Assembly: GCF_050296975.1 (NCBI RefSeq) | Contig: NZ_JBNKRX010000036.1 | Span: 40,019-104,018 of the forward strand | DNA length: 64,000 bases | Source of the DNA: Sulfurimonas sp. | GTDB taxonomy: Bacteria > Campylobacterota > Campylobacteria > Campylobacterales > Sulfurimonadaceae | Direction: 5' to 3' | In this document: positions 1 to 64,000 of the stretch, piece by piece | How the letters are laid out: each line of letters opens with the position of its first letter | Numbering within the stretch: position 1 is the first letter of the stretch | Notes under the pieces: generated by a model | What the model was told of the DNA's origin: nothing | Seen by the model: the letters and a program-made list of their open reading frames with translations, nothing else | The model's database searches: none | Position numbers and translations under genes: made by a program

Positions 1-287
1 TAGTATGTAATTTCTACTAGATTATCATTACTGATCTGTTGCTCTTGTAGTGGTTTATTATTGTCTTCAAGTAGCATTTCACCTTTGCCTGTTTGTATCC
101 AATTTAAATTAATACTTTCATTTGCACAAATGAAAGATATTGTTTCATTTAGTGCCTTTTTCTTTTTCAATTGTCCTACAGATTGTTGAGTTATATTATA
201 CTTTTCTGCTACTTTTTTGTTATTAGTTTTACCAAATATATCTTCTAAAGCCTCACTAAAGCGTAGACCTACTGTATCAATACTCAT
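1..287 (-). CDS. Phage CI-like HTH repressor, N-terminal part (runs off the window start; not in the ORF track)
   Basis: Hand translation from ATG at 287: MSIDTVGLRFSEALEDIFGKTNNKKVAEKYNITQQSVGQLKKKK...INLNWIQTGKGEM...NLVEITY. HTH plus the 'NLNW..TGKGEM' motif typical of CI-like repressors. Confidence 0.75.
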   Translation of the reverse strand, partial: MSIDTVGLRFSEALEDIFGKTNNKKVAEKYNITQQSVGQLKKKKALNETISFICANESINLNWIQTGKGEMLLEDNNKPLQEQQISNDNLVEITY

Positions 288-309
288 AAAATACCTTTTT
301 GAAATATTT

Positions 310-351
310 TGTTTCAAATATATTGACAAATGAAACAAATTGTTTTATAAT
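310..351 (+). promoter_or_regulatory. Consensus sigma70 promoter divergent from the repressor, overlapped by an inverted-repeat operator candidate
   Basis: TTGACA 323-328, 17-nt spacer, TATAAT 346-351. Inverted TGTTTCA (310-316) and TGAAACA (331-337) flank the -35. Confidence 0.75.
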
Positions 352-373
352 ACTCTTATCGTTTACATCACTT

Positions 374-682
374 TCACAAAATAATACTAAAAAGGATTGT
401 TAGGAATGCAATATAGTTTTCTTCACTATCTTCAAACTCTTCAAACCATTTGGAATTTTTTTGACCTTTATCTGCATATTTACCTATTATTCTTCCTTTA
501 CCAAGTTTTAATTTATTATTCATACCTGAATATGCGGGGTCAGTAGCTATTACATCAATACTATTATCTGGTAATTTTTTTAAAAATGATATTACATCAT
601 CTTTATATATTTTAATATCTTTATTATTATAAGTGAAAGTATATTCTTCATTAATTATAGTTGTTTTCATAACTTGGGTCAT
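374..682 (-). pseudogene. Truncated N4/N6 DNA methyltransferase (N-terminal fragment)
   Basis: 'DVISFLKKLPDNSIDVIATDPAY' matches motif IV (DPPY-like) of beta-class MTases. The frame ends after about 100 aa in a non-homologous tail, with no motif I. Confidence 0.75.
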
Positions 683-1254
683 GTGATGATTCTCATTTTA
701 TATTTTGTTCCTATTGTACAATAAGGAAGATTTGAAATAATTTAACTAAAGTTTATTTTGTATGCAGACACAACAATTTATTCAACAAACATTATATACA
801 AAACAGCTCTATATATCCAAATTAAATGACACAAAAAATGTTTATTTAAATTGGGTTTTTATTGTAAAAGTAATATTTTTGTCATTTTTTTAGAAAAACT
901 TCCAAAATTCAATGTACATTTAAAAATATAATAGCCGTTATTTGAACATTTTGTCGTTTAATTGTTAAAAAAAAGTGTTAAATGAACATTTTGCATGTTT
1001 AATTTTGAGAACGAAACATGAAACAGATGAGTGATTTACACTTATAAGATATGTATCTTCTTAAAGTTTTTATTTTAACTTAATAAGTTTTATTTTATTT
1101 TATAATATGTATAATTTTTTACTGTAGTTAAACAAAAATAATTTTTATTAGTTATTTATTATCTATATATATTGTAAAAAGCCAAAGATAAAAATGTTTA
1201 ACAAGTTGCTGGTATTAAGGCTTTAGCATAAAACAAGAATAGAAAGGAAAACTA

Positions 1255-2292
1255 ATGTCAGAATATTTAACAGAGTCAGTAAGTATCTCAAGACACCTCC
1301 GTCCTAATGAATCATTAGAAATTGAAGCAACAGTTCCAAATGCTGGAGCAATTGTTGCTATGACTTCGGCAAAATGGGATCGTATTTTTCCTCCTGATCC
1401 TACAAAAAGACTTTTGGAAATATATAAACCAAATACAACATCACCAATTGTTAGTCGTTTGGATGGAGGATTTGGTATCAAAACTTTTCTTCATTCTTCA
1501 GCCTCTGCTGGTGATACTGGAGTATGGAAAGCACGTGTGACAAATAAAGAAAATTCAACTGAGATTTTTAAACTCACACTTTCTTATCCTGGGACAACAG
1601 AGATAAAAACTATTCAAGTCCCTGTTTCTTTGATTGATGCATTTGTGCAACAAACATTAGAGCAGATAACTATCCATTTAACAAACGGAGATAACAATAG
1701 TTATATACGTTTTCCAGCATCTATGAATGTAGGAGATCAACATTTTACTATTCCAGGGTATAGTAAAAATATCAATATGCCTTGGCCAGTTCCCGATATA
1801 AAAATAAGGGAACACATATCAAATATTAATTCTAAATCAGTTGATGTGGCATTAGGAAATAGAAATAGTGACTTTTCTAATGGTTATATTGATATGAATG
1901 TAGTTTTTGAAACATCAGGACATGAAATAAAAGGTACACTTGATGCAAATATTGGACATATGGATTTAACAGTTAAGTTAGGCTTAACAGTTGAGAATAG
2001 ACGTGTTACATATGAAGATGATAACATAGAAGTAGATTTTCCAATTACTATCGATCTTGTAAATGTTCCAGATTTCATTGAAGATGCTGTAAATGGATTG
2101 ACTAGTTTTCGCAAAAAAATTCGTAATGCTGTTATAGCTAAAATCAAAAGTGTATTTGCTGCAAACTCTACTAGAGAAGCATTAAGTAATGCACTCAATA
2201 ATCAGTTAAGAACATTACTTGGTGAAAATGCACAAATTGTTTTAGCAAAAGTGGAAAACAATACCCTTACAATTAAGTACTATAACTCTTAA
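1255..2292 (+). CDS. Hypothetical protein, 345 aa, beta-rich
   Basis: Long ORF with an upstream AAGGAAA and a downstream hairpin. No family recognised. Confidence 0.75.
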   Translation: MSEYLTESVSISRHLRPNESLEIEATVPNAGAIVAMTSAKWDRIFPPDPTKRLLEIYKPNTTSPIVSRLDGGFGIKTFLHSSASAGDTGVWKARVTNKENSTEIFKLTLSYPGTTEIKTIQVPVSLIDAFVQQTLEQITIHLTNGDNNSYIRFPASMNVGDQHFTIPGYSKNINMPWPVPDIKIREHISNINSKSVDVALGNRNSDFSNGYIDMNVVFETSGHEIKGTLDANIGHMDLTVKLGLTVENRRVTYEDDNIEVDFPITIDLVNVPDFIEDAVNGLTSFRKKIRNAVIAKIKSVFAANSTREALSNALNNQLRTLLGENAQIVLAKVENNTLTIKYYNS

Positions 2293-2307
2293 TGTAATGT
2301 TGAAATT

Positions 2308-2352
2308 GAGAAATATTTTAGCTGAGATATAAGGCTAAATATTTCTCTTTTG
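2308..2352 (+). terminator. Rho-independent terminator candidate
   Basis: GAGAAATATTT...AAATATTTCTC inverted repeat followed by TTTT, just after the 1255-2292 stop. Confidence 0.6.
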
Positions 2353-2425
2353 AGTGTTATTATATAGTTATTCGAATTCCATCTAGTTTCAAGCTATACA
2401 GGAGTTTGTAAGGTCTTTTTAGAGC

Positions 2426-2524
2426 TTAGTCCTTCAAAAGTCCTACCTCTTTTTAGTCCTTCTCATATATAAATTCATTGAAAAGATTATAGCAAAACTT
2501 GTTATATTTTTTGTTTTTAGTCCC
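2426..2524. repeat. TTAGTCC(T) repeat cluster, candidate integrase arm-type sites (left end)
   Basis: ttagtcct 2426-2433 and 2453-2460, aagtccta 2438-2445, ttagtccc 2517-2524. The same motif clusters at 29425-29482. Confidence 0.55.
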
Positions 2525-2661
2525 TTTAAATCAGTAAGTCAAATCTCATCATATTAACACAATATATTGCTTTGTATATTAATTATTATATAATCAGTTA
2601 AAAACTTGAGGTCACAATTTGTGACCTTAAAAATATTAAACTAATAAGATGAAGAAAAAGT

Positions 2662-3534
2662 ATGCAAGAACTTACAACTACGAATACAGATATTAAATCA
2701 AAAATCTATACTATTAGAGATAAACAAGTGATGTTAGATAGAGACTTAGCAGAGCTTTATGGTGTAGAACCAAAAAGATTAAACGAACAAGTAAAAAGAA
2801 ACATTGAAAGATTTCCTGAAAATTTTAGATTTCAGTTAAATGAAGATGAAAAAAATGAACTGGTCGCAAATTGCGACCACTTAAATACACTCAAACATTC
2901 AACATCTCTTCCTTATGTTTTTACAGAACAAGGTGTATCAATGTTAAGTGCAGTTTTGAGAAGTAAAACAGCAATAGAAGTTAGTATTAAGATTATAGAC
3001 AGCTTTGTGAATATGAGAAAGTTCATAGCTAGTAATGAATTTTATTTAACGCAATTAAAAAATATAGAAAAAAGACAATTAGCTTATGAGATTAAAAGTG
3101 ATGAAAAGTTTGATAAAATCTTCAAAGCCCTTGAAAGTGGTGAACAGGTACAAACTCAAGGAATTTTCTTTAACGGGCAAATATTTGATGCTCATACTTT
3201 TGTATCTGATTTAATCAGGAAAGCAACAAAAAGCATCATCGTTATAGACAACTATGTAGATGACTCAACATTAACACTACTGAGTAAAAATCAAAATGTT
3301 GATATTACGCTTTACACTCACACAGTTACAAAAGCTTTAAAACAAGATATTGAAAAATACAACAAACAATACAGAAAACTTGATGTAAAAACAAATAAGA
3401 ACTTTCATGATAGATTTTTAATCATTGATGAACAAGAGGTTTATCATATAGGTGCAAGTTTGAAAGACTTAGGGAAAAAAGTGTTTGGATTTTCAAAAAT
3501 ACAAGACTACACACATCTTCTAAAGCTTCTGTAA
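2662..3534 (+). CDS. ORF6N (KilA-N-like) domain protein with C-terminal PLD-like domain
   Basis: 'IYTIRDKQVMLDRDLAELYGVEPKRLNEQVKRNIERFPENFRFQL...PYVFTEQGVSMLSAVL' is ORF6N. The C-terminus has 'HDRFLIID..VYHIGASLKDLGKK'. Confidence 0.88.
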   Translation: MQELTTTNTDIKSKIYTIRDKQVMLDRDLAELYGVEPKRLNEQVKRNIERFPENFRFQLNEDEKNELVANCDHLNTLKHSTSLPYVFTEQGVSMLSAVLRSKTAIEVSIKIIDSFVNMRKFIASNEFYLTQLKNIEKRQLAYEIKSDEKFDKIFKALESGEQVQTQGIFFNGQIFDAHTFVSDLIRKATKSIIVIDNYVDDSTLTLLSKNQNVDITLYTHTVTKALKQDIEKYNKQYRKLDVKTNKNFHDRFLIIDEQEVYHIGASLKDLGKKVFGFSKIQDYTHLLKLL

Positions 3535-3580
3535 ATCATCGTCTAAAACAAATACAAAATAATCTATGCTAAAAAAATAA

Positions 3581-3627
3581 ACTCAAAAAAGCAAGGTAGT
3601 ACAAGTCTCCACCTTGCTTTTTTGAGT
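3581..3627. terminator. Long hairpin or terminator candidate at the code-11/code-25 boundary
   Basis: ACTCAAAAAAGCAAGG...CCTTGCTTTTTTGAGT, a 16-bp inverted repeat. Confidence 0.55.
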
Positions 3628-3675
3628 AGTTATTTTTTTTCTTATCACATACTTTATTTTTTAATTTTTGTGATT

Positions 3676-4008
3676 ATGAATGAAAATACTCTTATATCAG
3701 TAATATCTTCTATTACTAACTCTTGATACCTAGATGTTAAATTTCTAATAGATAGAGTAGAAGAACACTCTCTTGATATATCAGATATCATCGAAAATGT
3801 TGAATTCAACTTTTGAAAAGAGTTTAAATCTGATATTAACTATCTAATCAATGAAGCTTTAAATCAAATAGCTTGTAAATTCATCGAATCTCATGAAGAA
3901 CTATTTGAAAATGAATCAGATGAATTTGAGATATATACAAACTATATGGATAGTCATATATATTTTACATCTGAAAAAGCTCAAGATGAGTTTGAGAAAT
4001 TCTATTAG
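3676..4008 (+). CDS. Hypothetical acidic protein, 110 aa, readable only with TGA=Gly (code 25)
   Basis: Hand translation MNENTLISVISSITNS*YLDVKFLIDRV...NVEFNF*KEFKSD...DEFEKFY, ending in TAG. Two in-frame TGA, no internal TAA/TAG. Confidence 0.6.
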
Positions 4009-4243
4009 GATTTCTCTTTTTGTACTAAAAAATTAATGCTGTGTTAATATCTCATTCATATAATAAATTTTCATAAGTATTGACTATATGATTACAATTC
4101 TTTGTTCCAAAAAATTGACATTTCGTACCCTCTATTTTTAGCTAATTTAAGCCAAAAAGTAGGCTTATTTTTTTGTCAAAAATCCAAAAATGTGTTTTAA
4201 TAAATTTAGTTGCGCAACTATTTTACATTTTAAATCAAAACAA

Positions 4244-4678
4244 ATGAGTCTATTTGAAACCTTACTTGAAATAAAAACAGAGAAGAAAGATTTACTACTA
4301 AAAGCTGTATATGTTTCTGAGTGTAATAGCTTATGAGAAGATGAGAGTTATATCTATTATTATGACCTCTTAAATCATACTTTTTACATAAATGACATAG
4401 ATTGATGAAGTTCTTGAAGAACTAGTGCTATCAATTGTATTGAAAGTATTATGAATAAAGCTTTCAAACAGGAGATGAATTCTTTTGTGGATATCCTCAA
4501 AAAAATTCAAATCACTAAAAAACCAAAAGTATTTTGTTTTTACAGGCAAAAAAATACTAAGTTGGTTGTTATAGATAAAATCTCTTTGAAAGTTAAAAGG
4601 GGAGTCCATGAAGAGATTTTATCTTTTCATTACCCTGAATGGAATCAAGGTAATATGAAATTAAAAATAATGAATTAA
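4244..4678 (+). CDS. Hypothetical protein, 144 aa, code 25 (the track shows only its last 75 aa, 4451-4678)
   Basis: ATG 4244 is in frame with 4451: ...CNSL*EDESY...INDID**SS*RTSAINCIESIMNK... Four in-frame TGA, ends TAA. Confidence 0.6.
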
Positions 4679-4724
4679 TACTATCTTTTGTATAATCAAA
4701 TCTATCAAGAAAAAGGTTTTTAAA

Positions 4725-5042
4725 ATGGATGATGACTTTGAAGATTTTAGAAGATACGAAGAATATCAAAGACAAAAAGATGCTCAGTTTGCCAAAGGTG
4801 TTGGAAACTTTTTATTCTATTATATAGGCTATGCTTTTGTATGGTTGTTTACATCTGCATTTACTGCAACGGTTCTAGAAAATATGTTTGGAGTTGGAAC
4901 TGGTACATCATTACTTGTTGGAGTAATATCAGGTTTTCTAATTTTCAAAGTACCATATGTCAAAGCCAATCCATTTAAAAGTTTTATTGTTATCTGTTTT
5001 ATCTTCGGATTGTTCATCGTAGCATTTCAGAAGAATTCTTAA
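4725..5042 (+). CDS. Small membrane protein (about 3 TM)
   Basis: Acidic N-terminus followed by hydrophobic segments. All Gly are GGN codons; ends TAA. Confidence 0.7.
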   Translation: MDDDFEDFRRYEEYQRQKDAQFAKGVGNFLFYYIGYAFVWLFTSAFTATVLENMFGVGTGTSLLVGVISGFLIFKVPYVKANPFKSFIVICFIFGLFIVAFQKNS

Positions 5043-5192
5043 GAACAATATATAGCCTTGGAAAGGCTATAGCAAGTTTGCATATGCTCTTGAATTCTTG
5101 AGAATTCAATTTACAAATGCGAAACTTGTTCAGGGAAATTAGGACAAGTCCTATCCCTAAAAACCCTTAATCGTATAAATAAAGGAATAAAA

Positions 5193-5897
5193 TTGATAAA
5201 GAATGATTTACAAAATTTTCTTAAAAAAAAGAGAATGATGAAAAAAGAAGTTTCCTCTATAGCAATTTCAACAGCAGTATCTATAGGAGTAGCATGTGTA
5301 TCAGGTGCTTTTGTTCTAGGTAAATTTATAGCACAATATGAATATATGGAACAACAACAAGAGAAACAAAAAAAGAGTTTAATATCTAAAATAGTAGAAA
5401 CAGAAATTTTATCTGAAGAGTTTTCTATTCCTGAATATAATAAAAAAGACAAAGAAATAAATAAAACTATTCAAAAGTATATTAGAGATAATCGAACTGA
5501 ATCTGAAAATAAACTAGAAGATACAAATCAAAAATGTTATGAGGGTATTGATTATAAAGAACCGTATATATTTGAAGAGAAGCAAGTAAGAGCAAAAAAT
5601 TCAGAAAAAATGGTAAATTTATGTCAAAAAGCAGTTTTATTAGACCCTTCTAATTCAAAAACCTTATTTTATTTAGCAGTTGCATATAACAAAAATAGAG
5701 ATTATACAAGGGCAATTGAAAGTTTGGAAGAAAGTGCTAATTTGGAGAATAGAATAGCTCAAAGAAAGTTAGGTATTATGTATAGAACAGGTAGTCTAGT
5801 GGAAAAGAATACTGAAAAATATTCCCATTATTTTAGTTTAGCTTCTGCAAATGGTGATAAGGCTTCTAAAATTATTCAGTATCATAATTATTATTAA
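5193..5897 (+). CDS. Membrane-anchored Sel1/TPR-repeat protein
   Basis: N-terminal TM; C-terminal 'LFYLAVAY...RAIESLEESANLENRIAQRKLGIMYRTG...YFSLASANGD' Sel1-like repeat. The true start may be one of the Met codons near 5235. Confidence 0.75.
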   Translation: MIKNDLQNFLKKKRMMKKEVSSIAISTAVSIGVACVSGAFVLGKFIAQYEYMEQQQEKQKKSLISKIVETEILSEEFSIPEYNKKDKEINKTIQKYIRDNRTESENKLEDTNQKCYEGIDYKEPYIFEEKQVRAKNSEKMVNLCQKAVLLDPSNSKTLFYLAVAYNKNRDYTRAIESLEESANLENRIAQRKLGIMYRTGSLVEKNTEKYSHYFSLASANGDKASKIIQYHNYY

Positions 5898-5901
5898 ATA
5901 T

Positions 5902-6132
5902 TTATCTCTCCCTACTAAAATCATCTCTCACAGCTTCTTGACCTCTCTCCATGAAGAAAAGAATAGTTGAAGAGAGAGTAGGTCTGTTTAGCATTTTTTG
6001 CATTTTCACTAAATAATCATACTCGTCTTGAGTTAGGGCTACAGTAATTCGTTTCTCCCTTTTTTGCTCATCATCAAGCTTTGGTCTACCAACACTTCTA
6101 TTTTTTCTTTGGTCTTTTTCTTGTTCAGTCAA
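5902..6132 (-). CDS. Small DNA-binding regulator (GRP motif plus ribbon-helix-helix-like)
   Basis: 'VGRPKLDDEQKREKRITVALTQDEYDYL'. The likely start is TTG at 6132 after AAAGGA; the track starts at 6189. Confidence 0.65.
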   Translation of the reverse strand: MTEQEKDQRKNRSVGRPKLDDEQKREKRITVALTQDEYDYLVKMQKMLNRPTLSSTILFFMERGQEAVRDDFSRER

Positions 6133-6312
6133 ATTATATCCTTTGTAAAAAGTATATAGTATCACATATAAAGAATATATTAACATCACTAAACTATTTA
6201 AATCTACTCAAATATATTTATTGAGTAATAATATAATAAAATGATGCAATAAATTAATAAATACATAAGTTATTATACTTTATCATTCATTAAATCATTC
6301 AAGGAGTCCGAA

Positions 6313-6540
6313 ATGAGTAGTGAAGAAAAAGTAATATTTGATACTTTATACACTAAGTATAAAAAGATGGCTATCTCTAAAAAAGAGATGTCTCGTGAAA
6401 CAGGTATGAGTATATCTACACTTGATAGACTCAGACGTGCAGGACATGGATGTTCATATATTCAGCAAGGTGTTGGAGATGTGTCATATCCTTTAATTGA
6501 ACTAGCAAAATATTTTGCTAATACTATAAAAACACTCTAA
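6313..6540 (+). CDS. Excisionase/AlpA-like HTH DNA-binding protein
   Basis: 75 aa, 'ISKKEMSRETGMSISTLDRLRRAGHG', AAGGAG SD. First gene of the mobilization operon. Confidence 0.7.
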   Translation: MSSEEKVIFDTLYTKYKKMAISKKEMSRETGMSISTLDRLRRAGHGCSYIQQGVGDVSYPLIELAKYFANTIKTL

Positions 6541-6551
6541 GTAAAAAAAAC

Positions 6552-6920
6552 ATGACAACTACAGAGTATCAAAAAGCTTACAAGAAAAGTTATAGTCAAA
6601 AAAATAAGATTGTAACTTTTCCGTTAAGCATTCCATTTTATGATGAACTAAAACGAAGAGCTATACTTTTTGATGTAAGTGTAAACACTTACGCAAAAAA
6701 TATAGTTAATGGTTCACTCAACAGCTCTTCTGTAACAATTCTCACTCAAGAGAAACAAGAGATTATTAATGAATATATCCGTATATCAAGAGGGATTGCA
6801 AATAATATCAACCAAATAGCTCATCAAACTAATATAACTGAGCAAATTGATATAAGTATACTCATTAATGCGCTCAAAAACTACGAAGAAGAGTTCAAGA
6901 AATTAATCCAAAAAATCTAA
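6552..6920 (+). CDS. mobC: Relaxosome accessory protein MobC
   Basis: 'ISRGIANNINQIAHQTN' matches the MobC G(N)NxNQIA motif. Lies directly upstream of the relaxase. Confidence 0.82.
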   Translation: MTTTEYQKAYKKSYSQKNKIVTFPLSIPFYDELKRRAILFDVSVNTYAKNIVNGSLNSSSVTILTQEKQEIINEYIRISRGIANNINQIAHQTNITEQIDISILINALKNYEEEFKKLIQKI

Positions 6921-6923
6921 ATT

Positions 6924-7745
6924 ATGATAATAAAATCTATGAGCAGAAAAAGTAAATCTTTTTCTCAACTCTATGACTATTTTTGTCGTGAAGAAGCTAC
7001 ATATAGATTTTCACGAAACACTTATTCTAACGCATATAACAGAGAAAAAACTCTCAAAGAGTTCTACAATAACGCAAGGTATTTAAAAGGTGCTAGAGGT
7101 AATTTATATCTTTATCATGAAGTAATATCTTTAGACAAAAATAATCTCTCATCCGAACAAGAACAAAAAATACTTTTAGATCTTGTTGATAAGTATATCA
7201 GCCTAAGAGCAATGTATCATTTAAGTTTTGGAGTAGTACATCAAGATAAAGATAATACTCATGTACATTTGATGATAAGTGCCAATGAAATAGGTGGTTT
7301 AAAACGTATTCGCTTATCAAAAAAAGAGTATGCCTATATTCAAAAAGAACTGGAAAATTATAAAAATCAAAGATACCCTGAGTTAAGAAAAACAGCCTTG
7401 TATCAAGGTAGTAAAAATCTATCTAAAGCTAAACAAAAAGAGCAAGAAATAACTATCAGAGGTGCTACAACTATTAAACAGGAGATATATAACAATCTTC
7501 AAAGTGTATTCAATAAAGCAAGTTCATTAACATATCTCAATAATCATTTAAAAAATCTTGGTTATAAAGTCTATAAAAGAGGTAAAACTATCAGTATTAC
7601 TTACGAGGGTAAAAACTATAGATTAAAAACTCTTGGACTGGAACAACAATACAAAAACACTCTTTCAAAACTTGAAAGAATAAAAGAAAGAGAAATTAAA
7701 CGGGATAAAACTAAAGAAGATAGAAATATAAATAGAGATAGATGA
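6924..7745 (+). CDS. Relaxase/mobilization nuclease (MOBP-like)
   Basis: 'YHEVISL' and the HUH motif 'VVHQDKDNTHVHLMISAN'. Confidence 0.85.
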   Translation: MIIKSMSRKSKSFSQLYDYFCREEATYRFSRNTYSNAYNREKTLKEFYNNARYLKGARGNLYLYHEVISLDKNNLSSEQEQKILLDLVDKYISLRAMYHLSFGVVHQDKDNTHVHLMISANEIGGLKRIRLSKKEYAYIQKELENYKNQRYPELRKTALYQGSKNLSKAKQKEQEITIRGATTIKQEIYNNLQSVFNKASSLTYLNNHLKNLGYKVYKRGKTISITYEGKNYRLKTLGLEQQYKNTLSKLERIKEREIKRDKTKEDRNINRDR

Positions 7746-7792
7746 TATTCAAGAAAAACAAGAACTAATAGAATTTAGCTAAAATATGCACT

Positions 7793-9295
7793 ATGGAAAT
7801 TTTAGCTCTTATATTTATAACTTTTATCGCTTTTATGGGTATGAACGGACTATTTAGAAAAATGGGTATTAAAGCACTCAATCCGTTAGGCTTGATAGTA
7901 TCTTTTTTAACATCTCCACCACTTAAAAGTGATGGGATGATGAATAAACAAGAAGAGTTAAAAATATTTTCACGCTTTAATGACGGTCTTTTAATAGATG
8001 GAAAAAAGAAAAGACTCTCTTTAAAAGAGAGTTGTAACCACTTGGCACTTTTTAGCAGAACAGGTGGAGGAAAAACTACTAGCTATGTAATTCCAAATAT
8101 CTTTAAATTAGCTTCTGAAAACTGCTCTATGGTAATTACTGACCTAAGTGGGGAGCTATATGAAAAAACAAGCGGATATTTAAATGCTCAAGGCTTTAAA
8201 GTATATGTACTTGACCCGAAAGATTTAGAGAGTTCTATACGATACAACCCTCTTGAATATGCTAAAAGTTCAATCTCAATTGATATGGTTAGTGAAATAC
8301 TTATAGCTTCTTCAGGTCTGAAAGGTACAAGGGCAGAAGACAAAATATGGAGTGATGGAGCAAAGCATATAATCTCTATATTTATCAAGGTACTTAAAGA
8401 GACAAACGACAAACGATTTATCAATCTAGCAAATGTTAGATATATGCTAAACAATTTTGGAAGAAACGGACAGGCTCTTGATGAGTTCGTGAAGACGTAT
8501 GCAGATGATAAAACCTTTGAAGAGTACAAAGGGTTTGTCAACGGTAATGAAAAAACTATTCAAAGTTTTATAGCTACTGCAAATGCTTCATTAAGTCCTA
8601 TCGGGATTAATGATAATCTTGAAAAACTTACTTACTCTCACTCTATAGACTTTAAAAAATTTAGAGAAGAAAAATCAGTCGTATATATCCGTATTGAACA
8701 ACAATATCAGGAACAATATAGCTTTTTACTCAATCTCTTTTATGCTCAACTCTTTAATGAGATGATGGATAGACTGCCTACACAAAAAGATTATCCACTT
8801 TACTGTTTATTAGATGAGTTTGGGAATATGCAGATACCTAGATTTTCTTCAATCATTACAACAATTAGAAAGTACAAAGTCTCTATCTCTATTATCTTAC
8901 AAAATATCAATCAATTAGTAGCAAAATACTCTGAAAATGAAGCTAAGACTATACTTGATGGTGGTATTGCCTCAAAACTAATATATAGCGGTGCTGATTT
9001 AGATTTAGCAACACAACTTGAAAAGATGTTCGGTCATAAAGAGAGTCTAAAACAACAAGCTAATGGAACTCATCACTATGAAAAAGAGAGTGTTATGAGT
9101 GTAAGTGAAATAAGAACTATGAAAGATAATGAAGCTTTATTTGTGTATGCGAATAAAAAGCCTTTAAAGCTAGATGTAAAACCATATTTCAAAGATATGA
9201 TGTACAACAGTTATTCAAGATTAGCACCTTATCAATCAATGCAAAATACCTATGCTGATAGGGTGGTTTATGTTGATTTAGAAAATGTGGAGTAA
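7793..9295 (+). CDS. virD4: Type IV coupling protein (VirD4/TraG family)
   Basis: N-terminal TM, Walker A 'SRTGGGKTTSYVIPN', 'TDLSGELY', Walker B 'LLDEFGN', 'RKYKVSISIILQNINQL'. Confidence 0.9.
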   Translation: MEILALIFITFIAFMGMNGLFRKMGIKALNPLGLIVSFLTSPPLKSDGMMNKQEELKIFSRFNDGLLIDGKKKRLSLKESCNHLALFSRTGGGKTTSYVIPNIFKLASENCSMVITDLSGELYEKTSGYLNAQGFKVYVLDPKDLESSIRYNPLEYAKSSISIDMVSEILIASSGLKGTRAEDKIWSDGAKHIISIFIKVLKETNDKRFINLANVRYMLNNFGRNGQALDEFVKTYADDKTFEEYKGFVNGNEKTIQSFIATANASLSPIGINDNLEKLTYSHSIDFKKFREEKSVVYIRIEQQYQEQYSFLLNLFYAQLFNEMMDRLPTQKDYPLYCLLDEFGNMQIPRFSSIITTIRKYKVSISIILQNINQLVAKYSENEAKTILDGGIASKLIYSGADLDLATQLEKMFGHKESLKQQANGTHHYEKESVMSVSEIRTMKDNEALFVYANKKPLKLDVKPYFKDMMYNSYSRLAPYQSMQNTYADRVVYVDLENVE

Positions 9296-9298
9296 TGA

Positions 9299-10846
9299 GT
9301 GGAAAATGTAGACTTACTTTTAGATACTGTTGGTATATACAATAAATGTGAAGTGATTGAAATATTTGGATATGACAACAAGAAAAAAAAAGCTTTCAAT
9401 ATTTATACATTAGTTATTTTTGAAAACACTAAACAGATAGAAATTGAAGGCTTATTAACTGATAAACTAAATATCTTTTCTTCTGTATCAAATATTAAAT
9501 GGGGTATAAAAAGAAGAATAGTAAGAATAAGCAAAATAAAGAAGTTTTTTGAATTATTGAAAAATAAAAATATTTACAAAATAGATAAAGAATTATCTGT
9601 TGGACAATTAAAATATTTAGATATGCAATTTATACAAGCAAATGATTCTTTTATCAAGCCTCAGTTCAATCACATATTAAAAAACAACTTTTATAATGGT
9701 TCATATGTACTAGAGTTTTTTGATGAAGAAAAAAGTAATAATCAGTTTTTACTAGAGAATGCCGTATTGCTAAATGCTTTTAGTGAAACTATTGGAGAAA
9801 TATTGCCAATTAAACTTGCTAATCTGTCTGATAGATTAGGAAATGTGGTTTTTCAATTTCCTATTAATATCTTCAAGCTTGAATATACTACAAATAGGTT
9901 GGGCAATCCACCACGATATTCTGGATTAAATATTGAGATTTCTCCAAAAATAAAGAAATATGACATTACTAATTTAGAGATTAGAGTGTATGAAAATAAT
10001 GACAATATCATTGTTCGTCAATATTCAATAATGGTTCAAAATAACTTAACTGAAATCATGTTAGATGATTGTTTTGGAACTAGACTTGAAGTAATGGATA
10101 AAGATACATCATTGTTACTTTATAGAAATAAATTCTCTATTATGAAAGAATTTAATTTTCAGATGAATTTAATAAGTCCTCAAGATAGAGTTTTTAAGTT
10201 AAATGGTGATGTGCAAAAAATTCCAATAGAGCATAATTCAACTAACAGTATTGGAAAAGCAAATCAAAAAAAGAAAGAATTTAATGAGTGGATTCATGAC
10301 AGAAAATATGAGCAAGAACTCAAATATTTAGAACAAACTAAGTCATTTATTCAATACTATGGTAAAAAAGATGAAAATATTAAGGCTTTAAATGACATAA
10401 GGTTTTTAATTAATCAATATGGCAATAATGGGGTCTATTTATGGGACCCGTATTTAAGTGCTACAGATATTAAAAATACATTGTATTTTAGTAAATTTTC
10501 ATATGTTGAATTAAGAGCGATAACAGGTTTAAAACAAGATTCACAAAAATCACAAGTAATTTTTGATATGCAAAATGAATTTAATCAAGATGATAAACAG
10601 TTTTTATTTTTAAATTTAGAAGTGAGAGGAAAATATGGCACAAATGGTTATGAATTTCATGACAGATTTTTAATATTTCCTCTAGAAAAACCTAAAGTTT
10701 GGTCATTGGGTATTTCAGTTAATCAGCTAGGAAAAGCACATCATATTTTACAAGAAGTAAAAAATGCTCAACATATTTTAAATGCATTTAATCAATTATG
10801 GATAGGACTAGATAAAAGGGAATGTTTAGTATGGAAGAGCAATTGA
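9299..10846 (+). CDS. VPA1262-family-like protein with C-terminal PLD-like domain
   Basis: C-terminal 'GVYLWDPYL...HDRFLIFP...KVWSLGISVNQLG'. The family name is from recall and was not searched. Confidence 0.6.
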   Translation: MENVDLLLDTVGIYNKCEVIEIFGYDNKKKKAFNIYTLVIFENTKQIEIEGLLTDKLNIFSSVSNIKWGIKRRIVRISKIKKFFELLKNKNIYKIDKELSVGQLKYLDMQFIQANDSFIKPQFNHILKNNFYNGSYVLEFFDEEKSNNQFLLENAVLLNAFSETIGEILPIKLANLSDRLGNVVFQFPINIFKLEYTTNRLGNPPRYSGLNIEISPKIKKYDITNLEIRVYENNDNIIVRQYSIMVQNNLTEIMLDDCFGTRLEVMDKDTSLLLYRNKFSIMKEFNFQMNLISPQDRVFKLNGDVQKIPIEHNSTNSIGKANQKKKEFNEWIHDRKYEQELKYLEQTKSFIQYYGKKDENIKALNDIRFLINQYGNNGVYLWDPYLSATDIKNTLYFSKFSYVELRAITGLKQDSQKSQVIFDMQNEFNQDDKQFLFLNLEVRGKYGTNGYEFHDRFLIFPLEKPKVWSLGISVNQLGKAHHILQEVKNAQHILNAFNQLWIGLDKRECLVWKSN

Positions 10847-12309
10847 CGGAACTTTTAAAAAATTCATTAGAGTCTATAGGTAATATACAACCAAACATTC
10901 ATATTCTAGATAAGTATTATGAACTATTTGATGAAAAAGACTATAAAAAGCTTTTTTTAGACAATAATATCAATGAAGTTTATAATGACATGCAAAAGTA
11001 TTATTCTATAGATTTAAATTATTTGAACTATGGACATAATGAAATAGAAATGCAAAAGTTATATCAAGAATTGATATTTGCAGTGTTTAATACAGAAGAT
11101 ACTCATTCAAAAATAAAGTTAATACCACTAGTTGTCTTTTTAGATAAAGATTATATCTTATATGAGTTTTTATACGAAAAAGATTTTTTTACCAATATAA
11201 ATGAGTTTAAGAGTTATTGTCTTGATATACTCCATGGATTTCAAGTAAATTTAGATTTAACTAATACTCCTATGAATCATTGGGAAAATGATATCGTTCA
11301 TGCTTATACTAATGGTATTAAAACTTTAGATTTTAAAAATATTTATAAGTTTATCGATTCTTTGCAGAGAGGTATTGGAATAGTATATCATCCATATATA
11401 GATTTTTTATCTTATATCTCGAATAAACTTTTTTTTGAAGATTTATGTAATATATTAGAGAATCAAGAAACTCTAAAAATTAAATATTTAACACATGCAT
11501 TGACGATAGAAGATAGATTGAGGTTAGCCAATAAATCAATCAGTGACTTGATGCTTTTTGAGACCATTAGAGAGACAGTATATTTTAAATCTAATAATCA
11601 ATATAGTTTAAATTTGCTCAAGCCTGAGAGGGAATTACTTACAAATCTAATTGTTAAAATAGCGAATAATGAAGTGATATGGAGTCAATTTTTAGATTAT
11701 TATTTAGAATATCCATCTAGAGCAACACAATTGTTCTCTCCATTAGGATTGGCATTAGAGCAAATAGATCAAAGTAAAGTACTAATAATAGGTGAAAAGA
11801 TAAAAATTGACAAGTTCTTTGATAATGATAGTAAAGAAGCTTTAAATAGTTGCTTTGCATACCTGAAAGATGAAAAATTAAAAAAAAGACTAATTGAAAA
11901 TATTTTCATTAGATGGATAGATTTTGTAGATAATTATGATGATACTCTTGTAAATATAATATTATCGGATGTGATTGATATTGTTTTGATGTACGTTAAT
12001 GAATACATGGATAAAAAAGACATTATGAATAATATAAATCATACTATTTACGATATTGAAGAAATTAACAATAGATGGTTTATTGATGCAACAGACAAAG
12101 ACAACTCTATGTTTAAATTGTTATCAAAACTTTTTGTTTATGGTTTTTTCATCAAGCAGTATGCTATGCCTGATATAGAAATAAAAATGAGAGAATTTGT
12201 AAACTCAAGAAAGTTTTTTGTTGAGAATGGTAATCAACATGAAATGAGTACAGCGGAATTGTTCTATCAAAATATTTTTAATAAAAATATGGATGAATTA
12301 AATGGGTGA
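10822..12309 (+). CDS. Hypothetical helical protein, 495 aa, overlapping the upstream gene
   Basis: Long ORF overlapping both neighbours. No motif recognised. Confidence 0.75.
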   Translation: MFSMEEQLTELLKNSLESIGNIQPNIHILDKYYELFDEKDYKKLFLDNNINEVYNDMQKYYSIDLNYLNYGHNEIEMQKLYQELIFAVFNTEDTHSKIKLIPLVVFLDKDYILYEFLYEKDFFTNINEFKSYCLDILHGFQVNLDLTNTPMNHWENDIVHAYTNGIKTLDFKNIYKFIDSLQRGIGIVYHPYIDFLSYISNKLFFEDLCNILENQETLKIKYLTHALTIEDRLRLANKSISDLMLFETIRETVYFKSNNQYSLNLLKPERELLTNLIVKIANNEVIWSQFLDYYLEYPSRATQLFSPLGLALEQIDQSKVLIIGEKIKIDKFFDNDSKEALNSCFAYLKDEKLKKRLIENIFIRWIDFVDNYDDTLVNIILSDVIDIVLMYVNEYMDKKDIMNNINHTIYDIEEINNRWFIDATDKDNSMFKLLSKLFVYGFFIKQYAMPDIEIKMREFVNSRKFFVENGNQHEMSTAELFYQNIFNKNMDELNG

Positions 12310-13078
12310 TATTAATTATATTCAACAGTTCATGAATGAACTTTCAAATATGGATGTAGCTAATTTCATATTTGTAGCACTTTTATTTTCTGTACCATTC
12401 TATTTTTCAAAAAAGTCAGAAAGCTTATTTTTCCATTCTTTTTATAGCCTCATGGGAATTTATATGCTTTTTACAATGGATGACCCTAGAGTGATTTATG
12501 ATTTGAAAATGCTTGTAGGTTTAGGACTTGTAATACCACAGACTAGATTCATTATTCAGTTTACAAAAGACACAATATTTACTATCAAAATGATGACTGC
12601 AAATACCTACTATTTCTTTGTAACTTTATATTATAAAGTACTTAGATTTATAAATTGGATTCGTTCATTATATGTAATGATTCAGAGCTTTTTTAAAGGT
12701 TTTGAAGCAAAAAGTAGGGCAGATAGTAGAGATAAAAAAGAAGAATATCAAGAAAGCAATAATCAGCAAACTTACGAAGATTATAAACAAGAGCAGAAAC
12801 AAAAAGATTCATCACAACAAAGAAGTTATGAAGAACCAAAACAAGAACAAAAGACATATACCCAACAAGATGATGAGTATGCGAGATTTTATAGTGAAAG
12901 TGTTTATACAGTTTTAGGAGTGAATGTAGATGATGATTATAACACTGTAAAAAAAGCATATAGAAAATTAGTTAGAGAATTTCATCCTGATTTACATCCT
13001 GAAAATATAGAAAAATTCACAGAAATTACACAAAATATCAATAATGCTTGGGAGAAAGTCTCAAGTTGGAAAAAATAG
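12302..13078 (+). CDS. Membrane-anchored J-domain (DnaJ-like) protein
   Basis: N-terminal TM helices, Q/E-rich linker, C-terminal 'YTVLGV...VKKAYRKLVREFHPDL...INNAWE' with the HPD motif. Confidence 0.88.
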   Translation: MGDINYIQQFMNELSNMDVANFIFVALLFSVPFYFSKKSESLFFHSFYSLMGIYMLFTMDDPRVIYDLKMLVGLGLVIPQTRFIIQFTKDTIFTIKMMTANTYYFFVTLYYKVLRFINWIRSLYVMIQSFFKGFEAKSRADSRDKKEEYQESNNQQTYEDYKQEQKQKDSSQQRSYEEPKQEQKTYTQQDDEYARFYSESVYTVLGVNVDDDYNTVKKAYRKLVREFHPDLHPENIEKFTEITQNINNAWEKVSSWKK

Positions 13079-13099
13079 ATTATTTCATAACTATTTACT

Positions 13100-13441
13100 A
13101 TGAGAGAAAAACTAAAACAATTACTAGAAGAGAGTCATTGAAGTATAACTGAGGAAGTTATTAAGGAAGCTATGGATTATCATAGCCCAAAAGAGTTCTT
13201 TGAAGATTTGTTGCAATACGGTTGTGAGTCGTGAATGGTACCAAGTTTGATATATTATAAAGATACACATGAGTTTTATGATAAACACTATGAAGAGATA
13301 GAAGAGTTAAGGGCAGAATTAGAAGAGCAGGGTATAGAGATAAATATTCCAAGTCATAGTGATTTGAAAAACTTTTTTGCATGGCTTAGTTTTGAAGAGA
13401 GAGCTAGAGAATTGTATGATGATTTAGAGATGAGTAGATAA
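13100..13441 (+). CDS. Small acidic protein, 113 aa, code 25 (the track shows only 13235-13441)
   Basis: MREKLKQLLEESH*SITEE...LLQYGCES*MVPSLIYYKDTHEFYDKH. Reading TGA as Gly gives 'GCESGMV..LIYY.DT..FY', a motif I recall from small phage/MGE proteins. Two TGA, ends TAA. Confidence 0.72.
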
Positions 13442-13478
13442 AAAAATTTGATTAAATTACATTTTAACATTATGATAT

Positions 13479-13622
13479 ATGCAAAATTACGAAGACTATA
13501 AAAAAGAATTTCAAAAATTATATCCTGATATTTCAGAAGATTTTTTGAAAGAATCATATGATTTAAGAATTGAATTTTGGAGATGATTAATAGAAAATTT
13601 TGATAATTTTTTTGATTTATAA
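13479..13622 (+). CDS. 47-aa peptide immediately upstream of the recombinase, code 25
   Basis: MQNYEDYKKEFQKLYPDISEDFLKESYDLRIEFWR*LIENFDNFFDL, one TGA, ends TAA 11 nt before the recombinase ATG. Confidence 0.5.
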
Positions 13623-13633
13623 CTAAATAAATT

Positions 13634-15184
13634 ATGAAGGCAATTATATATTATAGAAAGTCAACTGATAGAGATGATAAGCAAGCTAACTCACTTGAAC
13701 ATCAATTAGAAAATTGTAAAAGAGTCGCTTCAAATTATTCTTTAGATGTTGTAAAAGAGATTTGAGAGAGTAGAAGTGCAAAAACAGAATGAACTAGAGC
13801 TTGATTTAATGAAATGATACAACTATGTAAATCTAAAAAAATTGATTTTATAATAATAGATGAGCCAAAAAGACTATCAAGAAATAATCTTGATACATCA
13901 AGAGTTATAGACTTACTTGATAAAGAACAAATTAAATGAATATTATGAACTTCTAGGGAGTATAGAGCTGATAATTCAAGAGATAAGTTTTTGCTTCAAT
14001 TAGATTTATCATTATCAAAAATGGATAATGAGGATAGAAGTAAAGATGTAAGAGATAAGATGAATACTTTTGTGAAAAATAAGAAAAGATTTCCTTGAAA
14101 AGCTCCTTTTTGATATAAGAATATAACGATAAAAAAGTGACATAAAGATATTGTTGTAGATAAAAAAGAAGCAAAAATAGTTAAAGAGATTTTTCAACTT
14201 AGATTAGAGGGAAAAGCCTATAATACAATTGCTTTGTATTTAAAAAAGAAATATAAAAAAACTATAGAACTGAACTATACAGCTCAAAGAATTCATAAAA
14301 TAGTATGTAATAAGTTTTATTATTGAATTTTTCAATGGGCAGGGCAAGAAATAATATGAGGACATACTCAACTGGTATCAAAAGATATGTATGATAAAGC
14401 TAATTGACTTTGAAAAGGAGTGCATGAAAAAATCACTACTTTGAGAAAAAGGGAAGCTCAATCTTACTATTTGAAGTGACTTATACAAGATAGTTCATGA
14501 ATGACATTAACTTCTTATGTAAAAAAAGGAAATATTTATTACATTACAAAATCAAGTAGTGAATTAACGATAAATATTAGTGAAAATTTATTATTTGAAA
14601 AGCTATGAGAAATAATAAAAAGTAGTGAAGCTTCTAAACTTTGTTTTGAACAAGTAGATAAACAAAATATTTTGAAAATCATTAAAGATGAAAAATTTGA
14701 TGTATGAAACCAAATAATTGATATTGAAAATAAAATCCTAATTTTAGAGAATAGAAAAGATACTCTACTTGATTTTCAATTGGATGGAAAAATAGATTAT
14801 GAAACATATCTATCAAAGAATAATAAATTAGTAGATGAAATTAAAGATTTACAAGAACAAAAAAAGCATTTAAAAAATGATGATTCTGAGCAAAAGTCCC
14901 AAATATTAATTGAACTCGCTTGAAGCCTTTATGGAAGCTATTTTAGAACAAATAATCAGTGAAAAGCATATATTATTAGAAAGCTGGCGATTGAACTTTT
15001 TGTAAACAACAAAAAAGAGCTTAAAATAGAGGATAGTCCTATATTTAAAAGCTCAAAAATGCTCAATTTCTCTTTTGGTACTTCCAAGGGGTTTGATATT
15101 AGAACTTATTTAAGAGAATTGTCAAAAATAGATTTAGAAGAATTAAAAGAGTTTTATGAATTTGTAAAGAGTTCGAGATTTTAA
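13634..15184 (+). CDS. Large serine recombinase, 516 aa, readable only with TGA=Gly (code 25)
   Basis: Full hand translation: catalytic 'IIYYRKST..D.Q..SLEHQ', 'E*TRA*FNEM', 'DEPKRLSRN', 'FP*KAPF*YKN', 'NKFYY*IFQWAG...*GH', then a coiled coil. 18 in-frame TGA versus 9 GGN codons, no internal TAA/TAG. Confidence 0.92.
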
Positions 15185-15194
15185 AAATAGCAAG

Positions 15195-15239
15195 AGGTCG
15201 GAAATGCGAGACTCGAACTCACAACCCCATGTTTCAAAA
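15195..15239 (-). repeat. Degenerate tRNA-Pro 3'-half (att-like), copy 1
   Basis: 40/45 identical to 16614-16658. Start of a diverged direct repeat of about 120 bp (about 15196-15320 versus 16615-16740). Confidence 0.75.
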
Positions 15240-15475
15240 GAGTTGAAATATTCTTAAGAATAATAAAAACTAAAAGTCAATAGTTTATAAAGCTGTAGTT
15301 TATCCTTGTTTTATACAAATATGTCATAGTTTCGGGCTAGATATATGAAAACTTTTTGCAAAAAGTTTAGAGTATCTTAAGTATCTTATTGATTTGTAGA
15401 CTTGCAATTTCTCAAAATATCATTATTTTTACATATAAGTATAATTGTTTTCATTTTATTTATTATTTTATTTGT

Positions 15476-16549
15476 ATGTCTAAAAAGAATTTAGAAAAAA
15501 TCAAGTATTTATTTAATGCAAGTTGAAGGATTGGGCAAGATTGATATTTAATTTATTATATGTCAGCTTTTGTAGTGAGTTATTCTTTATCAATAGTAAT
15601 GTATCTATATTCTAGTACTTTACTTGCAATCTTTGTTTTAATTTTATGATTTATATGATTATACATTCATGTAAATATGTCTATAAAAAGATGTCATGAC
15701 TTATGAAGAAGTTGATGGTTTATTTTGATTCCTATTTATAATCCTATAGCATTAATATTTTCAAAGTGAGATGCAGAAGATAACGAATATTGAAAGAAAA
15801 TAAATAGAAAAACAAATATTATTTTAATGGTCTTATGAGTATTTATGTTTTTTCTACTATTCTCATTAAAGTGAACATTTGATGAACTTAAACAAACATA
15901 TAATATAGAAAAATCTTATGATAATAATGAATATGCAAATAATATTTGTATATCTACATTTTGAATAAATTCAAGATATGCTTGAGAAATTGAAGATTGA
16001 GAATACATATGTGATTGTAAGGAATGATATGAATTCTGATGAGATAATTTGGATGAGTGTATATTGATTTCCGAAAGCTTTTCTAAAAATATATTTACTA
16101 TAAGTAATTGATTCTATATAAATAATGCTAATGAATTGATTGATTCAGAGTATAATTTAGAGTATTTAAAAGAAATAAATGAAGAAGCTAAAAAATGATT
16201 TTTAACAAGTAAATGAAATTATACTTTATTTATGTCGGATGAATTAGATTTGCAAACCGCTACTATGTATGCAGATGAAAAAAAACTAGAGCAAAATCAA
16301 ATAACTTTGAAATCATTTGTTTTGTGAATGGGATGAAAAAATATTATCAGCAATATCAACAAGGTATGATGAGTTAATTTTTTTACTTTCAATTATGAAG
16401 TTAATATTGATGGAGAAGATTATTATTATTACGCTGTATTCTGATTAATTAATGATACTTTTGAAAGTATATATATTTTTTGATTTGATAAGAGTTTTGT
16501 TGAAAAAGATTGAGTTTTTTTAATAAATAATTTAAAAATAAATAATTAA
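15476..16549 (+). CDS. DUF805-domain membrane protein with Cys-containing C-terminal region, 357 aa, code 25
   Basis: 'YLFNAS*RIG', 'KRCHDL*RS*WFILIP...K*DAEDNEY*' give the DUF805 RxHDxGxSGW...NxYG signature when TGA=Gly; also 'CDCKE*YEF**DNLDEC'. About 26 TGA by hand count, ends TAA. Confidence 0.85.
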
Positions 16550-16613
16550 TTACGTGATTGAATTAAAATAGCAGTACTTAGTAAGTAGTGCTATTCCTAC
16601 TAAAAATTACAAA

Positions 16614-16658
16614 TGGTCGGAAACGCGAGACTCGAACTCACAACCCCACGTTCCCAAA
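16614..16658 (-). repeat. tRNA-Pro(UGG) 3'-half from anticodon loop to CCA (att-like), copy 2; not a complete tRNA
   Basis: Reverse complement TTTGGGA-ACGTG-GGGTT-GTGAG TTCGAGT CTCGC-GTTTCCG-A-CCA: anticodon loop, T-arm, acceptor 3' strand. No 5' half adjacent. Confidence 0.82.
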
Positions 16659-16749
16659 GAATATAAAATATCTTAAGAATTATTGAGAAAGAATGTCAAT
16701 ACCTTATAAAGCTGTTGTTTATCCTTGTTTTATGAAATATCTAAAAATT

Positions 16750-16780
16750 AAACACTTACTAAAATTAGTAAGTGTTTTTT
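16750..16780. terminator. Hairpin or terminator candidate
   Basis: AAACACTTACTAA-AATTAGTAAGTGTTT followed by a T-run. Confidence 0.55.
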
Positions 16781-16896
16781 TTATTTTGGTTTTAAGATTA
16801 GAACTTATATAACTGAATTATAAAAAATAGATTTGGAAGAATTAAAAGAGTTTTTATAATTTTATTAATAATTAAATTTTACTTTCAAGTAACTGT

Positions 16897-18423
16897 CTAT
16901 TTAATATCAATATCTTCATTTTCTTTATGTATATTCATATTTAATGACTCTTGCATAAATTTCATCATTTGTTCTTCATTCCAATCTTTCATAGGATAAC
17001 GCTCTTTATAGAATGTATCAAAGTTTTCATATTTTGCATTATTTTGTAAATAAAAATCAAATTCATCTATGGATAGGACTAAGTAATTAGAATGGTGAGC
17101 CAAAATTTCTGGAAATCGACTTACTATGAGATATTTAAATTTTTTTCTTATATTATATTTTTCATGATTTTCAAGAAGATGTTCATATCTTTGATTAACT
17201 TTCTGTTCCCATTCATTTTGCAATTGTTTTAATCTTTGATTTAATTGTTCAAAATTACCAAAATAAACATTAAGTGGTAATGAATGATTTTTAGCTTCAA
17301 TAAGAATATCATAATCATCATTTTTAAGTATTAAATCTATATCTCCAAGTTTATTCTTTCTTTTATATAATTCAATCCCTGTAGCCGAATGACTAAAATT
17401 GTATTTTTTAGCTATTTGAATGATATCATCTACAAAAAAATCAGACATAATTTGTTTATGTTTTTCTTTATATTTTATGTTTTCAATGATTGAATAATGG
17501 AAGTTTGTGAACAAGCTATCTAGTAAAAGTTCAGGAACAATAATATATTTATTCTTGATTTTTAATAGTGGTCTTCTTTCAAGATAATGATAGTTTAATT
17601 CAAAAGATTTAAAATCAGATTTTTTGAATGTAAAATTGCGTATAAATGACATTCCTTTTTTTCCAAAGGTATGCAGGACATAGTTCTCATCAACTATGTA
17701 AGATTTTATAACTTGTCTGATAGTTTCAATAGATTGAACATCAAGGTTGCCATTATCAAAATAAGTCATATGTTGTTCATTATTTTTAATATTTACTAAA
17801 TAATTGTTCAATAACTGTTTAATATTTACACTGATTTCTTGAATTGATAATCCAAAAATATCTTTAGATATTTTATTATAGTTTGTATATTTTTTTTTAA
17901 AGTTTTCTAATAGTTCATCAGGTTGTAAAGGAGTTTTATTTTGGCTAGCTGTAAACTCTTCCAAGCGTGAATCGTATTGAATAGCCTTTTGTTTATTTGG
18001 ATTTTTAGTTAAAGATTTTGTAAAATCTATTCTAGCATATCTATTATTTTCCCCTTTCATCTCAAAATCATCAATTAAAGTAAAGAGTGATGAATACTCA
18101 TGAAAATTATGAATACTATTCCCAATTTTTGTAAGAAATAAAACTTTATCTTTTTCTATCTCATAATCGTTTGTTGGTATAGATATATTTGAATATTTAT
18201 AAATACATGAAATAATGTATTTATAAACATCGGTACCTCTATCAATACTCATATGAGTTAGGTCATTTAAATCGTTTATCTTTAGTGTTCTAATTGTATG
18301 AATATAATATAAAAAATAAGCAAGTTCCCCAAAAGTTGAATTTTTACAGAGTTCTTTAATAATAAAAAGTCTTTTATTAAGTTCTTCTTGAATTTTAAAA
18401 AGAGCAGTTTGTTCATTGTTCAT
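16897..18423 (-). CDS. Hypothetical protein, 508 aa, with C-terminal PD-(D/E)xK (NERD-like) nuclease motif
   Basis: 'KLGDIDLILKNDDYDILIEAKNH'. Standard code, ends TAG. Confidence 0.65.
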   Translation of the reverse strand: MNNEQTALFKIQEELNKRLFIIKELCKNSTFGELAYFLYYIHTIRTLKINDLNDLTHMSIDRGTDVYKYIISCIYKYSNISIPTNDYEIEKDKVLFLTKIGNSIHNFHEYSSLFTLIDDFEMKGENNRYARIDFTKSLTKNPNKQKAIQYDSRLEEFTASQNKTPLQPDELLENFKKKYTNYNKISKDIFGLSIQEISVNIKQLLNNYLVNIKNNEQHMTYFDNGNLDVQSIETIRQVIKSYIVDENYVLHTFGKKGMSFIRNFTFKKSDFKSFELNYHYLERRPLLKIKNKYIIVPELLLDSLFTNFHYSIIENIKYKEKHKQIMSDFFVDDIIQIAKKYNFSHSATGIELYKRKNKLGDIDLILKNDDYDILIEAKNHSLPLNVYFGNFEQLNQRLKQLQNEWEQKVNQRYEHLLENHEKYNIRKKFKYLIVSRFPEILAHHSNYLVLSIDEFDFYLQNNAKYENFDTFYKERYPMKDWNEEQMMKFMQESLNMNIHKENEDIDIK

Positions 18424-18549
18424 AACTAGAATATCTCCTATTGATTGATATAAATGATTGTATTCAATTAAGGCAAACTGCTTATATTATTTGTGATAAA
18501 AATAATTAAAGGTATACTTATTTAAAAATAATATTTAAATTGGAAGAGT

Positions 18550-21500
18550 ATGGCAGTTTTTGAAATAGATAATGAAGATATAAAAAGATTAGGGGAAGTA
18601 GAGTTACCAAAACTTGTGTATCAAATAATGTATTATGAGATAGCAAAGCTAAACTTATTAAATCAGGGATTACATATATCATTAAATACAAAAACCGGTG
18701 ATGGTGGTTCAGATGGAGAATTTAATATTTTTAATAAACAGATACCTGCTAACCACCAATTTTTACCAAACAACAGTATTGTATTCCAATTTAAAGCAGC
18801 TGAAATAGGTGCGAAAGCTTGGTTTGAGAAAGAAATTATAGATGAGAAAACAAAAGATTTAAAACCAAAACTAAAAGAATATATCCAGCAAAACTATACA
18901 TATATTTTAATTACCAATAGAACAGATTTACCAGCAAGTAACCTTGAGGCTAAAGAAAAAATTTTAAAAGATTTGTTTAATGATTATGGATATTCAAATG
19001 TGTCAGTTAAAATTATTGATTTAACAAAACTTGCAGAATGGGCAAATAGTATTCCTCAAATATATTTGACACAAAATCCTAATACAAGGTACTTTGAATT
19101 ATTTGAAAGTTACGAAAATGAAATACGACAAAATAGTGAAGATGTTGAATATGTGAATGATGAAAAAAGAGAAAGTGATATATTACAAATTAGAGATAAT
19201 ATAAATAACACTCTTAGAACAGGAACATCTTCATTTATTAGAATAGAGGGATTCTCAGGAATTGGAAAAACAAGGTTTGTTTATGAAGCATTAAATAATG
19301 ATGATTTTAAACAATTGGTTATCTATGTACAAATGTATAATGATGAACTTTTTGGAGATTTGTTATTATATTGTAAGAAACGTGCGGAAAACACTCAAGA
19401 ATTAGTCATTTTTGTCATTGATGAGTGTTCTTATGAAGATCATATCCGTATATGTAGAGGACTAAAACAATATTCAAATTTAGTAATAATTACAATTAAT
19501 CAACTTTTATCAGAGCAGGATAAAGTTAACTGTAAAGAAGAATATAGAATTACTTTAGAGGGTTTAAGTGAAGAGAAAAGTGTTGAATTGATTCAAAAAG
19601 TCAATCCAATTTTAGATAATGATATAGCTAAAAAAATTGCTTATTATACGGAAGGTTATCCAAGACTTGCATACTTTATGGCTAGTTCTTATGATGTTGA
19701 ATCTGGAGATACACATAGTGCTGATGAAAAGTCACAATTATTAGATAAAACACTTTCTACGATTACAAATGATGCAGATGAAATTGTTATTTTACAAGCA
19801 ATTTCAATTTTTAAGCTTTTTCCAGATAATGATGATGTGAAAATATATAAAAAAATTATTTTTGAACATTTTGATATTAATATAGCTAAAGCATCCGTCA
19901 TAATTCAAAAGTTGATAAAAAAAGGCATTATTAGAAATGCTGGAAGATTTTTGTATATAAGTCCAAGACCTATTTCTATTCATCTATTTAATCAGTTTCT
20001 ATCTACATATGATTATGAATTTATTGATGAATTATTTATAAAACTTGATAATCAAGGGTTAATGAATAGTTTCTTTGAAAAATTACAAGGTATTGAATTT
20101 GATTCAAGACAACACAAGGAGTTACTTTTTCGTATTCTATCGAAGCTCACATATGAACAAATAAATGATGAGTTAGGTTCAAAAATCTTCTATTCTCTTT
20201 GCTTAAAAGATAGAGAATATTCCATAGGTATGTTAACAAAATTATTTCATGATAAATCAACAGATGAGTTACTACAGTTTAATGAGGGGAGAAGGTATAT
20301 AGTATTTGCTCTTGATAAACTTATCTCTTTTGAAAATACATTTAACGATAGTGCTAAAATTCTATTCAGACTAGCCATGGCTGAAAATGAATCTTGGGGC
20401 AACAATTCAAAAGGAATTTTTAAAGATTCTTTTACATGGATACTGAGTGGAACAGAAGTAAATATTGTTGATAGATTGAACTTTTTAAAGGAACTATATA
20501 AGGAGTATTCGGACAAAGAAAGTAGGATGTTTTTATTAGATAGTTTATCTAATGCATATCCAAAGCATAGTTATATTGGTAGTCACAAAAATAGTGAAAA
20601 TTTTCCTGAAAATATCCCTGAACATTATCGTCCAAATACTCAAGATGAAATTGATGAATATTTTGTTAAGCTCAAAGAGTTAATAGCATTTTTGTATGAA
20701 CATTCCTCTGTTTATTTGAAAGGTAAAATTTTAAGTGATTTAATTTCAACGCTAAGAACTCTAATAATATATAAGCAAATTGATACATGGATTCTTGATT
20801 TTATAGTGCATAACTTAGAGGATAATACCCATTTAAAAGGAAAGTTTTTAGAAGAAATCTCTTTTACGTTAAAGCATGATAAAGGCGATAAATCAGATGA
20901 AGTATTAAAATATCTACACACTCTTAATAATAAAGCTCTTAGTACTGAAAATATTGATGAAGTAAAAGAGATGTTTTATTCAACTGAACAATATAGATAT
21001 CATGATGAAGATGTATTCAATCAGCACTGTAGATTATTAGCAGAAAATCTTTTTAAGACTAAAGATTTTGATATATTATTAAATAGTCATACTTCTAATA
21101 CTTTTTTTATAGGTAAAGAACTTGCATTAATAGATAGTGAAAACACTCTATATGATGATATTTTAGCTCTTATGTCAAAACTAGATAAAAACTCTAATAT
21201 GAGATTTATAACTGGGTATATATTTAACAATAAGATGAGTGATGAATCACAATTCAAGAAATTATTTGATGAAATATATAACAGGTTAAATGATAAGAGT
21301 TTAATGTTTGAATTTATTTATGCGTCTAATGGAAATAATGAAATTATTTTTGAATATTTGTTTTCACTTCTTGAAAAAAAAGAGATAGCTTCTGAAATGT
21401 TAGAACGCTTGATTTATGGTTTTTGGTTACGAGAAGTAAAAGTAGATGATTTTGAAAAGTTTATAGATAAAATTAATTCTATTATTGAAAATAAGTGTGA

Positions 21501-22278
21501 TAGTTTTCCATTATGTAGACAGTATATACAACAAAATAAAAATAAACACTTGATAGAAAAATATTTACCTTACTATATAAGCAACGATATATTAAAATGT
21601 AAAAATGTAAGAATAGACCGTGATATAGTGAGCATGACTGAAAGTTACTTGTCTTATGGTTTAGAATTTTCAACAACCTTATTAGAAAAAGTTTGGGAAT
21701 CAGTTCTAATAGAATTTAAGAATAATGGAAATTTTGAACGTAGTGAATTTGATAGTGTATATAAAATATTAGAGAAGTATCCTGATTTTTTTTGGAATAA
21801 ATTAAAAGATAATTTAGATGAAGTACAACCTTCTAAATATCCAACTTATAGTACTTATCTTCATTTTACTCAAGGCGGATATTTAGCTAGACATTATTCA
21901 AATTCTATTTTTAGAAATATAGATACTAAAAAGATTGTGGAATGGTTAAAAACCACTCCATTTAAAGATGCAAAATACTTAATTGCTGATTCACTTAATA
22001 TAGATTTTCAAAGCAATACTTTACCTGAAATAGTAATCAAGTTACTAGAAGAATATCCTAATGATATTGATTTGTACTATAGTATTACTGTTAAAAGTGA
22101 AGGGTGGACAGGGTCTTATGTACATGTGGCAAATGAAAAGATATCTAATGTTGATAAAATGCTTGAAGATAACAAAGATAATAAAAAAGTGATGGATTTT
22201 TTACTTTGGGCTAAAAAAAGTTTTGAATCTCGTAAAGAAAGAGCACAGAGAGAAGACGAAGAAAGAAATATATATTAA
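18550..22278 (+). CDS. Large STAND-like NTPase with N-terminal restriction-endonuclease-like domain (Avs-like defence candidate)
   Basis: N-terminal 'TGDGGSDG...IVFQFKA', Walker A 'GFSGIGKTRF', Walker B 'FVIDEC', 'EGYPRLA', and a long helical C-terminus; 1242 aa. Confidence 0.72.
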   Translation: MAVFEIDNEDIKRLGEVELPKLVYQIMYYEIAKLNLLNQGLHISLNTKTGDGGSDGEFNIFNKQIPANHQFLPNNSIVFQFKAAEIGAKAWFEKEIIDEKTKDLKPKLKEYIQQNYTYILITNRTDLPASNLEAKEKILKDLFNDYGYSNVSVKIIDLTKLAEWANSIPQIYLTQNPNTRYFELFESYENEIRQNSEDVEYVNDEKRESDILQIRDNINNTLRTGTSSFIRIEGFSGIGKTRFVYEALNNDDFKQLVIYVQMYNDELFGDLLLYCKKRAENTQELVIFVIDECSYEDHIRICRGLKQYSNLVIITINQLLSEQDKVNCKEEYRITLEGLSEEKSVELIQKVNPILDNDIAKKIAYYTEGYPRLAYFMASSYDVESGDTHSADEKSQLLDKTLSTITNDADEIVILQAISIFKLFPDNDDVKIYKKIIFEHFDINIAKASVIIQKLIKKGIIRNAGRFLYISPRPISIHLFNQFLSTYDYEFIDELFIKLDNQGLMNSFFEKLQGIEFDSRQHKELLFRILSKLTYEQINDELGSKIFYSLCLKDREYSIGMLTKLFHDKSTDELLQFNEGRRYIVFALDKLISFENTFNDSAKILFRLAMAENESWGNNSKGIFKDSFTWILSGTEVNIVDRLNFLKELYKEYSDKESRMFLLDSLSNAYPKHSYIGSHKNSENFPENIPEHYRPNTQDEIDEYFVKLKELIAFLYEHSSVYLKGKILSDLISTLRTLIIYKQIDTWILDFIVHNLEDNTHLKGKFLEEISFTLKHDKGDKSDEVLKYLHTLNNKALSTENIDEVKEMFYSTEQYRYHDEDVFNQHCRLLAENLFKTKDFDILLNSHTSNTFFIGKELALIDSENTLYDDILALMSKLDKNSNMRFITGYIFNNKMSDESQFKKLFDEIYNRLNDKSLMFEFIYASNGNNEIIFEYLFSLLEKKEIASEMLERLIYGFWLREVKVDDFEKFIDKINSIIENKCDSFPLCRQYIQQNKNKHLIEKYLPYYISNDILKCKNVRIDRDIVSMTESYLSYGLEFSTTLLEKVWESVLIEFKNNGNFERSEFDSVYKILEKYPDFFWNKLKDNLDEVQPSKYPTYSTYLHFTQGGYLARHYSNSIFRNIDTKKIVEWLKTTPFKDAKYLIADSLNIDFQSNTLPEIVIKLLEEYPNDIDLYYSITVKSEGWTGSYVHVANEKISNVDKMLEDNKDNKKVMDFLLWAKKSFESRKERAQREDEERNIY

Positions 22279-22320
22279 TATAAATTTATTTAATAGTTTG
22301 AAGAATTAATTATATTGAAT

Positions 22321-22349
22321 AATAGGAAAACTTTTAAAGTCTTCCTATT
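22321..22349. terminator. Bidirectional terminator candidate between convergent genes
   Basis: AATAGGAA...TTCCTATT inverted repeat. Confidence 0.55.
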
Positions 22350-22353
22350 GTTT

Positions 22354-23082
22354 TTATCTAATATATAAACCGCAAGAAGAAACACTGTCTTTGTATTTTG
22401 TAAATTCAGAACCAAATATTTGCTCTAGTTCTTTATCTTCATTTCTAGCTCTCCTTAGATTGATTAATGCAATAATTAATGGGAATAATAAAAGTAGGTA
22501 GCTAGTACCAGCTATTGCTGTTCCAAAAGCAAGTAAAAATTGTGATACATATATTGGATGTCTAAGACGAGAATAGATACCATTAGTTTTTAACTTTTGG
22601 TTGTTTTTATCTGTATATATGACTATGTTAGGATTCCAATAGCCATTAATTACTGCTCTTGCTAATGCTGCCATTCTTAGACCATAAAACATGATAATTA
22701 ATCCAATACTGGGTAGAAGATATGTAATTAGAAAGATATATTTATCTTCATATTTTTCTTGAACATTAGATGAAATATTATTAAGTATTGCTACATCATC
22801 AGATATTTTAGTGTTTATAATATCGTTAGGGTTGATATCGAACCATAATAAAAGTTGATTTAGAAGAACTATAGATACACCGACTAATTGAAAAGATATG
22901 TTGAAATTTATTTTTTCTTCTTTTTCTGCACTTATCAATTTTGAATTATATTCATCATGTTTACTTGCATACCAATATAAACTAATGAATACAAGCCATA
23001 AGAAGTAGGCAACTCTCAATGGAATAGGTATTCCATAATATAGATATTCTAAAGATTCTATTATTAGTTCTAAGATATTCAC
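22354..23082 (-). CDS. Isoprenylcysteine carboxylmethyltransferase (ICMT/PEMT) family membrane protein
   Basis: Multi-TM, 'LKTNGIYSRLRHPIYVS', 'EDKELEQIFGSEFTKYK'. Confidence 0.82.
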   Translation of the reverse strand: MNILELIIESLEYLYYGIPIPLRVAYFLWLVFISLYWYASKHDEYNSKLISAEKEEKINFNISFQLVGVSIVLLNQLLLWFDINPNDIINTKISDDVAILNNISSNVQEKYEDKYIFLITYLLPSIGLIIMFYGLRMAALARAVINGYWNPNIVIYTDKNNQKLKTNGIYSRLRHPIYVSQFLLAFGTAIAGTSYLLLLFPLIIALINLRRARNEDKELEQIFGSEFTKYKDSVSSCGLYIR

Positions 23083-23126
23083 ATATAATCCTTTTAAGAA
23101 AAAAATTAGGTAGAAAGAAATTCTAC

Positions 23127-23228
23127 CTAATTAAAATATATATCCCCTAATATCATTGTTAATAACGATATAATAGCAAGTATATATATAAGTATTAGAG
23201 GATAATGTATCACTTTTTTTGTTTTCAT
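23127..23228 (-). CDS. 33-aa hydrophobic peptide (below the track cutoff)
   Basis: AAAGGAG SD, MKTKKVIHYPLILIYILAIISLLTMILGDIYFN; the stop lies within a hairpin. Confidence 0.4.
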   Translation of the reverse strand: MKTKKVIHYPLILIYILAIISLLTMILGDIYFN

Positions 23229-23340
23229 CAATTTCTCCTTTTATCTAAATTGGAAAACAAATAAATTATATGCTTTATTTAATTTTGTAAAGTTATTCAA
23301 CAATTAAACTTATACTTATAGAATTCTATAGGATTGAAAA

Positions 23341-23685
23341 ATGCCAATTCCACCAATTCAAAAACAATTAGCAGAAAAATTAATGCATAGATATTGTGAT
23401 AATAAGATTCCAAAAGAATTACAAGATCAAATAAATTTGAAGTATGTAATTAAAGGAAACAATATCACTTTAGTGGAATCTAGACCTTTTTGGAAAGATG
23501 AAAGTAAATGGATTGATACAAATATAGCTCAAATACGCTTCAATAATGCAGAGAAAACTTATACTCTATATTATGCAGATAGAAATGATAAATGGCATTT
23601 TTATGAATTTTTAGAACCATCTCAAAATTTAGAAGATTTATTAACTGAATTAGATAATGATTCTATAGGAATCTTTTTTGGCTGA
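23341..23685 (+). CDS. DUF3024 domain protein
   Basis: 'GNNITLVESRPFW...IAQIRF...LYYADRNDKWHFY...IFFG'. Ends at the expected family C-terminus with TGA as a true stop, so code 11. Confidence 0.82.
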   Translation: MPIPPIQKQLAEKLMHRYCDNKIPKELQDQINLKYVIKGNNITLVESRPFWKDESKWIDTNIAQIRFNNAEKTYTLYYADRNDKWHFYEFLEPSQNLEDLLTELDNDSIGIFFG

Positions 23686-23697
23686 ATAACTTATTTT

Positions 23698-23952
23698 TTA
23701 GCCCTCAATCAAACTACTAATACTAATATTCAAAACTTTTGAAATCTTGTAAATATGCTCCAAATTAAAGTGTTTGTTGTATCTGACACTTTCACAGTTT
23801 GAATAAAATGCAACAGATTTTATACCTATTGCTAGGGCTAAATCAAGTTGTGATATATTTGCACTGATTCTAGCTTCTTTCACATTCTCACCAATCTTTT
23901 TATAAAAAGACATAACTTCTTTATTGCTTACATCACTTAACTGCTTTTCCAT
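23698..23952 (-). CDS. XRE-family HTH transcriptional regulator
   Basis: 'IGENVKEARISANISQLDLALAIG...FNLEHIYKISKVLNI'. Confidence 0.85.
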   Translation of the reverse strand: MEKQLSDVSNKEVMSFYKKIGENVKEARISANISQLDLALAIGIKSVAFYSNCESVRYNKHFNLEHIYKISKVLNISISSLIEG

Positions 23953-23956
23953 TTAT

Positions 23957-24025
23957 TATCCTATAGGTAAAGTAAAAGTTAAGGATATGAAAGATATGAT
24001 GCTTTAATCTATATCCTATAGGATA
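23957..24025. promoter_or_regulatory. Two palindromic operator candidates between the XRE gene and the divergent micro-operon
   Basis: TATCCTATAGGTA 23957-23969 and the perfect palindrome TATCCTATAGGATA 24012-24025. Confidence 0.55.
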
Positions 24026-24042
24026 AATATTAAAGGGAAGTC

Positions 24043-24153
24043 ATGAGTAATTATTGTAGTCATAATTGGGTTGTAGTTGGTCGTTGGTCTGACCAAACAT
24101 TAAAAAAGTGTACAAAATGCGGTATGAGTAGAATGTTTGGAGTGAACAGATGA
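24043..24153 (+). CDS. 36-aa Cys/His peptide
   Basis: AAAGGGAAG SD; MSNYCSHNWVVVGRWSDQTLKKCTKCGMSRMFGVNR; ATGA overlap with the next ORF. Confidence 0.5.
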   Translation: MSNYCSHNWVVVGRWSDQTLKKCTKCGMSRMFGVNR

Positions 24154-24305
24154 AACCAATATCATTTATAAGATTTTTTACTCAGATTGAAAGTTATACA
24201 AATAGTTCTTGCTCGATGTGTTCTTGTCAGCAGTTCATCATATCAAGCGACCCTCAATTCTGTGATAACTGCGGACATTCTCGGTCTTCTCATTATGGAA
24301 AGTAA
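24150..24305 (+). CDS. 51-aa putative zinc-binding peptide
   Basis: ...CSMCSCQQF...FCDNCGHSRSSHYGK; translationally coupled by ATGA. Confidence 0.5.
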   Translation: MKPISFIRFFTQIESYTNSSCSMCSCQQFIISSDPQFCDNCGHSRSSHYGK

Positions 24306-24373
24306 ACTATTTGTTGGAAATGTAATCATGCAAGATGTAGTAGCTGTCAAGATGGATGGTAATAGGAGGGTTT

Positions 24374-24469
24374 ATGAACTGGTTAGAAGCACTTTGGGGT
24401 TGGTTAGGCTTTATATTTAAATGGGTAGTAATAATTTCATTTATCTCTTTAGTTATTAAAGCATCCTAA
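24374..24469 (+). CDS. 31-aa Trp-rich membrane peptide
   Basis: AGGAGG SD; MNWLEALWGWLGFIFKWVVIISFISLVIKAS. Confidence 0.5.
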   Translation: MNWLEALWGWLGFIFKWVVIISFISLVIKAS

Positions 24470-24530
24470 ACATTTTTTTGACAAAAAATAAAAATCTTTA
24501 CAATTAAACTACAAACCAAAAAAAGGATGG

Positions 24531-24770
24531 ATGATGAAAAAGTTAATTTTTTTACTTTTTAGTACAATCCTTTTAGTTTCTCAAGCAAATGCTAAAGAGT
24601 ATACTAAAGAGGAAGAAGAAGCGATGATTCAACAAATTATGCAAAATCATAAAGAAATGAAAGAATCATCTAAACGAGTTGCTGAAGCTAAAGCTGAAAC
24701 TGAAAGTGCTAAAAGAGTTAATCAAAAACTTGACGAGATATTAGGTGTCTTGGAAAAAGACAAAAAATAA
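24531..24770 (+). CDS. Small secreted coiled-coil protein
   Basis: Signal peptide MKKLIFLLFSTILLVSQANA; AAAGGA SD; terminator hairpin at 24773-24801. Confidence 0.78.
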   Translation: MMKKLIFLLFSTILLVSQANAKEYTKEEEEAMIQQIMQNHKEMKESSKRVAEAKAETESAKRVNQKLDEILGVLEKDKK

Positions 24771-24872
24771 TGAAAAGGCTATGAAAAAATAGCCTTTTTT
24801 TGCACTTCAAAATAAAGTATGATACACTTTATCTAACTCCTAAACAATTTTACAAAATTAATAATCAATCAT

Positions 24873-26549
24873 ATGTCATTAGAACAAGCAAGTTCACATC
24901 TTAATGAATGACCTAGTATTAAAGATACACCTGAGTATCAAGAACAATTAAATCATAGAGTTAAAAAAATTGAAGAGTGAGAAAAAAATTATAAACACCT
25001 AGTACAAGTAAATAATGTATTAAATGTACTTGATATACCTGATGAACAAGAACAAATATTCAGACAAACACTTGATAATTTAGATTCACAAGTTTTAAAA
25101 GACTTAACGACAAAAACTAGATGAGAAATATTAGTTATTTTAGCTAATACTACCACTGAAAATAAAAACCTACAAACAGAAGAAGACAATAATATTATTT
25201 CAAAAGAATCAGAAGCTCAAAATAAAGAATATCAAGAAACTGATGAAAAATACGAAAAAATTAAAAATATACTTCCTGATTGAATTTATAACTGAGATTC
25301 AAAATATCAAAAATTAGTACAAGCATTAAATAGCTTTGACAATTTACAAGCTTGAGAAAATTCAAACGAAAATAATGATAAAAAAATAGAAGCTTTAAAA
25401 GTTATTTTAGATGAATTAAAAAACTGAGATGTTTTAAATTCTATAGTAAAAGAACTAGGTTGAGCTAATCCAAACAATCCACAATATCAAGAATTCAAAA
25501 ATACTTTAATAAATTTAGACCCAAGTTTTAAAGAGCTTTTAGCACCGTTGGAAAGAATAGAGCAGGGTATGAATCTAAATTCTAATGATGTTGTTAAATG
25601 AATTGAAAATGACTCATGAGGAATGGTAGATATAGATTTAAAATCTAATATCTCAAGACTACATCTTCCCGAAAGTGATTATAACTTTGAAAAAGAGTTC
25701 GATAAGCAAGAGCTTTGAAAACTTCAAACAAAATTTGATATTGAGATGAAAGAACTTAAGAGAAGTACAACTTCTCTTAAAGGCTTGTACAAGCCTTTTG
25801 CCTCTTTATTTAGTGAAGTAGCTAGTGTTAATGCAGAAAACAACTTTCAAGATACTCTAAAAAGCTCTGTATCAAAATTCCAAAGAGATGCTTTTAATGA
25901 TATGGATGATGTTTATGAAAATATGGATATTGATTCAAGTATTCAAATTAATGAGGCAGACATCAATTCTCTAGCAAGTAGTAAAACTCCTGAAGAGTTC
26001 AATGAAAAAAGAGAAAAGATCTTAGATAAATTTAAAAAAATAGCTACTGTAATTGAAAACAAAAAAGAAACAATAGAGCAAAACTATAATGATGAAATTA
26101 AAGAGCTTACAACTGAAGATAGTGAAACGCAAGAAAAACAAGTTGAAGTTTTAAAATATCTAAAATCTAGTGGATTTGATTTAATTCCAAAAGAAATAAC
26201 AGATAGACTTATAAACAGCATTCAAGCAGGATTACTGATAATCCCTTGACTTGATTTAAGTATTCAAAATATAGACCTTTCTAAGTGACATTTTTGAGAA
26301 AATTCAGCTTTTATAGATAAGAGTGCTTGAATCAACATAGGTGCTAAAACTAACCTTGTAAAGTTTATGAATAAACTGATTACTTGAGATATAAATGAGC
26401 CTTTATCTGTTGATGGAATATCAAATTGAGTGACGGTAGCTAATCCAGCTTTTCTACAAAACAAATTTTTAGAATCAAATATAGCTACAAGTATGAATTG
26501 GAATTATTGAAAAATGGTTGAGAATTTGAAAAAAGATGTAAGTTCCTAG
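24873..26549 (+). CDS. Hypothetical acidic, helical protein, 558 aa, code 25 (the track shows only 25746-26249)
   Basis: Full hand translation from ATG 24873 to TAG 26547-26549. 18 in-frame TGA, no internal TAA/TAG, E/K/N-rich. Confidence 0.82.
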
Positions 26550-26572
26550 AGTATTTTCTAGGAACTTTTTTT
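26541..26572. terminator. Terminator hairpin between convergent genes
   Basis: AGTTCCTAGA-GTATTT-TCTAGGAACT followed by a T-run. Confidence 0.6.
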
Positions 26573-26798
26573 AATTTAGATTATTATTTGTACTAGAGTC
26601 AGGATTACTAACAGGTGTCTTCACACCATTAATATCTCTGACATGATAATTTGGATAGTTCCCAGATTCAATTTGTTTCACAAATTGAGACCTAGTCATA
26701 TCATTTCCATTATAGTTATCATGAAACCTTTGGTTTCGACCAGTGTCACTTTCAGATGTAACAGATACGCGTTTTCTAGCCATCGTAATGACCTCCAT
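26571..26798 (-). CDS. Small conserved hypothetical protein (about 70 aa)
   Basis: 'MARKRVSVTSESDTGRNQRFHD...YHVRDINGVKTPVSNPD..TNNNL' has typical protein composition; the likely start is MARK. Confidence 0.7.
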   Translation of the reverse strand: MEVITMARKRVSVTSESDTGRNQRFHDNYNGNDMTRSQFVKQIESGNYPNYHVRDINGVKTPVSNPDSSTNNNLN

Positions 26799-26930
26799 TC
26801 TAAAGTTAAGGCATTAATGTAATTAATATCACTTTAACATTTTATATATATGTTCTTTTGATTTATAAAAATATGGCAAATTGCAAAAAATTATTATAAT
26901 ATAGCAAACAAAACTATAAAAAGAAAATAT

Positions 26931-27713
26931 ATGGATGATAATAAATATTTAAGACTTCCTAATGCAGATAGTACATTAATTAATGCACCTGATGGAAGTG
27001 ATACAACAATTGAAGTAGGTCTTTTTAAAGACCATAGGTTTGCTTTTTATTTTTGGTTTAAATGGTGGAAGCAAACAACTAGAAAACTTAATGATGATAC
27101 TCAAAAAGCACCATCACTTATATCTATAGATTGGCATCGAGATTTATGTGCTCCTTGTGATTCTGAAAAAACAGATTTGGAAAGTTTAAATTTAAATAGT
27201 TATAAAGAAGTTGCTTTATTTTCATGGGATAAGCTTAATCCCTTGAATGACGGACATATATTGTCAGCAGTATATTTAAATTTAATAGGTGATGTATATG
27301 TCTTGTGCAAACAAGATGAAGATTTAGAAGAGGAAAACTTTATTGACCGTTGGGGTTATGTACATAAAGTTAAATGTTTCTCAACTAAAGAAGAACTTTT
27401 AGCAGAAGTTAAAAAAGATCAAGTAGAAGATATATATTTTGATATTGACTTAGATTATTTTACAGAAAGTGATGAAGCATGTGGAGCTGGTGAAAATATG
27501 AATCTTAGAGATGATGAGGTAGTTTATATTTTAGATATTGAATCAGACTTTATGGATTGGATTTTTCAAAATATGAGAGGAATGACAATCGCTACAGAAC
27601 CTGAATTTTGTGGAGGTATAAAAAACTCTAATAAGATTTATGATTTATTAGATAGTACATTGTTTTATAGTCAATTATTTAGCTATGAAGCTAAATGGAA
27701 ACATTTACAGTAA
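26931..27713 (+). CDS. UPF0489-family protein (arginase/deacetylase-like fold)
   Basis: 'FKDHRFAF', 'ISIDWHRDL', 'FDIDLDYF', 'IATEPEFCGG'. Confidence 0.75.
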   Translation: MDDNKYLRLPNADSTLINAPDGSDTTIEVGLFKDHRFAFYFWFKWWKQTTRKLNDDTQKAPSLISIDWHRDLCAPCDSEKTDLESLNLNSYKEVALFSWDKLNPLNDGHILSAVYLNLIGDVYVLCKQDEDLEEENFIDRWGYVHKVKCFSTKEELLAEVKKDQVEDIYFDIDLDYFTESDEACGAGENMNLRDDEVVYILDIESDFMDWIFQNMRGMTIATEPEFCGGIKNSNKIYDLLDSTLFYSQLFSYEAKWKHLQ

Positions 27714-27817
27714 ATGCGTTGAAGATAAGTGTAGGGGGTGTAGTACTGATAGTTTAAAGAATTGATTTACTGCAAAAAATGAATATCATTTTTTGAAATA
27801 CTTTTTAATTTATTTAT

Positions 27818-28273
27818 ATGACATATATTGAAAATAACTTATTACCGAATGAAGAAATAATTTATGAAGGTAAGATACATGGATTTTATATATTTTTATT
27901 AGTAATGTGATTAATCATTGGTATGATTTTCTTTCTAATATGATTACAAGTACCTCCCATGTGGTTACTTTGATTTTGAATGATAATCGGGTTTGGATAC
28001 AACCTATTATTTTTCAAGTTAACTGAAATTGCTGTTACAAACAAAAGAGTAATTTTTAAAACATGAGTAATTGCTAGAAATGTATTTGAATTACAATTAC
28101 AAAAAGTAGAAAGTGCAAGATTAGACCAATCGATAATTGAGAGAATTATCGGAGCTGGTACATTAGTTGTAAGTTGAACTTGAGGTCATAATAAACCTAT
28201 GAACTATATAGCAAAACCTACAGAGATGAGAACAGTTATTTATGAAGAAATTGAAAAGCAAAAATCTAATTAA
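27818..28273 (+). CDS. bPH_2 (bacterial PH domain) membrane protein, 151 aa, code 25; absent from the track
   Basis: MTYIENNLLPNEEIIYEGKIH...'AVTNKRVIFKT*VIARNVFELQLQKVES...IIGAGTLVVS*T*GH'. TGA=Gly restores the TNKRVIxKTG and GTGG motifs. Seven TGA, ends TAA. Confidence 0.88.
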
Positions 28274-28283
28274 TTTTTGAATG

Positions 28284-28308
28284 AAAAAGGGCTAAAAAGC
28301 CCTTTTTT
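28284..28308. terminator. Bidirectional terminator between the recoded PH gene and the integrase
   Basis: AAAAAGGGCT-AAA-AAGCCCTTTTT. Confidence 0.65.
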
Positions 28309-29422
28309 ATATACATAAATTCTTAACAGCTTCCATTCCTTGGTCTGGAGCTAATTTAGCATACCTCATAGTCATTTCTATGCTTTTATGGTTCATGAGC
28401 CTCTGAATAGTAAAAATAGGTGTACCCGCTATCGCTAATTGAGAAGCAAAGGTATGTCGTAGTGTGTGTGGGACAACACGATTTTTTCTATCAACTGGAG
28501 ATATTTCCTGATTGAAGAGGGTATCCATAATAGAGCCTAGCTTATATGTTATGGAACTTCTCGCTAGTTTGATAATACAATCGGTAGGCTTTGAAAGTTC
28601 ATCAATTCTTTCTAATAGCAATTCTTTTATCTCATCATTGTAAAAACCTGTATAGGTATCATTGTTTTTATGGTCTGATAAGATTAAAGAATTGTTGTTT
28701 GGTTTAATATCCATCGCTCTAATAGTTGCAATTGTACCAACTCTTCCACCTGTTGAGAGAGATAATTTCACAAAGAGATATATTTCATAATTTATGTTTT
28801 TACATACTTCTAAAAGCTTTTTGATTTCATCAAGAGTTAAGTATCTTTCTCTAATATTATTCAGTTGCTCATGTTTAATGTTAGCCGTAGGGATATGACC
28901 ATCATATAGTTTTTTTGATACAACATATTTATACATTGCATTAAGAGTTACTATTAAGGTTCTAATGGTCGCAACAGATAAATCCTTTTTTAAGTCCTGT
29001 TGCAGTTTTAAAACATCATCTTCAGTAAAATTATGTAGCCGTATATGACCTATAGTCTTTTCAAAATGATTTGTGAATCTTCTACGTTCTTTTTCTACAT
29101 CTTTAATTGTATTAGCTTTATAATCAAAATATAGTTCAGACATTTCAAGAATTGTCATAGTTTGTTTTTGTTTAGCTATTTTTGGAAGTTCTTCTCCCAA
29201 TCTGATTTTAGTGAGAATCTCTTCACGTTTAGCTTTACAATATTTTTCTCGTATGCCACCAGAGTAGTTACCAATAGTTTTGAATCTATCTTTACCATTC
29301 TCATCAACCCATCTGATAATATATCTCTTATCAACTACTTTTCCATCGCTATTAAAAACTTCTTTGTAAAAAACTCCATCTATTCTAGTGGGAGTTCTTT
29401 TTGTTGAAACTGTTGTTTTCAT
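28307..29422 (-). CDS. Tyrosine site-specific integrase
   Basis: 'LSTGGRVGTI', 'PHTLRHTFASQLAIAG...IQRLMNHKSIEMTMRYAKL' (R...HxxR...H...Y); N-terminal arm-binding-like region. Confidence 0.95.
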   Translation of the reverse strand: MKTTVSTKRTPTRIDGVFYKEVFNSDGKVVDKRYIIRWVDENGKDRFKTIGNYSGGIREKYCKAKREEILTKIRLGEELPKIAKQKQTMTILEMSELYFDYKANTIKDVEKERRRFTNHFEKTIGHIRLHNFTEDDVLKLQQDLKKDLSVATIRTLIVTLNAMYKYVVSKKLYDGHIPTANIKHEQLNNIRERYLTLDEIKKLLEVCKNINYEIYLFVKLSLSTGGRVGTIATIRAMDIKPNNNSLILSDHKNNDTYTGFYNDEIKELLLERIDELSKPTDCIIKLARSSITYKLGSIMDTLFNQEISPVDRKNRVVPHTLRHTFASQLAIAGTPIFTIQRLMNHKSIEMTMRYAKLAPDQGMEAVKNLCI

Positions 29423-29424
29423 AA

Positions 29425-29562
29425 TTAGTCCTTGTAAAACGGACAGAAGGACTAAAAATATTTTTAGTCCTTGTTTAGTCCGTAAATGTTAGTTAAATAT
29501 GAATTTATTTGAATTGTGCACAAAAAGAAGTATAACTTGAAAAAGTCCCTATTACAGGGACT
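29425..29562. repeat. TTAGTCC repeat cluster plus a palindrome, candidate att/arm region (right end)
   Basis: ttagtcct 29425-29432 and 29464-29471, aggactaa 29448-29455, ttagtccg 29475-29482; AGTCCCT-attac-AGGGACT 29544-29562. Confidence 0.55.
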
Positions 29563-29604
29563 ACGGGGAGATTTAAAGAGATGTAAAAAAATTAGACGAT
29601 ATTT

Positions 29605-30381
29605 TTATATCGAGATTTTAATCCCAACAGGGCAGTGATCTGAGCCTTCTATGTAGTCTAGTATGAAAGCGTCCTCAAGGTTTTCGGCTAAATCTTCAGA
29701 GATAAAAAAGTAGTCTATTCTCCAGCCCACATTTTTTACCCTTGCACTAAAACGGTATGACCACCAACTATAACGATCGATCTCATCACCGTTAACGTAT
29801 CTAAAAGTATCTATATAGCCGTTATCAAGCAGTTTGTCGATCCAAGCACGTTCTATGGGTAAGAAACCAGATGTTTTGGAGTTTGCTTTTGGATTTTTGA
29901 GGTCTATTTCTTTATGGGCTGTATTTACATCTCCACAGATTATGATGCTTTTCCCATCTTCACGTAAAGCCTCACAGTGGGCTAAAAAGCGATCGTAAAA
30001 CTCCATTTTGTAGTTAAGGCGATCTTCATCTTTTTGCCCATTTGGAAAGTAGACATTAAAAAGCACTATATCATCAAAATGTGTTTCAACTATACGTCCT
30101 TCATTTAGTAGATCAATCTCAGGACAAGTTGAAGTTCTCCCAGTTGCCAAAGTGGTATAAGTTGCAGTTCCGCTATATCCTTTTTTATCAGCAGAATTAA
30201 CATAACGCTCAAGGTATTTCTTGTCAAAAAGATTCTGAGGTATTTGATCTTCTAAGGCTTTGATCTCTTGAAGGCATAAGATGTCTGTATCTCGCTCATC
30301 TATCCATTTGAGTGCATCTTTATTTGCAACTGCTCGAATACCATTTACATTCCATGAGATTATTTCTATAGAGTCAGACAT
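29605..30381 (-). CDS. xth: Exodeoxyribonuclease III
   Basis: 'ISWNVNGIRA', 'LCLQEIKA', 'YFPNG', 'CGDVNTAH', 'GWRIDY', 'GSDHCPV'. Confidence 0.96.
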   Translation of the reverse strand: MSDSIEIISWNVNGIRAVANKDALKWIDERDTDILCLQEIKALEDQIPQNLFDKKYLERYVNSADKKGYSGTATYTTLATGRTSTCPEIDLLNEGRIVETHFDDIVLFNVYFPNGQKDEDRLNYKMEFYDRFLAHCEALREDGKSIIICGDVNTAHKEIDLKNPKANSKTSGFLPIERAWIDKLLDNGYIDTFRYVNGDEIDRYSWWSYRFSARVKNVGWRIDYFFISEDLAENLEDAFILDYIEGSDHCPVGIKISI

Positions 30382-30505
30382 TTTAAACCTTTAACGAGAG
30401 TTTTGGGAAAGTATATTAAAAAAAGCGTCTAGACGCGTGAGCCATCCGCTGAGGAGAATGTAGAGTTATCGTAGCCTAAGGAATTATTTCCTTGGGCGTA
30501 TAAAA

Positions 30506-31387
30506 TTAGATAAAGTCTACTTTAGCAACATGATGTTTTAATCCAAGCTCATCTGATGAACAACCAAGAGCAAGACCTAACATTTGTTGCATGTGAAGCA
30601 CTGGAAGTTTTACATCACGCCCAATAGCTTCTGAAGCATGATGTGTTTGTGTATCTAGTTTTAAGTGACAAAGTGGACATGGAGTTACCATCCAGTCAGC
30701 ATCAGCGTCCATTGCCCCTGCGATTGCATTACCAGTGAGGATTGCAGCAGTTTTTGGCGCTTGAAGTTCAACGTGGAAACCACAACATTTGTTTTTCTCT
30801 TCATAGTCAACACTCTCACCACCACAAGCTACAATTAGATCATCTAACGAAGTAGGGCGATAAGCTGATTCTGGCGATTTATGAGTTTCATTTTGAAGCT
30901 CTGATGGACGAATGTTATGACATCCATAAAATGGTGCAATATTAAACTGGCTAAGTGGAGTTACAACTAGCTCTTTAATCGCATCTAAACCAAAGTCATC
31001 AATGATTGCATATAAAAAGTGAGTTACCTGTGAAGTACCTTTGTACTCTAATCCAACTTCTGCAAGTTTCTCATTTACTTTTGCTTTTAAAGCTTCATCA
31101 TTATCTAGTTTATGTTTAGTCATTGCAGTGTTTAATTGACACGTATTACAGATAGTAACCATTGTAAGACCATGTTTTTCAGCGTACGCAATGTTTCTAG
31201 CATTTAAAACTAGTGATAAAAATTCATCATAATCTTGTAAGTGAGAAGCCCCACAACAAGAAGCTTCAGTAAGTTCAACTAGCTCGATGCCTAGTTTTTT
31301 TGCAACAGCTAAAGTTGACATCATTTGCTCTGGTGTACTTTGTTTAGCAGTACAACCAGTAAAAAGTGCATATTTTAATTTTTTCAT
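30506..31387 (-). CDS. HdrB-like CCG-domain subunit of type-E succinate dehydrogenase/fumarate reductase
   Basis: Two CCG motifs (SCCGA, KCCGF), 'TPCPLCH'; third gene of the sdhAB operon. Confidence 0.88.
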   Translation of the reverse strand: MKKLKYALFTGCTAKQSTPEQMMSTLAVAKKLGIELVELTEASCCGASHLQDYDEFLSLVLNARNIAYAEKHGLTMVTICNTCQLNTAMTKHKLDNDEALKAKVNEKLAEVGLEYKGTSQVTHFLYAIIDDFGLDAIKELVVTPLSQFNIAPFYGCHNIRPSELQNETHKSPESAYRPTSLDDLIVACGGESVDYEEKNKCCGFHVELQAPKTAAILTGNAIAGAMDADADWMVTPCPLCHLKLDTQTHHASEAIGRDVKLPVLHMQQMLGLALGCSSDELGLKHHVAKVDFI

Positions 31388-31398
31388 TCTTTTGTCTC

Positions 31399-32373
31399 CT
31401 AAAACTTCGCTGTTGATGAAGATTTAACAAGTTTTTTAATCTCATCTAAATTATCTGATTTTGGTAGTTGCCAAGGCATAGGAATTTTTCCTTTTGTGAA
31501 CATTTTAATTGCCACTGGAACGTGTTTAACAATCCCTGGCCCCTCAGAGTAGAGTACTAAACCACCTTCATCAAGTACACCACGTTTTGCGATCGAGTGT
31601 TTAAATCCAACTGCATGACGTGTCGCAACGTTAGATGGCGCTTTTCCTTCTTGGAAAAGTTTTTGGTGAAGTTTAGTGATTTTTGCGATCGGATTGATCT
31701 CTTTTGGACACACTTCAGCACATTCAAAACATTTAACACAGTCCCAAACTCCTTGTGCTTCAGCATTAACATCTTCAAGTCTGTTTGGAGATTCATCACG
31801 AACATCTGCTTCAAATCTATAAGCTGCTGCAAATGCTGCTGGTCCAAAGAAATCTTCATTTACTTCAACTGCTGGACAAGCATAGTGACATGCACCACAT
31901 TGGATACAAAGATCAGCTTCATCTAAAGCATCTGCATCTTCAGGAGATACGAGGTTTTCAAGTGCTGGAGCTTCATCAACCTCTGTTACAACATACGGTG
32001 TAACTGCTGCGTGTTTATCCCAAAAATCAGCCTTGTCTATAATCATATCTTTAATAGCACGTTTTTTACTTAATGGCTCGATAACTAGCTCATTGCCAAA
32101 AAGTTCTACCATATCATCCATACTCTCTTTACAAGCAAGAGTAGAGCGACCATTTACTTTGATAGCACAAGCACCACAGATACCGTGACGGCAAGATCTT
32201 CTGTAAGAGAAACTTCCATCATGATCCCATTTAATTCTGTTGAGGATATCTAAAACAACCTCTTCAGAAGTTACTTCCATCTCATAATCATCATAGTATG
32301 GAAGGTAATCCTCCTGCGCATTGAAGCGGAATACTTTAAATTTTACTTTTTGTGTAGTAATTGTATGTTCCAT
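31399..32373 (-). CDS. sdhB: Succinate dehydrogenase/fumarate reductase Fe-S subunit
   Basis: 'SCRHGICGACA', 'CIQCGACHYACP', 'CVKCFECAEVCP'. Confidence 0.93.
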   Translation of the reverse strand: MEHTITTQKVKFKVFRFNAQEDYLPYYDDYEMEVTSEEVVLDILNRIKWDHDGSFSYRRSCRHGICGACAIKVNGRSTLACKESMDDMVELFGNELVIEPLSKKRAIKDMIIDKADFWDKHAAVTPYVVTEVDEAPALENLVSPEDADALDEADLCIQCGACHYACPAVEVNEDFFGPAAFAAAYRFEADVRDESPNRLEDVNAEAQGVWDCVKCFECAEVCPKEINPIAKITKLHQKLFQEGKAPSNVATRHAVGFKHSIAKRGVLDEGGLVLYSEGPGIVKHVPVAIKMFTKGKIPMPWQLPKSDNLDEIKKLVKSSSTAKF

Positions 32374-32383
32374 AGATTAATCC

Positions 32384-34096
32384 TTAGTAGTTTCTTGCTT
32401 TGAGTTCATGTTTACCAAGAACAACATCCATATAATCCAATGAAATCTCTCCATTTTCATCCATGTATGCCATAGTGTGTTTTAACCAATCTTGGTCATC
32501 ACGCTCTTGGAAATCTTCTCTATAGTGAGCACCGCGGCTCTCTTTACGTGGAAGGGCTGATTCTACAATAAATAAAGAGTAATCTAACATGTGACCAAGC
32601 TCTATAGCTTCTTGTAATTCAGTGTTAAATACTTTAGACTTGTCTTTTATACGAACATTTTTAAATCTTGCTCTAAGTTCTTTTACTTTTTCAATAGCAA
32701 GTTTGATAGTATCTTCAGTTCTAAATGCACCAGCATTCGCAGTCATAGCTTGTTGTAACTCTTCACGAAGATTTGTTACAGTCTCGTCACCATTGTTGTT
32801 AAGAATGAAATCAATCTCTGCCAATGCAGTTGCAGCGTCTTCTGGGGTAGCTTTATGAAGATGGATGCTATCGATCTCTTCAACCATTGTTTTACCAACA
32901 TAACGACCAAATAAAAGTGCTTCAAGAACAGAGTTTGCACCAAGGCGATTTGCACCATGAACAGATACACAAGAACACTCACCCGCAGCATAAAAACCTT
33001 CGATAAATTCATCGTTGTTTTTACGAACATTTCCAGCAATATTTACAGGGATACCACCCATAGAATAGTGTGCAGTTGCAGAGATTAAGATCGGCTCTTT
33101 GATCATATCTAAACCTAAGAACGTGATAGCAAGTTCACGTAACTCAGGAAGTTTTTGCATAATTAGGTCTTTTCCTAAGTGTGTAACATCAAGATATACA
33201 GCATCTTTTCTAGGACCAACACCACGGCCTTCTCTAATCTCATTTAAAATAGCACGAGATACAACGTCACGAGAAGCAAGTTCAAGAGCATTTGGAGCAT
33301 ATTTCTCCATAAAACGCTCACCTTTAGAGTTAAACAGACGTCCACCTTCACCACGAGCAGCTTCAGAGATTAAAACACCGTTTCCTGAAAGCCCAGATGG
33401 GTGGAATTGTACAAACTCCATATCCTCTAAAGGGATACCGTGACGAGCTACGATAGAAAGACCATCACCAGTATTTGCATGTGCATTTGAGTTGATCTTA
33501 TAACATCTAGCGTATCCGCCAGTTGCAAACATTACAGATTTTGCATTAAAGATAGCTATTTGCATATCACGGATATTAAACGCAACTACACCAGATACTT
33601 TTCCATTTTTATAAATGATATCTGCTGCATACCACTCGTCCCAAAACTGAACACCAGCACGGAAAGCTTGTTCATAAATAGTTTGTAATAATGTAAGACC
33701 AGTTCTGTCTTTTGCAAAACAAGCACGTGGTGAACTTTGCCCACCAAAAGGTCTTTGAGCAATTTTACCATTATCCCAGCGGCTAAATGCAGCTCCCATT
33801 CTCTCAGCCCAGCGAATAGTCTCTGGGGCATTTTTACACATAAACTCAACAGCATCTTGATCTGCTAAGTAATCGGCACCTTTTACCGTATCGAATTCAT
33901 GAAGTTCAACACTATCCTCGTCACTAAAAGCGGCATTAACACCACCTTGAGCAGCACCTGAGTGGCTTCTCAGTGGATGAAGTTTTGTAATTACAGCAAC
34001 TTTTTTGCCTGCATTTTGCAATTCTCTTGCTGCTGCACATCCTGCCAGACCTGCACCAACAACAACTGCGTCGTAAGTATAAATAGGAATACTCAT
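32384..34096 (-). CDS. sdhA: Succinate dehydrogenase/fumarate reductase flavoprotein
   Basis: 'GAGLAG', 'RSHSGAAQGG', 'QFHPSG', 'HYSMGGI', 'HGANRLGANS'; no Tat leader. Confidence 0.95.
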   Translation of the reverse strand: MSIPIYTYDAVVVGAGLAGCAAARELQNAGKKVAVITKLHPLRSHSGAAQGGVNAAFSDEDSVELHEFDTVKGADYLADQDAVEFMCKNAPETIRWAERMGAAFSRWDNGKIAQRPFGGQSSPRACFAKDRTGLTLLQTIYEQAFRAGVQFWDEWYAADIIYKNGKVSGVVAFNIRDMQIAIFNAKSVMFATGGYARCYKINSNAHANTGDGLSIVARHGIPLEDMEFVQFHPSGLSGNGVLISEAARGEGGRLFNSKGERFMEKYAPNALELASRDVVSRAILNEIREGRGVGPRKDAVYLDVTHLGKDLIMQKLPELRELAITFLGLDMIKEPILISATAHYSMGGIPVNIAGNVRKNNDEFIEGFYAAGECSCVSVHGANRLGANSVLEALLFGRYVGKTMVEEIDSIHLHKATPEDAATALAEIDFILNNNGDETVTNLREELQQAMTANAGAFRTEDTIKLAIEKVKELRARFKNVRIKDKSKVFNTELQEAIELGHMLDYSLFIVESALPRKESRGAHYREDFQERDDQDWLKHTMAYMDENGEISLDYMDVVLGKHELKARNY

Positions 34097-34244
34097 TCAA
34101 TTTCCCTTCGTATAAAGAACTAAAATAATGCTGATTATAGCTCAAAAAGACTTAGGGAAGATTAAATATTACTTATATAACGAAGAAGATAGAGTTTGTT
34201 ACAATTTGAGACACACAGAGAAAAATATGTGTTACGATATTTCT

Positions 34245-35483
34245 CTAGTGCATATCTCTTTGTGCCATATCTCTTGTTTGGAAAATTTTGTTTTTTCCTG
34301 TAGTTATAGCGTAGTTTAAAATCTCTTTAGCTTGTTTAATAGCCTCTTCGAGATTTGTATTGTTTGGTTTGTTGACATGCCCACCAGTGACTGTGATACG
34401 TTCGGTACCAACATTTGGCACATTAAATTTCAGATCAGCAATACTTTCACGGATAAGCTCAACATCTTTAAAACACTGCTCTTTTGTTGAACGTGAGAGT
34501 ATAATAGTGTACTGGTTATAATCCGTTCTTGCAATAACATCTACAGGTTGTTCATAAAGTGAAATAGTGTAAGCAACTTTTTTGAGTATAGACTGTGTAA
34601 TATCTTGTGGATACGGTCTGTGTGTTTTTGAAAAGTTATCTATATTGATGACAGTCACTGATGTAAAGTTACTATCTTTTAAACCTTTTTTATGTGAGTA
34701 TGAATTGAGCATACCTTTATAGTTATTGATACCTGTGACTTTGTCTAACATTGTTGGATTGTCATTAGTGATAACTTTTCTATTCATTCTTAGTGCAATA
34801 GCATCTGCTTCGATAGAAAAAATCTCATACCCTTTTTTATCTTTATCTACTTGGTATAAAAATTCAATATCTTTATAGATTTTATTGAGTCTATATCTGT
34901 ACCAAAATGTAAAAAAGAGTACAATGATAAATGCCACTATAGAGATATCTTGGATAATAGAAAACTTTTGTTCGTCGTACTTGATATGTTTTAGAAGCAT
35001 ATTATTAATATGAGTGATTACAGCACTTAGTGAATCGTCAAGTGCTTTTTTTGCTTCTATCTCTTCATCAGTCTCTTTTAGGTTCTCTTTTTTGTTTTTG
35101 AGAATATCTTCATAATATACGTGAGCATCTTCATTGAATGTATCTGTTAGTTTTGATAATTGGTTTACATCTGCTCTGTATTCATTAGAATTGTCTAAAA
35201 TATAATCTTCTGAAAAATTGTACTTGTAGTACATCATCAGTTTATCTATCTCTTGATGTAGTTGTGTACTTTTGCCATTAAATTGAATAAGGGCAAGTTC
35301 TATATCGTTTTTGTCAAGTTGCGAGAGTTTATGTACGATACTTTTTTGGTTTTCAAGGTTGTTTATCTTTTTGTATGACATTGTATGTTCAAAAACAAAA
35401 AACATCAAAATAGAGAAAACAAAAAATACAAAAATTAAGTATGTTTTCAATCCCTTAAAAATCTTCTTCATGGAACTTTTCAT
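34245..35483 (-). CDS. Membrane protein with degenerate GGDEF domain
   Basis: Two TM, 'DKVTGINN', 'NIDNFSK'; 'ARTDYNQY' stands in place of GGDEF. Confidence 0.8.
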   Translation of the reverse strand: MKSSMKKIFKGLKTYLIFVFFVFSILMFFVFEHTMSYKKINNLENQKSIVHKLSQLDKNDIELALIQFNGKSTQLHQEIDKLMMYYKYNFSEDYILDNSNEYRADVNQLSKLTDTFNEDAHVYYEDILKNKKENLKETDEEIEAKKALDDSLSAVITHINNMLLKHIKYDEQKFSIIQDISIVAFIIVLFFTFWYRYRLNKIYKDIEFLYQVDKDKKGYEIFSIEADAIALRMNRKVITNDNPTMLDKVTGINNYKGMLNSYSHKKGLKDSNFTSVTVINIDNFSKTHRPYPQDITQSILKKVAYTISLYEQPVDVIARTDYNQYTIILSRSTKEQCFKDVELIRESIADLKFNVPNVGTERITVTGGHVNKPNNTNLEEAIKQAKEILNYAITTGKNKIFQTRDMAQRDMH

Positions 35484-35568
35484 AGTTATGTCCTAAAAAT
35501 GTTATAATATCATCACAAATATTCTATATCTATAGAAGTTAATATATCCTTAATATGAAGAAGTTTTT

Positions 35569-36387
35569 TTGAATTTAGAAAATTATTTTATATCACAATT
35601 TAACAATAAAAATATTGGTGACGATGGTGCTGTGATTGGAAAATATGTTTATTCTAAAGATGCTTTTTTTGAAAATATTCATTTTAAACGAGAGTGGTTA
35701 AGTTACTTTGATATCGCCAAACGTGCGATGTTAGTGAATATTTCAGATGCTATAGCCATGGGAGCCAAACCAAAATATGCACTACTGAGTGTTGCTATGC
35801 CAAAAGATATGAGTGCAAAAGATATGAAAGAGTTAGCAAGTGGTTTTCAAGAAATAGCAACAAAATATAACATAGATATTGTCGGTGGTGATACAATAAG
35901 TAACACAAAGTTAGATATAACTATAACAATCATTTCTCAGGTAAATAAAACTTTATATCGAAAAGGGATAAAACAAAACTATCTTTTGGCATATACTGGT
36001 GTTCTGGGTGAATCTGCAAAAAGTTTAAAAAAACTACAAAACCTTGGAAAAATCCACCAAAAATCTAAGTTTATCCATATACAATTACGTCAAACATTTT
36101 TGCAAAAAACAACGAATGTTCTCAAGGCTGGGATGGATATCTCAGATGGGTTATTTTGCGATACGCAAAAATTAGCTGATGCAAATGGTCTGGGAATTAA
36201 ATTTTTCAACAAAATACCTAAACGTATAGGATGTAGTGGAGAAGAGTATGAGATGCTTGTTGCTTTTGCTCCTCGTGATAGAAAAAAGATGATAAGACTA
36301 GCAAAGCTTTCACGAACGAAACTTACAGTTTTTGCTAACGCAAAACGAGGTAAATATATAAACAGATGCAAAGCGCATCATTTTTAG
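35569..36387 (+). CDS. thiL: Thiamine-phosphate kinase
   Basis: 'IGDDGAV', 'VNISDAIAMGA', 'GGDT', 'GMDISDGL', 'GEEYEML'. Confidence 0.92.
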   Translation: MNLENYFISQFNNKNIGDDGAVIGKYVYSKDAFFENIHFKREWLSYFDIAKRAMLVNISDAIAMGAKPKYALLSVAMPKDMSAKDMKELASGFQEIATKYNIDIVGGDTISNTKLDITITIISQVNKTLYRKGIKQNYLLAYTGVLGESAKSLKKLQNLGKIHQKSKFIHIQLRQTFLQKTTNVLKAGMDISDGLFCDTQKLADANGLGIKFFNKIPKRIGCSGEEYEMLVAFAPRDRKKMIRLAKLSRTKLTVFANAKRGKYINRCKAHHF

Positions 36388-36394
36388 GAACAAT

Positions 36395-37468
36395 ATGGAC
36401 AGATTTTATTCTTTAGCACATGCAAGTATAGATTTTCACTTTAAGCAAAGTGCACGTGATTTTGTAGTTGATGAGATACCTTTATATGAGTTTAGTGGTG
36501 AAGGTGAGCATTTAGTTCTTCACGTGCGAAAAAAGAACCTCGCTACAAATGAGATGATAGGGATAATAGCACGCTATTTAGGGATCAAAAATAAAGATAT
36601 AGGCTATGCAGGACTCAAAGATAAAAATGCGATGACAAAGCAGTATATCTCTTTGCATAAAAAGTATGAAGAAGCGTTGGAGAGTTTTGAACATGATTCG
36701 ATCAAAATACTCTCAAAAACATACCATAACAATAAAATAAGAGTGGGGCATTTAAAGGGAAATAGATTTTTTATACGTTTAAAAAAGGTTAATCCTACTG
36801 ATGCGTTAAAGATCGATGAGGCTTTAAAAAATATTGACAAACAAGGACTTCCTAACTTCTTTGGGTATCAACGTTTTGGAAATGATGGAGACAGTCACAT
36901 TCTTGGGGAAAAATTGGCAAAAGGGGATGCAAGAGAACGCAATCCAAGAGTAAAAAAGCTTCTGATTAATGCGTATCAGTCGCATCTATTTAATTTATGG
37001 CTTTCTCGTCGTTTAGAGATCAACTCTTTAGTGAGTAGTTTTAAGGTGGATGAGTTGGTACCATTACTAAACTTACCAAAACATGAGTTAGAGAAGATGA
37101 AAGCACAAAAACATCCATTTAAACTGATGAGTGGTGATTTGATGGAGCATTATCCATTTGGGCGTGTTTTTGAGTTTAGTGGCGAAGCACATGATCTAGA
37201 GCGTTTTGATGTAAGAGACATTAGTGTGACTGGACTTTTATCTGGTAAGAGAGTAAAACGTGCATCTGATCTTGCGGGTGAGATAGAAAAAGATTTTGAC
37301 GATGAGTTAAAAGAGGATGGAGCTCGTCGTTATGCGTGGGTATATCCAACAGAGATTGAGGGAAAATTCAACCCAATAGAAGCACAATATGAGATGAACT
37401 TTACACTTCCAAAAGGGTCATATGCAACAGTTTTAATTGAAGAGATAGCTAAGAGGAAAATAAACTAG
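36395..37468 (+). CDS. truD: tRNA pseudouridine(13) synthase
   Basis: 'YAGLKDKNAMTKQ', 'GHLKGNRF', 'PNFFGYQRFG', 'LPKGSYATV'. Confidence 0.95.
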   Translation: MDRFYSLAHASIDFHFKQSARDFVVDEIPLYEFSGEGEHLVLHVRKKNLATNEMIGIIARYLGIKNKDIGYAGLKDKNAMTKQYISLHKKYEEALESFEHDSIKILSKTYHNNKIRVGHLKGNRFFIRLKKVNPTDALKIDEALKNIDKQGLPNFFGYQRFGNDGDSHILGEKLAKGDARERNPRVKKLLINAYQSHLFNLWLSRRLEINSLVSSFKVDELVPLLNLPKHELEKMKAQKHPFKLMSGDLMEHYPFGRVFEFSGEAHDLERFDVRDISVTGLLSGKRVKRASDLAGEIEKDFDDELKEDGARRYAWVYPTEIEGKFNPIEAQYEMNFTLPKGSYATVLIEEIAKRKIN

Positions 37469-37583
37469 TCTGTAACCGTACTTTATAACTATTTTTTTAA
37501 GGACAAATCCTCCCTTCGGTCTGAGCCTTAAAAAAACACTTATAAAGCACTATAGAGAATAATTTAAAAGGTAAACACACATA

Positions 37584-38408
37584 ATGGAAAAACACATAAC
37601 AAGCTTAATATCACAATCATTTGGAAAATTTGCAAATAAAGAGTTCCCACATTGGTTTCAAAAGATCATAAATAACTCATATGTCAAACTTATGGGTTTA
37701 GATATGAGTGAGTTTCATGAGCCAAACACTTATAAAAGTTTAAATAAACTTTTTACTAGAACTCTAAAAGAACCTCGTCACTACTCTTTGGATGCTAGTG
37801 ATTTTATATCTCCTTGTGATTCTTGGATTTCAGAACTAGGGCGTGTTCAAGACAATTATGCACTGCAAATCAAAGGGATGCGCTATAAAGTGAATGAGCT
37901 TTTAGGGGAGAACTTTAGTGATGAAGAAAAAGCAGTAGTTGAAGGTGGAGAGTTTATAAACTTCTATCTCTCACCAAGTGATTACCATCGTTACCACATT
38001 CCAACAAATTTAAAAGTACTTAAAGCAGTGCATATCCCTGGAAAATTTTATCCTGTAAATGTACCTTCACTTCAAAAACGACTCAATCTTTTTATAGAGA
38101 ATGAAAGAGTAGTAATTCTTTGTGAGACAACAGAAGGTAAAAAGTTTTACATGGTACTTGTAAGTGCACTTAATGTTGGTGTAATGCAGGTGAGTTTTGA
38201 ACCTCGTATCCAAACAAATGCAGATGTTACAACTCCACAAGTATATGAGTTTGAAAACACTTACTTAAATAAAGGTGATGATTTTGGCTGTTTTGAGATG
38301 GGCTCAACCATCGTTATCGTATCCGAGAAAGATATGTTTAAAGAGATCAATATCAAAATGGATGATAAAGTAAAGTTTGGACAAACAATAGCAAAACTAA
38401 ATAATTAG
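37584..38408 (+). CDS. psd: Phosphatidylserine decarboxylase
   Basis: 'FYLSPSDYHRYH', 'ENERV', 'FEMGSTIV' self-cleavage motif. Confidence 0.94.
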   Translation: MEKHITSLISQSFGKFANKEFPHWFQKIINNSYVKLMGLDMSEFHEPNTYKSLNKLFTRTLKEPRHYSLDASDFISPCDSWISELGRVQDNYALQIKGMRYKVNELLGENFSDEEKAVVEGGEFINFYLSPSDYHRYHIPTNLKVLKAVHIPGKFYPVNVPSLQKRLNLFIENERVVILCETTEGKKFYMVLVSALNVGVMQVSFEPRIQTNADVTTPQVYEFENTYLNKGDDFGCFEMGSTIVIVSEKDMFKEINIKMDDKVKFGQTIAKLNN

Positions 38409-39275
38409 ATACTCTTGTGAAGTTTCTTGAAGTTTTTTCTCACATCGCTTAATTGCACTGTTCATTGATTCGTTACTTTGTTTAATAGTTGTGATGATTT
38501 GAAGAGAGAAAACTTTATTTGTTTTTGAAGATTCTAAAATCTTTTTTGTAACAGCAAGTGCGTGATCTTCAGACCATATCAAACAAGTGAGTAAAAAGCT
38601 TGTATCACTCCAACGAGTAAGCATATCATCATCCCGAATCTGTCTTTTTATATCTTGAGCAACACTATAGATAGTATCTTTGTCTTTAGAGTTTACATTG
38701 ATGATACAAAGAGCTATAAGCTTGTCATTAAAAGATGCGGCATCAACGTAACCAGATGATATATTCTCAAAGTAGTTTCTATTGTATGCACCACTACTTT
38801 CATCAAGGTTTGTATTGTTTTCAATCATGAGTGATTTTATAAGATCGGTTGTAATATCATGAAAAAATATCACTTCATATTGGTCTTGCAAGGTATCGAC
38901 TATAACCGAAAAGGCATGAGGTTTAAAGTTGTGATTGAAGATGCTGACAATTCGCTTTGACTCTTCTAACTCCATGATAGCTTGTTGCCATGTTTGGTTG
39001 TCAGAAATTTTTTCAGCATGAAAATAAAAATTGTGTGGTACAAATCTATCTTCTAATCTAGCAAATTCTCTTGTGAAATGTGCTATATCATCAACATGAA
39101 AGAATTTTTGAGCAGCTTGGTTAAAAAGTACAAGTTGATTTTTGTAAAAAACAAACACCAAATCTTTATTTTTGTCTATAAGTGATTTGATAAGAGTTTG
39201 TGCACTCTCATCTAGTGGTAAATCTTTATTTATATCTGACATTTGAAACCTTGTATAAAAACGACCATTATACAA
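38397..39275 (-). CDS. PAS-like plus degenerate GGDEF protein
   Basis: 'LDESSGAYNRNYF'; 'IRDDDMLTRWSDTSF' lacks GGDEF. Confidence 0.7.
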   Translation of the reverse strand: MYNGRFYTRFQMSDINKDLPLDESAQTLIKSLIDKNKDLVFVFYKNQLVLFNQAAQKFFHVDDIAHFTREFARLEDRFVPHNFYFHAEKISDNQTWQQAIMELEESKRIVSIFNHNFKPHAFSVIVDTLQDQYEVIFFHDITTDLIKSLMIENNTNLDESSGAYNRNYFENISSGYVDAASFNDKLIALCIINVNSKDKDTIYSVAQDIKRQIRDDDMLTRWSDTSFLLTCLIWSEDHALAVTKKILESSKTNKVFSLQIITTIKQSNESMNSAIKRCEKKLQETSQEYLII

Positions 39276-39329
39276 AATTTCATAATATCTTGTAAACTTT
39301 TTAAAAAAAAAGTGTAAAAGAGTTAACTT

Positions 39330-40430
39330 TTATACGTTAAATCTAAAGTGCATAACATCACCATCTTGAACAATGTACTCTTTTCCTTCTAAACGCATTT
39401 TTCCAGCTTCTTTTGATTTTGCTTCACCACCACAAGCGATATAATCTTCGTAGCTAATAACTTCTGCACGGATAAAACCTTTTTCAAAGTCGTTGTGAAT
39501 AGCCGCTGCCGCACGTGGAGCTGTTGAGTTTTTACGGATTGTCCAACTTCTTACTTCTTTTACACCTGCAGTAAAGTAGCTCATAAGTCCAAGTTTATCA
39601 AAACCTTTATGGATGATCTGCTCTAGACCTGATTCTTCAACACCTAGCTCATCTAAGAACTCTTTAGCTTCTTCATCTTCAAGACCAATGAGTTCCTCTT
39701 CAACTTTTGCACACAGTTTTATAAGTTCACAGTTATTTTTAGCGGCATGTTCTTTAAGTGCCTTTACATACTCATTATCTTCTAAAAGACCATCTTCATC
39801 AGTATTTGCACCGTACATAATCTCTTTGTCCGTTAAAAAACGGAGTTCACGTGCAAGTTGTTTGTACTCATCACTATCTGCTTTTGGATAATTACGAGCT
39901 AGGTTACCTTCTCCTAAAAACTCTAAAAGTTCAGTTGCAACATCTACAAGCCCTTGTGCAGATTTATCAGCTTTTGCCTGTTTTTTAAGGCGTTCAATTC
40001 TGTTTGAAAGTACTTCGATATCGGCAAGGATAAGTTCACCTTCAATGATCTCAACATCACGAAGTGGATCGATGCTTCCTTCGTTATGAACAATATTTTC
40101 ATCTTCAAAACATCTAACGATCTGTAAAATTACTTCTGTTTCACGGATGTTTGAGAGAAATTTATTTCCTAAACCTTCCCCTTGAGATGCGCCTTTTACA
40201 AGTCCAGCGATATCTACAAAATCAAGTGTTGAGTATTGGATACGTTCAGGATTAACGATTTTTGCTAACTCTCCAAGACGTTTGTCAGGTACTGGAACAA
40301 CAGCTTTATTTGGCTCGATCGTACAGAAAGGGTAGTTTGCCGCTTCTGCGTTTTGTGCCTTTGTTAAAGCATTGAATGTTGTTGATTTACCTACGTTTGG
40401 AAGTCCTACTAAGCCTATTGCTAATCCCAT
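39330..40430 (-). CDS. ychF: Redox-regulated ATPase YchF
   Basis: 'GLPNVGKST', 'NYPFCTIEPN', 'DIAGLVKGA', 'YIVQDGDVMHFRFNV'. Confidence 0.97.
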   Translation of the reverse strand: MGLAIGLVGLPNVGKSTTFNALTKAQNAEAANYPFCTIEPNKAVVPVPDKRLGELAKIVNPERIQYSTLDFVDIAGLVKGASQGEGLGNKFLSNIRETEVILQIVRCFEDENIVHNEGSIDPLRDVEIIEGELILADIEVLSNRIERLKKQAKADKSAQGLVDVATELLEFLGEGNLARNYPKADSDEYKQLARELRFLTDKEIMYGANTDEDGLLEDNEYVKALKEHAAKNNCELIKLCAKVEEELIGLEDEEAKEFLDELGVEESGLEQIIHKGFDKLGLMSYFTAGVKEVRSWTIRKNSTAPRAAAAIHNDFEKGFIRAEVISYEDYIACGGEAKSKEAGKMRLEGKEYIVQDGDVMHFRFNV

Positions 40431-40523
40431 ATTTTACCTTTAAAAACTTTTTGCGCAATTATAGCTAAGAAAAACTAAAAAAACAGATGCTACAATTGCG
40501 AAAACACTTATAAGGTTTATTTT

Positions 40524-41204
40524 TTGATACTTAACGATAAAAAGCTCATAATATTTGATTTTGACGGTACATTGATAGATAGTGTTCCTGATCTTGCTAA
40601 CTCTATAAACTTTATGCTCTCAAAACTTCGCAGATCAACTCATGATATTGATCTTATTCGTGCATGGGTAGGTAATGGTGCGACTACACTTGTAAAGCGT
40701 TCTTTGATGGGCAAAGGGGAGTTTATTGAAGATGAGATCAATAAAAACCTTTTTGAACAGGCATTACCAATCTTTTTGGAGCATTATGAGACAAACTCTT
40801 GTGTAGAAACATTTTTATATGAGGGTGTTCAAGATACGCTAGAAGTGCTTAAGGGTAGAGGCTTTACAATGGTTATAGTAACAAATAAGCCTTACAAGTT
40901 TATAGCACCTATTTTAAGCTCATTGGGGATTGAAGAATATTTTGATCTTTTGATTGGTGCTGATAGCTTAAAAGAGAAAAAACCATCAGCGGAACCACTC
41001 TTGCATGTCATGAAAGAACTCTCATTTACTAAAGAAGAGACCCTTATGGTTGGAGACTCTAAAAATGATATCATCGCTGCAAAAAATGCGCAGATTGATT
41101 CTGTAGCTGTTAGTTATGGCTATAACTATGGTCAAGATATTGGTTTATATGCTCCAACTATAGTAATTGAAAAGTTTTCAAACATTTTGGAGCATCTAAA
41201 TTAA
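40524..41204 (+). CDS. gph: Phosphoglycolate phosphatase (HAD)
   Basis: 'FDFDGTLIDS', 'KKPSAEPL', 'MVGDSKNDI', 'YGYN'. Confidence 0.88.
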   Translation: MILNDKKLIIFDFDGTLIDSVPDLANSINFMLSKLRRSTHDIDLIRAWVGNGATTLVKRSLMGKGEFIEDEINKNLFEQALPIFLEHYETNSCVETFLYEGVQDTLEVLKGRGFTMVIVTNKPYKFIAPILSSLGIEEYFDLLIGADSLKEKKPSAEPLLHVMKELSFTKEETLMVGDSKNDIIAAKNAQIDSVAVSYGYNYGQDIGLYAPTIVIEKFSNILEHLN

Positions 41205-41207
41205 GAT

Positions 41208-42635
41208 ATGGATCAGAGAAAAAAGATAGCTATTGTTGGTGGTGGAATCGCTGGGAGTTCTGTTGCACTGTATTTAGCAAAAACAGGATTAGATATCACA
41301 CTTTTTGAGAAAGAAAAAACACTTGTAAGTGGTCCTCCAATGTGTCATCTACATGCTGGTGGCAATCTCTATAGAGAGATCGATGACAAGCAGTGTAAAA
41401 TGCTTTTAAAGCAATCGATCGAGCTTTTACGTTTTTACCCGTATGCTATCGATTTTCGTCCAACTGTAATAGCAACCCCAACTATTGATGAATCTTCTGC
41501 GAATGAACTATTGCCACGACTGCAAATGCTACAAACAGAGTATGACAAACTTATACAAGAGGATCAAAATAATAAAGTTTTGGGAGAAAGTTCAGAGTAC
41601 TTCAAACTTTACTCAAAAGAGAATGTTTTAGTTCTGAGAGAAAAAGAGTGTGTAAAACAACCAAAAACTTTAGATGAGTGGATGATTCCCGTTTCAAAAA
41701 ATATAGAACTAGATAAAATCAAGTACCCATTGATCATTGTTCAGGAGTATGGACTCAATGTTTTTAGAATATCTGCTAGTGTAACTTTAAGACTAAAAAC
41801 ACAGAGCAATGTAACACTCAAAAATGGAATAAAAGTTACTGATATTAAAAAATATGAAAACAGCTTTAAAGTCACTTGCGATGATAGTGATAACGAGACT
41901 ATAGAAAATTTTGACTATTTAATTAACGCTGCTGGATTTCGAAGTGGTGAGATCGATGATATGCTTGGAATTAAACGAGATCGTCTTGTTGAATTTAAAG
42001 CAGCATATGTAACAAAATGTGAAAAATATGAGGGGCTTTGGCCGGAGGTTATTTTTCATGGAAAGCGTGGAACTCCACAAGGAATGGCACAATTTACTCC
42101 ATATCCAGATGGGTATTTTCAGCTTCATGGAATGACAAAAGATGTAACGCTTTTTGATAAAGGACTTGTGCGTAGCAATGCATTAAGTGCACAACCAAAA
42201 CTTGATGATATTTTCATTAAAAAGATCGATCAAGGATGGTCTTTTAGCGCGACACAAAGCCGCACACTTGCTGCGATTGAGCACATGGCACAGTATATTC
42301 CAGCATTTAAGAATGCAAAAGTTGCATCAAAACCTCTTTATGGTGCACAACAAATTCCTGGAGATGATGCAGAGCTGAGAGCTTCTGAGGTCTCATTTGA
42401 AGGTGAAAGATATGCACGTTGTGAGATTGTCAAAGCTTCTTCAATTTTAACGATGGCAGATGCAATTGTAAAAAGATTGATTCAATTAGATTTTATAGAT
42501 GAAAAATATTATAAACAAAGAGATTTTTCTACCGCAAAACAATCAAAAAAAACGCAGATTGATCACTATGCAGAACAAATATGTAAAGCCAGAGAATATC
42601 CCATTTCATTAGCGTATGTAAATAACTCTTATTAG
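41208..42635 (+). CDS. FAD-dependent oxidoreductase
   Basis: 'IVGGGIAG', 'INAAG'. Confidence 0.8.
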   Translation: MDQRKKIAIVGGGIAGSSVALYLAKTGLDITLFEKEKTLVSGPPMCHLHAGGNLYREIDDKQCKMLLKQSIELLRFYPYAIDFRPTVIATPTIDESSANELLPRLQMLQTEYDKLIQEDQNNKVLGESSEYFKLYSKENVLVLREKECVKQPKTLDEWMIPVSKNIELDKIKYPLIIVQEYGLNVFRISASVTLRLKTQSNVTLKNGIKVTDIKKYENSFKVTCDDSDNETIENFDYLINAAGFRSGEIDDMLGIKRDRLVEFKAAYVTKCEKYEGLWPEVIFHGKRGTPQGMAQFTPYPDGYFQLHGMTKDVTLFDKGLVRSNALSAQPKLDDIFIKKIDQGWSFSATQSRTLAAIEHMAQYIPAFKNAKVASKPLYGAQQIPGDDAELRASEVSFEGERYARCEIVKASSILTMADAIVKRLIQLDFIDEKYYKQRDFSTAKQSKKTQIDHYAEQICKAREYPISLAYVNNSY

Positions 42636-42660
42636 AAAAAAAATTCGATATAATAATTTT

Positions 42661-43575
42661 ATGAAGAAGCTTATAGTATTTATATCATCTCTGCTTTACC
42701 TACTACAAGCACAGGAGTTAATCACACCTATACCAGATAAACTAGATGTTAATCGAGATAAAGTTACACTAGGCAAACAGCTTTATTTTGATACAAGACT
42801 TTCCAAAGACAATAGTTTAAATTGTGCATCATGTCATCAGCTAGAAAATGGCGGTGATGATAATATGAGAGTGTCTATTGGGATTGATGGACGAGAGGGG
42901 ACTATCAATGCACCAACTGTTTATAATGCTACATTTAATTATTATCAATTTTGGAATGGAAGAGCAAAAACACTTCAAGAACAAGCTGCAGGACCCATAG
43001 AAAATCCTATAGAGATGGGGCATAAGTTTGAAATGCTTATTCCTCAACTAAACAAAACAGAGTATAAAGCAAAATTTGAAGCAATTTATCAAGATGGAAT
43101 TACCAAAGAAAATATTACAGATGCTATAGCTGAATATGAAAAAACACTCATTACTCCAAATTCCCCTTTTGATCTTTATTTAAAAGGCAATACAAATGCT
43201 TTAACACAAGATGAATTAGATGGGTATGAACTTTTTAAAACAAAAGGCTGTATTGCATGCCATCATGGGGTAAATATAGGTGGAAATCTTTACAATAAAT
43301 TTGGTATCTATCGTGATAGCAATAGCTTGGATTTGGGAAGGTACAGTGTTACACATAAGGAACGAGATAAATACTATTTTAAAGTTCCATCTTTAAGAAA
43401 TGTGCAAAGAACAGCGCCATATTTTCATGATGGAAGAACTTCAAAGCTTGATGAAGCTGTACGTATCATGGCACAGTATCAATTAGGACGTAAAATAACT
43501 GATGAAGAGGTTAGAAAAATTGTTGCTTTTTTAAAGTCCCTAAACGGAGAACTCCCAAAAGGGATAGAACCATAA
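42661..43575 (+). CDS. Diheme cytochrome c peroxidase family protein
   Basis: Signal peptide, CASCH and CIACH, 'FWNGRA', 'FKVPSLRNV..TAPYFHDG'. Confidence 0.92.
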   Translation: MKKLIVFISSLLYLLQAQELITPIPDKLDVNRDKVTLGKQLYFDTRLSKDNSLNCASCHQLENGGDDNMRVSIGIDGREGTINAPTVYNATFNYYQFWNGRAKTLQEQAAGPIENPIEMGHKFEMLIPQLNKTEYKAKFEAIYQDGITKENITDAIAEYEKTLITPNSPFDLYLKGNTNALTQDELDGYELFKTKGCIACHHGVNIGGNLYNKFGIYRDSNSLDLGRYSVTHKERDKYYFKVPSLRNVQRTAPYFHDGRTSKLDEAVRIMAQYQLGRKITDEEVRKIVAFLKSLNGELPKGIEP

Positions 43576-46434
43576 ATGAAACGAATCGCTAGTATAAACC
43601 CAATTACAATCTTTTTAGTGTTATTTATTACACTGCTCATTTCTCTTTTTTATTATCTGTATCAAATTGAACAAAGTGTAGAAAAATATCATGAAAATCA
43701 TGATAAGTTGATCGCTTTAAGATTTTTGGATAAAGGATTCAATGATTTTGCTTTAGCATCCAATGAGCTGAGTAATTACAACAATCTTAATCATGATATT
43801 GAAACTTTTCGCATTACATTAAGTGAACTATATGAAGCACTATTAATTGACTACAAAGATGTACCATCTTTAAAAAATGATTTGAACAATATTCATATAG
43901 TATTTAGTGCAAAAGTTGAAGAGTTAGAGTATTTTAAATCTTTAAATTCCACTTTGATAGGCGGCTCACACTTTCTTTTTGATCTGCAAAGAAGTATCTC
44001 AGAAGATAAAAATATCTCATCTGATATGAAGAGTTTAGTTAATGAAACACTTTTTTATCTCTTTCAATCAAGTCAAAGTGCATATATAGATAAATCTTTT
44101 ATAGTACAAAAACTAGAAAAAATTAAAAAACTCAATCAAAAAAGACATACTGTTTTGATTGAGAATTTTTATGAACAATCAGAAATTTTGTTAGATACTT
44201 TGAGTGCATATCGAAATACTGCATCAACAGTTAGAAAAAGTTCTTTGGAAAAGAGATTAAGCCATTTACATGATAAATTGGATATTAGATTTCAAAAATA
44301 TCTGTTAGAACAGCAGTTTATTGCAACTTTCTTTTTTGTTTCAACTATTTTTACTCTTATTATTTTTATGCTTCTTTATCTTAAAACACTAAAAAATCAA
44401 AAAGAGTTATTTGCTTTTAAATATGCAGTGCAACATGGTGATAACTCTATTGTGATTACTGATCCAGAAAAAAATATAATTTTTGTGAATGAAGTTTTTG
44501 AAAAAACCACAGGATATAGTAAGAGTGAAGCGCTTGGGAAAAATCCACGCATCTTAAAGTCAGACCTGCAAGAGCCTCAAACGTATGCAGAGATGCATGA
44601 GAGATTAGAACAGGGTAAAAGTTGGGAAGGGGAGTTAATAAACAAACGTAAAGATGGTTCACTATTTTACGAGAGAGCTTCTATAATCCCAATATTTTTA
44701 AATAAAAAACTTATAAACTATATTGCTATCAAGTTGGATATTACACAGTATATTGAACAAAATAAAGTTTTACGACAAGCTGCAAGTGTATATGATAATA
44801 CAGAAGAAGCGATTATTATAGCTGATGTTGAAGGGAATGTAGTCTCAGTAAATAAAGCTTTTAGCGAGATATACGGTTATACAATAGATGATTTATTTGG
44901 TAAAAATTTAAGTACATTACACTCAGGAAAACAAGATCAAAATTTTTACAAACATATGTGGGATGAGATAATTCATAATGATGTCTATAAAGGAAAAATT
45001 ACCAATAAAACTAAAGATGGACAAGAGATACCAGTATGGGTAACTATCAAAGCTGTAAAAGACAAAAACAATCAAGTTGTCAATTATACTGCTGTACAAA
45101 CAGATTTACGAGCAATAGAGAAATCTGAAGCCAAGGCGGATTATCTTGCGTATCATGATCCATTGACTGGATTGTATAACCGTGTTAGTTTTGAAGAATT
45201 TTTAGCACACACTTTGTTGATTGCAAAGAGAGCTCAAAAACAGTTTGCAGTGCTTTTTATAGACCTTGATAGATTTAAAGTAATCAACGATACTTTAGGA
45301 CATGATATAGGTGATAAGGTTCTTGTGAGTGTAACTGAGAGACTAAAAAATATTTTACGTGAGAGTGATTTTATCTCAAGATGGGGTGGGGATGAATTTG
45401 TTGTTATTTTAAATGATGTAATTTCTGAAAGTCTTGTTGCAACAGTTGCAAGAAAAATAATTGAAGGACTTAAAGAGCCTATTTATGTAGAACATCACCA
45501 CTTTATTATCACAGCAAGTATTGGGATATCAATGTACCCAATAAATGGATCAGACACAAAAACTTTAATAAAATATGCAGATAGTGCAATGTATCAAGCA
45601 AAAGATAGAGGAAAAAATAACTTTTATTTTTATACACAACAGTTCTCTTTAGAAACTGAGGAAAAATTAAATCTTGATATAGCACTTCATAGTGCTTTAG
45701 AAAAAAACGAATTTTATATGGTGTTTCAACCGCAATATAGACTCGAAGATAAAAAAGTTGTATCTGTAGAAGCATTAGTGCGTTGGGAAAATGAAACTTT
45801 TGGTTTAGTCCCTCCAGATAAATTTATACCAATAGCCGAAGATAACGGTTATATCATTGACCTTGGGTATTTTATATTTGAGGAGTCTTGTAAAAAGTTT
45901 AAAGAGATGAAAGATGCAGGGATTGCGCTTCAATGGGTTGCTATTAATGTTTCAAGTATACAGTTTAAAGAGGTGAATCTTTTAGAAGCGTTAGTCTCGA
46001 CTGTAAAACGCTATAATATGAAACCATCGGAAGTTGAAATAGAGATAACTGAACGTTTTTTAATGGATAATACTGAAGCAAATATCAGAAAATTACAGGA
46101 GTTTAGAGAGTATGGATTTAAAATATCAATTGATGATTTTGGAACAGGTTACTCTTCAATGTCATATCTAAAACAACTTCCAATAGACACAATTAAGATA
46201 GATAAATCTTTTATCGAAGATATCAACGATGGAAGTTCAGATAATGCTATTATTGAAGCTATTATCGCTCTTTCTAAAACATTAGGATATTCAATTGTTG
46301 CAGAGGGTATTGAAACAACAGATCAAGAATATTTTTTAAAACAACATAAATGTGATTTAGGGCAAGGGTATCTGTTTTCAAAACCAAAAATGTCTGATGA
46401 GATTATTCAGCAGTTTAGAAATGGAGTAGAATGA
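43576..46434 (+). CDS. Membrane sensor with PAS-PAS-GGDEF-EAL (N-terminal helical, DAHL-like periplasmic domain)
   Basis: Two TM, two PAS, intact 'RWGGDEF' and 'VEALVRW...DDFGTGYSS'. Confidence 0.92.
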   Translation: MKRIASINPITIFLVLFITLLISLFYYLYQIEQSVEKYHENHDKLIALRFLDKGFNDFALASNELSNYNNLNHDIETFRITLSELYEALLIDYKDVPSLKNDLNNIHIVFSAKVEELEYFKSLNSTLIGGSHFLFDLQRSISEDKNISSDMKSLVNETLFYLFQSSQSAYIDKSFIVQKLEKIKKLNQKRHTVLIENFYEQSEILLDTLSAYRNTASTVRKSSLEKRLSHLHDKLDIRFQKYLLEQQFIATFFFVSTIFTLIIFMLLYLKTLKNQKELFAFKYAVQHGDNSIVITDPEKNIIFVNEVFEKTTGYSKSEALGKNPRILKSDLQEPQTYAEMHERLEQGKSWEGELINKRKDGSLFYERASIIPIFLNKKLINYIAIKLDITQYIEQNKVLRQAASVYDNTEEAIIIADVEGNVVSVNKAFSEIYGYTIDDLFGKNLSTLHSGKQDQNFYKHMWDEIIHNDVYKGKITNKTKDGQEIPVWVTIKAVKDKNNQVVNYTAVQTDLRAIEKSEAKADYLAYHDPLTGLYNRVSFEEFLAHTLLIAKRAQKQFAVLFIDLDRFKVINDTLGHDIGDKVLVSVTERLKNILRESDFISRWGGDEFVVILNDVISESLVATVARKIIEGLKEPIYVEHHHFIITASIGISMYPINGSDTKTLIKYADSAMYQAKDRGKNNFYFYTQQFSLETEEKLNLDIALHSALEKNEFYMVFQPQYRLEDKKVVSVEALVRWENETFGLVPPDKFIPIAEDNGYIIDLGYFIFEESCKKFKEMKDAGIALQWVAINVSSIQFKEVNLLEALVSTVKRYNMKPSEVEIEITERFLMDNTEANIRKLQEFREYGFKISIDDFGTGYSSMSYLKQLPIDTIKIDKSFIEDINDGSSDNAIIEAIIALSKTLGYSIVAEGIETTDQEYFLKQHKCDLGQGYLFSKPKMSDEIIQQFRNGVE

Positions 46435-48725
46435 AAAATTTAGAAGAAGTATTTCATGCTAAACTTGTAAAGATTGCTTATGAACATTTAAAAGTTTCAT
46501 CTATAGCTATTGCAGTGAATGCTGTATTGTTAGCATATATACTTTATCCATATGTTGATAATACTATTTTAGTGATATGGTTAGTTTTAACTGTATCTGT
46601 AACAATGTATAGATTTTTTCTTGCAAAAAGATATCATAAAGACCCAACTAAAATGACAGCACAACAGTGGGAATACAAGTTTTTAATAGCATTGTTTTTT
46701 TCCAGTGTATTGTGGACAACTATACCAATTTTCTTTTTTGTAGAAGGAAATTACATGGTTCAAGCAGCTGTTTTAATTGTATATGCAGGATTAGCAGCTG
46801 GTGCAGTAAGCTCTTTGGCATCGCTTAAAAAAGCTTTTAGAATGTTCTTACTTGTTCTAATGGTTCCAATAATTATCATTTTATTTCTACAAAATACACA
46901 AGTGCACTTTGCAATGGGACTTTTAGTTTCATTATACCTTGCACTTGTCTTAGTTGTTGGAGAGCGGTTTTATGGAAATTATAGAAGTATTTTAGAAAGT
47001 AAAATGATGTATGAGGAAGAAAAAGAAAAGTTTTCCGTTTCTAGAGAACGTTTTGAAATCTTATTTAAAAGTGCACCAGTTGGATTTTTCTTTTACGATC
47101 AAGATTTTATTATTAGAGAGGTAAATCAAAAATTTGTAGAGTTCCTTGAAGCACCAAAAGAGTTTTTAATAGGACTTAATTTAAAACAAATTCCAGATCA
47201 AAGAATTTTTCCAGCTTTACAATCAGCAATGGATAATATTAATGGTATGTATGAAGGGGAATATAAATCGCAGTATAAGAAAAAACAGATGTATGTTGAT
47301 TTGCAAACTTCTCCTCTTCGCGATACTTCGGGAAAGGTTATAGGTGCGATAGGGATTGTAAATGACATTACAGAAAAAATGCATGCACTTAAACAGATTG
47401 AACATCAAGCGATGTATGATACTCTTACAAATATTCCAAATCGCTTGACACTTATTGAAAGGGTAGAGAGAGAACTTATACGTTTTAAACGCCATAATGT
47501 GATTTTTGCAGTACTTTTTTTAGATTTAGATCATTTTAAAAATATCAATGATTCACTTGGTCATGCAGTAGGTGATAGTCTTTTAAATGAAGTTGCAAGT
47601 AGACTTCAAAGCATTGTCCGTAGTGAAGATACAGTAGCTCGTATAGGTGGGGATGAGTTTGTTATATTACTACCAGATCTTTCTTATGATGAAAAAATGG
47701 CTGCAAATAAAGCGGAGCGTATTGCACTAAAAATATATACTGTTTTTGAAGAACCTTTTTCTATTTTAGACCATCAATTAAGTATCTCTACAAGTATAGG
47801 TATAGCATTAGCTAGTAATGAAGATGAAAATGCAGATGATATACTTAAACATGCAGATATCGCAATGTATCAAGCCAAAAAAGAGGGACGTGCAACAAGT
47901 AGATTTTATCAACAACAGATGGATATATGGATCAAACGAAGACTAGAGCTTGAAAATGGACTACGCAATAGTTTTTACAATAATGAACTACAAGTATATT
48001 ACCAACCAATTGTAGAAGTTCAAAGTGGAAATATTATAGGTGCTGAAGCATTGCTTAGGTGGAACTCTAAAGAGTTTGGAAGTGTATCTCCTGTAGAGTT
48101 TATCCCTGTAGCAGAGGAGAGTGGGCTTATTATTCAAATTGGAGATTTTGTAATGAGAAAAGCATTTTCACAATTTGTCAAATGGAAACAAGAGTGTAAA
48201 GATACTCTAAAGTTAGAAAAAATCGCGATTAATATTAGTGTGCGTCAATTTAGTAGGGTAGATTTTATAGCAAATGTAAAAAATGCAATCAGTATGAGTA
48301 AAATTGAAGCGAACAATATTGAGATGGAGATAGTTGAATCGATCATTATAGATGATTTAGTAAAAGCAAAAGAAAAAATGCAAGAACTGCGTTCATTGGG
48401 CTTACACCTTTCTATAGATGACTTTGGTACTGGATACTCTTCACTCTCTTATCTAAAGCAGTTACCATTTACTACACTTAAAATCGATCGCTCATTTGTA
48501 CAAGATATAGATGTTGATGAAGAAGATAAAGAACTCATTGAGACGATCTTAAATATTGCAAAAAGATTTAATTTGCAAGTAGTTGCTGAGGGGGTTGAAA
48601 CATTGGAACAACTCCGTTTTCTTCAAGAAAAAGAGTGTAATCTGTATCAGGGGTTTTATTGCTCTCCAGCAGTAAGCGCTGAAGAGTTTATGCAGTTATT
48701 GGAAAAACAAAATCCTAATTGTTAG
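46431..48725 (+). CDS. Multi-TM PAS-GGDEF-EAL protein
   Basis: About 5 TM, PAS, 'RIGGDEF', 'AEALLRW', 'DDFGTGYSS'. Confidence 0.92.
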   Translation: MKNLEEVFHAKLVKIAYEHLKVSSIAIAVNAVLLAYILYPYVDNTILVIWLVLTVSVTMYRFFLAKRYHKDPTKMTAQQWEYKFLIALFFSSVLWTTIPIFFFVEGNYMVQAAVLIVYAGLAAGAVSSLASLKKAFRMFLLVLMVPIIIILFLQNTQVHFAMGLLVSLYLALVLVVGERFYGNYRSILESKMMYEEEKEKFSVSRERFEILFKSAPVGFFFYDQDFIIREVNQKFVEFLEAPKEFLIGLNLKQIPDQRIFPALQSAMDNINGMYEGEYKSQYKKKQMYVDLQTSPLRDTSGKVIGAIGIVNDITEKMHALKQIEHQAMYDTLTNIPNRLTLIERVERELIRFKRHNVIFAVLFLDLDHFKNINDSLGHAVGDSLLNEVASRLQSIVRSEDTVARIGGDEFVILLPDLSYDEKMAANKAERIALKIYTVFEEPFSILDHQLSISTSIGIALASNEDENADDILKHADIAMYQAKKEGRATSRFYQQQMDIWIKRRLELENGLRNSFYNNELQVYYQPIVEVQSGNIIGAEALLRWNSKEFGSVSPVEFIPVAEESGLIIQIGDFVMRKAFSQFVKWKQECKDTLKLEKIAINISVRQFSRVDFIANVKNAISMSKIEANNIEMEIVESIIIDDLVKAKEKMQELRSLGLHLSIDDFGTGYSSLSYLKQLPFTTLKIDRSFVQDIDVDEEDKELIETILNIAKRFNLQVVAEGVETLEQLRFLQEKECNLYQGFYCSPAVSAEEFMQLLEKQNPNC

Positions 48726-49029
48726 AACTATCTGATGGAGGTGTCCTTCCATTTTGTCCATCAGGACCACCACCAGGACCACCTTCAGGTTTTTCATACC
48801 CTTTTGCACTCATACACTCATCAACTGCTTTGTGATCAGGATGAGAATCTTTGGTAGCTCCAAGTGAATCAAAACACTCTTGAAGCGCAGTTTCTATCTC
48901 TTGACGAGAGGGTCTGTTATCTGTCTTTGAACTATTTGCTGCTTCTACGGTAGAGATGAGCAAAAATAATGAAAAAACTATGTGGAAAAACTTCATAAAA
49001 ATATACCTTTCTTTGATTAAGATATACAA
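48715..49029 (-). CDS. Small secreted protein with two Cys and a Gly/Pro-rich tail
   Basis: Signal peptide (probable start MKFF), 'ALQECF...DECMSAKGY', 'GGPGGGPDG'. Confidence 0.7.
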   Translation of the reverse strand: MYILIKERYIFMKFFHIVFSLFLLISTVEAANSSKTDNRPSRQEIETALQECFDSLGATKDSHPDHKAVDECMSAKGYEKPEGGPGGGPDGQNGRTPPSDSSNN

Positions 49030-49072
49030 TGATAAATGAAAATAAGTAATTTTTTAGTAACAAGGATTGAAG

Positions 49073-51133
49073 TTATTTCACTTCAAACCCTGAACGAATA
49101 TAATTATTGATTATAGGAGATGTAAAAGCACTACGCCAGTTACTTTTAGACTGTTTTTTGAGCTCCACTACAAAACTTTCCATATCTGTGTTATACCCGA
49201 GTGAATCAAGGTAGGTTTCTATAGTGCGGTTAGCATCAACATAATTACGCGTCTGGGCAAGTGATGTTGTGTCATTTGTGTAAGTGCGATAATCTTCAAG
49301 ACTCATATAGTTTTCCCCTTGACCACTAAACCATTTTGTTTGATCTGATACTTCAGAATATAAATAATTATCATAAAGATTACCTATCCCAGCATTAACA
49401 CTGTAGCTTAAAAGACGACCAGGACGTAGGCTATACGGATCATCAACCCCATAAAGCTCATTATTAAAAAAACGAAATGAAGTTATAGTATCGTAACCAT
49501 CAAACCGTATAAGTGTGCCACTACTGATAAGGTTATAAACAATGTTATCTGTTATATCTACATTACTCGTATCACCTATAACATCTATAGCATAGTTATT
49601 GAGTGCTCCATCTTCCCCCCATGAAGAAAATATATTGCCTTTGACTAAACCACCTTGCCAATCATTAATTCCAAGTCCCCAACCAAGGTCTCTTTGGGTA
49701 TGGTGCATACGTCCTAGATGTTGCAGAACATTGTTTGTAACATAGATGTCTTTCCATCGTGGACCGTCATCTTGGTCTTTGTTTCCACCAAGACTAATAC
49801 CTATTTCACCCTCTACATATAGATTGTTATCAACTAAAATATTCCATGCTCTGATCTGATTTGGTATATTTTCATCTACTGTTGTATTGGAAGTGAATTT
49901 ATTTCCGATACTAGAAGGTCTTAAAAAGATATTGTTTCTAAATATAGTATTTCTACTTTCCGGAAAATAGGTATTGTGATTAAACATAGTTGCTTGACCT
50001 TCACTTTTATTGTTGTCTTTGCCTTGTTTATACCAGCCATTATGATCAAAAATATTCTCTTCAAGTAGCATCGAAGTCCATGATGAAAAAAGTCCTTGAG
50101 AATGTGCTGCAGTTGAATAGTTGTTGTTGATAATATTACGACGAATGATGATGTCTGGAACAGGAATAGGATCTCCTTCTCCATCGAAACTATATGTTTG
50201 CATAGAGTTACCACCAAACCATTCAAACCAACACCCTTCTATTAAAAAACCACCGTAAGCATTGTATAAAGTACCACCAATACCGTTTGGGTTTCCTATA
50301 TTATCAAAGCCTAAAAAGTTTGTAGAATCAGGGTTTCTTTCATCAGCATTAGCATGGATGTCTAAAAGAGCTAAATAACCACTTTTATTGAGTACAAAAC
50401 CTGCATTAAGAATTAAAGGACGTTCATCATTGACGTCACCATATGCACCAACAACAGCACGTTCATTGGCTGAACGACCATACGTTAGCCAGATACTTGT
50501 TGTAGGCTCCCAACTATCTCCACGTTTTAAAAGCATATAATCTGGATACCCTGTACGCATTTGCTCCTCTGCGGCTTCGATTGTAGCATAGGGATAGATT
50601 GTACCTGTTGGATGAAAAACATCACTACCAAGGTTAGAATCGTTTGCATCGTAAATAATTGCAGTAGTATCATTCCCATCATTAGCTACATAGAGGATGT
50701 GAGAATCAGCTGATGGCGTTAAAATTGACCAACCATTTGCATCTTGAGAGGGTATAGTAAAATTATTTTCCCAACTCACGACATAGTTTTCTTGGTTTTG
50801 TGCAACCACTGAGATATGTCGAACTAAAGTAACTTCATTTCCATTAGAATCAGTGACAGAATAAGTTATAATGTAGTTACCTATAGTACTTGTATCAAGT
50901 GTTGAGTTTGTTTGGATACTTGCTGTTATATTGCCATCTTGAGTGTCATAAGCACTTACTCCAGGATCACTGAAGGTATCTCCAACAGTAATTTGAATCT
51001 CACTAGCTCCACTTAAAGTAAGTGTTGGAGCTGTATTTGTAGCACTTTGGTTTTCAGAAGAACTAGAACCTCCGCCACCACATCCTAAAAGTAATAAAGT
51101 AAGTGACAGAGTTATTATTAGTTTTGTTTTCAT
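49073..51133 (-). CDS. Lipoprotein with Ig-like (DUF5011-like) domain and right-handed beta-helix region
   Basis: Lipobox LLG-C-GGGGSSS; 'APTLTLSG...DPGVSAYDTQDG...YIITYSVTDSNG'; repeated 'I.NN' rungs. Confidence 0.78.
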   Translation of the reverse strand: MKTKLIITLSLTLLLLGCGGGGSSSSENQSATNTAPTLTLSGASEIQITVGDTFSDPGVSAYDTQDGNITASIQTNSTLDTSTIGNYIITYSVTDSNGNEVTLVRHISVVAQNQENYVVSWENNFTIPSQDANGWSILTPSADSHILYVANDGNDTTAIIYDANDSNLGSDVFHPTGTIYPYATIEAAEEQMRTGYPDYMLLKRGDSWEPTTSIWLTYGRSANERAVVGAYGDVNDERPLILNAGFVLNKSGYLALLDIHANADERNPDSTNFLGFDNIGNPNGIGGTLYNAYGGFLIEGCWFEWFGGNSMQTYSFDGEGDPIPVPDIIIRRNIINNNYSTAAHSQGLFSSWTSMLLEENIFDHNGWYKQGKDNNKSEGQATMFNHNTYFPESRNTIFRNNIFLRPSSIGNKFTSNTTVDENIPNQIRAWNILVDNNLYVEGEIGISLGGNKDQDDGPRWKDIYVTNNVLQHLGRMHHTQRDLGWGLGINDWQGGLVKGNIFSSWGEDGALNNYAIDVIGDTSNVDITDNIVYNLISSGTLIRFDGYDTITSFRFFNNELYGVDDPYSLRPGRLLSYSVNAGIGNLYDNYLYSEVSDQTKWFSGQGENYMSLEDYRTYTNDTTSLAQTRNYVDANRTIETYLDSLGYNTDMESFVVELKKQSKSNWRSAFTSPIINNYIRSGFEVK

Positions 51134-51157
51134 TTGTATTTCCCTTTTTCTTTATAA

Positions 51158-53239
51158 TTATTCAACACTATCCAGCCCAAAGCCAGTACGTATCCAGTTT
51201 ACAACCGCTTTACCTGTGAAGCGTTCATCCCAAGGGTAATCACCAGTGAGACTTGGTTTACCACTACTTGGAATCACATCTGTTCCACCTTGGCGCATAT
51301 GTGTTGCAACTGCCATAAATGTTTTTACCCCTGTAGGGTCATATATTTCACTTGCATGTGCTATTTTATCTGCATCGCTCAGATAAGGATCATCAGTCCA
51401 ATCAAGCAAAGTTAATCCTAACTCCTCCGTCACATATCGCTTAAGTGTACGATCTGGATCACTCCACCCCTCGGTAGTAGCCGCATTTAAGGCACTTTGT
51501 GAAGTAGAGAGGGTATTTGATGTTGCAAAAGAGTTGCCTGTCGGTAGGGTTGTACTTGATAAGGATGAATAAAAGCGATTATTATTCACATTGATTTGAG
51601 TAGTGTTTGCAAGATCAGTAGTTTTATTTTCTATAGGGGTATCGCACACGAAGACATTATTATTAATATTTATTCCTTTTACCTCTGAAGCATTTTTATC
51701 TAAACTTAAACCTTTCCCCATTTTATAAACAATGTTATTGCTAATCGTATTGTTTTTTTGATAGTATGAAACAGTTTGATTTGTATCAGATTCTACGCCA
51801 AAAGAGATACTAAGACCCGCTTTACCTGTTGTAGTCCCTAAATCATCTTCTAACATTGCAGCAGAGATGATATTTCCATCAATAAGTGCTCCAAATGAGG
51901 CACCTTGAAGTGTGTAGCCAGTACTAGCTTGTGCACTTGTATCAGAATTTCCATTGGTATCGGGATCATTTGGAGTTGGGAATGCGTAGACAAGTTGTAC
52001 ATTATTGATAACTTTAGCAGATTGTCCACTTTGTGCACCATTGATAAGCCAGTCATTTTGATGCCCATTGCTTGAAGTTGAACTGTAAAAATACCCTTCT
52101 AAAATCAGACTGTTTTCGAGTGTCCCGCCAAGGCGCATCTGTGGACCACCTGAACCACCGTCTGCACTGATGATATTACTATAGGTATGTCCCATCTGTG
52201 CCCCGCCACCTTGATAAATATTACGTGAAAATTTATCGTAAGGGGGATCAACTTGTGTGAGTGTATCACCATGAAAACCGTTTTTATAAAAAATTACCTC
52301 TTCAAAAGTTGTTTGGGCATCACTCCCGCCAGTGAAATATCCTTGTACATGTACAGATGCATTACTCTCCCAGCGACCAGTTATAATAGTACGGTAGATA
52401 GTTGTTTTCATTGGAGGAAAGACAATTCCTCCACTCTCCATCGGTGGAAAATAACAATCCTCAAGTCTAGCAGTGACAGCCCCTCCGTCATTTGCTGAAA
52501 AAACAATATTGCTCTCAATGTAACCGTATGTGCTGTGAATTTCAAAGTTGGCAACGATATGATGCAACCATCTTGCTTTTGTAGAGCTCCCAGTTTTACC
52601 GTTTAACCCGCCTGAAGCATTTTCATCTGGGCTATAGATAACGCGACCATCGCTAAGTGGTCCATACCCTGCATATACAGCTGGTTCGGCTTCACTGCGT
52701 CCACCCGTAAAATAATGACTAAAAGAGCTCACAGTTGTACCACGGCGAAATAAGAACCAATCAGGGTACCCTCCAGCCATCTCATCAAAGTTTTCCATAC
52801 CGTCTTGCGTAACAATTCGCTCATCTGAATCAGGAACATTGAGGTTTTTAAATGGCTTGATCGCAGATTCGTTTGGATGGAGTGGATCGGTTCCGTATGT
52901 CGTGTTGCTATCATTCATAGTGCTTCCGTTAGAATCAACTATGTTCTCTCCATCCCACCAATAAACATCAGCAGTATCATTGTCTCCATTGGTTGAATCA
53001 ATAAAAACAATTTTGCTTCCTTGATCCCGTGTCGAGTTAAAGGAAGTGGAAGGGTCTCCCAAACTATAACTCCCATCACTTGCGACTAAAAATGAATTAA
53101 GATCAGTCCAACCATCTGTATCGAGTGAATAGGTATTAGTTTTAGTAGTTGATGTATCAGAGCTAGAGCCTCCGCCACCACAACTTAAAAAAAAGAGTGA
53201 AAATAATAGTATGACAGATACCAACCTAAGAGAAAACAT
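51158..53239 (-). CDS. Lipoprotein, beta-helix paralogue of 49073-51133
   Basis: Lipobox FLS-C-GGGGSSS; shares GYPD/FxRG, YG, HNG/KNG, DxxRT and IRxGF motifs with its neighbour. Confidence 0.75.
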   Translation of the reverse strand: MFSLRLVSVILLFSLFFLSCGGGGSSSDTSTTKTNTYSLDTDGWTDLNSFLVASDGSYSLGDPSTSFNSTRDQGSKIVFIDSTNGDNDTADVYWWDGENIVDSNGSTMNDSNTTYGTDPLHPNESAIKPFKNLNVPDSDERIVTQDGMENFDEMAGGYPDWFLFRRGTTVSSFSHYFTGGRSEAEPAVYAGYGPLSDGRVIYSPDENASGGLNGKTGSSTKARWLHHIVANFEIHSTYGYIESNIVFSANDGGAVTARLEDCYFPPMESGGIVFPPMKTTIYRTIITGRWESNASVHVQGYFTGGSDAQTTFEEVIFYKNGFHGDTLTQVDPPYDKFSRNIYQGGGAQMGHTYSNIISADGGSGGPQMRLGGTLENSLILEGYFYSSTSSNGHQNDWLINGAQSGQSAKVINNVQLVYAFPTPNDPDTNGNSDTSAQASTGYTLQGASFGALIDGNIISAAMLEDDLGTTTGKAGLSISFGVESDTNQTVSYYQKNNTISNNIVYKMGKGLSLDKNASEVKGININNNVFVCDTPIENKTTDLANTTQINVNNNRFYSSLSSTTLPTGNSFATSNTLSTSQSALNAATTEGWSDPDRTLKRYVTEELGLTLLDWTDDPYLSDADKIAHASEIYDPTGVKTFMAVATHMRQGGTDVIPSSGKPSLTGDYPWDERFTGKAVVNWIRTGFGLDSVE

Positions 53240-53352
53240 CCAAAACCTTATAAATAATATAAATTTTGTTGATTATATCTAAACTATTACAAAATACTAA
53301 GAATAATAGTTTAAAATTACTAAAAACTGCTAAAGTTTCAAAAAGGAGTTTT

Positions 53353-53676
53353 ATGAGTGTATTATTAGAGTTTGCGATGTTTCCAACAAGTGATAATTGT
53401 CGGGAGGGGGCATCTGTTTCAAAGCAAGTTGCGAAAATCTTAGATGCTATCGATAAGAGTGGTGTAGCTTATAAACTCACACCAATGGGAACTATTATAG
53501 AAACTGCAACTATGAAAGAAGCTCTAGAGATAATAGAGTTAGCGTATGAACAGGTAAAAGATTGTGAACGTGTATATAGCTCTTTAAAATTTGATATTCG
53601 ACATAATAGTGCCAATAGATTAAGAACAAAGATAGAGTCTGTTGAAGCACATTTACAAAGAGAAGTTGAGAAATAA
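53353..53676 (+). CDS. MTH1187-family thiamine-binding protein
   Basis: 'GASVSKQVA', 'YKLTPMGTIIE', 'RVYSSLKFDIR'. Start moved to ATG 53353 after AAAAGGAG. Confidence 0.88.
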   Translation: MSVLLEFAMFPTSDNCREGASVSKQVAKILDAIDKSGVAYKLTPMGTIIETATMKEALEIIELAYEQVKDCERVYSSLKFDIRHNSANRLRTKIESVEAHLQREVEK

Positions 53677-53733
53677 TAACTTTTAATAATAAATACTATA
53701 TAATTGCGCCAATTTCGTTAGGAGAATTATCTA

Positions 53734-55383
53734 GTGGCAAATCTTTTTGCACCCAAACTTTTCACGCTTATAAAACAAGGTATATCTAAAGAACAAGTTT
53801 TTACTGATGTTATGGCAGGTATTATTGTCGGGATTGTGGCTTTACCATTGGCAATTGCATTTGCAGTAGCTTCTGGAGTTTCCCCTGAAAAAGGGATAAT
53901 TACTGCTGTTGTAGCAGGGTTTATTATATCATTTTTAGGTGGGAGTAAGGTACAAATTGGTGGACCCACTGGTGCATTTATTGTAATATTGTATGCTATT
54001 TTAGAGCAATACGGCATAGATGGACTCTTAATCTCAACCATTTTAGCTGGAGTTATTTTAGTCATTTTTGGATTGTTACAATTTGGTGGGCTTTTAAAGT
54101 ACTTTCCACAACCACTTATCATTGGTTTTACAAGTGGTATAGCTGTAGTGATCTTTTCAACACAGATAAAAGATGCACTAGGACTTGATATTGCAGAAGT
54201 TCCATCCGATTTTTTTCTTAAGTGGAATCTTTATTTTACACATATTCATTCTATAAATTTCTACGCTATTACCATTACACTTATAACTATCCTTATCACT
54301 ATCTTTTCAAAAAAAATAACGACAAAAATTCCAGGTTCTTTTCTTGCTATCATAGTGACAACACTTGGAGTTTGGTTTTTCGATTTTCCAGTTACTACGA
54401 TTGAAACATTTTTTAGCAATATCTCAAATGAGATTGAATTGAAAGTGCCAAATTTTGAATTTAGTGATCTTACTACTTATATAGTTCCGGCATTTATCAT
54501 CGCACTTTTAGGAGGGGTAGAGTCGCTTCTTTCAGCCGTTGTTGCAGATGGAATGATAGGAAGTAAACACCGCTCAAACACGGAACTTATAGCACAAGGT
54601 ATAGCAAATATTGTCACTCCTTTTTTTGGAGGAATTGCAGCAACAGGAGCCATTGCACGGACTGCAACTAATGTAAAAAATGGTGCAAGAACTCCAATAG
54701 CAGGGATAACTCACTCTATTGTACTTCTTTTAATAATGCTCTTTTTTATAGACTTTGCAAAAATAATCCCAATGGCAACTTTGGCTGGGATTTTAATCGT
54801 AGTTTCATATGGTATGAGTGAGTGGCGGGCATTTTTATCTATCCTAAAAGGTTCCCCTTATGATTACATTATTTTACTTTGTACTTTTTTCTTAACAATT
54901 ATCATTGATCTAACAGTTGCAATTCAAGTGGGTATAGTCCTCTCATCACTACTTTTAATGAAAAGAATGGCAAATGTTGATGGAAATTTACTTGTTAAAA
55001 GTGATGACCCAGATGACATTGATAATTATGAAAATCTTCCTACTGGTATAGCAGTATATGAGATTGGTGGACCTTTATTTTTTGCATCTGCAAAACAATA
55101 CGCTGAACAGATTCACAACTGTGGAATAAGTGCAAAGGTACTTATCATCCGTATGCGTTATGTAAGTTTTATAGATGCAACTGCTTTGCATAATTTTAAA
55201 GAAGCACTTCAATTACTCAGAGAAAATCAGATACATATTTTAACCTCTGGAACAAATAACGAGGTATTTAAAGATTTACAAAAACATAAAGTTGTTGAGC
55301 TAATAGGACAGAGTAGTATGCATAAAACTTTTCCTCGTGCAGTTGAACATGCAAAAAGACTAGTAAGTGTGGTGGAAGAGTAA
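53734..55383 (+). CDS. SulP-family anion permease with STAS domain
   Basis: 'GIVALPLAIAFA', 'QIGGPTGAF', 'GAIARTATNV', C-terminal STAS. Confidence 0.93.
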   Translation: MANLFAPKLFTLIKQGISKEQVFTDVMAGIIVGIVALPLAIAFAVASGVSPEKGIITAVVAGFIISFLGGSKVQIGGPTGAFIVILYAILEQYGIDGLLISTILAGVILVIFGLLQFGGLLKYFPQPLIIGFTSGIAVVIFSTQIKDALGLDIAEVPSDFFLKWNLYFTHIHSINFYAITITLITILITIFSKKITTKIPGSFLAIIVTTLGVWFFDFPVTTIETFFSNISNEIELKVPNFEFSDLTTYIVPAFIIALLGGVESLLSAVVADGMIGSKHRSNTELIAQGIANIVTPFFGGIAATGAIARTATNVKNGARTPIAGITHSIVLLLIMLFFIDFAKIIPMATLAGILIVVSYGMSEWRAFLSILKGSPYDYIILLCTFFLTIIIDLTVAIQVGIVLSSLLLMKRMANVDGNLLVKSDDPDDIDNYENLPTGIAVYEIGGPLFFASAKQYAEQIHNCGISAKVLIIRMRYVSFIDATALHNFKEALQLLRENQIHILTSGTNNEVFKDLQKHKVVELIGQSSMHKTFPRAVEHAKRLVSVVEE

Positions 55384-55398
55384 CTTCCACCTTGAGTG

Positions 55399-57669
55399 TT
55401 AGCAAAGCTCGTTTTTCACGTTTTGCACAGCTTGTACCATGTTTTTGAGACTTGGTATAACTTCATCCCATTTTCTAGTTTTTAAACCACAATCTGGGTT
55501 GATCCAAAGTTGCTCTTTAGGTAAGACTTCTAAAAGTGCTCTTATTTGATCTTCCATCTCTTTTATACTTGGAACTCTTGGTGAGTGGATATCATAAATC
55601 CCTGGACCTATCTCTTGTTTGTAGCCTATCTCTTTAAATATTTTAAGCAGTTTATTCCCACTTCGAGCTGTTTCTATCGAGATAACATCAGCATCCATTG
55701 CTTCAATTGTTTTGATAATATCATTAAAATCACTATAACACATATGTGTATGAATCTGTGTTTGTTTATAAGCACTTGATACCGCTATTTTAAAGTCTCT
55801 TACAGCCCATGTTTCATATTCGGGAATATTCTCTTTTCTAAGGGGGTACCCCTCTTTAAAAGCCGCTTCATCAACTTGGATAATTTTTATCCCGCCATTT
55901 TGTAGATCATTTACCTCATCATTGATTGCTAGTGCAATTTGTTTTGAAACTTCACCTCTTGGTATATCATCACGTACAAAGGACCAGTTGAGAATCGTTA
56001 CAGGTCCTGTGAGCATCCCTTTAACAATTTTTTGCGTTTTACTTTGTGCGTATTGTATCCATTGCAGAGTCATAGTCTTTGGACGATTGACATCCCCATA
56101 GATAAATGGAGGTTTTACACATCTACTTCCATAACTTTGTACCCAGCCATTTTGACTAAATGCAAATCCATCAAGTTGTTGTGCAAAATACTCAACCATA
56201 TCGTTACGTTCAGGTTCTCCATGCACTAGAACATCTAAATTACACTCCTCTTGAACTTTGATACATTCATCTATATAGTTACATATCTCTTTCTCATATG
56301 CCTCTTTTGAGATTTGAGCTTGTTTGTATTGTTGTCTTGTTTCTCTAAGCTGTGGAGTTTGTGGGAATGAACCTATTGTTGTTGTCGCTAAATCCCCATA
56401 ACCTAGAGTCTCTTTTTGTATCTTGATACGCTCTTGATACTCCCCATCTCTTTGAAACTTTGTAAGGGATGTGACTCTTGATTGTACATCTTTATTGTTG
56501 ATACGTGTAGAGATTGTTTTTGAACCAATATCAAGCATATTGTTTTTGATAGTTATTTTGTTATCTACATCTAAAGGCTCATCAAAAAATATTTTTGCGA
56601 TTAAGTTGATCTCTTCTAGTTTTTCCTGTGCATAACTCAGCCATGATTTGAGTTCTTTATCCATAGTTGTCTCATAACGAAGTGTAAAAGGTACATGCAA
56701 CAATGAACATGAAGAAGAGACAATGATATTTTCTTGTGCAATATCTCTAGATATTGTTTTTAGAAGCTTCACACTCGAAACTAGATCATTTTTCCAAATA
56801 TTTCGTCCATCAACAACACCTGCAATAAGTTTTTTTCCACTTTGTTTAATAGTATCTAAGGAGTGCAGATTTTTCTTTCCATGTATAAAATCAAGTCCTA
56901 TTGCCCAAATTGGTGTTTGAACAAGGAGCTCTGTCGCTTCACATGAGTGTTCAAAATATGTCGTAACTGCAATTTTGATATTATTACTCACACTACAAAG
57001 TTGATTATAAGTTGGTTGTATAAGATCAGATACCTCTTGAGAGATATTTTTGACAAAAATCGGCTCATCAACTTGTACAACTATCTCATTGTCGAGTTTT
57101 GAAATTTCTGCAAATAACTCCTCATACACTACTAAAATTTTACCCCATAATTCATAGGGATTTCCACCATCAACACGTTTACTGAGTCCTAGATAAGTGA
57201 GTGGACCTATGATGTTTATTTTTGGTTGTATACCAGAGTTTTTAGCTTCTGTGTACTCAGAGATGATTTTTGTGGCATTTAATTTATAAATATCATCAAT
57301 GCAAAGTTCAGGGACTATATAATGGTAGTTAGTGTTAAACCATTTTGTCATCTCCATTGCTACATTTTCTTTATCCCCTCGAGCCATTGCAAAATAACAT
57401 GATTCATCTTTTAAGTGTTGAAAACGTTTAGGAATCGCACCTAAGAGAAAAGAGGTATCTAACATATTGTCATAGTATGAAAAATCATTACAGCTGATGT
57501 ACTCAATTCCAGCATCTTTTTGGTATTGCCAATGTCTTTTTTTTAGCACTGTTGCTTCATTTTCTAGTGTTGAAAAGTCACTTTGTTGTGACCAAAAACT
57601 TTCTAACGCTTTTTTTAACTCTCTTTGTTCTCCAATACGAGGAAACCCTACTATATAACTTTTTGACAT
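55399..57669 (-). CDS. metE: Cobalamin-independent methionine synthase
   Basis: 'GFPRIG', 'KWFNTNYHY', 'HGEPERNDMVEYF', 'HTHMCY', 'WINPDCGLKTR'. Confidence 0.97.
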   Translation of the reverse strand: MSKSYIVGFPRIGEQRELKKALESFWSQQSDFSTLENEATVLKKRHWQYQKDAGIEYISCNDFSYYDNMLDTSFLLGAIPKRFQHLKDESCYFAMARGDKENVAMEMTKWFNTNYHYIVPELCIDDIYKLNATKIISEYTEAKNSGIQPKINIIGPLTYLGLSKRVDGGNPYELWGKILVVYEELFAEISKLDNEIVVQVDEPIFVKNISQEVSDLIQPTYNQLCSVSNNIKIAVTTYFEHSCEATELLVQTPIWAIGLDFIHGKKNLHSLDTIKQSGKKLIAGVVDGRNIWKNDLVSSVKLLKTISRDIAQENIIVSSSCSLLHVPFTLRYETTMDKELKSWLSYAQEKLEEINLIAKIFFDEPLDVDNKITIKNNMLDIGSKTISTRINNKDVQSRVTSLTKFQRDGEYQERIKIQKETLGYGDLATTTIGSFPQTPQLRETRQQYKQAQISKEAYEKEICNYIDECIKVQEECNLDVLVHGEPERNDMVEYFAQQLDGFAFSQNGWVQSYGSRCVKPPFIYGDVNRPKTMTLQWIQYAQSKTQKIVKGMLTGPVTILNWSFVRDDIPRGEVSKQIALAINDEVNDLQNGGIKIIQVDEAAFKEGYPLRKENIPEYETWAVRDFKIAVSSAYKQTQIHTHMCYSDFNDIIKTIEAMDADVISIETARSGNKLLKIFKEIGYKQEIGPGIYDIHSPRVPSIKEMEDQIRALLEVLPKEQLWINPDCGLKTRKWDEVIPSLKNMVQAVQNVKNELC

Positions 57670-57713
57670 TACTGTATCCTTTAATAAATTATTTTTTGTT
57701 TTGTAAAGATAAA

Positions 57714-58052
57714 TTAGAAAAGAAAAAGTAGTGGAGGGTGCACACCAGTTCGGCGAAATGCAAAATATTTTGTATAAAATGGGCAGCGTGGAATAAAATG
57801 GTTGAGTAAAAGGATCAGGCGTATACGTTTTTTAAATATACAATTACAGTGACACGCCTTGTTTTGTTGTAAAATTGAATTTGTAAGAAGTAGCTCTTCA
57901 TTTGGAGGAGACTCTTCATCTTCAATCTCTGTAGAAATATAATAATATGTTAGAGAGCTAAAACAAGTAGTTTGTGCATGTAGACGTGGGCTCACGCTAT
58001 AAGCAAGAATAGATGCTAAAGTAAAATATCTTTTTCCAAAACCACGAAGCAT
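57714..58052 (-). CDS. Possible small ORF or leader between pepA and metE
   Basis: 112-aa ORF fills the intergenic space on the operon strand; acidic patch, CHCNC, and a C-terminal ..RRTGVHPP. Confidence 0.4.
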   Translation of the reverse strand: MLRGFGKRYFTLASILAYSVSPRLHAQTTCFSSLTYYYISTEIEDEESPPNEELLLTNSILQQNKACHCNCIFKKRIRLILLLNHFIPRCPFYTKYFAFRRTGVHPPLLFLF

Positions 58053-58067
58053 AAACTTTTTTCCTAA

Positions 58068-59465
58068 TTATTTAAGATTTTTTATAAAACTACTCATGAG
58101 TCTAACACCAGCACCAGTTGCACCATAAACGTTACAATCCCAAGGTGCCTCAGTATAAGCACTTCCAGCTATATCAAAGTGAAGCCATTTATCTTTGTTT
58201 TCATCTTTGATAAATTTATCTAAAAACAGACCTGCTGTGATAGCACCACCGTAAGGTTTGCTAGAAACGTTTGAAGTATCCGCTATATCGCTTTTAAGAA
58301 GTTTTTTAAGATGGCGGTTAAATGGCAGTGTACCGATTAACTCTCCAGAATCATTTGCAGCATCAAAAAAAGCATGTTTAAGAGCATTTGAATGTCCCAT
58401 TACTCCTGTTGTGTATTGACCAAGGGCCACCATACATGCACCAGTAAGTGTTGCAAAATCAAAGATATAATCAGCTTTTATTTTCTCTTGTGCATAATCT
58501 AGTACATCACAAAGAACAAGTCTCCCCTCGGCATCTGTATTTCTAACCTCTACAGTTTGTCCGCTACGAGTTGTTAGCACATCATCAGGTTTATATGCAT
58601 CACCACCGATCATGTTCTCAACTGCACCAACAAACGCATGTACCTCAATGTCAAGTTTTAATTCACTTATAGCTTTTATGATCCCAAGTACTGCACAAGC
58701 ACCAGCTTTATCCATTTTCATAGTTACCATTGATGTAGCAGGTTTTAAGCTAAGTCCACCACTATCGTATGTTAAACCTTTTCCAACAAGTGTAACCACT
58801 TTTTTCGCTTTTTTCTTTGGTTTGTAAGCAAGGTGGATAAGTTGAGATTCATGACGTGATGCACGACCAACTGCAAGCATAGAGAGACATTTCTCTTTTT
58901 TGAGTGCTTTTTCATCTAAAATATCACACTCTAAAGCATTCTCTTTTGCAAGGTTTTTAGCTAATTTTGCTAAAGTTTCTGGATGAATATCTTCAGGAAT
59001 TGTATTTACAATATCACGTGTAAAACATGTTGCTTCTGCAACGATAACCGCCTCTTCAAAATCACTCATCAAAGTTTTGATGTTTCTACACTCTAAATCA
59101 ATACGTTTGAGTGCAGGTTTTTTTGTCTCAGATTTGTATTTATTGAACTCATATCCACCTAAAATAAGTCCTTCAACTATAGGTTTGATAGAGTTTTTTG
59201 CTACATTAAAAGATGCAGATTTTGCATTTGAACTTTTGAGTGTTTGGATTGCAACAGTAGTTGCAGTTCTTAGAGAATCATCATTTTTCTCTTCAATTCC
59301 AACAAATAAAACATCTTGCTCATACAAAAAGCAGATGCTGTCTTGAGCAGCTTCAAAGTTTGCTTTTTCTAAAGTTGTTTTGTATTTGCTTTTTTTAATT
59401 TCATCTTTTGTTAAAAATAAAACACTTACATCACTTGTGGTATTGGTTACTAATTCAATTTTCAT
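58068..59465 (-). CDS. pepA: Leucyl aminopeptidase (M17)
   Basis: 'VGKGLTYDSGG', 'MKMDKAGA', 'NTDAEGRL', 'ATLTGA'. Confidence 0.95.
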   Translation of the reverse strand: MKIELVTNTTSDVSVLFLTKDEIKKSKYKTTLEKANFEAAQDSICFLYEQDVLFVGIEEKNDDSLRTATTVAIQTLKSSNAKSASFNVAKNSIKPIVEGLILGGYEFNKYKSETKKPALKRIDLECRNIKTLMSDFEEAVIVAEATCFTRDIVNTIPEDIHPETLAKLAKNLAKENALECDILDEKALKKEKCLSMLAVGRASRHESQLIHLAYKPKKKAKKVVTLVGKGLTYDSGGLSLKPATSMVTMKMDKAGACAVLGIIKAISELKLDIEVHAFVGAVENMIGGDAYKPDDVLTTRSGQTVEVRNTDAEGRLVLCDVLDYAQEKIKADYIFDFATLTGACMVALGQYTTGVMGHSNALKHAFFDAANDSGELIGTLPFNRHLKKLLKSDIADTSNVSSKPYGGAITAGLFLDKFIKDENKDKWLHFDIAGSAYTEAPWDCNVYGATGAGVRLMSSFIKNLK

Positions 59466-59473
59466 ATTTTTCC

Positions 59474-60688
59474 CTAGTCAAAATGTAATATATCTTTTGC
59501 TTGTATCATATCTTTATCGCCACGTCCTGAGAGGTTCACGATAATGATTTTATCTTTAATATCTGGCAGTTTTTTTAGATATGCTACAGCGTGTGAAGAT
59601 TCAAATGCAGGAATTATTCCCTCTTTACGACTTAACCATACAAATGCATCTAACGCCTCTTGATCTGTAATATAGTCATATTTTACACTTGCGTTATCGT
59701 TATGAAAAGCATGTTCAGGTCCAATTCCAGGATAATCAAGTCCAGCAGAGATAGAGTGAGCTTCAAGTATTTGTCCATCTTCATCTTGTAAAAGATATGA
59801 CATTTGACCATGAAGGACTCCAGGGCGACCTTTTTTTAGTGAACATCCATTTTTATCTTCAATCCCAAGTCCACCAGCTTCGATCCCTATACACTCAACA
59901 CCTTCATCTTCTAAAAAGTGTTGGAACATCCCAATAGCATTACTCCCACCACCGATACATGCGATTACATGATCTGGAAGACGATTCTCTTTTTCAAGTA
60001 TTTGTGCACGAGCTTCCCAGCCAATAATAGCTTGAAAATCACGAACCATCAATGGATATGGATGTGGACCCGCAACAGTACCTATGATGTAAAAAGTATC
60101 TCTAGCATTTGTAACCCAGTGGCGAATGGCATCATTCATAGCATCTTTCAGTGTGCGGCTTCCACTCTCAACAGCATTTACTTTGGCCCCTAAAAGTTTC
60201 ATACGAAAAACATTAAGCTCTTGACGTGCAACATCTTTTGCACCCATAAATATCTCACACTCTAAACCAAGTAGGGCAGCGATAGTTGCTGTTGCTACAC
60301 CGTGTTGCCCAGCACCAGTTTCTGCAATAACTTTTTTGTATCCTAAACGTTTTGCCATAAGTCCTTGAGCGATCACATTGTTGACTTTATGTGCACCTGT
60401 ATGGTTAAGGTCTTCACGTTTAAAGTAGACTTTTGCACCAAGCTCATTTGAGATATTATCAGCATAGTACAGTGGGCTAGGGCGACCAACATAATCTTTT
60501 AAATAGTAATCAACTTCAGCCCAAAAATCTTTATCAAAACGGATAGCATCGTACTCCTCTCGCAATTTGAGGAGTGCTGGCATCAATGTTTCAGGGACAT
60601 AACGTCCTCCAAAAATACCAAAATGTCCATTATCGTCTGGATCAAACTTTGAAGCAGTTGGGATATACATAAAATTTTCTTCTTTCAT
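59474..60688 (-). CDS. trpB: Tryptophan synthase beta chain
   Basis: '[11 protein letters not shown]', 'AETGAGQHG', 'GGGSNA', 'NLSGRGDKD'. Confidence 0.97.
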
Positions 60689-60692
60689 TAAA

Positions 60693-61241
60693 TTAAACTT
60701 CTATAACACTATAAACTTGGGTTTTTTGTTCTAGATTTTTTATACCATCTAAAAATGTAAGTCCTATAACAAAACAACACTCTACACAATTTGCACCTGT
60801 TTGGTTTACCAACGTTGCTGCTGCACCTGCTGTTCCACCAGTAGCTATAAGATCATCTATAACAAGTACTCTAGCACCTTTATCTTTGCCAAATGCATCT
60901 ATATGTACTTCAATCTCATCTACACCATATTCAAGTGAGTATTTTTCAGAGATAGTTGTATATGGAAGTTTTCCTTTTTTTCTAATTGGAACAAAACCAA
61001 CGCCTAACATTTGTGCAAGTGCTGCACCAAAAATAAAACCACGTGCATCAATACCTGCAACATAATCAAGCCCATACTCTTTGTAGCGTTGATATAAATG
61101 GTTCATTAAAACACCATATGCTTCTTTATCATTGAGTAAAGTTGTTATATCTTTAAAGATAATCCCAGGTTTTGGGAAATCTTTAATATCTCTAATCGAA
61201 TTTTCTATTATATGTTTTTCTGTTTGACTAAGTTTTAACAT
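60693..61241 (-). CDS. apt: Adenine phosphoribosyltransferase
   Basis: '[13 protein letters not shown]', 'RKKGKLP', '[10 protein letters not shown]'. Confidence 0.96.
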
Positions 61242-61250
61242 TGTAAATCC

Positions 61251-61583
61251 TTACAGTAATGCGTCTATACGACCCTCTAGGGCTTTAATTTTTGAATTAA
61301 GGCGATCCACCTCTTGTCTATGTTTTGAGTTTCTTGATTTTAATACTTTTAGCTCATTTCTGAGTTTTGATAACTCTTCTGTTAAGATGTCTACATTCCC
61401 AAGTGCACGTTGTAGCTGAATTTGATACTTTCTAATGAGTATCTCTGCTTCTTGCAAAGTAAGTTTCATCAAATCATTACTACGTTGCTCTTTATTTGTG
61501 ATGCTTTTAAAGTAAAACATTTTGACAAAAAGCCAAATTGAAACAATTGAAAGTATAGTTAAAAGTGACCATTCCCAAAACAT
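61251..61583 (-). CDS. Membrane-anchored coiled-coil hypothetical protein
   Basis: N-terminal TM and heptad-rich C-terminus; lies in the housekeeping operon. Confidence 0.8.
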   Translation of the reverse strand: MFWEWSLLTILSIVSIWLFVKMFYFKSITNKEQRSNDLMKLTLQEAEILIRKYQIQLQRALGNVDILTEELSKLRNELKVLKSRNSKHRQEVDRLNSKIKALEGRIDALL

Positions 61584-61596
61584 AGCGGTGTCTTCC

Positions 61597-62025
61597 TTAT
61601 AATTCTATTTTTTCTACACGTTGGCAGTGTCTGCCACCATCAAAACCACTTTCCAGCCATGAATTAATGATAGACTCTGCAACTCCTAGACCTACAATAC
61701 GTTCCCCAAAACAAAGAATGTTCGCATCATTGTGTCCACGTGCAACCATTGCAGTATATGCATCGTGGCACAGTGCCGCACGGATTCCTTCATGGCGATT
61801 TGCAGCCATACTCATACCAATCCCACTACCGCAGATAAGAATCCCTTGGCTTCCAGTATCTTCTAAAACACTTGAAGCAACTTTGTGTGCATAATCAGGG
61901 TAGTCAACTCTATCTTTTGAAAAAGGTCCAATATCAATCACTTCATGACCTTTTTCTTTTAAAAATTCAACAGTCCAGTTTTTTAGGTCTAATCCTGCAT
62001 GATCTGTTGCAATATAAAACTTCAT
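61597..62025 (-). CDS. rpiB: Ribose-5-phosphate isomerase B
   Basis: 'DHAG', 'DYPD', 'CGSGIGMSMAAN', 'HNDAN', 'GGRH'. Confidence 0.95.
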   Translation of the reverse strand: MKFYIATDHAGLDLKNWTVEFLKEKGHEVIDIGPFSKDRVDYPDYAHKVASSVLEDTGSQGILICGSGIGMSMAANRHEGIRAALCHDAYTAMVARGHNDANILCFGERIVGLGVAESIINSWLESGFDGGRHCQRVEKIEL

Positions 62026-62036
62026 ATATTCTCCCT

Positions 62037-62714
62037 TTAAGATAATAATAAACCAATGATAGTTTGCACTGGCAAAAATATAAGATATTTACTCAATGGT
62101 GTCATTAAAATAATAAGTACTATAATTATGCCATATCTCTCATATTTATAGAAAAACTCAGCAATTTCCACTTTTCTAAATTTTAATGCCAAGTGTGCAA
62201 TAAAATGTGCCCCATCAAATTGTGGAATAGGAAGCAGATTAAATACTCCTAAAACTACATTAATGATAAGTAGTTGTGTAGCCAAAAGATACACAAAGAT
62301 GTAAACCATGCTATCATCTGTTGTTGGGGCGGCCATTGCACTAATCGCTACTGCTGCAAAAGCTGCGAGTGTAAAGTTATAGACTATTCCAGCTAAATCA
62401 ACTTGCATAGCTGCATTGTAACCACCACGGTTTATCACTTTTAACATATTGACTGGTACTGGTTTCGCCCAGCCAAATAAAAACCCACTATCAGCACCCA
62501 TAAGCATAGGTAAAAAGTACATCATTAGTGGTACTAAAATAGTCCCTACTAAATCTACATGAGAGATTGGATTGATTGTAAGTCGTCCAGCATTTTTTGC
62601 AGTTGAATCTCCATATATATTTGCAACCCAACCATGCATGATCTCATGCCCAATGATTGCAATAGCAAGTGCTATAACAGCTGTAGTTATTTTTAAAATA
62701 TCAAGTAAGTCCAT
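62037..62714 (-). CDS. Site-2 protease (M50) family protein
   Basis: HEIMH zinc motif and 'FNLLPIPQFDG'. Start moved to MDLL at 62714. Confidence 0.9.
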   Translation of the reverse strand: MDLLDILKITTAVIALAIAIIGHEIMHGWVANIYGDSTAKNAGRLTINPISHVDLVGTILVPLMMYFLPMLMGADSGFLFGWAKPVPVNMLKVINRGGYNAAMQVDLAGIVYNFTLAAFAAVAISAMAAPTTDDSMVYIFVYLLATQLLIINVVLGVFNLLPIPQFDGAHFIAHLALKFRKVEIAEFFYKYERYGIIIVLIILMTPLSKYLIFLPVQTIIGLLLS

Positions 62715-63612
62715 AATACTCTTTGTCTTGTTCTTCCCGCTCTTTGATTGCTCGATCAATATATGGAGATTGTTCTAAATCTTCAGGTGTTTTTCCCATT
62801 CTATCCCATCTGATTCGCCAGTTTTTGTCGATAGAGAAGTAGATAAACCAAGGAGTCCCTTCTAAATTTTCATACGGAACACTTCCCCAAAAACGGCTAT
62901 CATTTGAATGATCGCGGTTATCACCCATCATAAAGTAATGATCTTCTTCTACTTGAATCACATCAGTGTTAAACACTGGTGGGATAAGTAAACGTGTTGG
63001 TGCCATTCTCTCATCGCTTTTGAGTTGGATTTTTTTTGCTTCTTCCAAAGAGATAGATTTTTTAATCTGCCCATTATTATCAACGATTGTGTATGAGTCA
63101 ATTGCCATCTTATTGTCATGGTGTACACCCTTGTGATCGTGTAAATAAGGGTTTACAACCCATGTTTTTCCATATGCTTGAGCTAAAGTATACCCTTTAT
63201 AATGCTCTTTAGTCCACTCATCACCCTCTTTAGGATGGATATACAAGTCTTTGTTTCTTACAAAAAGTTCATCACCTGGTAATGCTACACAACGTTTTAC
63301 AAAGTGTGTTTTTATATTGTGTGGTGGACGAAAGATTACGATATCTCCACGTTTTGGTGTACTTCCATCCATAAGTTTAAGGCTATCGCTCCATGGCATT
63401 AAAGAGATTTCCAAAAATGGAATATGTGGCATTGGGATACCATATGAAAATTTTTTTCCAAAAAGATGATCCCCAATTAAAAGAGAGTCTTTCATACTTC
63501 CAGTTGGAATTCTAAATGCCTGTGCAACAAAAAAGATAACAAAAAGAACAATTACAAGTGTTCCAGTCCATGAATTAGAAAATTTATATGCTTTAAAAAG
63601 AAAGTGTTTCAT
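62701..63612 (-). CDS. lepB: Signal peptidase I
   Basis: 'IPTGSMKDSL', 'FVKRCVALPGD', 'GDNRDHSNDSRFWG'. Confidence 0.96.
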   Translation of the reverse strand: MKHFLFKAYKFSNSWTGTLVIVLFVIFFVAQAFRIPTGSMKDSLLIGDHLFGKKFSYGIPMPHIPFLEISLMPWSDSLKLMDGSTPKRGDIVIFRPPHNIKTHFVKRCVALPGDELFVRNKDLYIHPKEGDEWTKEHYKGYTLAQAYGKTWVVNPYLHDHKGVHHDNKMAIDSYTIVDNNGQIKKSISLEEAKKIQLKSDERMAPTRLLIPPVFNTDVIQVEEDHYFMMGDNRDHSNDSRFWGSVPYENLEGTPWFIYFSIDKNWRIRWDRMGKTPEDLEQSPYIDRAIKEREEQDKEYYGLT

Positions 63613-64000
63613 CTATTTTACTTCTTGTGCGTTAAGTTTTGCAGCTTTAAGAGTATTACTCAGTAGCATTGCAATTGTCATAGGTCCAACTCCACCTGGA
63701 ACTGGTGTGATGTATGAGCATTTTTTGCTTACATTTTCATAATCAACATCACCAACAAGTTTTCCATTTTCAGCACGGTTAATCCCAATATCTATGATGA
63801 TAGCACCATCTTTAATCATATCTTCTTTGATAAGGTTAATTACACCAACACCCACTAAGATGATATCTGCTGCAAGTGTATGTTTTTTTAAGTCATCTGT
63901 AAAGATATGAGTGATCTCAACTGTAGCATCAGCATTTAAAAGTAGTGACGCCATAGGTTTACCAACAATATTTGAAGCACCTACAACACAACAATTCTTT
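63613..64000 (-). CDS. folD: Methylenetetrahydrofolate dehydrogenase/cyclohydrolase, C-terminal part (the start lies beyond the window)
   Basis: 'IIIDIGIN', 'GDVD', '[16 protein letters not shown]'. Confidence 0.95.

Follow-up and report, generated by a model that had tools for sequence, protein, structure and literature searches.

An integrative mobilizable element in Sulfurimonas with genes written in two genetic codes

Boundaries and TGA-free genes of the element

The window analyzed here is a stretch of 64,000 nucleotides from a metagenome-assembled genome (MAG) of Sulfurimonas sp. (GCF_050296975.1, contig NZ_JBNKRX010000036.1, positions 40,019 to 104,018 of the forward strand). Positions ~2382 to 29601 of the window are an integrative mobilizable element (IME) of ~27.2 kb, inserted into the Sulfurimonas chromosome at the 3' end of xth, a host exonuclease III family gene (29605-30381, reverse strand; Pfam PF03372). 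The element is bounded by an imperfect repeat of ~25 bp with a 7-bp core, located through the empty-site join in a three-way comparison. The left copy, attL (2357-2381), has the core AATTCCA at 2375-2381; the right copy, attR (29602-29626), overlaps the last xth codons and has the core AATCCCA at 29620-29626. Empty sites, in which xth adjoins a gene for 345 amino acids, were found in one sister MAG (a sister strain) and one Logan contig, and in the empty-site contigs L003 and L005 window position 2381 is joined to 29602 with a 25-bp overlap. The xth site is of the type typical of a tyrosine integrase. Such an integrase gene, TGA-free and preceded by a Shine-Dalgarno motif, lies at 28307-29422 (reverse strand; PF00589) and is the one used in the Sulfurimonas host; in Campylobacterota, the family's tyrosine integrases act at xth as well as at tRNA and tmRNA sites. 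The GC content of the element, 26 to 27%, is well under the 35% of the host.

The other TGA-free genes are described here with forward-strand coordinates unless marked (-). Those for mobilization encode a MobC relaxosome accessory protein (6552-6920; PF05713), a relaxase with a MobA/VirD2 nuclease domain (6924-7745), and a type IV coupling protein (T4CP) of the VirD4/TraG type (7793-9295; PF02534, E=1e-51) with 27 GGN and 0 TGA codons. A membrane protein with a C-terminal DnaJ domain is encoded at 12302-13078; across the family, its gene always comes after that for T4CP. No mating-pore genes were recognized in the element. Toward the left end lie genes for an ORF6N-domain protein (2662-3534; PF10543, E=1e-32), the conserved hypothetical protein n105 (4725-5042; homologues at five related loci), a TPR-repeat protein (5193-5897; Pfam TPR_17), the small conserved protein n95 with a weak RHH-like match (5902-6189, -), and the small HTH-like protein n75 with a strong Shine-Dalgarno motif (6313-6540). 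The remainder encode a VPA1262 N-terminal-domain family protein (9299-10846; NCBIfam NF040700, E=2e-62), the hypothetical proteins n495 (10822-12309), n508 (16897-18423, -), n260 (26931-27713), and n1242 (18550-22278; large, with 41 GGN and 0 TGA codons and a homologue at one related locus), an ICMT/PEMT-family membrane methyltransferase (22354-23082, -), a DUF3024 protein (23341-23685), and an HTH_3 (Xre-type) regulator (23698-23952, -). TGA is confirmed as the stop codon of four of these genes: the relaxase (at 7745), the VPA1262-family protein, and n495, to which reading under code 25 would add 11, 4, and 2 codons, respectively, and DUF3024 (at 23685), where the stop falls exactly at the domain end. 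The first-pass annotation had named the relaxase, DUF3024, and lepB as neighbors that stop at TGA; this was borne out for the first two, while lepB or a signal peptidase was found in no element gene scanned.

Recoded genes and their signatures

Eight further genes, all on the forward strand, start with ATG, end with TAA or TAG, and lack internal TAA or TAG, and a count gave 1 to 26 in-frame TGA codons in each, which confirms the earlier observation. They encode the small proteins r110 (3676-4008; 2 TGA) and r144, which is conserved in the family (4244-4678; 4 TGA), a DUF7222 protein (13100-13441; 2 TGA; PF23864, E=5e-25), the 47-residue r47 (13479-13622; 1 TGA), which is always directly upstream of a large serine recombinase (LSR; 13634-15184; 18 TGA), a DUF805 membrane protein (15476-16549; 26 TGA and 3 GGN), the 558-residue r558 (24873-26549; 18 TGA), and a bacterial PH-domain (bPH_2) membrane protein (27818-28273; 7 TGA). 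Given the base composition, TAA or TAG is expected at ~6% of codons, and the probability of a 516-codon open frame by chance is therefore near 1e-14. With TGA translated as Gly, four of the frames match Pfam families (Resolvase+Recombinase, DUF805, DUF7222, and bPH_2). In homologue alignments, columns occupied by TGA are enriched about five-fold for Gly and show no enrichment for Trp, and a code-25 Gracilibacteria protein from NCBI has G at the window's TGA position, in agreement with the initial assignment of TGA to conserved glycines. Of the Gly-type codons, TGA accounts for 78 of 110 in the recoded genes versus 0 of 206 in the 18 other element genes.

The Sulfurimonas host uses code 11, with TGA stops. 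The first TGA of the recoded genes falls at codons 13 to 44, so that only stubs of 12 to 43 residues are to be had under code 11; the truncation foreseen by the first-pass annotation thus holds, and standard annotation indeed breaks these genes into fragments. Searches of the window and the related loci turned up no suppressor tRNA; the element is devoid of tRNAs altogether, and a UCA-anticodon tRNA is absent from all of ~60 related loci. Cells that read UGA as Gly are Gracilibacteria or Absconditabacteria. In line with the suggested code-25 origin, LSR and bPH_2 have their nearest relatives in contigs that are code-25 throughout, of which one carries the name Candidatus Gracilibacteria; the bPH_2 homologue in a code-25 contig is 63% identical and has 11 TGA.

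Ribosome-binding signals are a second, independent signature of the two gene classes. A Shine-Dalgarno-like motif precedes none of the 8 recoded genes versus 12 of the 18 TGA-free element genes (Fisher p=0.002), and across the family the counts are 0/60 and 30/72. The motif was likewise found at 0 of 51 code-25 chromosomal genes versus 16 of 22 Sulfurimonas genes. In their non-Gly codon usage the two classes correlate with each other at 0.97, versus 0.73 and 0.83 with the host, a similarity that could be convergence of AT-rich codon usage. Class 1 (ORF6N, MobC, relaxase, T4CP, the DnaJ-domain protein, the tyrosine integrase, and large cargo genes) has no in-frame TGA and mostly Shine-Dalgarno sites, and it is readable under code 11 and code 25 alike. 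Class 2 (r110, r144, DUF7222, r47, LSR, DUF805, r558, and bPH_2) has TGA as its main Gly codon, is free of Shine-Dalgarno sites, and yields complete proteins only where UGA is read as Gly.

The LSR gene contains, within its 3' end, an attP-like core (TTTGGTACTTCCAAGGGG, 15074-15091) that is intact in the window and matches the 3' end of tRNA-Glu at 14 of 16 nucleotides. Downstream, DUF805 lies between two copies of a ~120-nt repeat that are 84% identical (15196-15315 and 16615-16733); at its start the repeat has a stretch that looks, on the reverse strand, like the 3' end of a tRNA. A relic copy of the sequence that codes for the C-terminal tail of LSR follows at 16788-16862 (forward strand; 84% identical to 15089-15163).

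An element family in hosts of two genetic codes

The same mosaic, TGA-free MobC-relaxase-T4CP-DnaJ genes beside a TGA-rich LSR, r144, r110, or r558, recurs in JGI, ENA, and Logan metagenomes. Its carriers are Halarcobacter, Arcobacter, Aliarcobacter, and Sulfurimonadaceae genomes and include a complete chromosome, contigs of >1 Mb, and the closed isolate genome of Poseidonibacter parvus LPB137. Homologues of r110 (with 1 to 3 TGA at six loci), r144, r47+LSR, and r558 (with 16 to 22 TGA at four loci) keep the same order beside the TGA-free genes in many Campylobacterota genomes, and the positions of r110, r144, and r47+LSR are constant across clades whose T4CPs are only 54 to 78% identical. DUF7222 is linked to LSR at three loci, and ORF6N homologues adjoin LSR in L014-L016. 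T4CP homologues occur in Arcobacter, Sulfurimonas, Halarcobacter, and Poseidonibacter, in about 27 Campylobacterota genomes; all named ones are from Campylobacterota, except three distant matches and a 5-kb contig that was binned to Paceibacterota. Each of ~36 T4CP sequences (51 to 98% identity), the copy in a code-25 chromosome included, has 0 TGA among ~27 Gly codons.

The recoded genes appear, from sequence comparison, to be under selection. TGA and GGN interchange between close relatives, and all of >25 LSR copies and ~12 r144 copies, at 40 to 70% identity, have open frames; one r144 copy appears frameshifted. LSR copies in mosaic contexts give a pN/pS of 0.14 to 0.37. In a close trio of elements, the pS of r144 (0.15 to 0.23) is the same as that of T4CP and its pN/pS is 0.18 to 0.23; the trio consists of short contigs of purely element DNA, so its hosts are not certain. 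An AlphaFold model of the r144 homologue P0272 (pLDDT 86) gave no structural match. In the P. parvus element, the relaxase is cut by an IS and the LSR is still intact; an intact frame in a single genome is therefore no proof of current selection. Two elements with T4CPs 98% identical have LSRs only 69% identical (L010 versus L032), which shows that modules are exchanged and that LSR and backbone are not always inherited together, and recoded genes are absent from the captured stretch in some clades (Sulfurovum/Nitratifractor type). Repeated capture of at least four separate blocks, as proposed from the window, does not fit the conserved synteny of r110, r144, and r47+LSR or the equal synonymous divergence of r144 and T4CP. 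Assembly of the element from four separate captures is improbable, and recent acquisition holds for the element as a whole rather than for such blocks.

A sister element, L013, is integrated by a TGA-rich serine recombinase into the tRNA-Glu gene of a code-25 chromosome. L013 is 99.4 to 99.8% identical to L014-L016 as far as TTTGGTACT inside LSR, and the junction lies exactly at the attP core. Beyond TTTGGTACT, L013 continues into tRNA-Glu, L11, a VirB4-like gene, FtsA (37 TGA), and FtsZ (27 TGA), whose GGGTGTG motif is partly written with TGA; most Gly codons of native code-25 genes, including the VirB4-like ATPase, are TGA. A tRNA gene abuts the LSR homologue in 8 of 8 code-25 contexts and in none of the mosaic contexts. 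Its integration supports a link between code-25 Patescibacteria and Campylobacterota, as raised by the first-pass annotation; the mosaic backbone within a code-25 chromosome was seen in this one lineage only. Related elements in both kinds of host suggest DNA traffic across the genetic-code boundary; among the loci examined, no near-identical element was found in both, so that transfer in either direction is inferred.

Interpretation and comparison with known systems

We consider it fairly probable that this is an element family which has one gene set per host type and travels between Campylobacterota and code-25 Patescibacteria. The two would live in contact, and the genetic code would act as a host switch. 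In a code-25 cell, the serine recombinase and other class 2 proteins would be made and the element would enter a tRNA gene; in a code-11 cell, the class 2 genes would be silent and the tyrosine integrase would act instead. With a relaxase and T4CP and no recognized mating-pore genes, the element would be transferred through a helper type IV secretion system.

Other readings account for parts of these data. An assembly chimera or concatenation of Sulfurimonas and Gracilibacteria contigs might be suspected from the MAG source and the sharp, gene-respecting boundaries of the recoded blocks. However, two of the project's read sets yielded Logan contigs that agree with window positions 933-5460 and 9944-16392 at 100% identity and span the junctions at 3540-4680 and 13080-16390 (confirmation at 24800-28280 comes from MAG contigs only), non-Gly codon usage is uniform over both classes, and the mosaic recurs in unrelated metagenomes, in contigs of >1 Mb, in a complete chromosome, and in a closed isolate genome; a chimera is refuted at the tested junctions and overall next to inconceivable. 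It is unlikely, if less so, that a Campylobacterota IME repeatedly picks up code-25 Patescibacteria or phage genes as dead cargo, unexpressed in code-11 lineages and lost over time. Their untranslatability in Sulfurimonas, the swapping of LSR modules between near-identical backbones, the scar-like repeats flanking DUF805, the clades without recoded genes, and the frameshifted r144 would all fit. Dead genes would nevertheless be at odds with the constant positions across divergent clades, the backbone-like pS and pN/pS of about 0.2 of r144, the open frames of so many copies, and the sister element integrated through LSR.

We give still less credence to a family native to code-25 Patescibacteria, with Campylobacterota insertions as dead-end spill-over and the TGA-free module as a recent Campylobacterota loan. 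Fully code-25 genomes have the LSR family in abundance and in active use, integrated at tRNA genes, and the low GC of the element agrees with such an origin, but the named T4CP homologues are nearly all from Campylobacterota, T4CP is TGA-free across a deep divergence while native code-25 genes mostly use TGA for Gly, TGA-free genes have the Shine-Dalgarno sites that code-25 chromosomal genes lack, and the tyrosine integrases work in Campylobacterota. Equally doubtful is expression of the recoded genes in the code-11 host that depends on a UGA-to-Gly suppressor tRNA coming in trans from a phage, the host, or a helper conjugative element; this would resemble late-gene control in stop-codon-recoded phages. 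IMEs rely on helper elements, phages are known to regulate genes by code switching, and the recoded genes are intact in a cultured code-11 isolate; against this stand the lack of a matching tRNA in the element and related loci, the host's use of TGA stops, the missing Shine-Dalgarno sites, and LSR integration in code-25 genomes.

The two-gene-set element resembles IMEs, a class reportedly reviewed in PMC5704250, in its integrase, att repeats, empty site, MobC, relaxase, and T4CP, in having no recognized mating-pore genes, and in its insertion at a gene 3' end, which in relatives may be that of a tRNA or tmRNA. Unlike them, it has two integrases of different families divided by genetic code, about one-quarter of its genes are unreadable by its host, and its family occurs in hosts of two genetic codes. 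Phages that recode a stop codon over part of their genome read TAG as Gln or TGA as Trp, have their own suppressor tRNAs, and switch codes within one host. Common to these and the element is a single replicon with gene blocks in different codes, where code may gate the timing of expression, whereas the element reads TGA as Gly, has no tRNA, and would switch from one host to another. Such phages are reportedly the subject of Borges et al. (bioRxiv 10.1101/2021.08.26.457843) and of Mgcod (bioRxiv 10.1101/2022.06.29.495998). With large serine recombinases of prophages and ICEs, the element's LSR shares Resolvase and Recombinase domains, a catalytic Ser in the motif YYRKSTD, and unidirectional integration at a short core. 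It differs in its target, tRNA 3' ends of code-25 genomes, in its ~20 TGA=Gly codons even when carried in code-11 genomes, and in an attP core inside its own 3' coding end, so that integration swaps the LSR C-terminal tail.

Phages compatible with code 11 and code 25, with predicted Gracilibacteria or Absconditabacteria hosts inferred from CRISPR spacers, are TGA-free throughout (Liu et al. 2023, mBio, PMC10746230). As in the element, in-frame TGA is avoided in genes needed in both host types, nearby TAA or TAG backs TGA stops, and the genetic code is viewed as a non-absolute barrier; the element differs in being no phage, in keeping a second, code-25-only gene set, and in that chromosomal integration of its family is seen in both host types. 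Patescibacteria have a chromosomal type IV secretion system in which VirB4-type machinery is widespread in CPR and relaxases are few (bioRxiv 10.1101/2025.01.22.634366). The integrated element of L013 has a TGA-rich VirB4-like gene ~700 bp away, and machinery of this type may be the helper pore for its transfer.

Eight TGA-rich genes in an integrated element

The eight TGA-rich frames described in the first-pass annotation were borne out: each starts with ATG, ends in TAA or TAG and has no internal TAA or TAG, while in-frame TGA occurs 2 times in r110, 4 in r144, 2 in the DUF7222 gene, once in r47, 18 times in the large serine recombinase (LSR) gene (window 13634-15184), 26 in the DUF805 gene (15476-16549), 18 in r558 (24873-26549), and 7 in the bPH_2 gene. 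In the three large genes (LSR, DUF805, and r558), TGA makes up 3-7% of codons, and an open frame of 516 codons is not due to chance at the base composition of the window. A six-frame scan with only TAA and TAG as stops showed that the remaining long genes have no in-frame TGA or one at the extreme end. TGA accounted for 78 of the 110 glycine-type codons in the eight recoded genes, compared with 0 of 206 in the other 18 genes of the element. Reading TGA as glycine gave Pfam matches for the LSR (Resolvase and Recombinase), DUF805, DUF7222, and a bacterial PH domain, and TGA was confirmed to encode conserved glycines of the resolvase, DUF805, and bPH_2 motifs. Glycine was about fivefold enriched at the TGA columns of homologue alignments, tryptophan was not enriched, and in the NCBI code-25 record of an LSR homologue from a Candidatus Gracilibacteria contig, G occupies the positions of TGA in the window. 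These findings indicate that the frames are written in code 25 (UGA read as Gly) and rule out code 4 (UGA read as Trp). The W that many database homologues show at the TGA sites comes from pipelines in which code 4 was applied.

As anticipated, standard code-11 annotation breaks these genes into fragments, and translation under code 11 could yield no more than stubs of 12-43 residues. Among the neighbors said to stop at TGA, the relaxase and DUF3024 genes do so, and lepB was not found among the Pfam-scanned genes of the element. Searches of Pfam, NCBIfam, and PHROGs gave no family match for r558, n508, n1242, or n495. No Pfam or PHROGs match was obtained for r144; the AlphaFold model of its homologue P0272 is confident (pLDDT, 86) and had no match in PDB or BFVD.

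In every stretch fetched, the window is base for base a Sulfurimonas metagenome-assembled genome (MAG) contig (GCA_050297235.1). In a sister MAG (GCA_050293305.1) and a Logan contig, the gene for a 345-residue protein (window 1255-2292) is joined straight to xth (29605-30381), and this empty site defines an insertion of about 27.2 kb. The edges of the insertion carry an imperfect 25-bp repeat with a 7-bp core (AATYCCA) overlapping the xth 3' end, and its right end encodes a tyrosine integrase; integration at xth is through a tyrosine-integrase-type site. The element further encodes ORF6N, MobC, a relaxase, a VirD4-type coupling protein (T4CP; 7793-9295), a DnaJ-domain membrane protein, a VPA1262-N-domain protein, an ICMT-type methyltransferase, DUF3024, an Xre regulator, and several large proteins. 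The VPA1262 N-terminal domain is matched by window 9299-10846 (NCBIfam; E = 2e-62), which lies outside the conserved backbone of the family. An integrase, flanking att repeats, an empty site in a relative, and MobC, relaxase, and T4CP genes are thus in place. Neither VirB4 nor any other mating-pore protein was matched in Pfam, NCBIfam, or PHROGs, with five large element proteins left without assignment, which points to a region that is probably an integrative mobilizable element. Left of the 345-residue gene (window 1-1250, compared with 6931-9430 of L003), two Sulfurimonas strains differ, with a full RE_AlwI and an N6_N4 methyltransferase in one and a truncated RE_AlwI followed by Phage_pRha and Peptidase_S24 in the window strain; this RE_AlwI region is a second variable island adjoining the integration site.

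The Sulfurimonas flank uses ordinary code 11, with 0 in-frame TGA in about 9,500 codons and several genes stopping at TGA. Avoidance of TGA stops by the host was considered because only 1 of 24 genes to the right of the element ends in TGA, yet genes on the left use TGA, and the count is unremarkable. Judged by these flanking genes, the organism carrying the element, Sulfurimonas, is not one that decodes UGA as glycine. No tRNA, suppressor tRNA, or other RNA gene was found in the element with ARAGORN or with Rfam at E<=1, and no suppressor tRNA was present in the window or in the related loci searched. A weak Rfam CRISPR-DR6 match (E = 0.75) at 23396-23425, within the DUF3024 gene, is almost certainly due to chance.

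An assembly chimera was ruled out. Two read sets of the same project, as assembled by Logan, gave 933-5460 and 9944-16392 at 100% identity, stretches that span the junctions around recoded blocks 1 and 2, and the same mosaic of TGA-rich and TGA-free genes occurs in unrelated data, including the closed genome of Poseidonibacter parvus LPB137. The junctions at 24.8-28.3 kb were confirmed on MAG contigs only.

Relatives in Campylobacterota and in a code-25 chromosome

T4CP homologues with 51-80% identity were found in about 27 Campylobacterota genomes, from Sulfurimonas (including a single-cell genome), Arcobacter, Aliarcobacter, Halarcobacter, Sulfurovum, Nitratifractor, and Sulfuricurvum. Many of these genomes, and metagenome contigs from JGI, ENA, and Logan, share the order r144, n105, n95, n75, MobC, relaxase, T4CP, DnaJ, r47, LSR, ORF6N, r110. 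The window element is a circular permutation of the order seen in the mosaic element L014, opened between ORF6N and the cargo arm that ends in the tyrosine integrase. The four separate captures envisaged by the first-pass annotation are not borne out, since the order, recoded genes included, recurs across the family. The backbone genes (MobC, relaxase, T4CP, and DnaJ) have no in-frame TGA in every case, with 0 TGA among about 27 glycine codons of the T4CP in about 36 sequences. The recoded genes carry TGA in every case (LSR, 7-23; r144, 2-5; r110, 1-3; r558, 16-22). Among the carriers are a complete Halarcobacter chromosome and two contigs of over 1 Mb, in which the host genes flanking the elements are TGA-free. 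No recoded genes were found in the stretch captured of the Sulfurovum/Nitratifractor-type loci. In a Helicobacteraceae MAG (L041, 3508-3916), the r144 homologue is split over two frames; the apparent frameshift may reflect either gene decay or an error in sequencing. An N6_N4 DNA methyltransferase gene in related elements (L010, 13067-13861; L085, 14804-15553) is intermediate between the two gene classes, with 5-6 TGA versus 17-18 GGN codons.

The closed genome of a cultured isolate, P. parvus LPB137 (L092; CP019070.1, 2219197-2240714), carries the same mosaic at its tmRNA gene, with a tyrosine integrase (42% identical), r47, an LSR (62%), a Hachiman defense pair (HamA and helicase), a relaxase interrupted by IS3, a T4CP (70%), and DnaJ. 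Its LSR is an intact frame of 525 codons with 21-22 in-frame TGA, for which the recorded gene calls are two short ORFs only. Because code-11 annotation shreds the recoded genes, the phenomenon is invisible in current databases, this isolate included. The DnaJ end of Campylobacterota relatives adjoins a tRNA or tmRNA gene (Arg, Phe, Met, Glu, or tmRNA) in L021, L023, L027, L030, L033, L035, L040, L041, and L092, and members of the family therefore have different chromosomal targets.

Database homologues of the LSR (516 residues; PF00239 at residues 3-149 and PF07508 at 178-258) number more than 200, at 40-69% identity. The expectation that the recoded proteins would have their closest relatives in genomes using code 25 throughout held for the LSR (L048, L060, L066, L070, and the Candidatus Gracilibacteria protein P0032) and for bPH_2 (L048); r144, r110, and r558 were found in mosaic elements only. 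In eight contigs in which all neighboring genes are TGA-rich, the LSR 3' end overlaps a tRNA gene, for Glu-CTC in five and for Glu-TTC, Trp, and Cys in one each. Such an overlap was never seen in mosaic contexts.

The locus L013 joins the two settings. It is 99.4-99.8% identical to three mosaic elements from other samples (L014, L015, and L016) from r144 through MobC, relaxase, T4CP, and DnaJ into the LSR, and the identity ends at TTTGGTACT, within the FSFGT motif of the LSR. Beyond this junction, L014-L016 continue with the LSR tail and ORF6N, and L013 continues with tRNA-Glu(CTC), L11, a VirB4-like ATPase (29 TGA), SpoIIE, FtsA (37 TGA), and FtsZ (27 TGA), whose tubulin GGGTGTG motif is partly encoded by TGA. 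The comparison defines an attP x attB junction for the sister element, with the attP form in L014, the integrated form in L013, and the core TTTGGTACT at the tRNA-Glu 3' end. Since this 7-9-nt core lies at a position identical to that of seven other LSR-tRNA junctions, it is not a product of k-mer misassembly. Therefore, the TGA-rich recombinase of a mosaic element whose transfer module is TGA-free has integrated that element into a code-25 chromosome, in the single lineage represented by L013. The L11 neighbors of L013 supplied no empty attB, as that contig stops at the site. The LSR gene of the window is present in the unrecombined, attP-like form only, with TTTGGTACTTCCAAGGGG at 15074, a 14/16-nt match to the tRNA-Glu 3' end.

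A direct repeat of about 120 nt (84% identical; window 15196-15315 and 16615-16733) brackets the DUF805 gene; its first part, on the reverse strand, is similar to the 3' end of a tRNA. Behind it, at 16788-16862, is a relic of the region coding for the LSR C-terminal tail. The repeats and relic have the look of scars left by past recombination at a tRNA site. The tRNA-like fragment beside the LSR had no match among the fetched loci.

Selection, translation signals, and competing explanations

In a trio of close elements (T4CPs 98-99% identical), r144 had a pS of 0.15-0.23, equal to that of the T4CP gene (0.20-0.23), and a pN/pS of 0.18-0.23, and TGA and GGN interchange between its copies. The r144 gene was therefore inherited with the backbone and evolved as a protein in which TGA is read as glycine. 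For the LSR, pN/pS was 0.14-0.37 in mosaic contexts and similar in copies from code-25 genomes; the pN/pS values of both genes are based on tens of substitutions, and host assignment is uncertain for short contigs. Strict cophylogeny of LSR and T4CP was rejected, as their distances are only partly correlated (Mantel r = 0.78; p = 0.016) and modules have clearly been swapped. Together with a pair of elements whose T4CPs are 98% and LSRs 69% identical, this indicates that LSR modules are exchanged.

Outside glycine, the two gene classes agree closely in codon usage (correlation, 0.97), versus correlations of 0.73 and 0.83 with the host. A Shine-Dalgarno-like motif was found upstream of 0 of 8 recoded genes versus 12 of 18 TGA-free genes of the element (p = 0.002), and family-wide of 0 of 60 versus 30 of 72. 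The same motif precedes 0 of 51 code-25 chromosomal genes, 16 of 22 Sulfurimonas genes, and 15 of 23 genes flanking the element in other Campylobacterota. Each gene class thus has the translation signals of a different host type, and this difference in start regions is a signature independent of TGA. Reading the backbone genes that stop at TGA in code 25 would add 11, 4, and 2 codons (50 for DUF3024). The TGA stop of the relaxase gene (L013, 2569-3507; window 6924-7778) is kept in several lineages with an open extension of 11-24 codons beyond it, and a longer relaxase is therefore predicted in code-25 hosts.

These observations can be arranged into a route between host types. The element would excise and be nicked by MobC and the relaxase, and the T4CP would hand it to a helper secretion system. 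Chromosomal VirB4-type systems occur in Patescibacteria, which have few relaxases (bioRxiv 10.1101/2025.01.22.634366), and in L013 the integrated element has a VirB4-like gene about 700 bp away; these points make a helper plausible. In a UGA=Gly cell, every gene would be readable, and insertion would be by the LSR at a tRNA gene, the arrangement seen in L013. Code-11 cells would make neither the LSR nor the other recoded proteins and would rely on the tyrosine integrase. We give an even chance to the proposal that this family routinely crosses a natural genetic-code boundary, with one gene set for code-11 Campylobacterota (TGA-free, with Shine-Dalgarno motifs and a tyrosine integrase) and a second for UGA=Gly Patescibacteria (TGA-rich, without Shine-Dalgarno motifs and with a tRNA-targeting serine recombinase), the code of the cell deciding which program runs.

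Repeated capture of dead cargo could explain part of the content, for example the repeat-bracketed DUF805 gene with the LSR-tail relic behind it, but as a general account it does not fit, being at odds with the conserved synteny, the selection on r144, and L013. A purely Patescibacterial element spilling over into Campylobacterota does not fit either, given the TGA-free, Shine-Dalgarno-bearing backbone and the wide distribution among Campylobacterota. Suppression of UGA in trans, by which a code-11 host would read the recoded genes, is disfavored by their lack of Shine-Dalgarno sites and by the absence of a suppressor tRNA from the loci searched.

Significance and known systems

A changed genetic code is widely seen as a firewall to gene exchange, and containment schemes in synthetic biology are based on this view. 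An element family present on both sides of the UGA stop/Gly boundary would, if real, show a natural way round this firewall, in which the reassigned codon is kept out of shared functions and host-specific functions are written in the host's own code. The genetic code would then act as a cheap and absolute expression switch. Environmental Gracilibacteria would, in addition, have Campylobacterota (Sulfurimonas, Arcobacter, and relatives) as physical partners or prey, with the elements as the marker of that relationship. In a recent study, the hosts of groundwater Gracilibacteria were not identifiable by co-occurrence (PMC11452946). Shared elements would offer a sequence-based handle on which organisms environmental Gracilibacteria depend on, and would point to Campylobacterota.

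In a full-text literature search, no account was found of a conjugative-type element in which a code-neutral backbone occurs together with genes readable only in code 25 and with two integrases partitioned by code, or of such an element inserted into chromosomes of the two code types. Recoded phages whose genomes contain code-specific blocks are known. Unlike stop-codon-recoded phages, which carry structural and replication genes and their own suppressor tRNA, the element yielded none of these genes (a helix-turn-helix regulator was the only PHROGs match, and 17 genes were scanned with Pfam) and no suppressor tRNA was found for it. Phages whose predicted hosts are Gracilibacteria avoid TGA within their genes and could function under either code (Liu et al. 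2023; PMC10746230). In such code-neutral genomes, in-frame TGA is absent throughout, whereas eight genes of the present element contain 78; the TGA-free feature is common to those phages and the other 18 genes of the element.

Follow-up and report, generated by a model that had tools for sequence, protein, structure and literature searches.

A change of genetic code is usually pictured as a firewall that keeps out horizontally transferred DNA. In standard-code hosts, stop-codon-recoded phages and prophages carry in-frame stops in a subset of their genes, the expression of which is gated by the code (PMC10746230). These phages read TAG as Gln or TGA as Trp with a phage suppressor tRNA (discussed in PMC10746230). 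Code-11-compatible phages have been predicted to infect Gracilibacteria and Absconditabacteria (Liu et al. 2023, mBio, PMC10746230). Those phages are wholly without in-frame TGA, have back-up stops and could work across the code boundary. Integrative mobilizable elements combine a MobC-relaxase-VirD4-type T4CP module with a terminal tyrosine integrase; their insertion is site-specific, with short imperfect repeats, and strains with the site empty are found. The serine integrases (Bxb1, PhiC31, Listeria A118/LI, TP901-1) are proteins of ~500 aa in which the catalytic Ser domain and a long helix E are followed by the recombinase domain, a third domain rich in beta structure, and a coiled coil. 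The attP of such an integrase is found beside its gene or within it.

The window is the whole 64-kb stretch of DNA that was analysed, from a Sulfurimonas metagenome-assembled genome (MAG). It contains an island with the following features, among them a large serine recombinase (LSR) gene.

2371..29628 (~2378-29622), no strand: integrative mobilizable element of ~27.2 kb with imperfect 13-nt cores TTCGAATTCCATC (2371-2383) and TTTTAATCCCAAC (29616-29628)
4244..4678, plus strand: orf144, 4 TGA, position conserved among sister elements
6552..9295, plus strand: mobilization module of MobC, relaxase and T4CP, no in-frame TGA
12302..13078, plus strand: DnaJ-domain protein, TGA-free, conserved neighbour on the left of the recombinase module
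13100..13441, plus strand: DUF7222 gene, 113 aa, 2 TGA, conserved partner of the recombinase module on its upstream side
13479..13622, plus strand: small ORF, 47 aa, 1 TGA
13634..15184, plus strand: LSR, 516 aa with TGA as Gly, in the 'attP form' with C-terminal tail GFDIRTYLRELSKIDLEELKEF
15476..16549, plus strand: DUF805 membrane protein, 357 aa, 26 of 29 Gly codons being TGA
24873..26549, plus strand: orf558, 18 TGA, conserved TGA-rich component of the element family
27818..28273, plus strand: bPH_2 membrane protein, 7 TGA, homologues in Gracilibacteria genomes
28307..29422, minus strand: tyrosine integrase, TGA-free, the integrase used in the code-11 host

The insertion point of the island is the 3' end of an exonuclease gene, and sister strains are known in which this site is empty. 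It has an integrase, a relaxase and T4CP, and att repeats at its ends, which with the known empty site identify it as an integrative mobilizable element. Mating-pair genes are absent from the element. No phage structural domains were found in Pfam scans of the island proteins. MobC, relaxase, T4CP, DnaJ and the tyrosine integrase make up a TGA-free set, while the LSR, DUF7222, orf144, DUF805, orf558 and bPH_2 make up a TGA-rich set. The TGA stops of the relaxase, orf515 and orf495 are backed by TAA or TAG 1-10 codons further on. Like the phages of Liu et al. 2023 (PMC10746230), this is mobile DNA that avoids in-frame TGA, has back-up stops and could function on either side of the code boundary. 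Unlike those phages the element has a second, TGA-rich set, and its family is integrative and mobilizable and is integrated in chromosomes of both code types. It differs from other integrative mobilizable elements in a second integration module readable only in another code, namely the LSR here and a TGA-rich tyrosine integrase in the related contig L007. No description of mixed-code integrative elements was found in the literature searched, of which coverage was partial and does not prove absence. About 6 kb of the island (~22%) is blank or fragmented under standard pipelines, and such pipelines probably miss similar code-25 genes routinely in the genomes of other proteobacteria.

The core proteins of the window cluster with those of Sulfurimonas. 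Code-11 ORFs covered 97% of the core and 63% of the island, and island coverage was 85% with TGA as sense. TGA is used as a stop by both core and island genes, and the Sulfurimonas host uses code 11. ARAGORN found no tRNA or suppressor in the 64-kb window. A search of the island for a suppressor tRNA with Rfam at E <= 1 (positions 1-30000) gave only a chance CRISPR-DR match. A code-25 cell is recognised by tRNA-Gly(UCA) and the absence of RF2; the carrier here is a Sulfurimonas with genes stopping at TGA and a window without tRNA. The island resembles the recoded phages in its in-frame stops in a gene subset and in expression gated by code (PMC10746230), but TGA is reassigned to Gly, no suppressor tRNA, release factor or synthetase is encoded, and an integrase is among the genes gated in this way. 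A second host, Gracilibacteria, appears to supply the decoding machinery.

The LSR ORF begins with ATG, ends with TAA and has 516 codons if TGA is sense. It contains no in-frame TAA or TAG and 18 in-frame TGA codons (aa 44, 53, 57, 102, 105, 155, 160, 169, 231, 242, 258, 260, 282, 289, 325, 358, 430 and 443). There are nine GGN codons (GGA 6, GGT 1, GGG 2) and one TGG. The 18 TGA and 9 GGN agree with the counts in an earlier note made from the letters alone, as does the code-11 product, which ends after 43 aa at the TGA of codon 44 (~43 aa in that note). No code-11 ORF of >=90 aa lies within 13079-16896, and the NCBI annotation of the source MAG has only fragments of 35-49 aa at the LSR locus. 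Pfam searches with the table-25 translation matched Resolvase (5.6e-19, aa 3-149) and Recombinase (PF07508, 1.9e-13, aa 178-258). The catalytic residues R8, S10, R80 and R83 were invariant in 37 sequences. The motifs that had been read by hand were all found: YYRKST at 6-11, RLSRN at 80-84, PGKAPFGY at 154-161 and NKFYYG at 226-231. Together with more than 200 full-length homologues, the two domains and the catalytic residues bear out the proposal of a complete 516-aa LSR. The suggestion that it might be novel did not hold at the level of the sequence family, which was already known through these homologues; some of those in Gracilibacteria MAGs are annotated 'recombinase family protein'.

A PDB sequence search with the LSR protein gave a weak catalytic-domain match only, and identity to solved serine integrases is 13-16%. 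Structure data were taken from an AlphaFold model of the homologue P0032, which is 57% identical to the LSR. Foldseek matched this model over its full length to serine integrases, e.g. 9dxd (E = 2e-19), and also to Bxb1, PhiC31 and LI. Long helices at 338-413 of the P0032 model supply, by proxy, the coiled coil claimed earlier. The zinc ligands of solved serine integrases are absent: PF13408 (Zn_ribbon_recom) was unmatched, aa 262-336 contain no Cys or His pairs, and the only Cys of the LSR are at 28, 65, 225 and 337. The P0032 model has a beta-hairpin domain at 286-318, and the third domain of the LSR seems to keep its fold without zinc ligands.

The 18 TGA columns were compared in 28 homologues at the DNA level and held TGA 196 times, GGN 136 times, TGG once and other codons 170 times. 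Columns 160, 169 and 231 held TGA or GGN exclusively. Columns 57, 102, 242 and 282 held TGA or GGN in 26-27 of the 28 homologues. L036, a TGA-free LSR homologue, has GGN at seven of the 18 columns. The sole true Trp codon, TGG at column 235, is W or F among homologues and never G. Because TGA swaps with GGN and not with TGG at the codon level, TGA in the LSR is to be read as Gly, as the earlier note had it. Reading TGA as Trp (code 4) was rejected. The W given at these columns for most database homologues is TGA mistranslated by pipelines, and TGG occupies 1 of 503 cells. Judged by its sequence, the gene is an intact large serine recombinase in genetic code 25 and untranslatable in code 11.

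The closest relatives of the LSR are genes of Gracilibacteria, which use code 25. About 20 of 29 LSR genome loci are in Gracilibacteria/Patescibacteria MAGs, where nearly every flanking ORF is rich in TGA. All deep branches of the LSR tree are CPR, and code-11-hosted LSRs are nested inside Gracilibacteria diversity in several clades. The LSR family is native to Gracilibacteria. Intact TGA-bearing LSRs (7-24 TGA) were found in seven other code-11 genomes: Sulfurimonadaceae, Campylobacterales, Arcobacter, Agarilytica, Colwellia, Neptuniibacter and the isolate Motiliproteus sp. MSK22-1. At least 13 mosaic metagenome contigs also carry an intact TGA-bearing LSR. Over 20 related elements, found in Campylobacterota and in Gammaproteobacteria and with one isolate among them, keep the gene-by-gene division of the codes. 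In-frame TGA/GGN totals in the TGA-free families were 0/194 for the tyrosine integrase, 1/388 for T4CP, 0/14 for MobC and 0/62 for DnaJ. In the TGA-rich families they were 25/17 for orf144, 23/16 for DUF7222, 101/70 for orf558 and 1434/1031 for the LSR.

The source is a MAG and at least eight code-change junctions occur in 27 kb, as might be expected if code-25 pieces had been mis-joined to a Sulfurimonas contig during assembly or binning. Such an artefact is very improbable given that the DnaJ-DUF7222-LSR junction is reproduced by two Logan assemblies, each of a separate run (L128, L129), and the bPH_2-integrase-core junction by another (L005). The same backbone also occurs in a JGI contig from another study (L007), and the same mosaic in a RefSeq isolate genome (L027).

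The copies in the window and in L007 are 95-96% identical. Of the changes between their TGA-rich genes, 34 are synonymous and 13 nonsynonymous (dN/dS 0.066, p = 1.6e-16), and the constraint extends to the codons between the TGAs. The TGA-free neighbours have dN/dS of 0.06-0.25, as do LSR pairs in which both copies are code-11-hosted. A monophyletic gammaproteobacterial LSR clade has dN/dS <= 0.06. By these ratios both the TGA-free and the TGA-rich sets are under purifying selection, and the host cell in which selection acts is not locatable from sequence.

The earlier note had left a choice between integration catalysed by the LSR, which must then have happened in a code-25 cell, and passive arrival. 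The first part fails here, as the island was inserted by the TGA-free tyrosine integrase and not by the LSR, whose attP is unrecombined. Passive arrival would mean that the Sulfurimonas island took up Gracilibacteria DNA, e.g. from a lysed attached cell, and that the TGA-rich genes are undecayed passengers. Consistent with this, the LSR is untranslatable past codon 43 in its host, the island has no suppressor tRNA, the relatives of the LSR and bPH_2 are Gracilibacteria genes, and code-11-hosted LSRs fall in several clades of Gracilibacteria diversity. This is nevertheless unlikely because the TGA-rich genes are co-positioned in many diverged sister elements, with dN/dS ~0.07. Sister elements that share 40-78% protein identity carry these genes at matching positions and likewise in TGA-rich form, and the 0.066 was measured between two 95%-identical copies. 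The low ratio of the monophyletic gammaproteobacterial clade also argues against it, as does the finding that the full-length code-11-hosted LSRs examined are all intact with a conserved attP-form tail.

At Gracilibacteria LSR loci the 3' end of the gene runs antisense into a tRNA gene, mostly tRNA-Glu, so the LSR would be the integrase of tRNA-inserted elements. The corresponding site in the window is as follows.

15074..15110, plus strand: LSR attP core within the LSR 3' end, where TTTGGTACTTCCAAGGGG... is an antisense mimic of a Gracilibacteria tRNA-Glu 3' end

The position of attP inside the gene is as in known serine integrases, which differ from the LSR in that its predicted target is a tRNA 3' end and its last ~25-35 codons change on integration. 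An unrecombined tail (FGTPxxFDIRTFxxxLSxIDLEELKxF) is common to all code-11-hosted LSRs, and most Gracilibacteria-integrated copies have an antisense-tRNA tail at the end. Two att candidates had been proposed, the fragments 15076-15320 and 16614-16860. The attP core (~15074-15110) falls within the first. The second is not its partner, and a Gracilibacteria tRNA-Glu gene is the predicted natural attB.

One 9-kb metagenomic contig, L054, joins a TGA-free relaxase-T4CP-DnaJ module and a TGA-rich LSR to tRNA-Glu(CTC), rplK, a VirB4/TraG-like ATPase and SpoIIE. Each protein-coding gene of that joined segment contains 5-29 TGA, and on the rplK side gene order matches at least 15 Gracilibacteria loci. 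A second contig, L051, holds the attP form and is 99.92% identical over 5.1 kb to L054, which holds the attR form at tRNA-Glu. Identity stops right after TTTGGTACT, which is antisense to the 3' end of the tRNA; attL and a same-strain empty attB were not recovered. L051 was also considered as a circular element, which was rejected as terminal overlap is absent. L054 is the single contig with the mosaic element within a Gracilibacteria chromosome. At ~45 other Gracilibacteria LSR loci the neighbours are all TGA-rich and the Mob module is absent within 10 kb. L054 and L051 are diverged sisters of the window's element, and because their proteins are only 50-58% identical to its own there is no direct sign that the window's copy was ever in a code-25 cell.

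The explanation we consider probable is that the code-25 LSR is a module of a two-code mobilizable element that alternates between code-11 and code-25 hosts. The element would shuttle between code-11 bacteria and code-25 Gracilibacteria living on them. In Sulfurimonas only the TGA-free genes could be produced, and the LSR would halt at codon 44. The TGA-rich genes would become readable once the element had passed into a Gracilibacteria cell. The LSR could then recombine attP, the tRNA-Glu 3'-end mimic at its own 3' end, with the chromosomal tRNA-Glu gene. The genetic code would act as a host-specific switch choosing the integrase and cargo expressed.

A suppressor tRNA supplied in trans by the host, a helper plasmid or a phage might instead let Sulfurimonas read the TGA-rich genes, with the code as a timing switch. 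Recoded phages and prophages in standard-code hosts are a precedent (PMC10746230), and the TGA-rich genes are conserved across code-11 genomes. Such local recoding is improbable when set against a fully delimited island without tRNA, core and island genes that terminate at TGA, and a reassignment of TGA to Gly, which is specifically code 25. The attP of the LSR mimics a Gracilibacteria tRNA-Glu, the repeat D1 (below) is a relic of a Gracilibacteria-type tRNA-Pro half, and integration into a Gracilibacteria chromosome is seen in L054.

For the family as a whole, the balance tips slightly towards elements that routinely cross the code-25/code-11 boundary. They would have two gene sets and two integrases, the TGA-rich set being expressed only in the fitting host and the TGA-free set also elsewhere, so that the code is an expression switch and the elements mark bacteria parasitised by Gracilibacteria. 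The family appears to be at home on either side of the firewall and to exploit it by keeping host-specific functions in a host-specific code. To our knowledge the hosts of Gracilibacteria are almost entirely unknown. The element family is sequence evidence that Gracilibacteria and named code-11 bacteria come into contact, both physically and genetically. If the reading as a two-code element is true, Sulfurimonas, Arcobacter, Colwellia, Neptuniibacter, Motiliproteus and Agarilytica would be marked as parasitised. Motiliproteus sp. MSK22-1 is cultured and is a possible bait for Gracilibacteria. A link between Colwellia and Gracilibacteria was suspected earlier (PMC6851277). The LSRs form a large clade of putative tRNA-targeting serine integrases without zinc ligands and have potential as tools.

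The repeats near the LSR and DUF805 genes are as follows.

15182..15314, minus strand: repeat D1a, a decayed 3' half of a Gracilibacteria-type tRNA-Pro(UGG) with a promoter-like arm
16601..16733, minus strand: repeat D1b, a tRNA-Pro(UGG) 3' half from anticodon loop to CCA, 81% identical to D1a
16788..16862, plus strand: repeat D2b, which copies the LSR tail (P' arm) in decayed form

The 16614-16860 fragment contains a decayed LSR-tail duplicate and the tRNA-Pro half-site of another integrase module, of the tyrosine type. As attL and attR of the LSR, the 133-nt and 75-nt repeats were rejected, as their order is swapped (D2-D1 vs D1-D2) and D2b has no core. D2b lacks the 12-nt tRNA-Glu-mimic core and has a hairpin just before it, and because of these two features it looks like an attL relic. 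D1 was also considered as a mini tRNA or tmRNA. This was unsupported as a folded RNA, and the repeat is a Gracilibacteria-type tRNA-Pro 3' half and an att relic. D1a is what remains of the att site of a TGA-rich tyrosine-integrase module, and L007 carries that module, a TGA-rich tyrosine integrase with a tRNA-Pro half-site, as its second integration module.

The large serine recombinase (LSR) gene runs from an ATG start to a TAA end at window 13634-15184 on the plus strand, with no TAA or TAG in frame. With TGA as sense it encodes 516 aa, TGA making up 18 of the 27 glycine codons. Under the standard code (code 11) the same 18 codons are stops, the earliest at codon 44, and the early end claimed in an earlier note was confirmed. 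That note had also proposed an intact recombinase hidden by the TGA codons. The open frame upheld this, as did the HMM search of the TGA-as-sense translation, which placed a Resolvase domain on aa 3-149 (5.6e-19) and a Recombinase domain on aa 178-258 (1.9e-13) (Pfam). Homologues show no variation at the catalytic residues R8, S10, R80, and R83. The AlphaFold model of P0032, a homologue 57% identical to the LSR (pLDDT 78), matched full-length serine integrases (9dxd, E = 2e-19; also Bxb1, PhiC31, and LI integrase). In the third domain Cys/His ligands were absent and Zn_ribbon_recom was not matched (Pfam). No code-11 ORF of at least 90 aa was found between 13079 and 16896, and in the NCBI annotation the source MAG has only fragments of 35-49 aa in the LSR region. 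The full 516-aa LSR was called on the short Logan contigs L128 and L129, with 35-49 aa fragments for the same DNA in the MAG (L127, NCBI). Whether the LSR is visible depends on the code used by the gene-calling pipeline for that contig.

Protein search gave 201 LSR homologues, the best 69% identical over its full length and one named as a Candidatus Gracilibacteria recombinase. The TGA columns were read at the DNA level in 28 homologues. The 18 columns held TGA 196 times, GGN 136 times, TGG once, and other codons 170 times, and thus aligned to glycine. Of these 18 columns, 160, 169, and 231 were solely TGA or GGN, and 57, 102, 242, and 282 were TGA or GGN in 26-27 of the 28 homologues. The sole TGA-free homologue (L036, GC 55%) had GGN in 7 of these 18. 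Tryptophan was rejected as the meaning of TGA because TGG occurred only once and because the W at these columns in most database entries is a code-4 translation of TGA. The LSR is an intact gene of code 25, in which TGA is glycine.

The carrier of the LSR is a code-11 bacterium. The window core proteins fell into 90% clusters named Sulfurimonas, and the right-hand 34 kb of the window was 97% covered by code-11 ORFs, with TGA serving as a stop. In two sister assemblies of the same population (L043, L045) the site is empty, the gene of window 1255-2292 adjoining the exonuclease-family gene of 29605-30381, which places the island at about 2378-29622 (27.2 kb). Imperfect cores mark its edges at the exonuclease gene 3' end (TTCGAATTCCATC and TTTTAATCCCAAC), and a tyrosine integrase is encoded at its right end (28307-29422, minus strand). 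The island encodes MobC, a relaxase, and a VirD4-type coupling protein (T4CP) with no mating-pair genes, and is therefore an integrative mobilizable element. The code-11 chromosome thus holds a delimited mobilizable element. A 96%-identical tyrosine integrase occupies the same exonuclease-gene site (equivalent to window 28307-30381) in other Sulfurimonas contigs (L008-L012), where the cargo is unrelated (IS elements, SH3 protein); insertions thus recur at this hotspot. To the left of the island, a restriction-modification region varies between strains (window 1-1250; L042 vs L043 6357-9430). L043 has a full RE_AlwI gene and an N6_N4 methylase gene, and the window's strain has a shorter RE_AlwI gene call with Rha- and S24-peptidase-like genes.

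Island genes without in-frame TGA (181 GGN summed) are ORF6N, a TPR protein, relaxase, T4CP, orf515, orf495, DnaJ, orf508, orf1242, an ICMT-like gene, orf260, and the tyrosine integrase. MobC and orf105 (each <150 aa) likewise have none. Four TGA-free genes (relaxase, orf515, orf495, DUF3024) use TGA as their own stop. ORF coverage of the island was 63% under code 11 versus 85% with TGA as sense.

TGA-rich genes of the island
orf144: 4 TGA
DUF7222: 2 TGA
small ORF: 1 TGA
LSR: 18 TGA
DUF805 membrane protein, 15476-16549: TGA at 26 of 29 glycine codons
orf558: 18 TGA
bPH_2: 7 TGA

The DUF805 gene is the most heavily recoded of the window. It has a tRNA-Pro half-site repeat on each side, resembling a captured cassette. 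Four large TGA-free ORFs (515, 495, 508, and 1242 aa; within 9299-12309 and 16897-22278) had no Pfam match; a 56%-identical homologue of orf1242 lies in mosaic contig L050. ARAGORN predicted no tRNA in the 64-kb window and Rfam (E ≤ 1) no tRNA-like RNA in 1-30000, and thus no suppressor tRNA was detected. A weak CRISPR-DR6 match at 23396-23425 (23.9 bits, E = 0.73), far under the gathering score, is probably due to chance.

The code junctions of the island were reproduced in independent assemblies. L005 covered bPH_2, the integrase, and the core genes at 100% identity, and L128 and L129, assemblies of two runs, covered DnaJ-DUF7222-LSR. The JGI contig L007 and the window have a 9-kb backbone in common, with a nucleotide identity of 95-96%. 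Between these two, orf144 and DUF7222 had 34 synonymous and 13 nonsynonymous changes (dN/dS 0.066, p = 1.6e-16 vs neutrality), with dN/dS of 0.06-0.25 in TGA-free neighbours. The codons between TGAs, which no usefully long code-11 frame could include, had 8 synonymous and 2 nonsynonymous changes. By these substitution patterns the TGA-rich genes are under selection. LSR pairs among code-11-hosted copies gave dN/dS of 0.06-0.25, similar to pairs within Gracilibacteria. An NJ tree placed the LSRs of code-11 hosts within Gracilibacteria diversity as host-coherent groups, with 100% bootstrap each for window+L003, L013+L014, and a gammaproteobacterial clade.

A scan of the LSR family, one genome per species, found 29 loci. 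About 20 were in MAGs of Gracilibacteria or other Patescibacteria, where nearly all flanking ORFs were TGA-rich and the LSR 3' end overlapped a tRNA gene in antisense, mostly tRNA-Glu(CTC/TTC) and also Arg, Trp, Lys, and Cys. Seven were in code-11 genomes: a Sulfurimonadaceae MAG, a Campylobacterales MAG, Arcobacter, Agarilytica, Colwellia, Neptuniibacter, and the RefSeq isolate Motiliproteus sp. MSK22-1. All seven had an intact LSR with 7-24 TGA amid TGA-free genes. At least 13 more mosaic contigs came from a metagenome scan.

In-frame TGA and GGN codons per gene family across the related elements
tyrosine integrase: TGA 0, GGN 194
T4CP: TGA 1, GGN 388
MobC: TGA 0, GGN 14
DnaJ: TGA 0, GGN 62
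orf105: TGA 0, GGN 27
orf144: TGA 25, GGN 17
DUF7222: TGA 23, GGN 16
orf558: TGA 101, GGN 70
LSR: TGA 1434, GGN 1031

The order (tyrosine integrase)-ORF6N-orf144-orf105-MobC-relaxase-T4CP-DnaJ-LSR...orf558 was kept in the window, L013, L014, L056, and L109 at 40-78% protein identity. The gene split between two codes is conserved and selected. Gammaproteobacterial islands have a TGA-rich T4CP/HerA-like ATPase (7-11 TGA) besides the TGA-free T4CP (L027 486-1808, Motiliproteus isolate; L018 1062-2429, Colwellia); this may be a coupling protein for a code-25 host.

One sister element is integrated at tRNA-Glu in a Gracilibacteria chromosome, in L054 (8.9 kb), the sole such mosaic contig. It begins with relaxase, T4CP, and DnaJ, all TGA-free, followed by an LSR with 22 TGA and a complete antisense tRNA-Glu(CTC) overlapping the LSR end. 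Then come rplK (5 TGA), a VirB4/TraG-like ATPase (29 TGA), and a SpoIIE phosphatase (21 TGA). The tRNA-Glu-rplK arrangement is syntenic with at least 15 Gracilibacteria loci, and the attachment locus is tRNA-Glu(CTC)-rplK (L054 5115-8947 and at least 15 CPR loci). Since the ATPase gene follows in at least seven of these, the integration site adjoins the cell's type IV secretion ATPase. L054 1-5121 and L051, a contig of a sister sample, are 99.92% identical, and the identity ends directly after TTTGGTACT, which is the tRNA 3' end AGTACCA read in antisense. Beyond the breakpoint L051 has the LSR tail in its usual form, then an ORF6N gene without in-frame TGA. Judged from the two sequences, this pattern is as expected for attP x attB -> attR, and the common junction sequence is too short for an assembly chimera to explain it. 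Dead cargo, local suppression in trans, and an assembly artefact, the alternatives for the TGA-rich genes, are each contradicted by several results, namely the two-code structure, the distribution, the selection, and L054.

All code-11-hosted LSRs end in the conserved tail FGTPxxFDIRTFxxxLSxIDLEELKxF. Gracilibacteria-integrated LSRs also have FGTP, after which most continue through the antisense tRNA (TENGTPVSALRG...). The window core TTTGGTACTTCCAAGGGG (15074-15091) agrees with the 3' end of tRNA-Glu in 12 of 13 positions; the attP mimics a Gracilibacteria tRNA. The window LSR is in the unrecombined (attP) state and therefore did not act in this chromosome, its target being a Gracilibacteria tRNA-Glu. 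From the family rather than this copy, we infer that these elements alternate between code-11 bacteria and Gracilibacteria. The genetic code would act as a host-specific switch and the LSR as the integrase for the code-25 side. TGA-free phages predicted to infect Gracilibacteria have been reported, and recoded phages in standard-code hosts discussed (Liu et al. 2023, PMC10746230). Association and gene exchange between a Gracilibacterium and Colwellia were suspected by Sieber et al. 2019 (PMC6851277). In Patescibacteria relaxases are rare and the T4SS is of monoderm type (2025 study, PMC12102498). Integrative elements of mixed code were described nowhere in the part of the literature covered.

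Repeats around the LSR 3' end and DUF805
D2a, 15089-15163: the LSR's own tail
D2b, 16788-16862: decayed copy, 84% identical to D2a
D1a, 15182-15314, minus strand: 133 nt, with a Gracilibacteria-type tRNA-Pro(UGG) 3' half
D1b, 16601-16733, minus strand: 81% identical to D1a, same tRNA-Pro(UGG) 3' half

The earlier note had flagged these repeats as att candidates. An attP core did lie at 15074-15091; D2b proved to be a decayed LSR tail without the 12-nt core and with a hairpin in front, and D1 a tRNA-Pro half extending from the anticodon loop to CCA. L007 has a TGA-rich tyrosine integrase in place of LSR, D1a, and DUF805, with the same D1 and D2 remnant after it, so the family swaps code-25-only integration modules. 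These look like interchangeable modules, the LSR with tRNA-Glu or the TGA-rich tyrosine integrase with tRNA-Pro. The tRNA-Pro half is also found at L007 12236-12370 and L039 11531-11607. From the tRNA-Glu mimic to the tRNA-Pro half is about 119 nt in the window (15077-15242); tRNA-Glu to tRNA-Pro is a similar 106 nt or so in the Gracilibacteria chromosome L039 (11425-11607). The window attP region may be derived from a chromosomal attR that was captured.

Follow-up and report, generated by a model that had tools for sequence, protein, structure and literature searches.

How did genes that can be read in code 25 alone, together with fragments of a tRNA gene, come to lie in a chromosome that uses the standard code? 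The question is raised by a locus in the 64,000-nucleotide stretch of Sulfurimonas DNA analyzed here (the window), where a recoded patch in the Gracilibacteria code (code 25) lies within a mobile island of its standard-code host. A preliminary description had reported two tRNA-Pro(UGG) half repeats that bracket a single recoded DUF805 gene, and a copy of the end of the adjacent recombinase gene behind the second repeat. All of these features were recovered in our analysis. We consider it probable that positions 15064-16868 are the scars of two site-specific recombination systems, both written in code 25, with the DUF805 gene caught between them.

A repeat search over positions 1-30000 returned D1 and D2 as the two largest direct-repeat families, as had been claimed. 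D1 comprises two 133-nt copies, D1a (15182-15314) and D1b (16601-16733), which are ~81-82% identical. D2 comprises two 75-nt copies (15089-15163 and 16788-16862) with 84% identity. Each D1 copy includes a 46-nt 3' half of tRNA-Pro(UGG), at 15195-15240 in D1a and at 16614-16659 in D1b. The halves are identical to each other at 41/46 positions and have their tRNA sense on the minus strand. A degenerate 38-nt pattern of the half matched at these two places only, with 0 matches expected by chance. Read directly on the reverse complement, the D1b half is composed of C, TTTGGGA, ACGTG, GGGTT, GTGAG-TTCGAGT-CTCGC, GTTTCCG, A and CCA, and spans the tRNA from the last anticodon-stem pair to the CCA. 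This is the clean copy. The D1a half is degenerate: CCA is changed to CCT, the anticodon loop is mutated and the anticodon is gone. D1a, a half with a conserved arm, was detected by nhmmer with the arm profile at E = 4.7e-40, and D1b, likewise half plus arm, at E = 2.1e-42.

Neither ARAGORN nor Rfam (gathering and E-value modes) reported a tRNA gene in the window, and the halves themselves were not reported either. The identity of the halves rests on manual parsing and on their matches to real tRNA genes. A comparison with the tRNA-Pro(UGG) of Gracilibacteria had been proposed, and the outcome pointed to code-25 organisms. Against complete tRNA-Pro(UGG) genes of fully TGA-recoded contigs, 44/46 positions agreed for the D1b half (L036/L037) and 39-41/46 for the D1a half. 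The identity block is thus the 3' part of a real tRNA gene and ends at its 3' end. A 27-nt core of the half gave four matches in metagenomes, two of them complete tRNA-Pro genes and two modules of half plus arm. The complete genes sit in Gly-Ile-Pro clusters on contigs in which every gene is heavily recoded, and the core was absent from the viral contigs scanned. Judged by its sequence, the half derives from a code-25 (Gracilibacteria-type) tRNA-Pro. A tRNA-Pro 5' half (up to 3 mismatches allowed) was not found in the window, nor was the integrated form, in which a complete tRNA marks one end and a displaced half the opposite end. Since the window holds neither a tRNA gene nor a 5' half, both D1 copies are attP-type. 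The region is 100% identical in two other public assemblies, and these three showed neither a circle nor an empty site nor a variant array. Chimeric assembly was ruled out on two grounds: the agreement of all three assemblies, and the recurrence of the pattern in >15 independent contigs.

D1a and D1b enclose the DUF805 gene alone, with no recombinase between them. The gene (15476-16549, plus strand) encodes a DUF805-domain membrane protein of 357 aa (Pfam E = 3.7e-14), and its codons include 26 in-frame TGA versus 3 GGN. Only six homologs of the protein were found, the best two of them encoded in HSP70-like operons of fully recoded, low-GC contigs without att modules. Among the homologs examined, the gene was not found between att sites; they are ordinary operon genes of recoded genomes. 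Upstream of the recombinase, a TGA-recoded DUF7222 gene (13100-13441, plus strand, 2 TGA; PF23864, E = 4.8e-25) opens a conserved recoded module of DUF7222, small ORF, recombinase and site. The DUF7222 protein is 73-75% identical to the one encoded ahead of the recoded tyrosine integrase in L041/L042 and ahead of the large serine recombinase (LSR) in L033. The small ORF (13479-13622, plus strand, 47 aa, 1 TGA) was identified by direct sequence reading and had no Pfam match. L041/L042 have an ORF of 46 aa in this position, and the 47-aa ORF could be a candidate excision or directionality factor. Nucleotide similarity to L041 spans 13099-13510. The slot that follows DUF7222 and the small ORF is held in this island by the LSR, in place of a tyrosine integrase. 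The locus is of mosaic origin: DUF7222, the small ORF and D1 match modules of the integrase type, and the LSR matches L033/L035.

The D1-type module was found ~80-100 nt downstream of a TGA-recoded XerD-like tyrosine integrase in eight other contigs (L038-L042, L044/45 and L050-52; nhmmer E from 1e-13 to 1e-43). These integrases are roughly 300 aa long, contain 8-13 TGA and have the Phage_integrase domain alone. The boundary between tRNA and arm is constant across all copies of the module and the tRNA part varies, being Pro, Trp(CCA) or Lys(CUU). Integrase subfamilies accordingly have Pro, Trp or Lys halves, each joined to one common arm. The Pro-half module was present at 8/8 sampled recoded tyrosine-integrase loci, versus 0 of ~35 LSR loci examined. 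Within the window, tblastn revealed no homolog of the recoded tyrosine integrase, and the adjacency of integrase and module is a feature of the eight contigs. An integrated copy, with the integrase beside a complete tRNA-Pro and the half plus arm displaced to the other end, was not found in code-25 genomes. Two relatives do come from true code-25 genomes. In L043 the contig stops 170 nt past the integrase gene, and in L049, a distant relative, the tRNA 3' fragment lies in a differing orientation. From these comparisons we identify D1a and D1b as element-borne (attP-type) sites of an absent tyrosine integrase and not of the neighbouring LSR.

The LSR has a site of its own, within its last ~35 codons. 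Its gene (13634-15184, plus strand) encodes 516 aa with Resolvase and Recombinase domains (Pfam) and contains 18 in-frame TGA, read as Gly in code 25. About 200 homologs were found; among the 120 listed, most of the best-scoring were full length and one was named Gracilibacteria. The TGA positions pair with TGA or Gly in the relatives, and dN/dS values of 0.06-0.25 indicate that the LSR is under purifying selection. No relative above 30% identity was found in the phage and plasmid collections. In the alignment, the homologs are colinear up to ...FGT and thereafter fall into two classes, one with a tail and one with a tRNA read-through. In ~20 Gracilibacteria/Patescibacteria loci the 3' end of the LSR gene meets or overlaps a tRNA gene. 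The LSR ORF of the Gracilibacteria loci continues, as a fusion, into the 3' end of the tRNA, and its tail is found 7-11 kb upstream; exactly one tail was detected, 6-11 kb upstream of the LSR, in 10 of the ~20 loci. The junction in the ~20 integrated copies is TTTGGTAC inside the ORF and not the anticodon loop, and the targets are the CCA ends of tRNA-Glu, Arg, Lys, Ala or Cys. In the window, tail a (15064-15176, plus strand) is contiguous with the LSR, and the corresponding attL and attR halves lie apart in the integrated copies. Tail a consists of the core TTTCTCTTTTGGTAC (about 15066-15083), around which the inverted repeat TCTTTTGG/CCAAGGGG lies on either side of TACTT, followed by a P' arm that doubles as coding sequence for the last ~33 residues of the LSR. 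By this comparison the LSR of the window carries its own tail and is in the predicted attP, that is unintegrated, configuration.

Behind D1b lies a copy of the recombinase 3' end, 75-110 nt long and out of frame. It was detected at 16779-16868 (plus strand) by the nhmmer tail profile (E = 4.6e-9) and by alignments. We read it as a second, decayed LSR site, tail b, because a tail sits upstream in the tRNA-fused Gracilibacteria loci. Tail b has kept TTTTGGT and the P' arm and is probably inactive, since 12 nt of the core (TACTTCCAAGGG) are missing. Identity to L033/L035 does not separate tail a from tail b as the resident tail. Between D1b and tail b, a terminator scan (3 sites versus 0.3 expected) located a 12-bp hairpin flanked by T and A runs, resembling a bidirectional terminator (16750-16777), and an equivalent hairpin precedes core and tail in L006, L007 and L010. 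Tail b forms the right edge of the recoded patch, and a TGA-free gene (16897-18423) begins 29 nt beyond it. The left copy of D1 is in close contact with the LSR: the D1a half begins 10 nt past the LSR stop codon, and the closest LSR relative, L035, parts from the window sequence exactly at 15195. About 13 nt of LSR post-stop sequence are also found to the left of D1b, in common with D1a. These shared nucleotides hint that each D1 once came after an LSR tail, which a simple model leaves unexplained.

The layout of recombinase, site, recoded gene and site recurs with other genes in L005, L006, L007 and L044. In L044 an integrase is followed by a Trp-type site, a recoded methyltransferase gene and a Pro-type site truncated to 21 nt of the half. 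L044 thus shows the layout with a different gene, which the preliminary description had proposed as a check. In L005, L006 and L007 an LSR with its tail is followed by one or two units, each of one or more genes and a further tail. Genes between tails are recoded in L006/L007; those of L005 are TGA-free. Recoded genes between the sites are common to the window, L006, L007 and L044, and the first genes past the last site are TGA-free. L006 and L007 each show conservation of the stretches right behind their successive tails.

We propose the following scheme for these layouts. The ~300-aa XerD-like integrases would insert into the segment of code-25 tRNA genes from the anticodon loop to CCA; the 46-nt half would be the identity block that rebuilds the tRNA upon insertion, and the ~75-nt arm would be the element side. 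In Gracilibacteria the LSR would recombine with a tRNA gene at its CCA end; the ORF would then terminate within the tRNA, and the tail would stay at the far end of a 7-11 kb element. The DUF805 gene would be cargo trapped between two independently derived tyrosine-integrase sites. The block of DUF805 and D1 would be a small unit without integrase that was added by accretion, in the manner of cis-mobilizable elements (CIMEs), and would in turn be enclosed by two LSR tails. The whole layout would then consist of accretion scars formed in a code-25 cell. We infer that recombination at these sites built the arrangement, in an order of events as proposed here, and inside a code-25 cell because only there can these recombinases be translated. 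To our knowledge, recombination of attP with attP is an activity of neither recombinase class, tyrosine or serine. As both D1 copies are attP-type and tyrosine integrases rarely join attP to attP, the copies might instead have been joined by homologous recombination, or by tandem integration with subsequent joint excision.

The recurrence of the layout would also be expected from an active cassette system of the integron type, in which a recoded recombinase, tyrosine or serine, captures small circles of one gene plus site at its own site in a code-25 cell and the DUF805 unit (gene plus D1) is a mobile cassette of 1,419 bp. The order of recombinase, site and units of gene(s) plus site is seen for both recombinase types and with differing genes, the recoding stops at the last site in four of the loci, and the conserved stretches behind successive tails fit such units. 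Nevertheless, we regard this as unlikely. The sample is five loci, neither circles nor variable arrays were seen within a population, and in L005 the cassettes consist of TGA-free genes. Truncation is frequent among distal sites, as in the second site of L044 and in tail b, which lacks its core, and the system would have to recombine attP-type with attP-type sites. Trapping of cargo between sites of separate origin is therefore preferred.

That a 130-nt stretch was simply duplicated in tandem on the spot and then diverged, without any site-specific recombination, is very improbable. Two direct repeats 1.4 kb apart in AT-rich DNA are compatible with it, but neither copy is closer to its neighbour than to copies from other metagenomes. 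The arm of D1a shares 91% identity with the L041 arm but 81% with that of D1b, and the D1b half is identical to the halves beside intact recoded tyrosine integrases in L038/L039. Moreover, the module is a conserved unit in the eight other contigs.

Two readings of the halves themselves remain to be weighed against an assignment to the tyrosine integrase. The preliminary description had taken the halves for attachment-site remnants. As attachment-site material they proved genuine, given the module beside the recoded tyrosine integrases. It had further assigned them to the adjacent LSR, by serial integration of LSR elements at one tRNA-Pro. The closeness of the first half to the LSR stop and the recombinase-tail copy after the second speak for this, but we give it hardly any credence: the LSR site lies in the 3' end of its own gene and is joined to CCA ends of other tRNAs, the Pro-half module occurs in no other LSR locus examined and accompanies the tyrosine integrase. 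Serine recombinases do not require a long identity block. In addition, there is no complete tRNA in the window and the sites are element-borne attP-type copies, so that serial integration at one tRNA in this genome does not apply. Least credible of all are minus-strand small RNA genes (tRNA-half or split-tRNA, with a promoter in the arm and a downstream hairpin as terminator), for although a promoter-like TTGACA-18-TAAGAT at 16699-16670 ends ~10 nt before the half, an inverted repeat (16583-16611) follows it on the minus strand and the half is better conserved than the arm, the region has no excess of promoter-like matches (12 found versus 18 expected), so that the match in the arm was left out as evidence, the 5' half and any Rfam match are missing from the window, copy 1 has neither CCA nor anticodon, and an attP identity block equally predicts conservation of the half.

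Taken alone, the bracketed cassette is nothing unusual: cargo between attachment-site scars. The surprise is its context, intact code-25 modules under purifying selection inside standard-code proteobacterial islands, whose hosts cannot translate them. Complete and unintegrated code-25 recombination modules were also found in the standard-code chromosomes of Arcobacter, Colwellia, Neptuniibacter, Agarilytica and Motiliproteus. The Motiliproteus genome record has no MAG label. The split into TGA-free and recoded genes is conserved across the islands. The TGA-free genes encode MobC, a relaxase, a coupling protein and an Int_N-type tyrosine integrase next to the host xth gene. The conserved code-25 set comprises DUF7222, the small ORF, the LSR or tyrosine integrase with intact attP, a 558-aa protein and bPH_2. 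In L050 the same backbone genes are recoded.

We tentatively suggest, while considering it rather doubtful, that the island is a bilingual integrative mobilizable element (such elements are reviewed in PMC5704250) of standard-code Proteobacteria and code-25 CPR (Gracilibacteria-type) partners. The TGA-free genes would work in either host, and the code-25 set would become translatable only upon entry of the DNA into a code-25 cell. Once inside, the recombinase would place the element in a tRNA gene and gain recoded cargo at its site. If true, the genetic code would serve as a host-sensing switch, and the att arrays would be a record of visits to code-25 cells. Elements integrated in Gracilibacteria had no TGA-free backbone module, and nearly every gene in them contains in-frame TGA; this speaks against the shuttle idea in its strongest form. 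Their conserved proteins had no Pfam match. In a poorly resolved neighbour-joining tree of the LSRs the island copies are interspersed and do not form one clade, a result compatible with repeated capture as well as with shuttling. The locus exposes two uncharacterised code-25 CPR recombinase/site systems: an LSR with its crossover within its own ORF and a tRNA CCA-end target, and a family of short tyrosine integrases with interchangeable tRNA-half cores on a constant arm. A long-standing question thereby becomes testable, namely whether, and how, mobile elements cross the code barrier between CPR episymbionts and their hosts. The findings also matter for annotation, because code-11 pipelines break these recoded genes into fragments.

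Integrases of the P4, P22 and genomic-island types insert at the 3' part of tRNA genes. The D1 module resembles the attP of such tRNA-targeting tyrosine integrases in that its identity block covers the tRNA from anticodon loop to 3' end, follows shortly after the integrase gene in the relatives and varies with the integrase subfamily. In contrast to these systems, the relatives' integrase is short, XerD-like and written in code 25, and the copies described here lie in a standard-code Sulfurimonas island and lack the integrase. CIMEs of the ICESt1 family are att-flanked elements without integrase beside ICEs or IMEs. Likewise, a recombinase-less segment lies here between direct att repeats beside an integration module, the repeats are the site that accompanies intact integrases elsewhere, and the copies are diverged and of separate origin, as expected from separate elements. 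Unlike CIMEs, both copies are attP-type and not attL and attR with the host tRNA; the flanks are an LSR tail on one side and the hairpin plus LSR tail on the other. Tyrosine and serine systems are nested, and the neighbouring recombinase is non-cognate. The concept of CIMEs and tandem accretion is reviewed in PMC5704250.

The preliminary description had also considered an integron-like cassette array. The likeness holds in so far as a recombinase gene is followed by one-gene units ending in a site, and such gene-plus-site units recur elsewhere with genes that differ between genomes. It fails in that there is no IntI-type integrase, no folded attC-type site and no sign of cassette movement; the LSR is of the Resolvase/Recombinase type, the relatives' integrases are Phage_integrase-only, and the repeats are tRNA- or LSR-derived. 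Integrases of SSV1-type archaeal viruses have attP inside the integrase gene. The LSR is similar in that its crossover lies inside its own ORF and its target is a tRNA gene, so that integration alters the 3' end of the gene. It differs in being a serine recombinase in which the last ~30 codons alone are exchanged and the ORF continues into the tRNA. Finally, in code-11-compatible phages predicted to infect Gracilibacteria/Absconditabacteria (Liu et al. 2023, PMC10746230), in-frame TGA is avoided and the genes have back-up stop codons. The same holds for the TGA-free genes of the island. In contrast to these phages, the element described here is a mosaic, with TGA-free genes beside genes readable in code 25 alone, and is physically integrated in standard-code chromosomes.

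The window from 28.3 to 64 kb is standard-code chromosome with a GC content of about 0.35. In-frame TGA is absent from its real genes, a few of which have TGA as stop codon. For three proteins of the window, database proteins with ≥90% identity carry the name Sulfurimonas sp. The first 28.3 kb form a low-GC island (GC 0.26). An Int_N-type tyrosine integrase (28307-29422, minus strand) lies at its right edge and adjoins the host gene xth. MobC, a relaxase and a type IV coupling protein are also encoded on the island. By the ratio TGA/(TGA+GGN), the island genes fall into two sharply distinct classes with a bimodal distribution. In the TGA-free genes (0-0.09) any TGA is a stop codon. Three of these genes (6921-7778, 9299-10858 and 10816-12315) end in TGA, each with a TAA or TAG 2-11 codons further on, so that either code would yield a near-identical protein. 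The recoded genes (0.47-1.0) are located at 3622-4678, 13100-16549, 24873-26549 and 27818-28273. They comprise DUF7222, a 47-aa ORF, the large serine recombinase (LSR), DUF805, a 558-aa protein, bPH_2 and two small ORFs near 4 kb. The glycine of the RxGF motif in the LSR is encoded by TGA, and relatives have TGA or glycine opposite it, so the code is 25. A mixture of TGA-free and recoded genes was also seen in islands of Arcobacter, Colwellia, Neptuniibacter, Agarilytica and Sulfurimonadaceae, and in the genome of Motiliproteus sp. MSK22-1.

About 200 LSR homologs were found, and the best-scoring of the 120 listed are mostly full length. In an alignment of 20 homologs, colinearity extends to KMLNFSFGT in all sequences, after which they split into two classes. 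The first ends in a conserved tail (FDIRTY..LS.IDLEELKEF), which in the window is the first copy of a direct repeat (D2a, 15089-15163) at the LSR end. The second ends in peptides that are translated reverse-complement tRNA genes. Species-representative genomes were scanned as well and gave 32 loci. In about 20 of them, all from Gracilibacteria/Patescibacteria MAGs, the LSR match breaks off at residue ~484, where the 3' end overlaps or directly adjoins a tRNA gene of the opposite strand. These tRNAs are chiefly Glu-CUC; Arg-GCG, Glu-UUC, Lys, Ala and Cys also occur. The junction reads TTTCTCTTTTGGTAC followed directly by TCC..., in which TGGTA represents ..ACCA on the other strand. Searched with a nucleotide profile of the tail, 10 of these loci each yielded exactly one, in the same orientation and 6-11 kb upstream of the LSR. 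Nearly every gene in that interval contains in-frame TGA. Together, the C-terminal split, the tRNA junctions and the displaced tails argue that attP of this family lies within the last ~35 codons of the LSR gene, and that integration replaces the tail with a tRNA end. The predicted crossover is at TTTGGTAC, inside the recombinase's own ORF (window 15040-15184; LSR 3' end in contigs L003-L029). The integrated gene of Gracilibacteria runs on into a reverse-complement tRNA, and its usual C-terminal tail ends up 7-11 kb off, at the far end of the element. The window LSR is still joined to its tail and is thus in the attP configuration. Another P' arm lies at 16779-16868, behind a hairpin and TTTTGGT; 12 nt of its core are missing and the reading frame is lost.

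The preliminary description had reported two tRNA-Pro half repeats, a gene between them and a copy of the recombinase tail. All were found, far above chance expectation. The halves are real, but they measure 46 nt and their tRNA sense is the minus strand; the bracketed gene is present, with its coordinates corrected to 15476-16549. Two further public assemblies, one independent at read level, are 100% identical across the region, so the junction between recoded and TGA-free sequence is real. The proposal that the repeats are att remnants also held: they are att-derived, their source is a code-25 tRNA-Pro, and the layout recurs with other genes. Their assignment to the adjacent LSR did not hold, since none of the other LSR loci examined carries the repeat and its owner is a tyrosine integrase absent from the window. 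The closest LSR relative, L035, matches the window past the stop codon and departs from it precisely at the start of the first half.

When metagenomes were scanned for the half's 27-nt core, four contigs matched. Two contain Gly-Ile-Pro clusters whose tRNA-Pro(UGG) genes are complete and match the second half at 44/46 positions; every gene on these contigs is TGA-rich. The other two carry the unit of half and arm as in the window, located 3' of the gene for a tyrosine recombinase (299 aa, 9 in-frame TGA); in L039, 90 nt separate the two. This recombinase has >100 homologs. The arm module was found 3' of its gene in all contexts sampled (L040, L041, L042, L044/45 and L050-52). Constant across copies are the arm (ATATCTTAAGAAT .. 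GTCAA .. AAGCTGTAGTTTATCC) and its boundary to the tRNA part. The tRNA part varies between Pro, Trp(CCA) in L044 (11004-11158) and Lys(CUU) in L050-52 (L050 11006-11157; L052 2470-2618). Such a constant arm with a target-dependent identity block is the signature of an attP. Target specificity appears to have been exchanged modularly among the Pro, Trp and Lys integrase subfamilies. The tRNA-Pro repeats of the window belong to this recombinase and not to the LSR. The window contains no homolog of the recoded tyrosine integrase. In islands that have it, the integrase lies 3' of DUF7222 and a 46-aa ORF, and the window holds the LSR in exactly that slot.

Duplication in place was rejected as origin of the two repeats (15182-15314 and 16601-16733), because they are not sister copies. 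The arm of the first shares 91% identity with the L041 arm versus 81% with that of the second, and the half of the second is identical to those of L038 and L039. Two separately derived sites were therefore joined. Both copies are flanked on the left by 13 nt of the LSR post-stop sequence. The nested order is LSR tail, first repeat, DUF805, second repeat, hairpin and decayed tail, with scars of both systems. The layout of recombinase, site, gene and site was also found elsewhere. L044 has the integrase, a Trp-type site, DUF1508 with a recoded N6/N4 methyltransferase, and a truncated Pro-type site. In L005, L006 and L007, one or two units lie 3' of the LSR, each closed by a further tail; the unit genes are recoded in L006 and L007 and TGA-free in L005. 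Upstream of each extra tail of L006 (12826-13040, 14008-14197) and L007 (11948-12110, 12909-13140) are a 20-nt tRNA-Glu 3' fragment that lacks CCA and a GC hairpin. In these arrays, from Colwellia and Arcobacter, the tRNA-side half-site is placed upstream of the element-side site; the extra-tail regions of L006 also hold ~40 nt of the LSR 3' end. In L006, L007, L044 and the window, the recoded patch is bounded by the last copy of the site.

The bracketed protein is a fusion of DUF805 with a C-terminal region of ~250 aa. Its sole clear relatives are genes of HSP70-like operons on fully recoded contigs (GC 0.23), so the cargo too is of code-25 origin. With 26 in-frame TGA, the gene is untranslatable in Sulfurimonas. 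An active integron-like capture system at these sites is an unlikely alternative. Most economically, the arrangement would be explained by accretion through site-specific recombination inside a code-25 cell and later loss of recombinase genes. The 13 nt of LSR post-stop sequence beside both repeats do not follow from this reading.

The real surprise is the island context, more so than the bracket. Recoded LSRs with attached tail and 11-24 in-frame TGA occur in genomes assigned to Sulfurimonadaceae, Campylobacterales, Arcobacter, Agarilytica, Colwellia and Neptuniibacter, and in Motiliproteus sp. MSK22-1, whose record has no MAG label. Public annotation of contig L053 (GCA_050297235.1, 13240-15189) shows the LSR only as fragments of 35-49 aa, a consequence of code-11 annotation. 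Recoded modules of this kind escape standard pipelines. The 558-aa gene (24873-26549, 18 TGA, no Pfam match) is kept in several islands, with 5-21 in-frame TGA in L001, L040, L044 and L052; it counts as a second code-25 gene conserved across the island family. At the right edge, the recoded bPH_2 gene (27818-28273) adjoins the standard-code integrase. It shares 56-60% identity with the first gene past the tail (attL) of the Gracilibacteria LSR elements L008, L010 and L012, which suggests that insertion of ~12 kb of cargo has separated the LSR tail from bPH_2, its original neighbour. Directly past the recoded patch lie two large TGA-free genes without Pfam match (16897-18423, 508 aa; 18550-22278, 1242 aa). 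By analogy with L050, which has a 1258-aa nSTAND3-type NTPase at the equivalent position past the attachment site, they may be defence cargo.

Repeated capture of code-25 element fragments that are dead in standard-code hosts remains an explanation for these islands. A bilingual element, whose code-25 modules function only after transfer into a CPR partner, is a tentative and rather unlikely proposal. It would fit the intact attP configuration and the purifying selection on the LSR, whose ORF is intact in 10/10 island copies examined (pairwise dN/dS 0.06-0.25). The partition into TGA-free and recoded genes is likewise conserved: MobC, relaxase, coupling protein and Int_N integrase are common to L001, L002, L040 and L052 and TGA-free there. 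In L050 (6255-9324), MobC, relaxase and coupling protein carry 1, 4 and 13 in-frame TGA and are 48-56% identical in protein to the TGA-free versions of the window; one element backbone thus exists in both genetic-code dialects. However, elements seen integrated in Gracilibacteria contain no TGA-free backbone module.

The bracket is a variant of a known object, accreted attachment sites, and the surrounding context merits its own follow-up. Cis-mobilizable elements of ICEs and IMEs provide a model for such accretion (PMC5704250). Published Gracilibacteria phages compatible with code 11 also count in favour of the bilingual proposal (PMC10746230). Tandem stops have been reported in these phages, and the island genes ending in TGA are similar.
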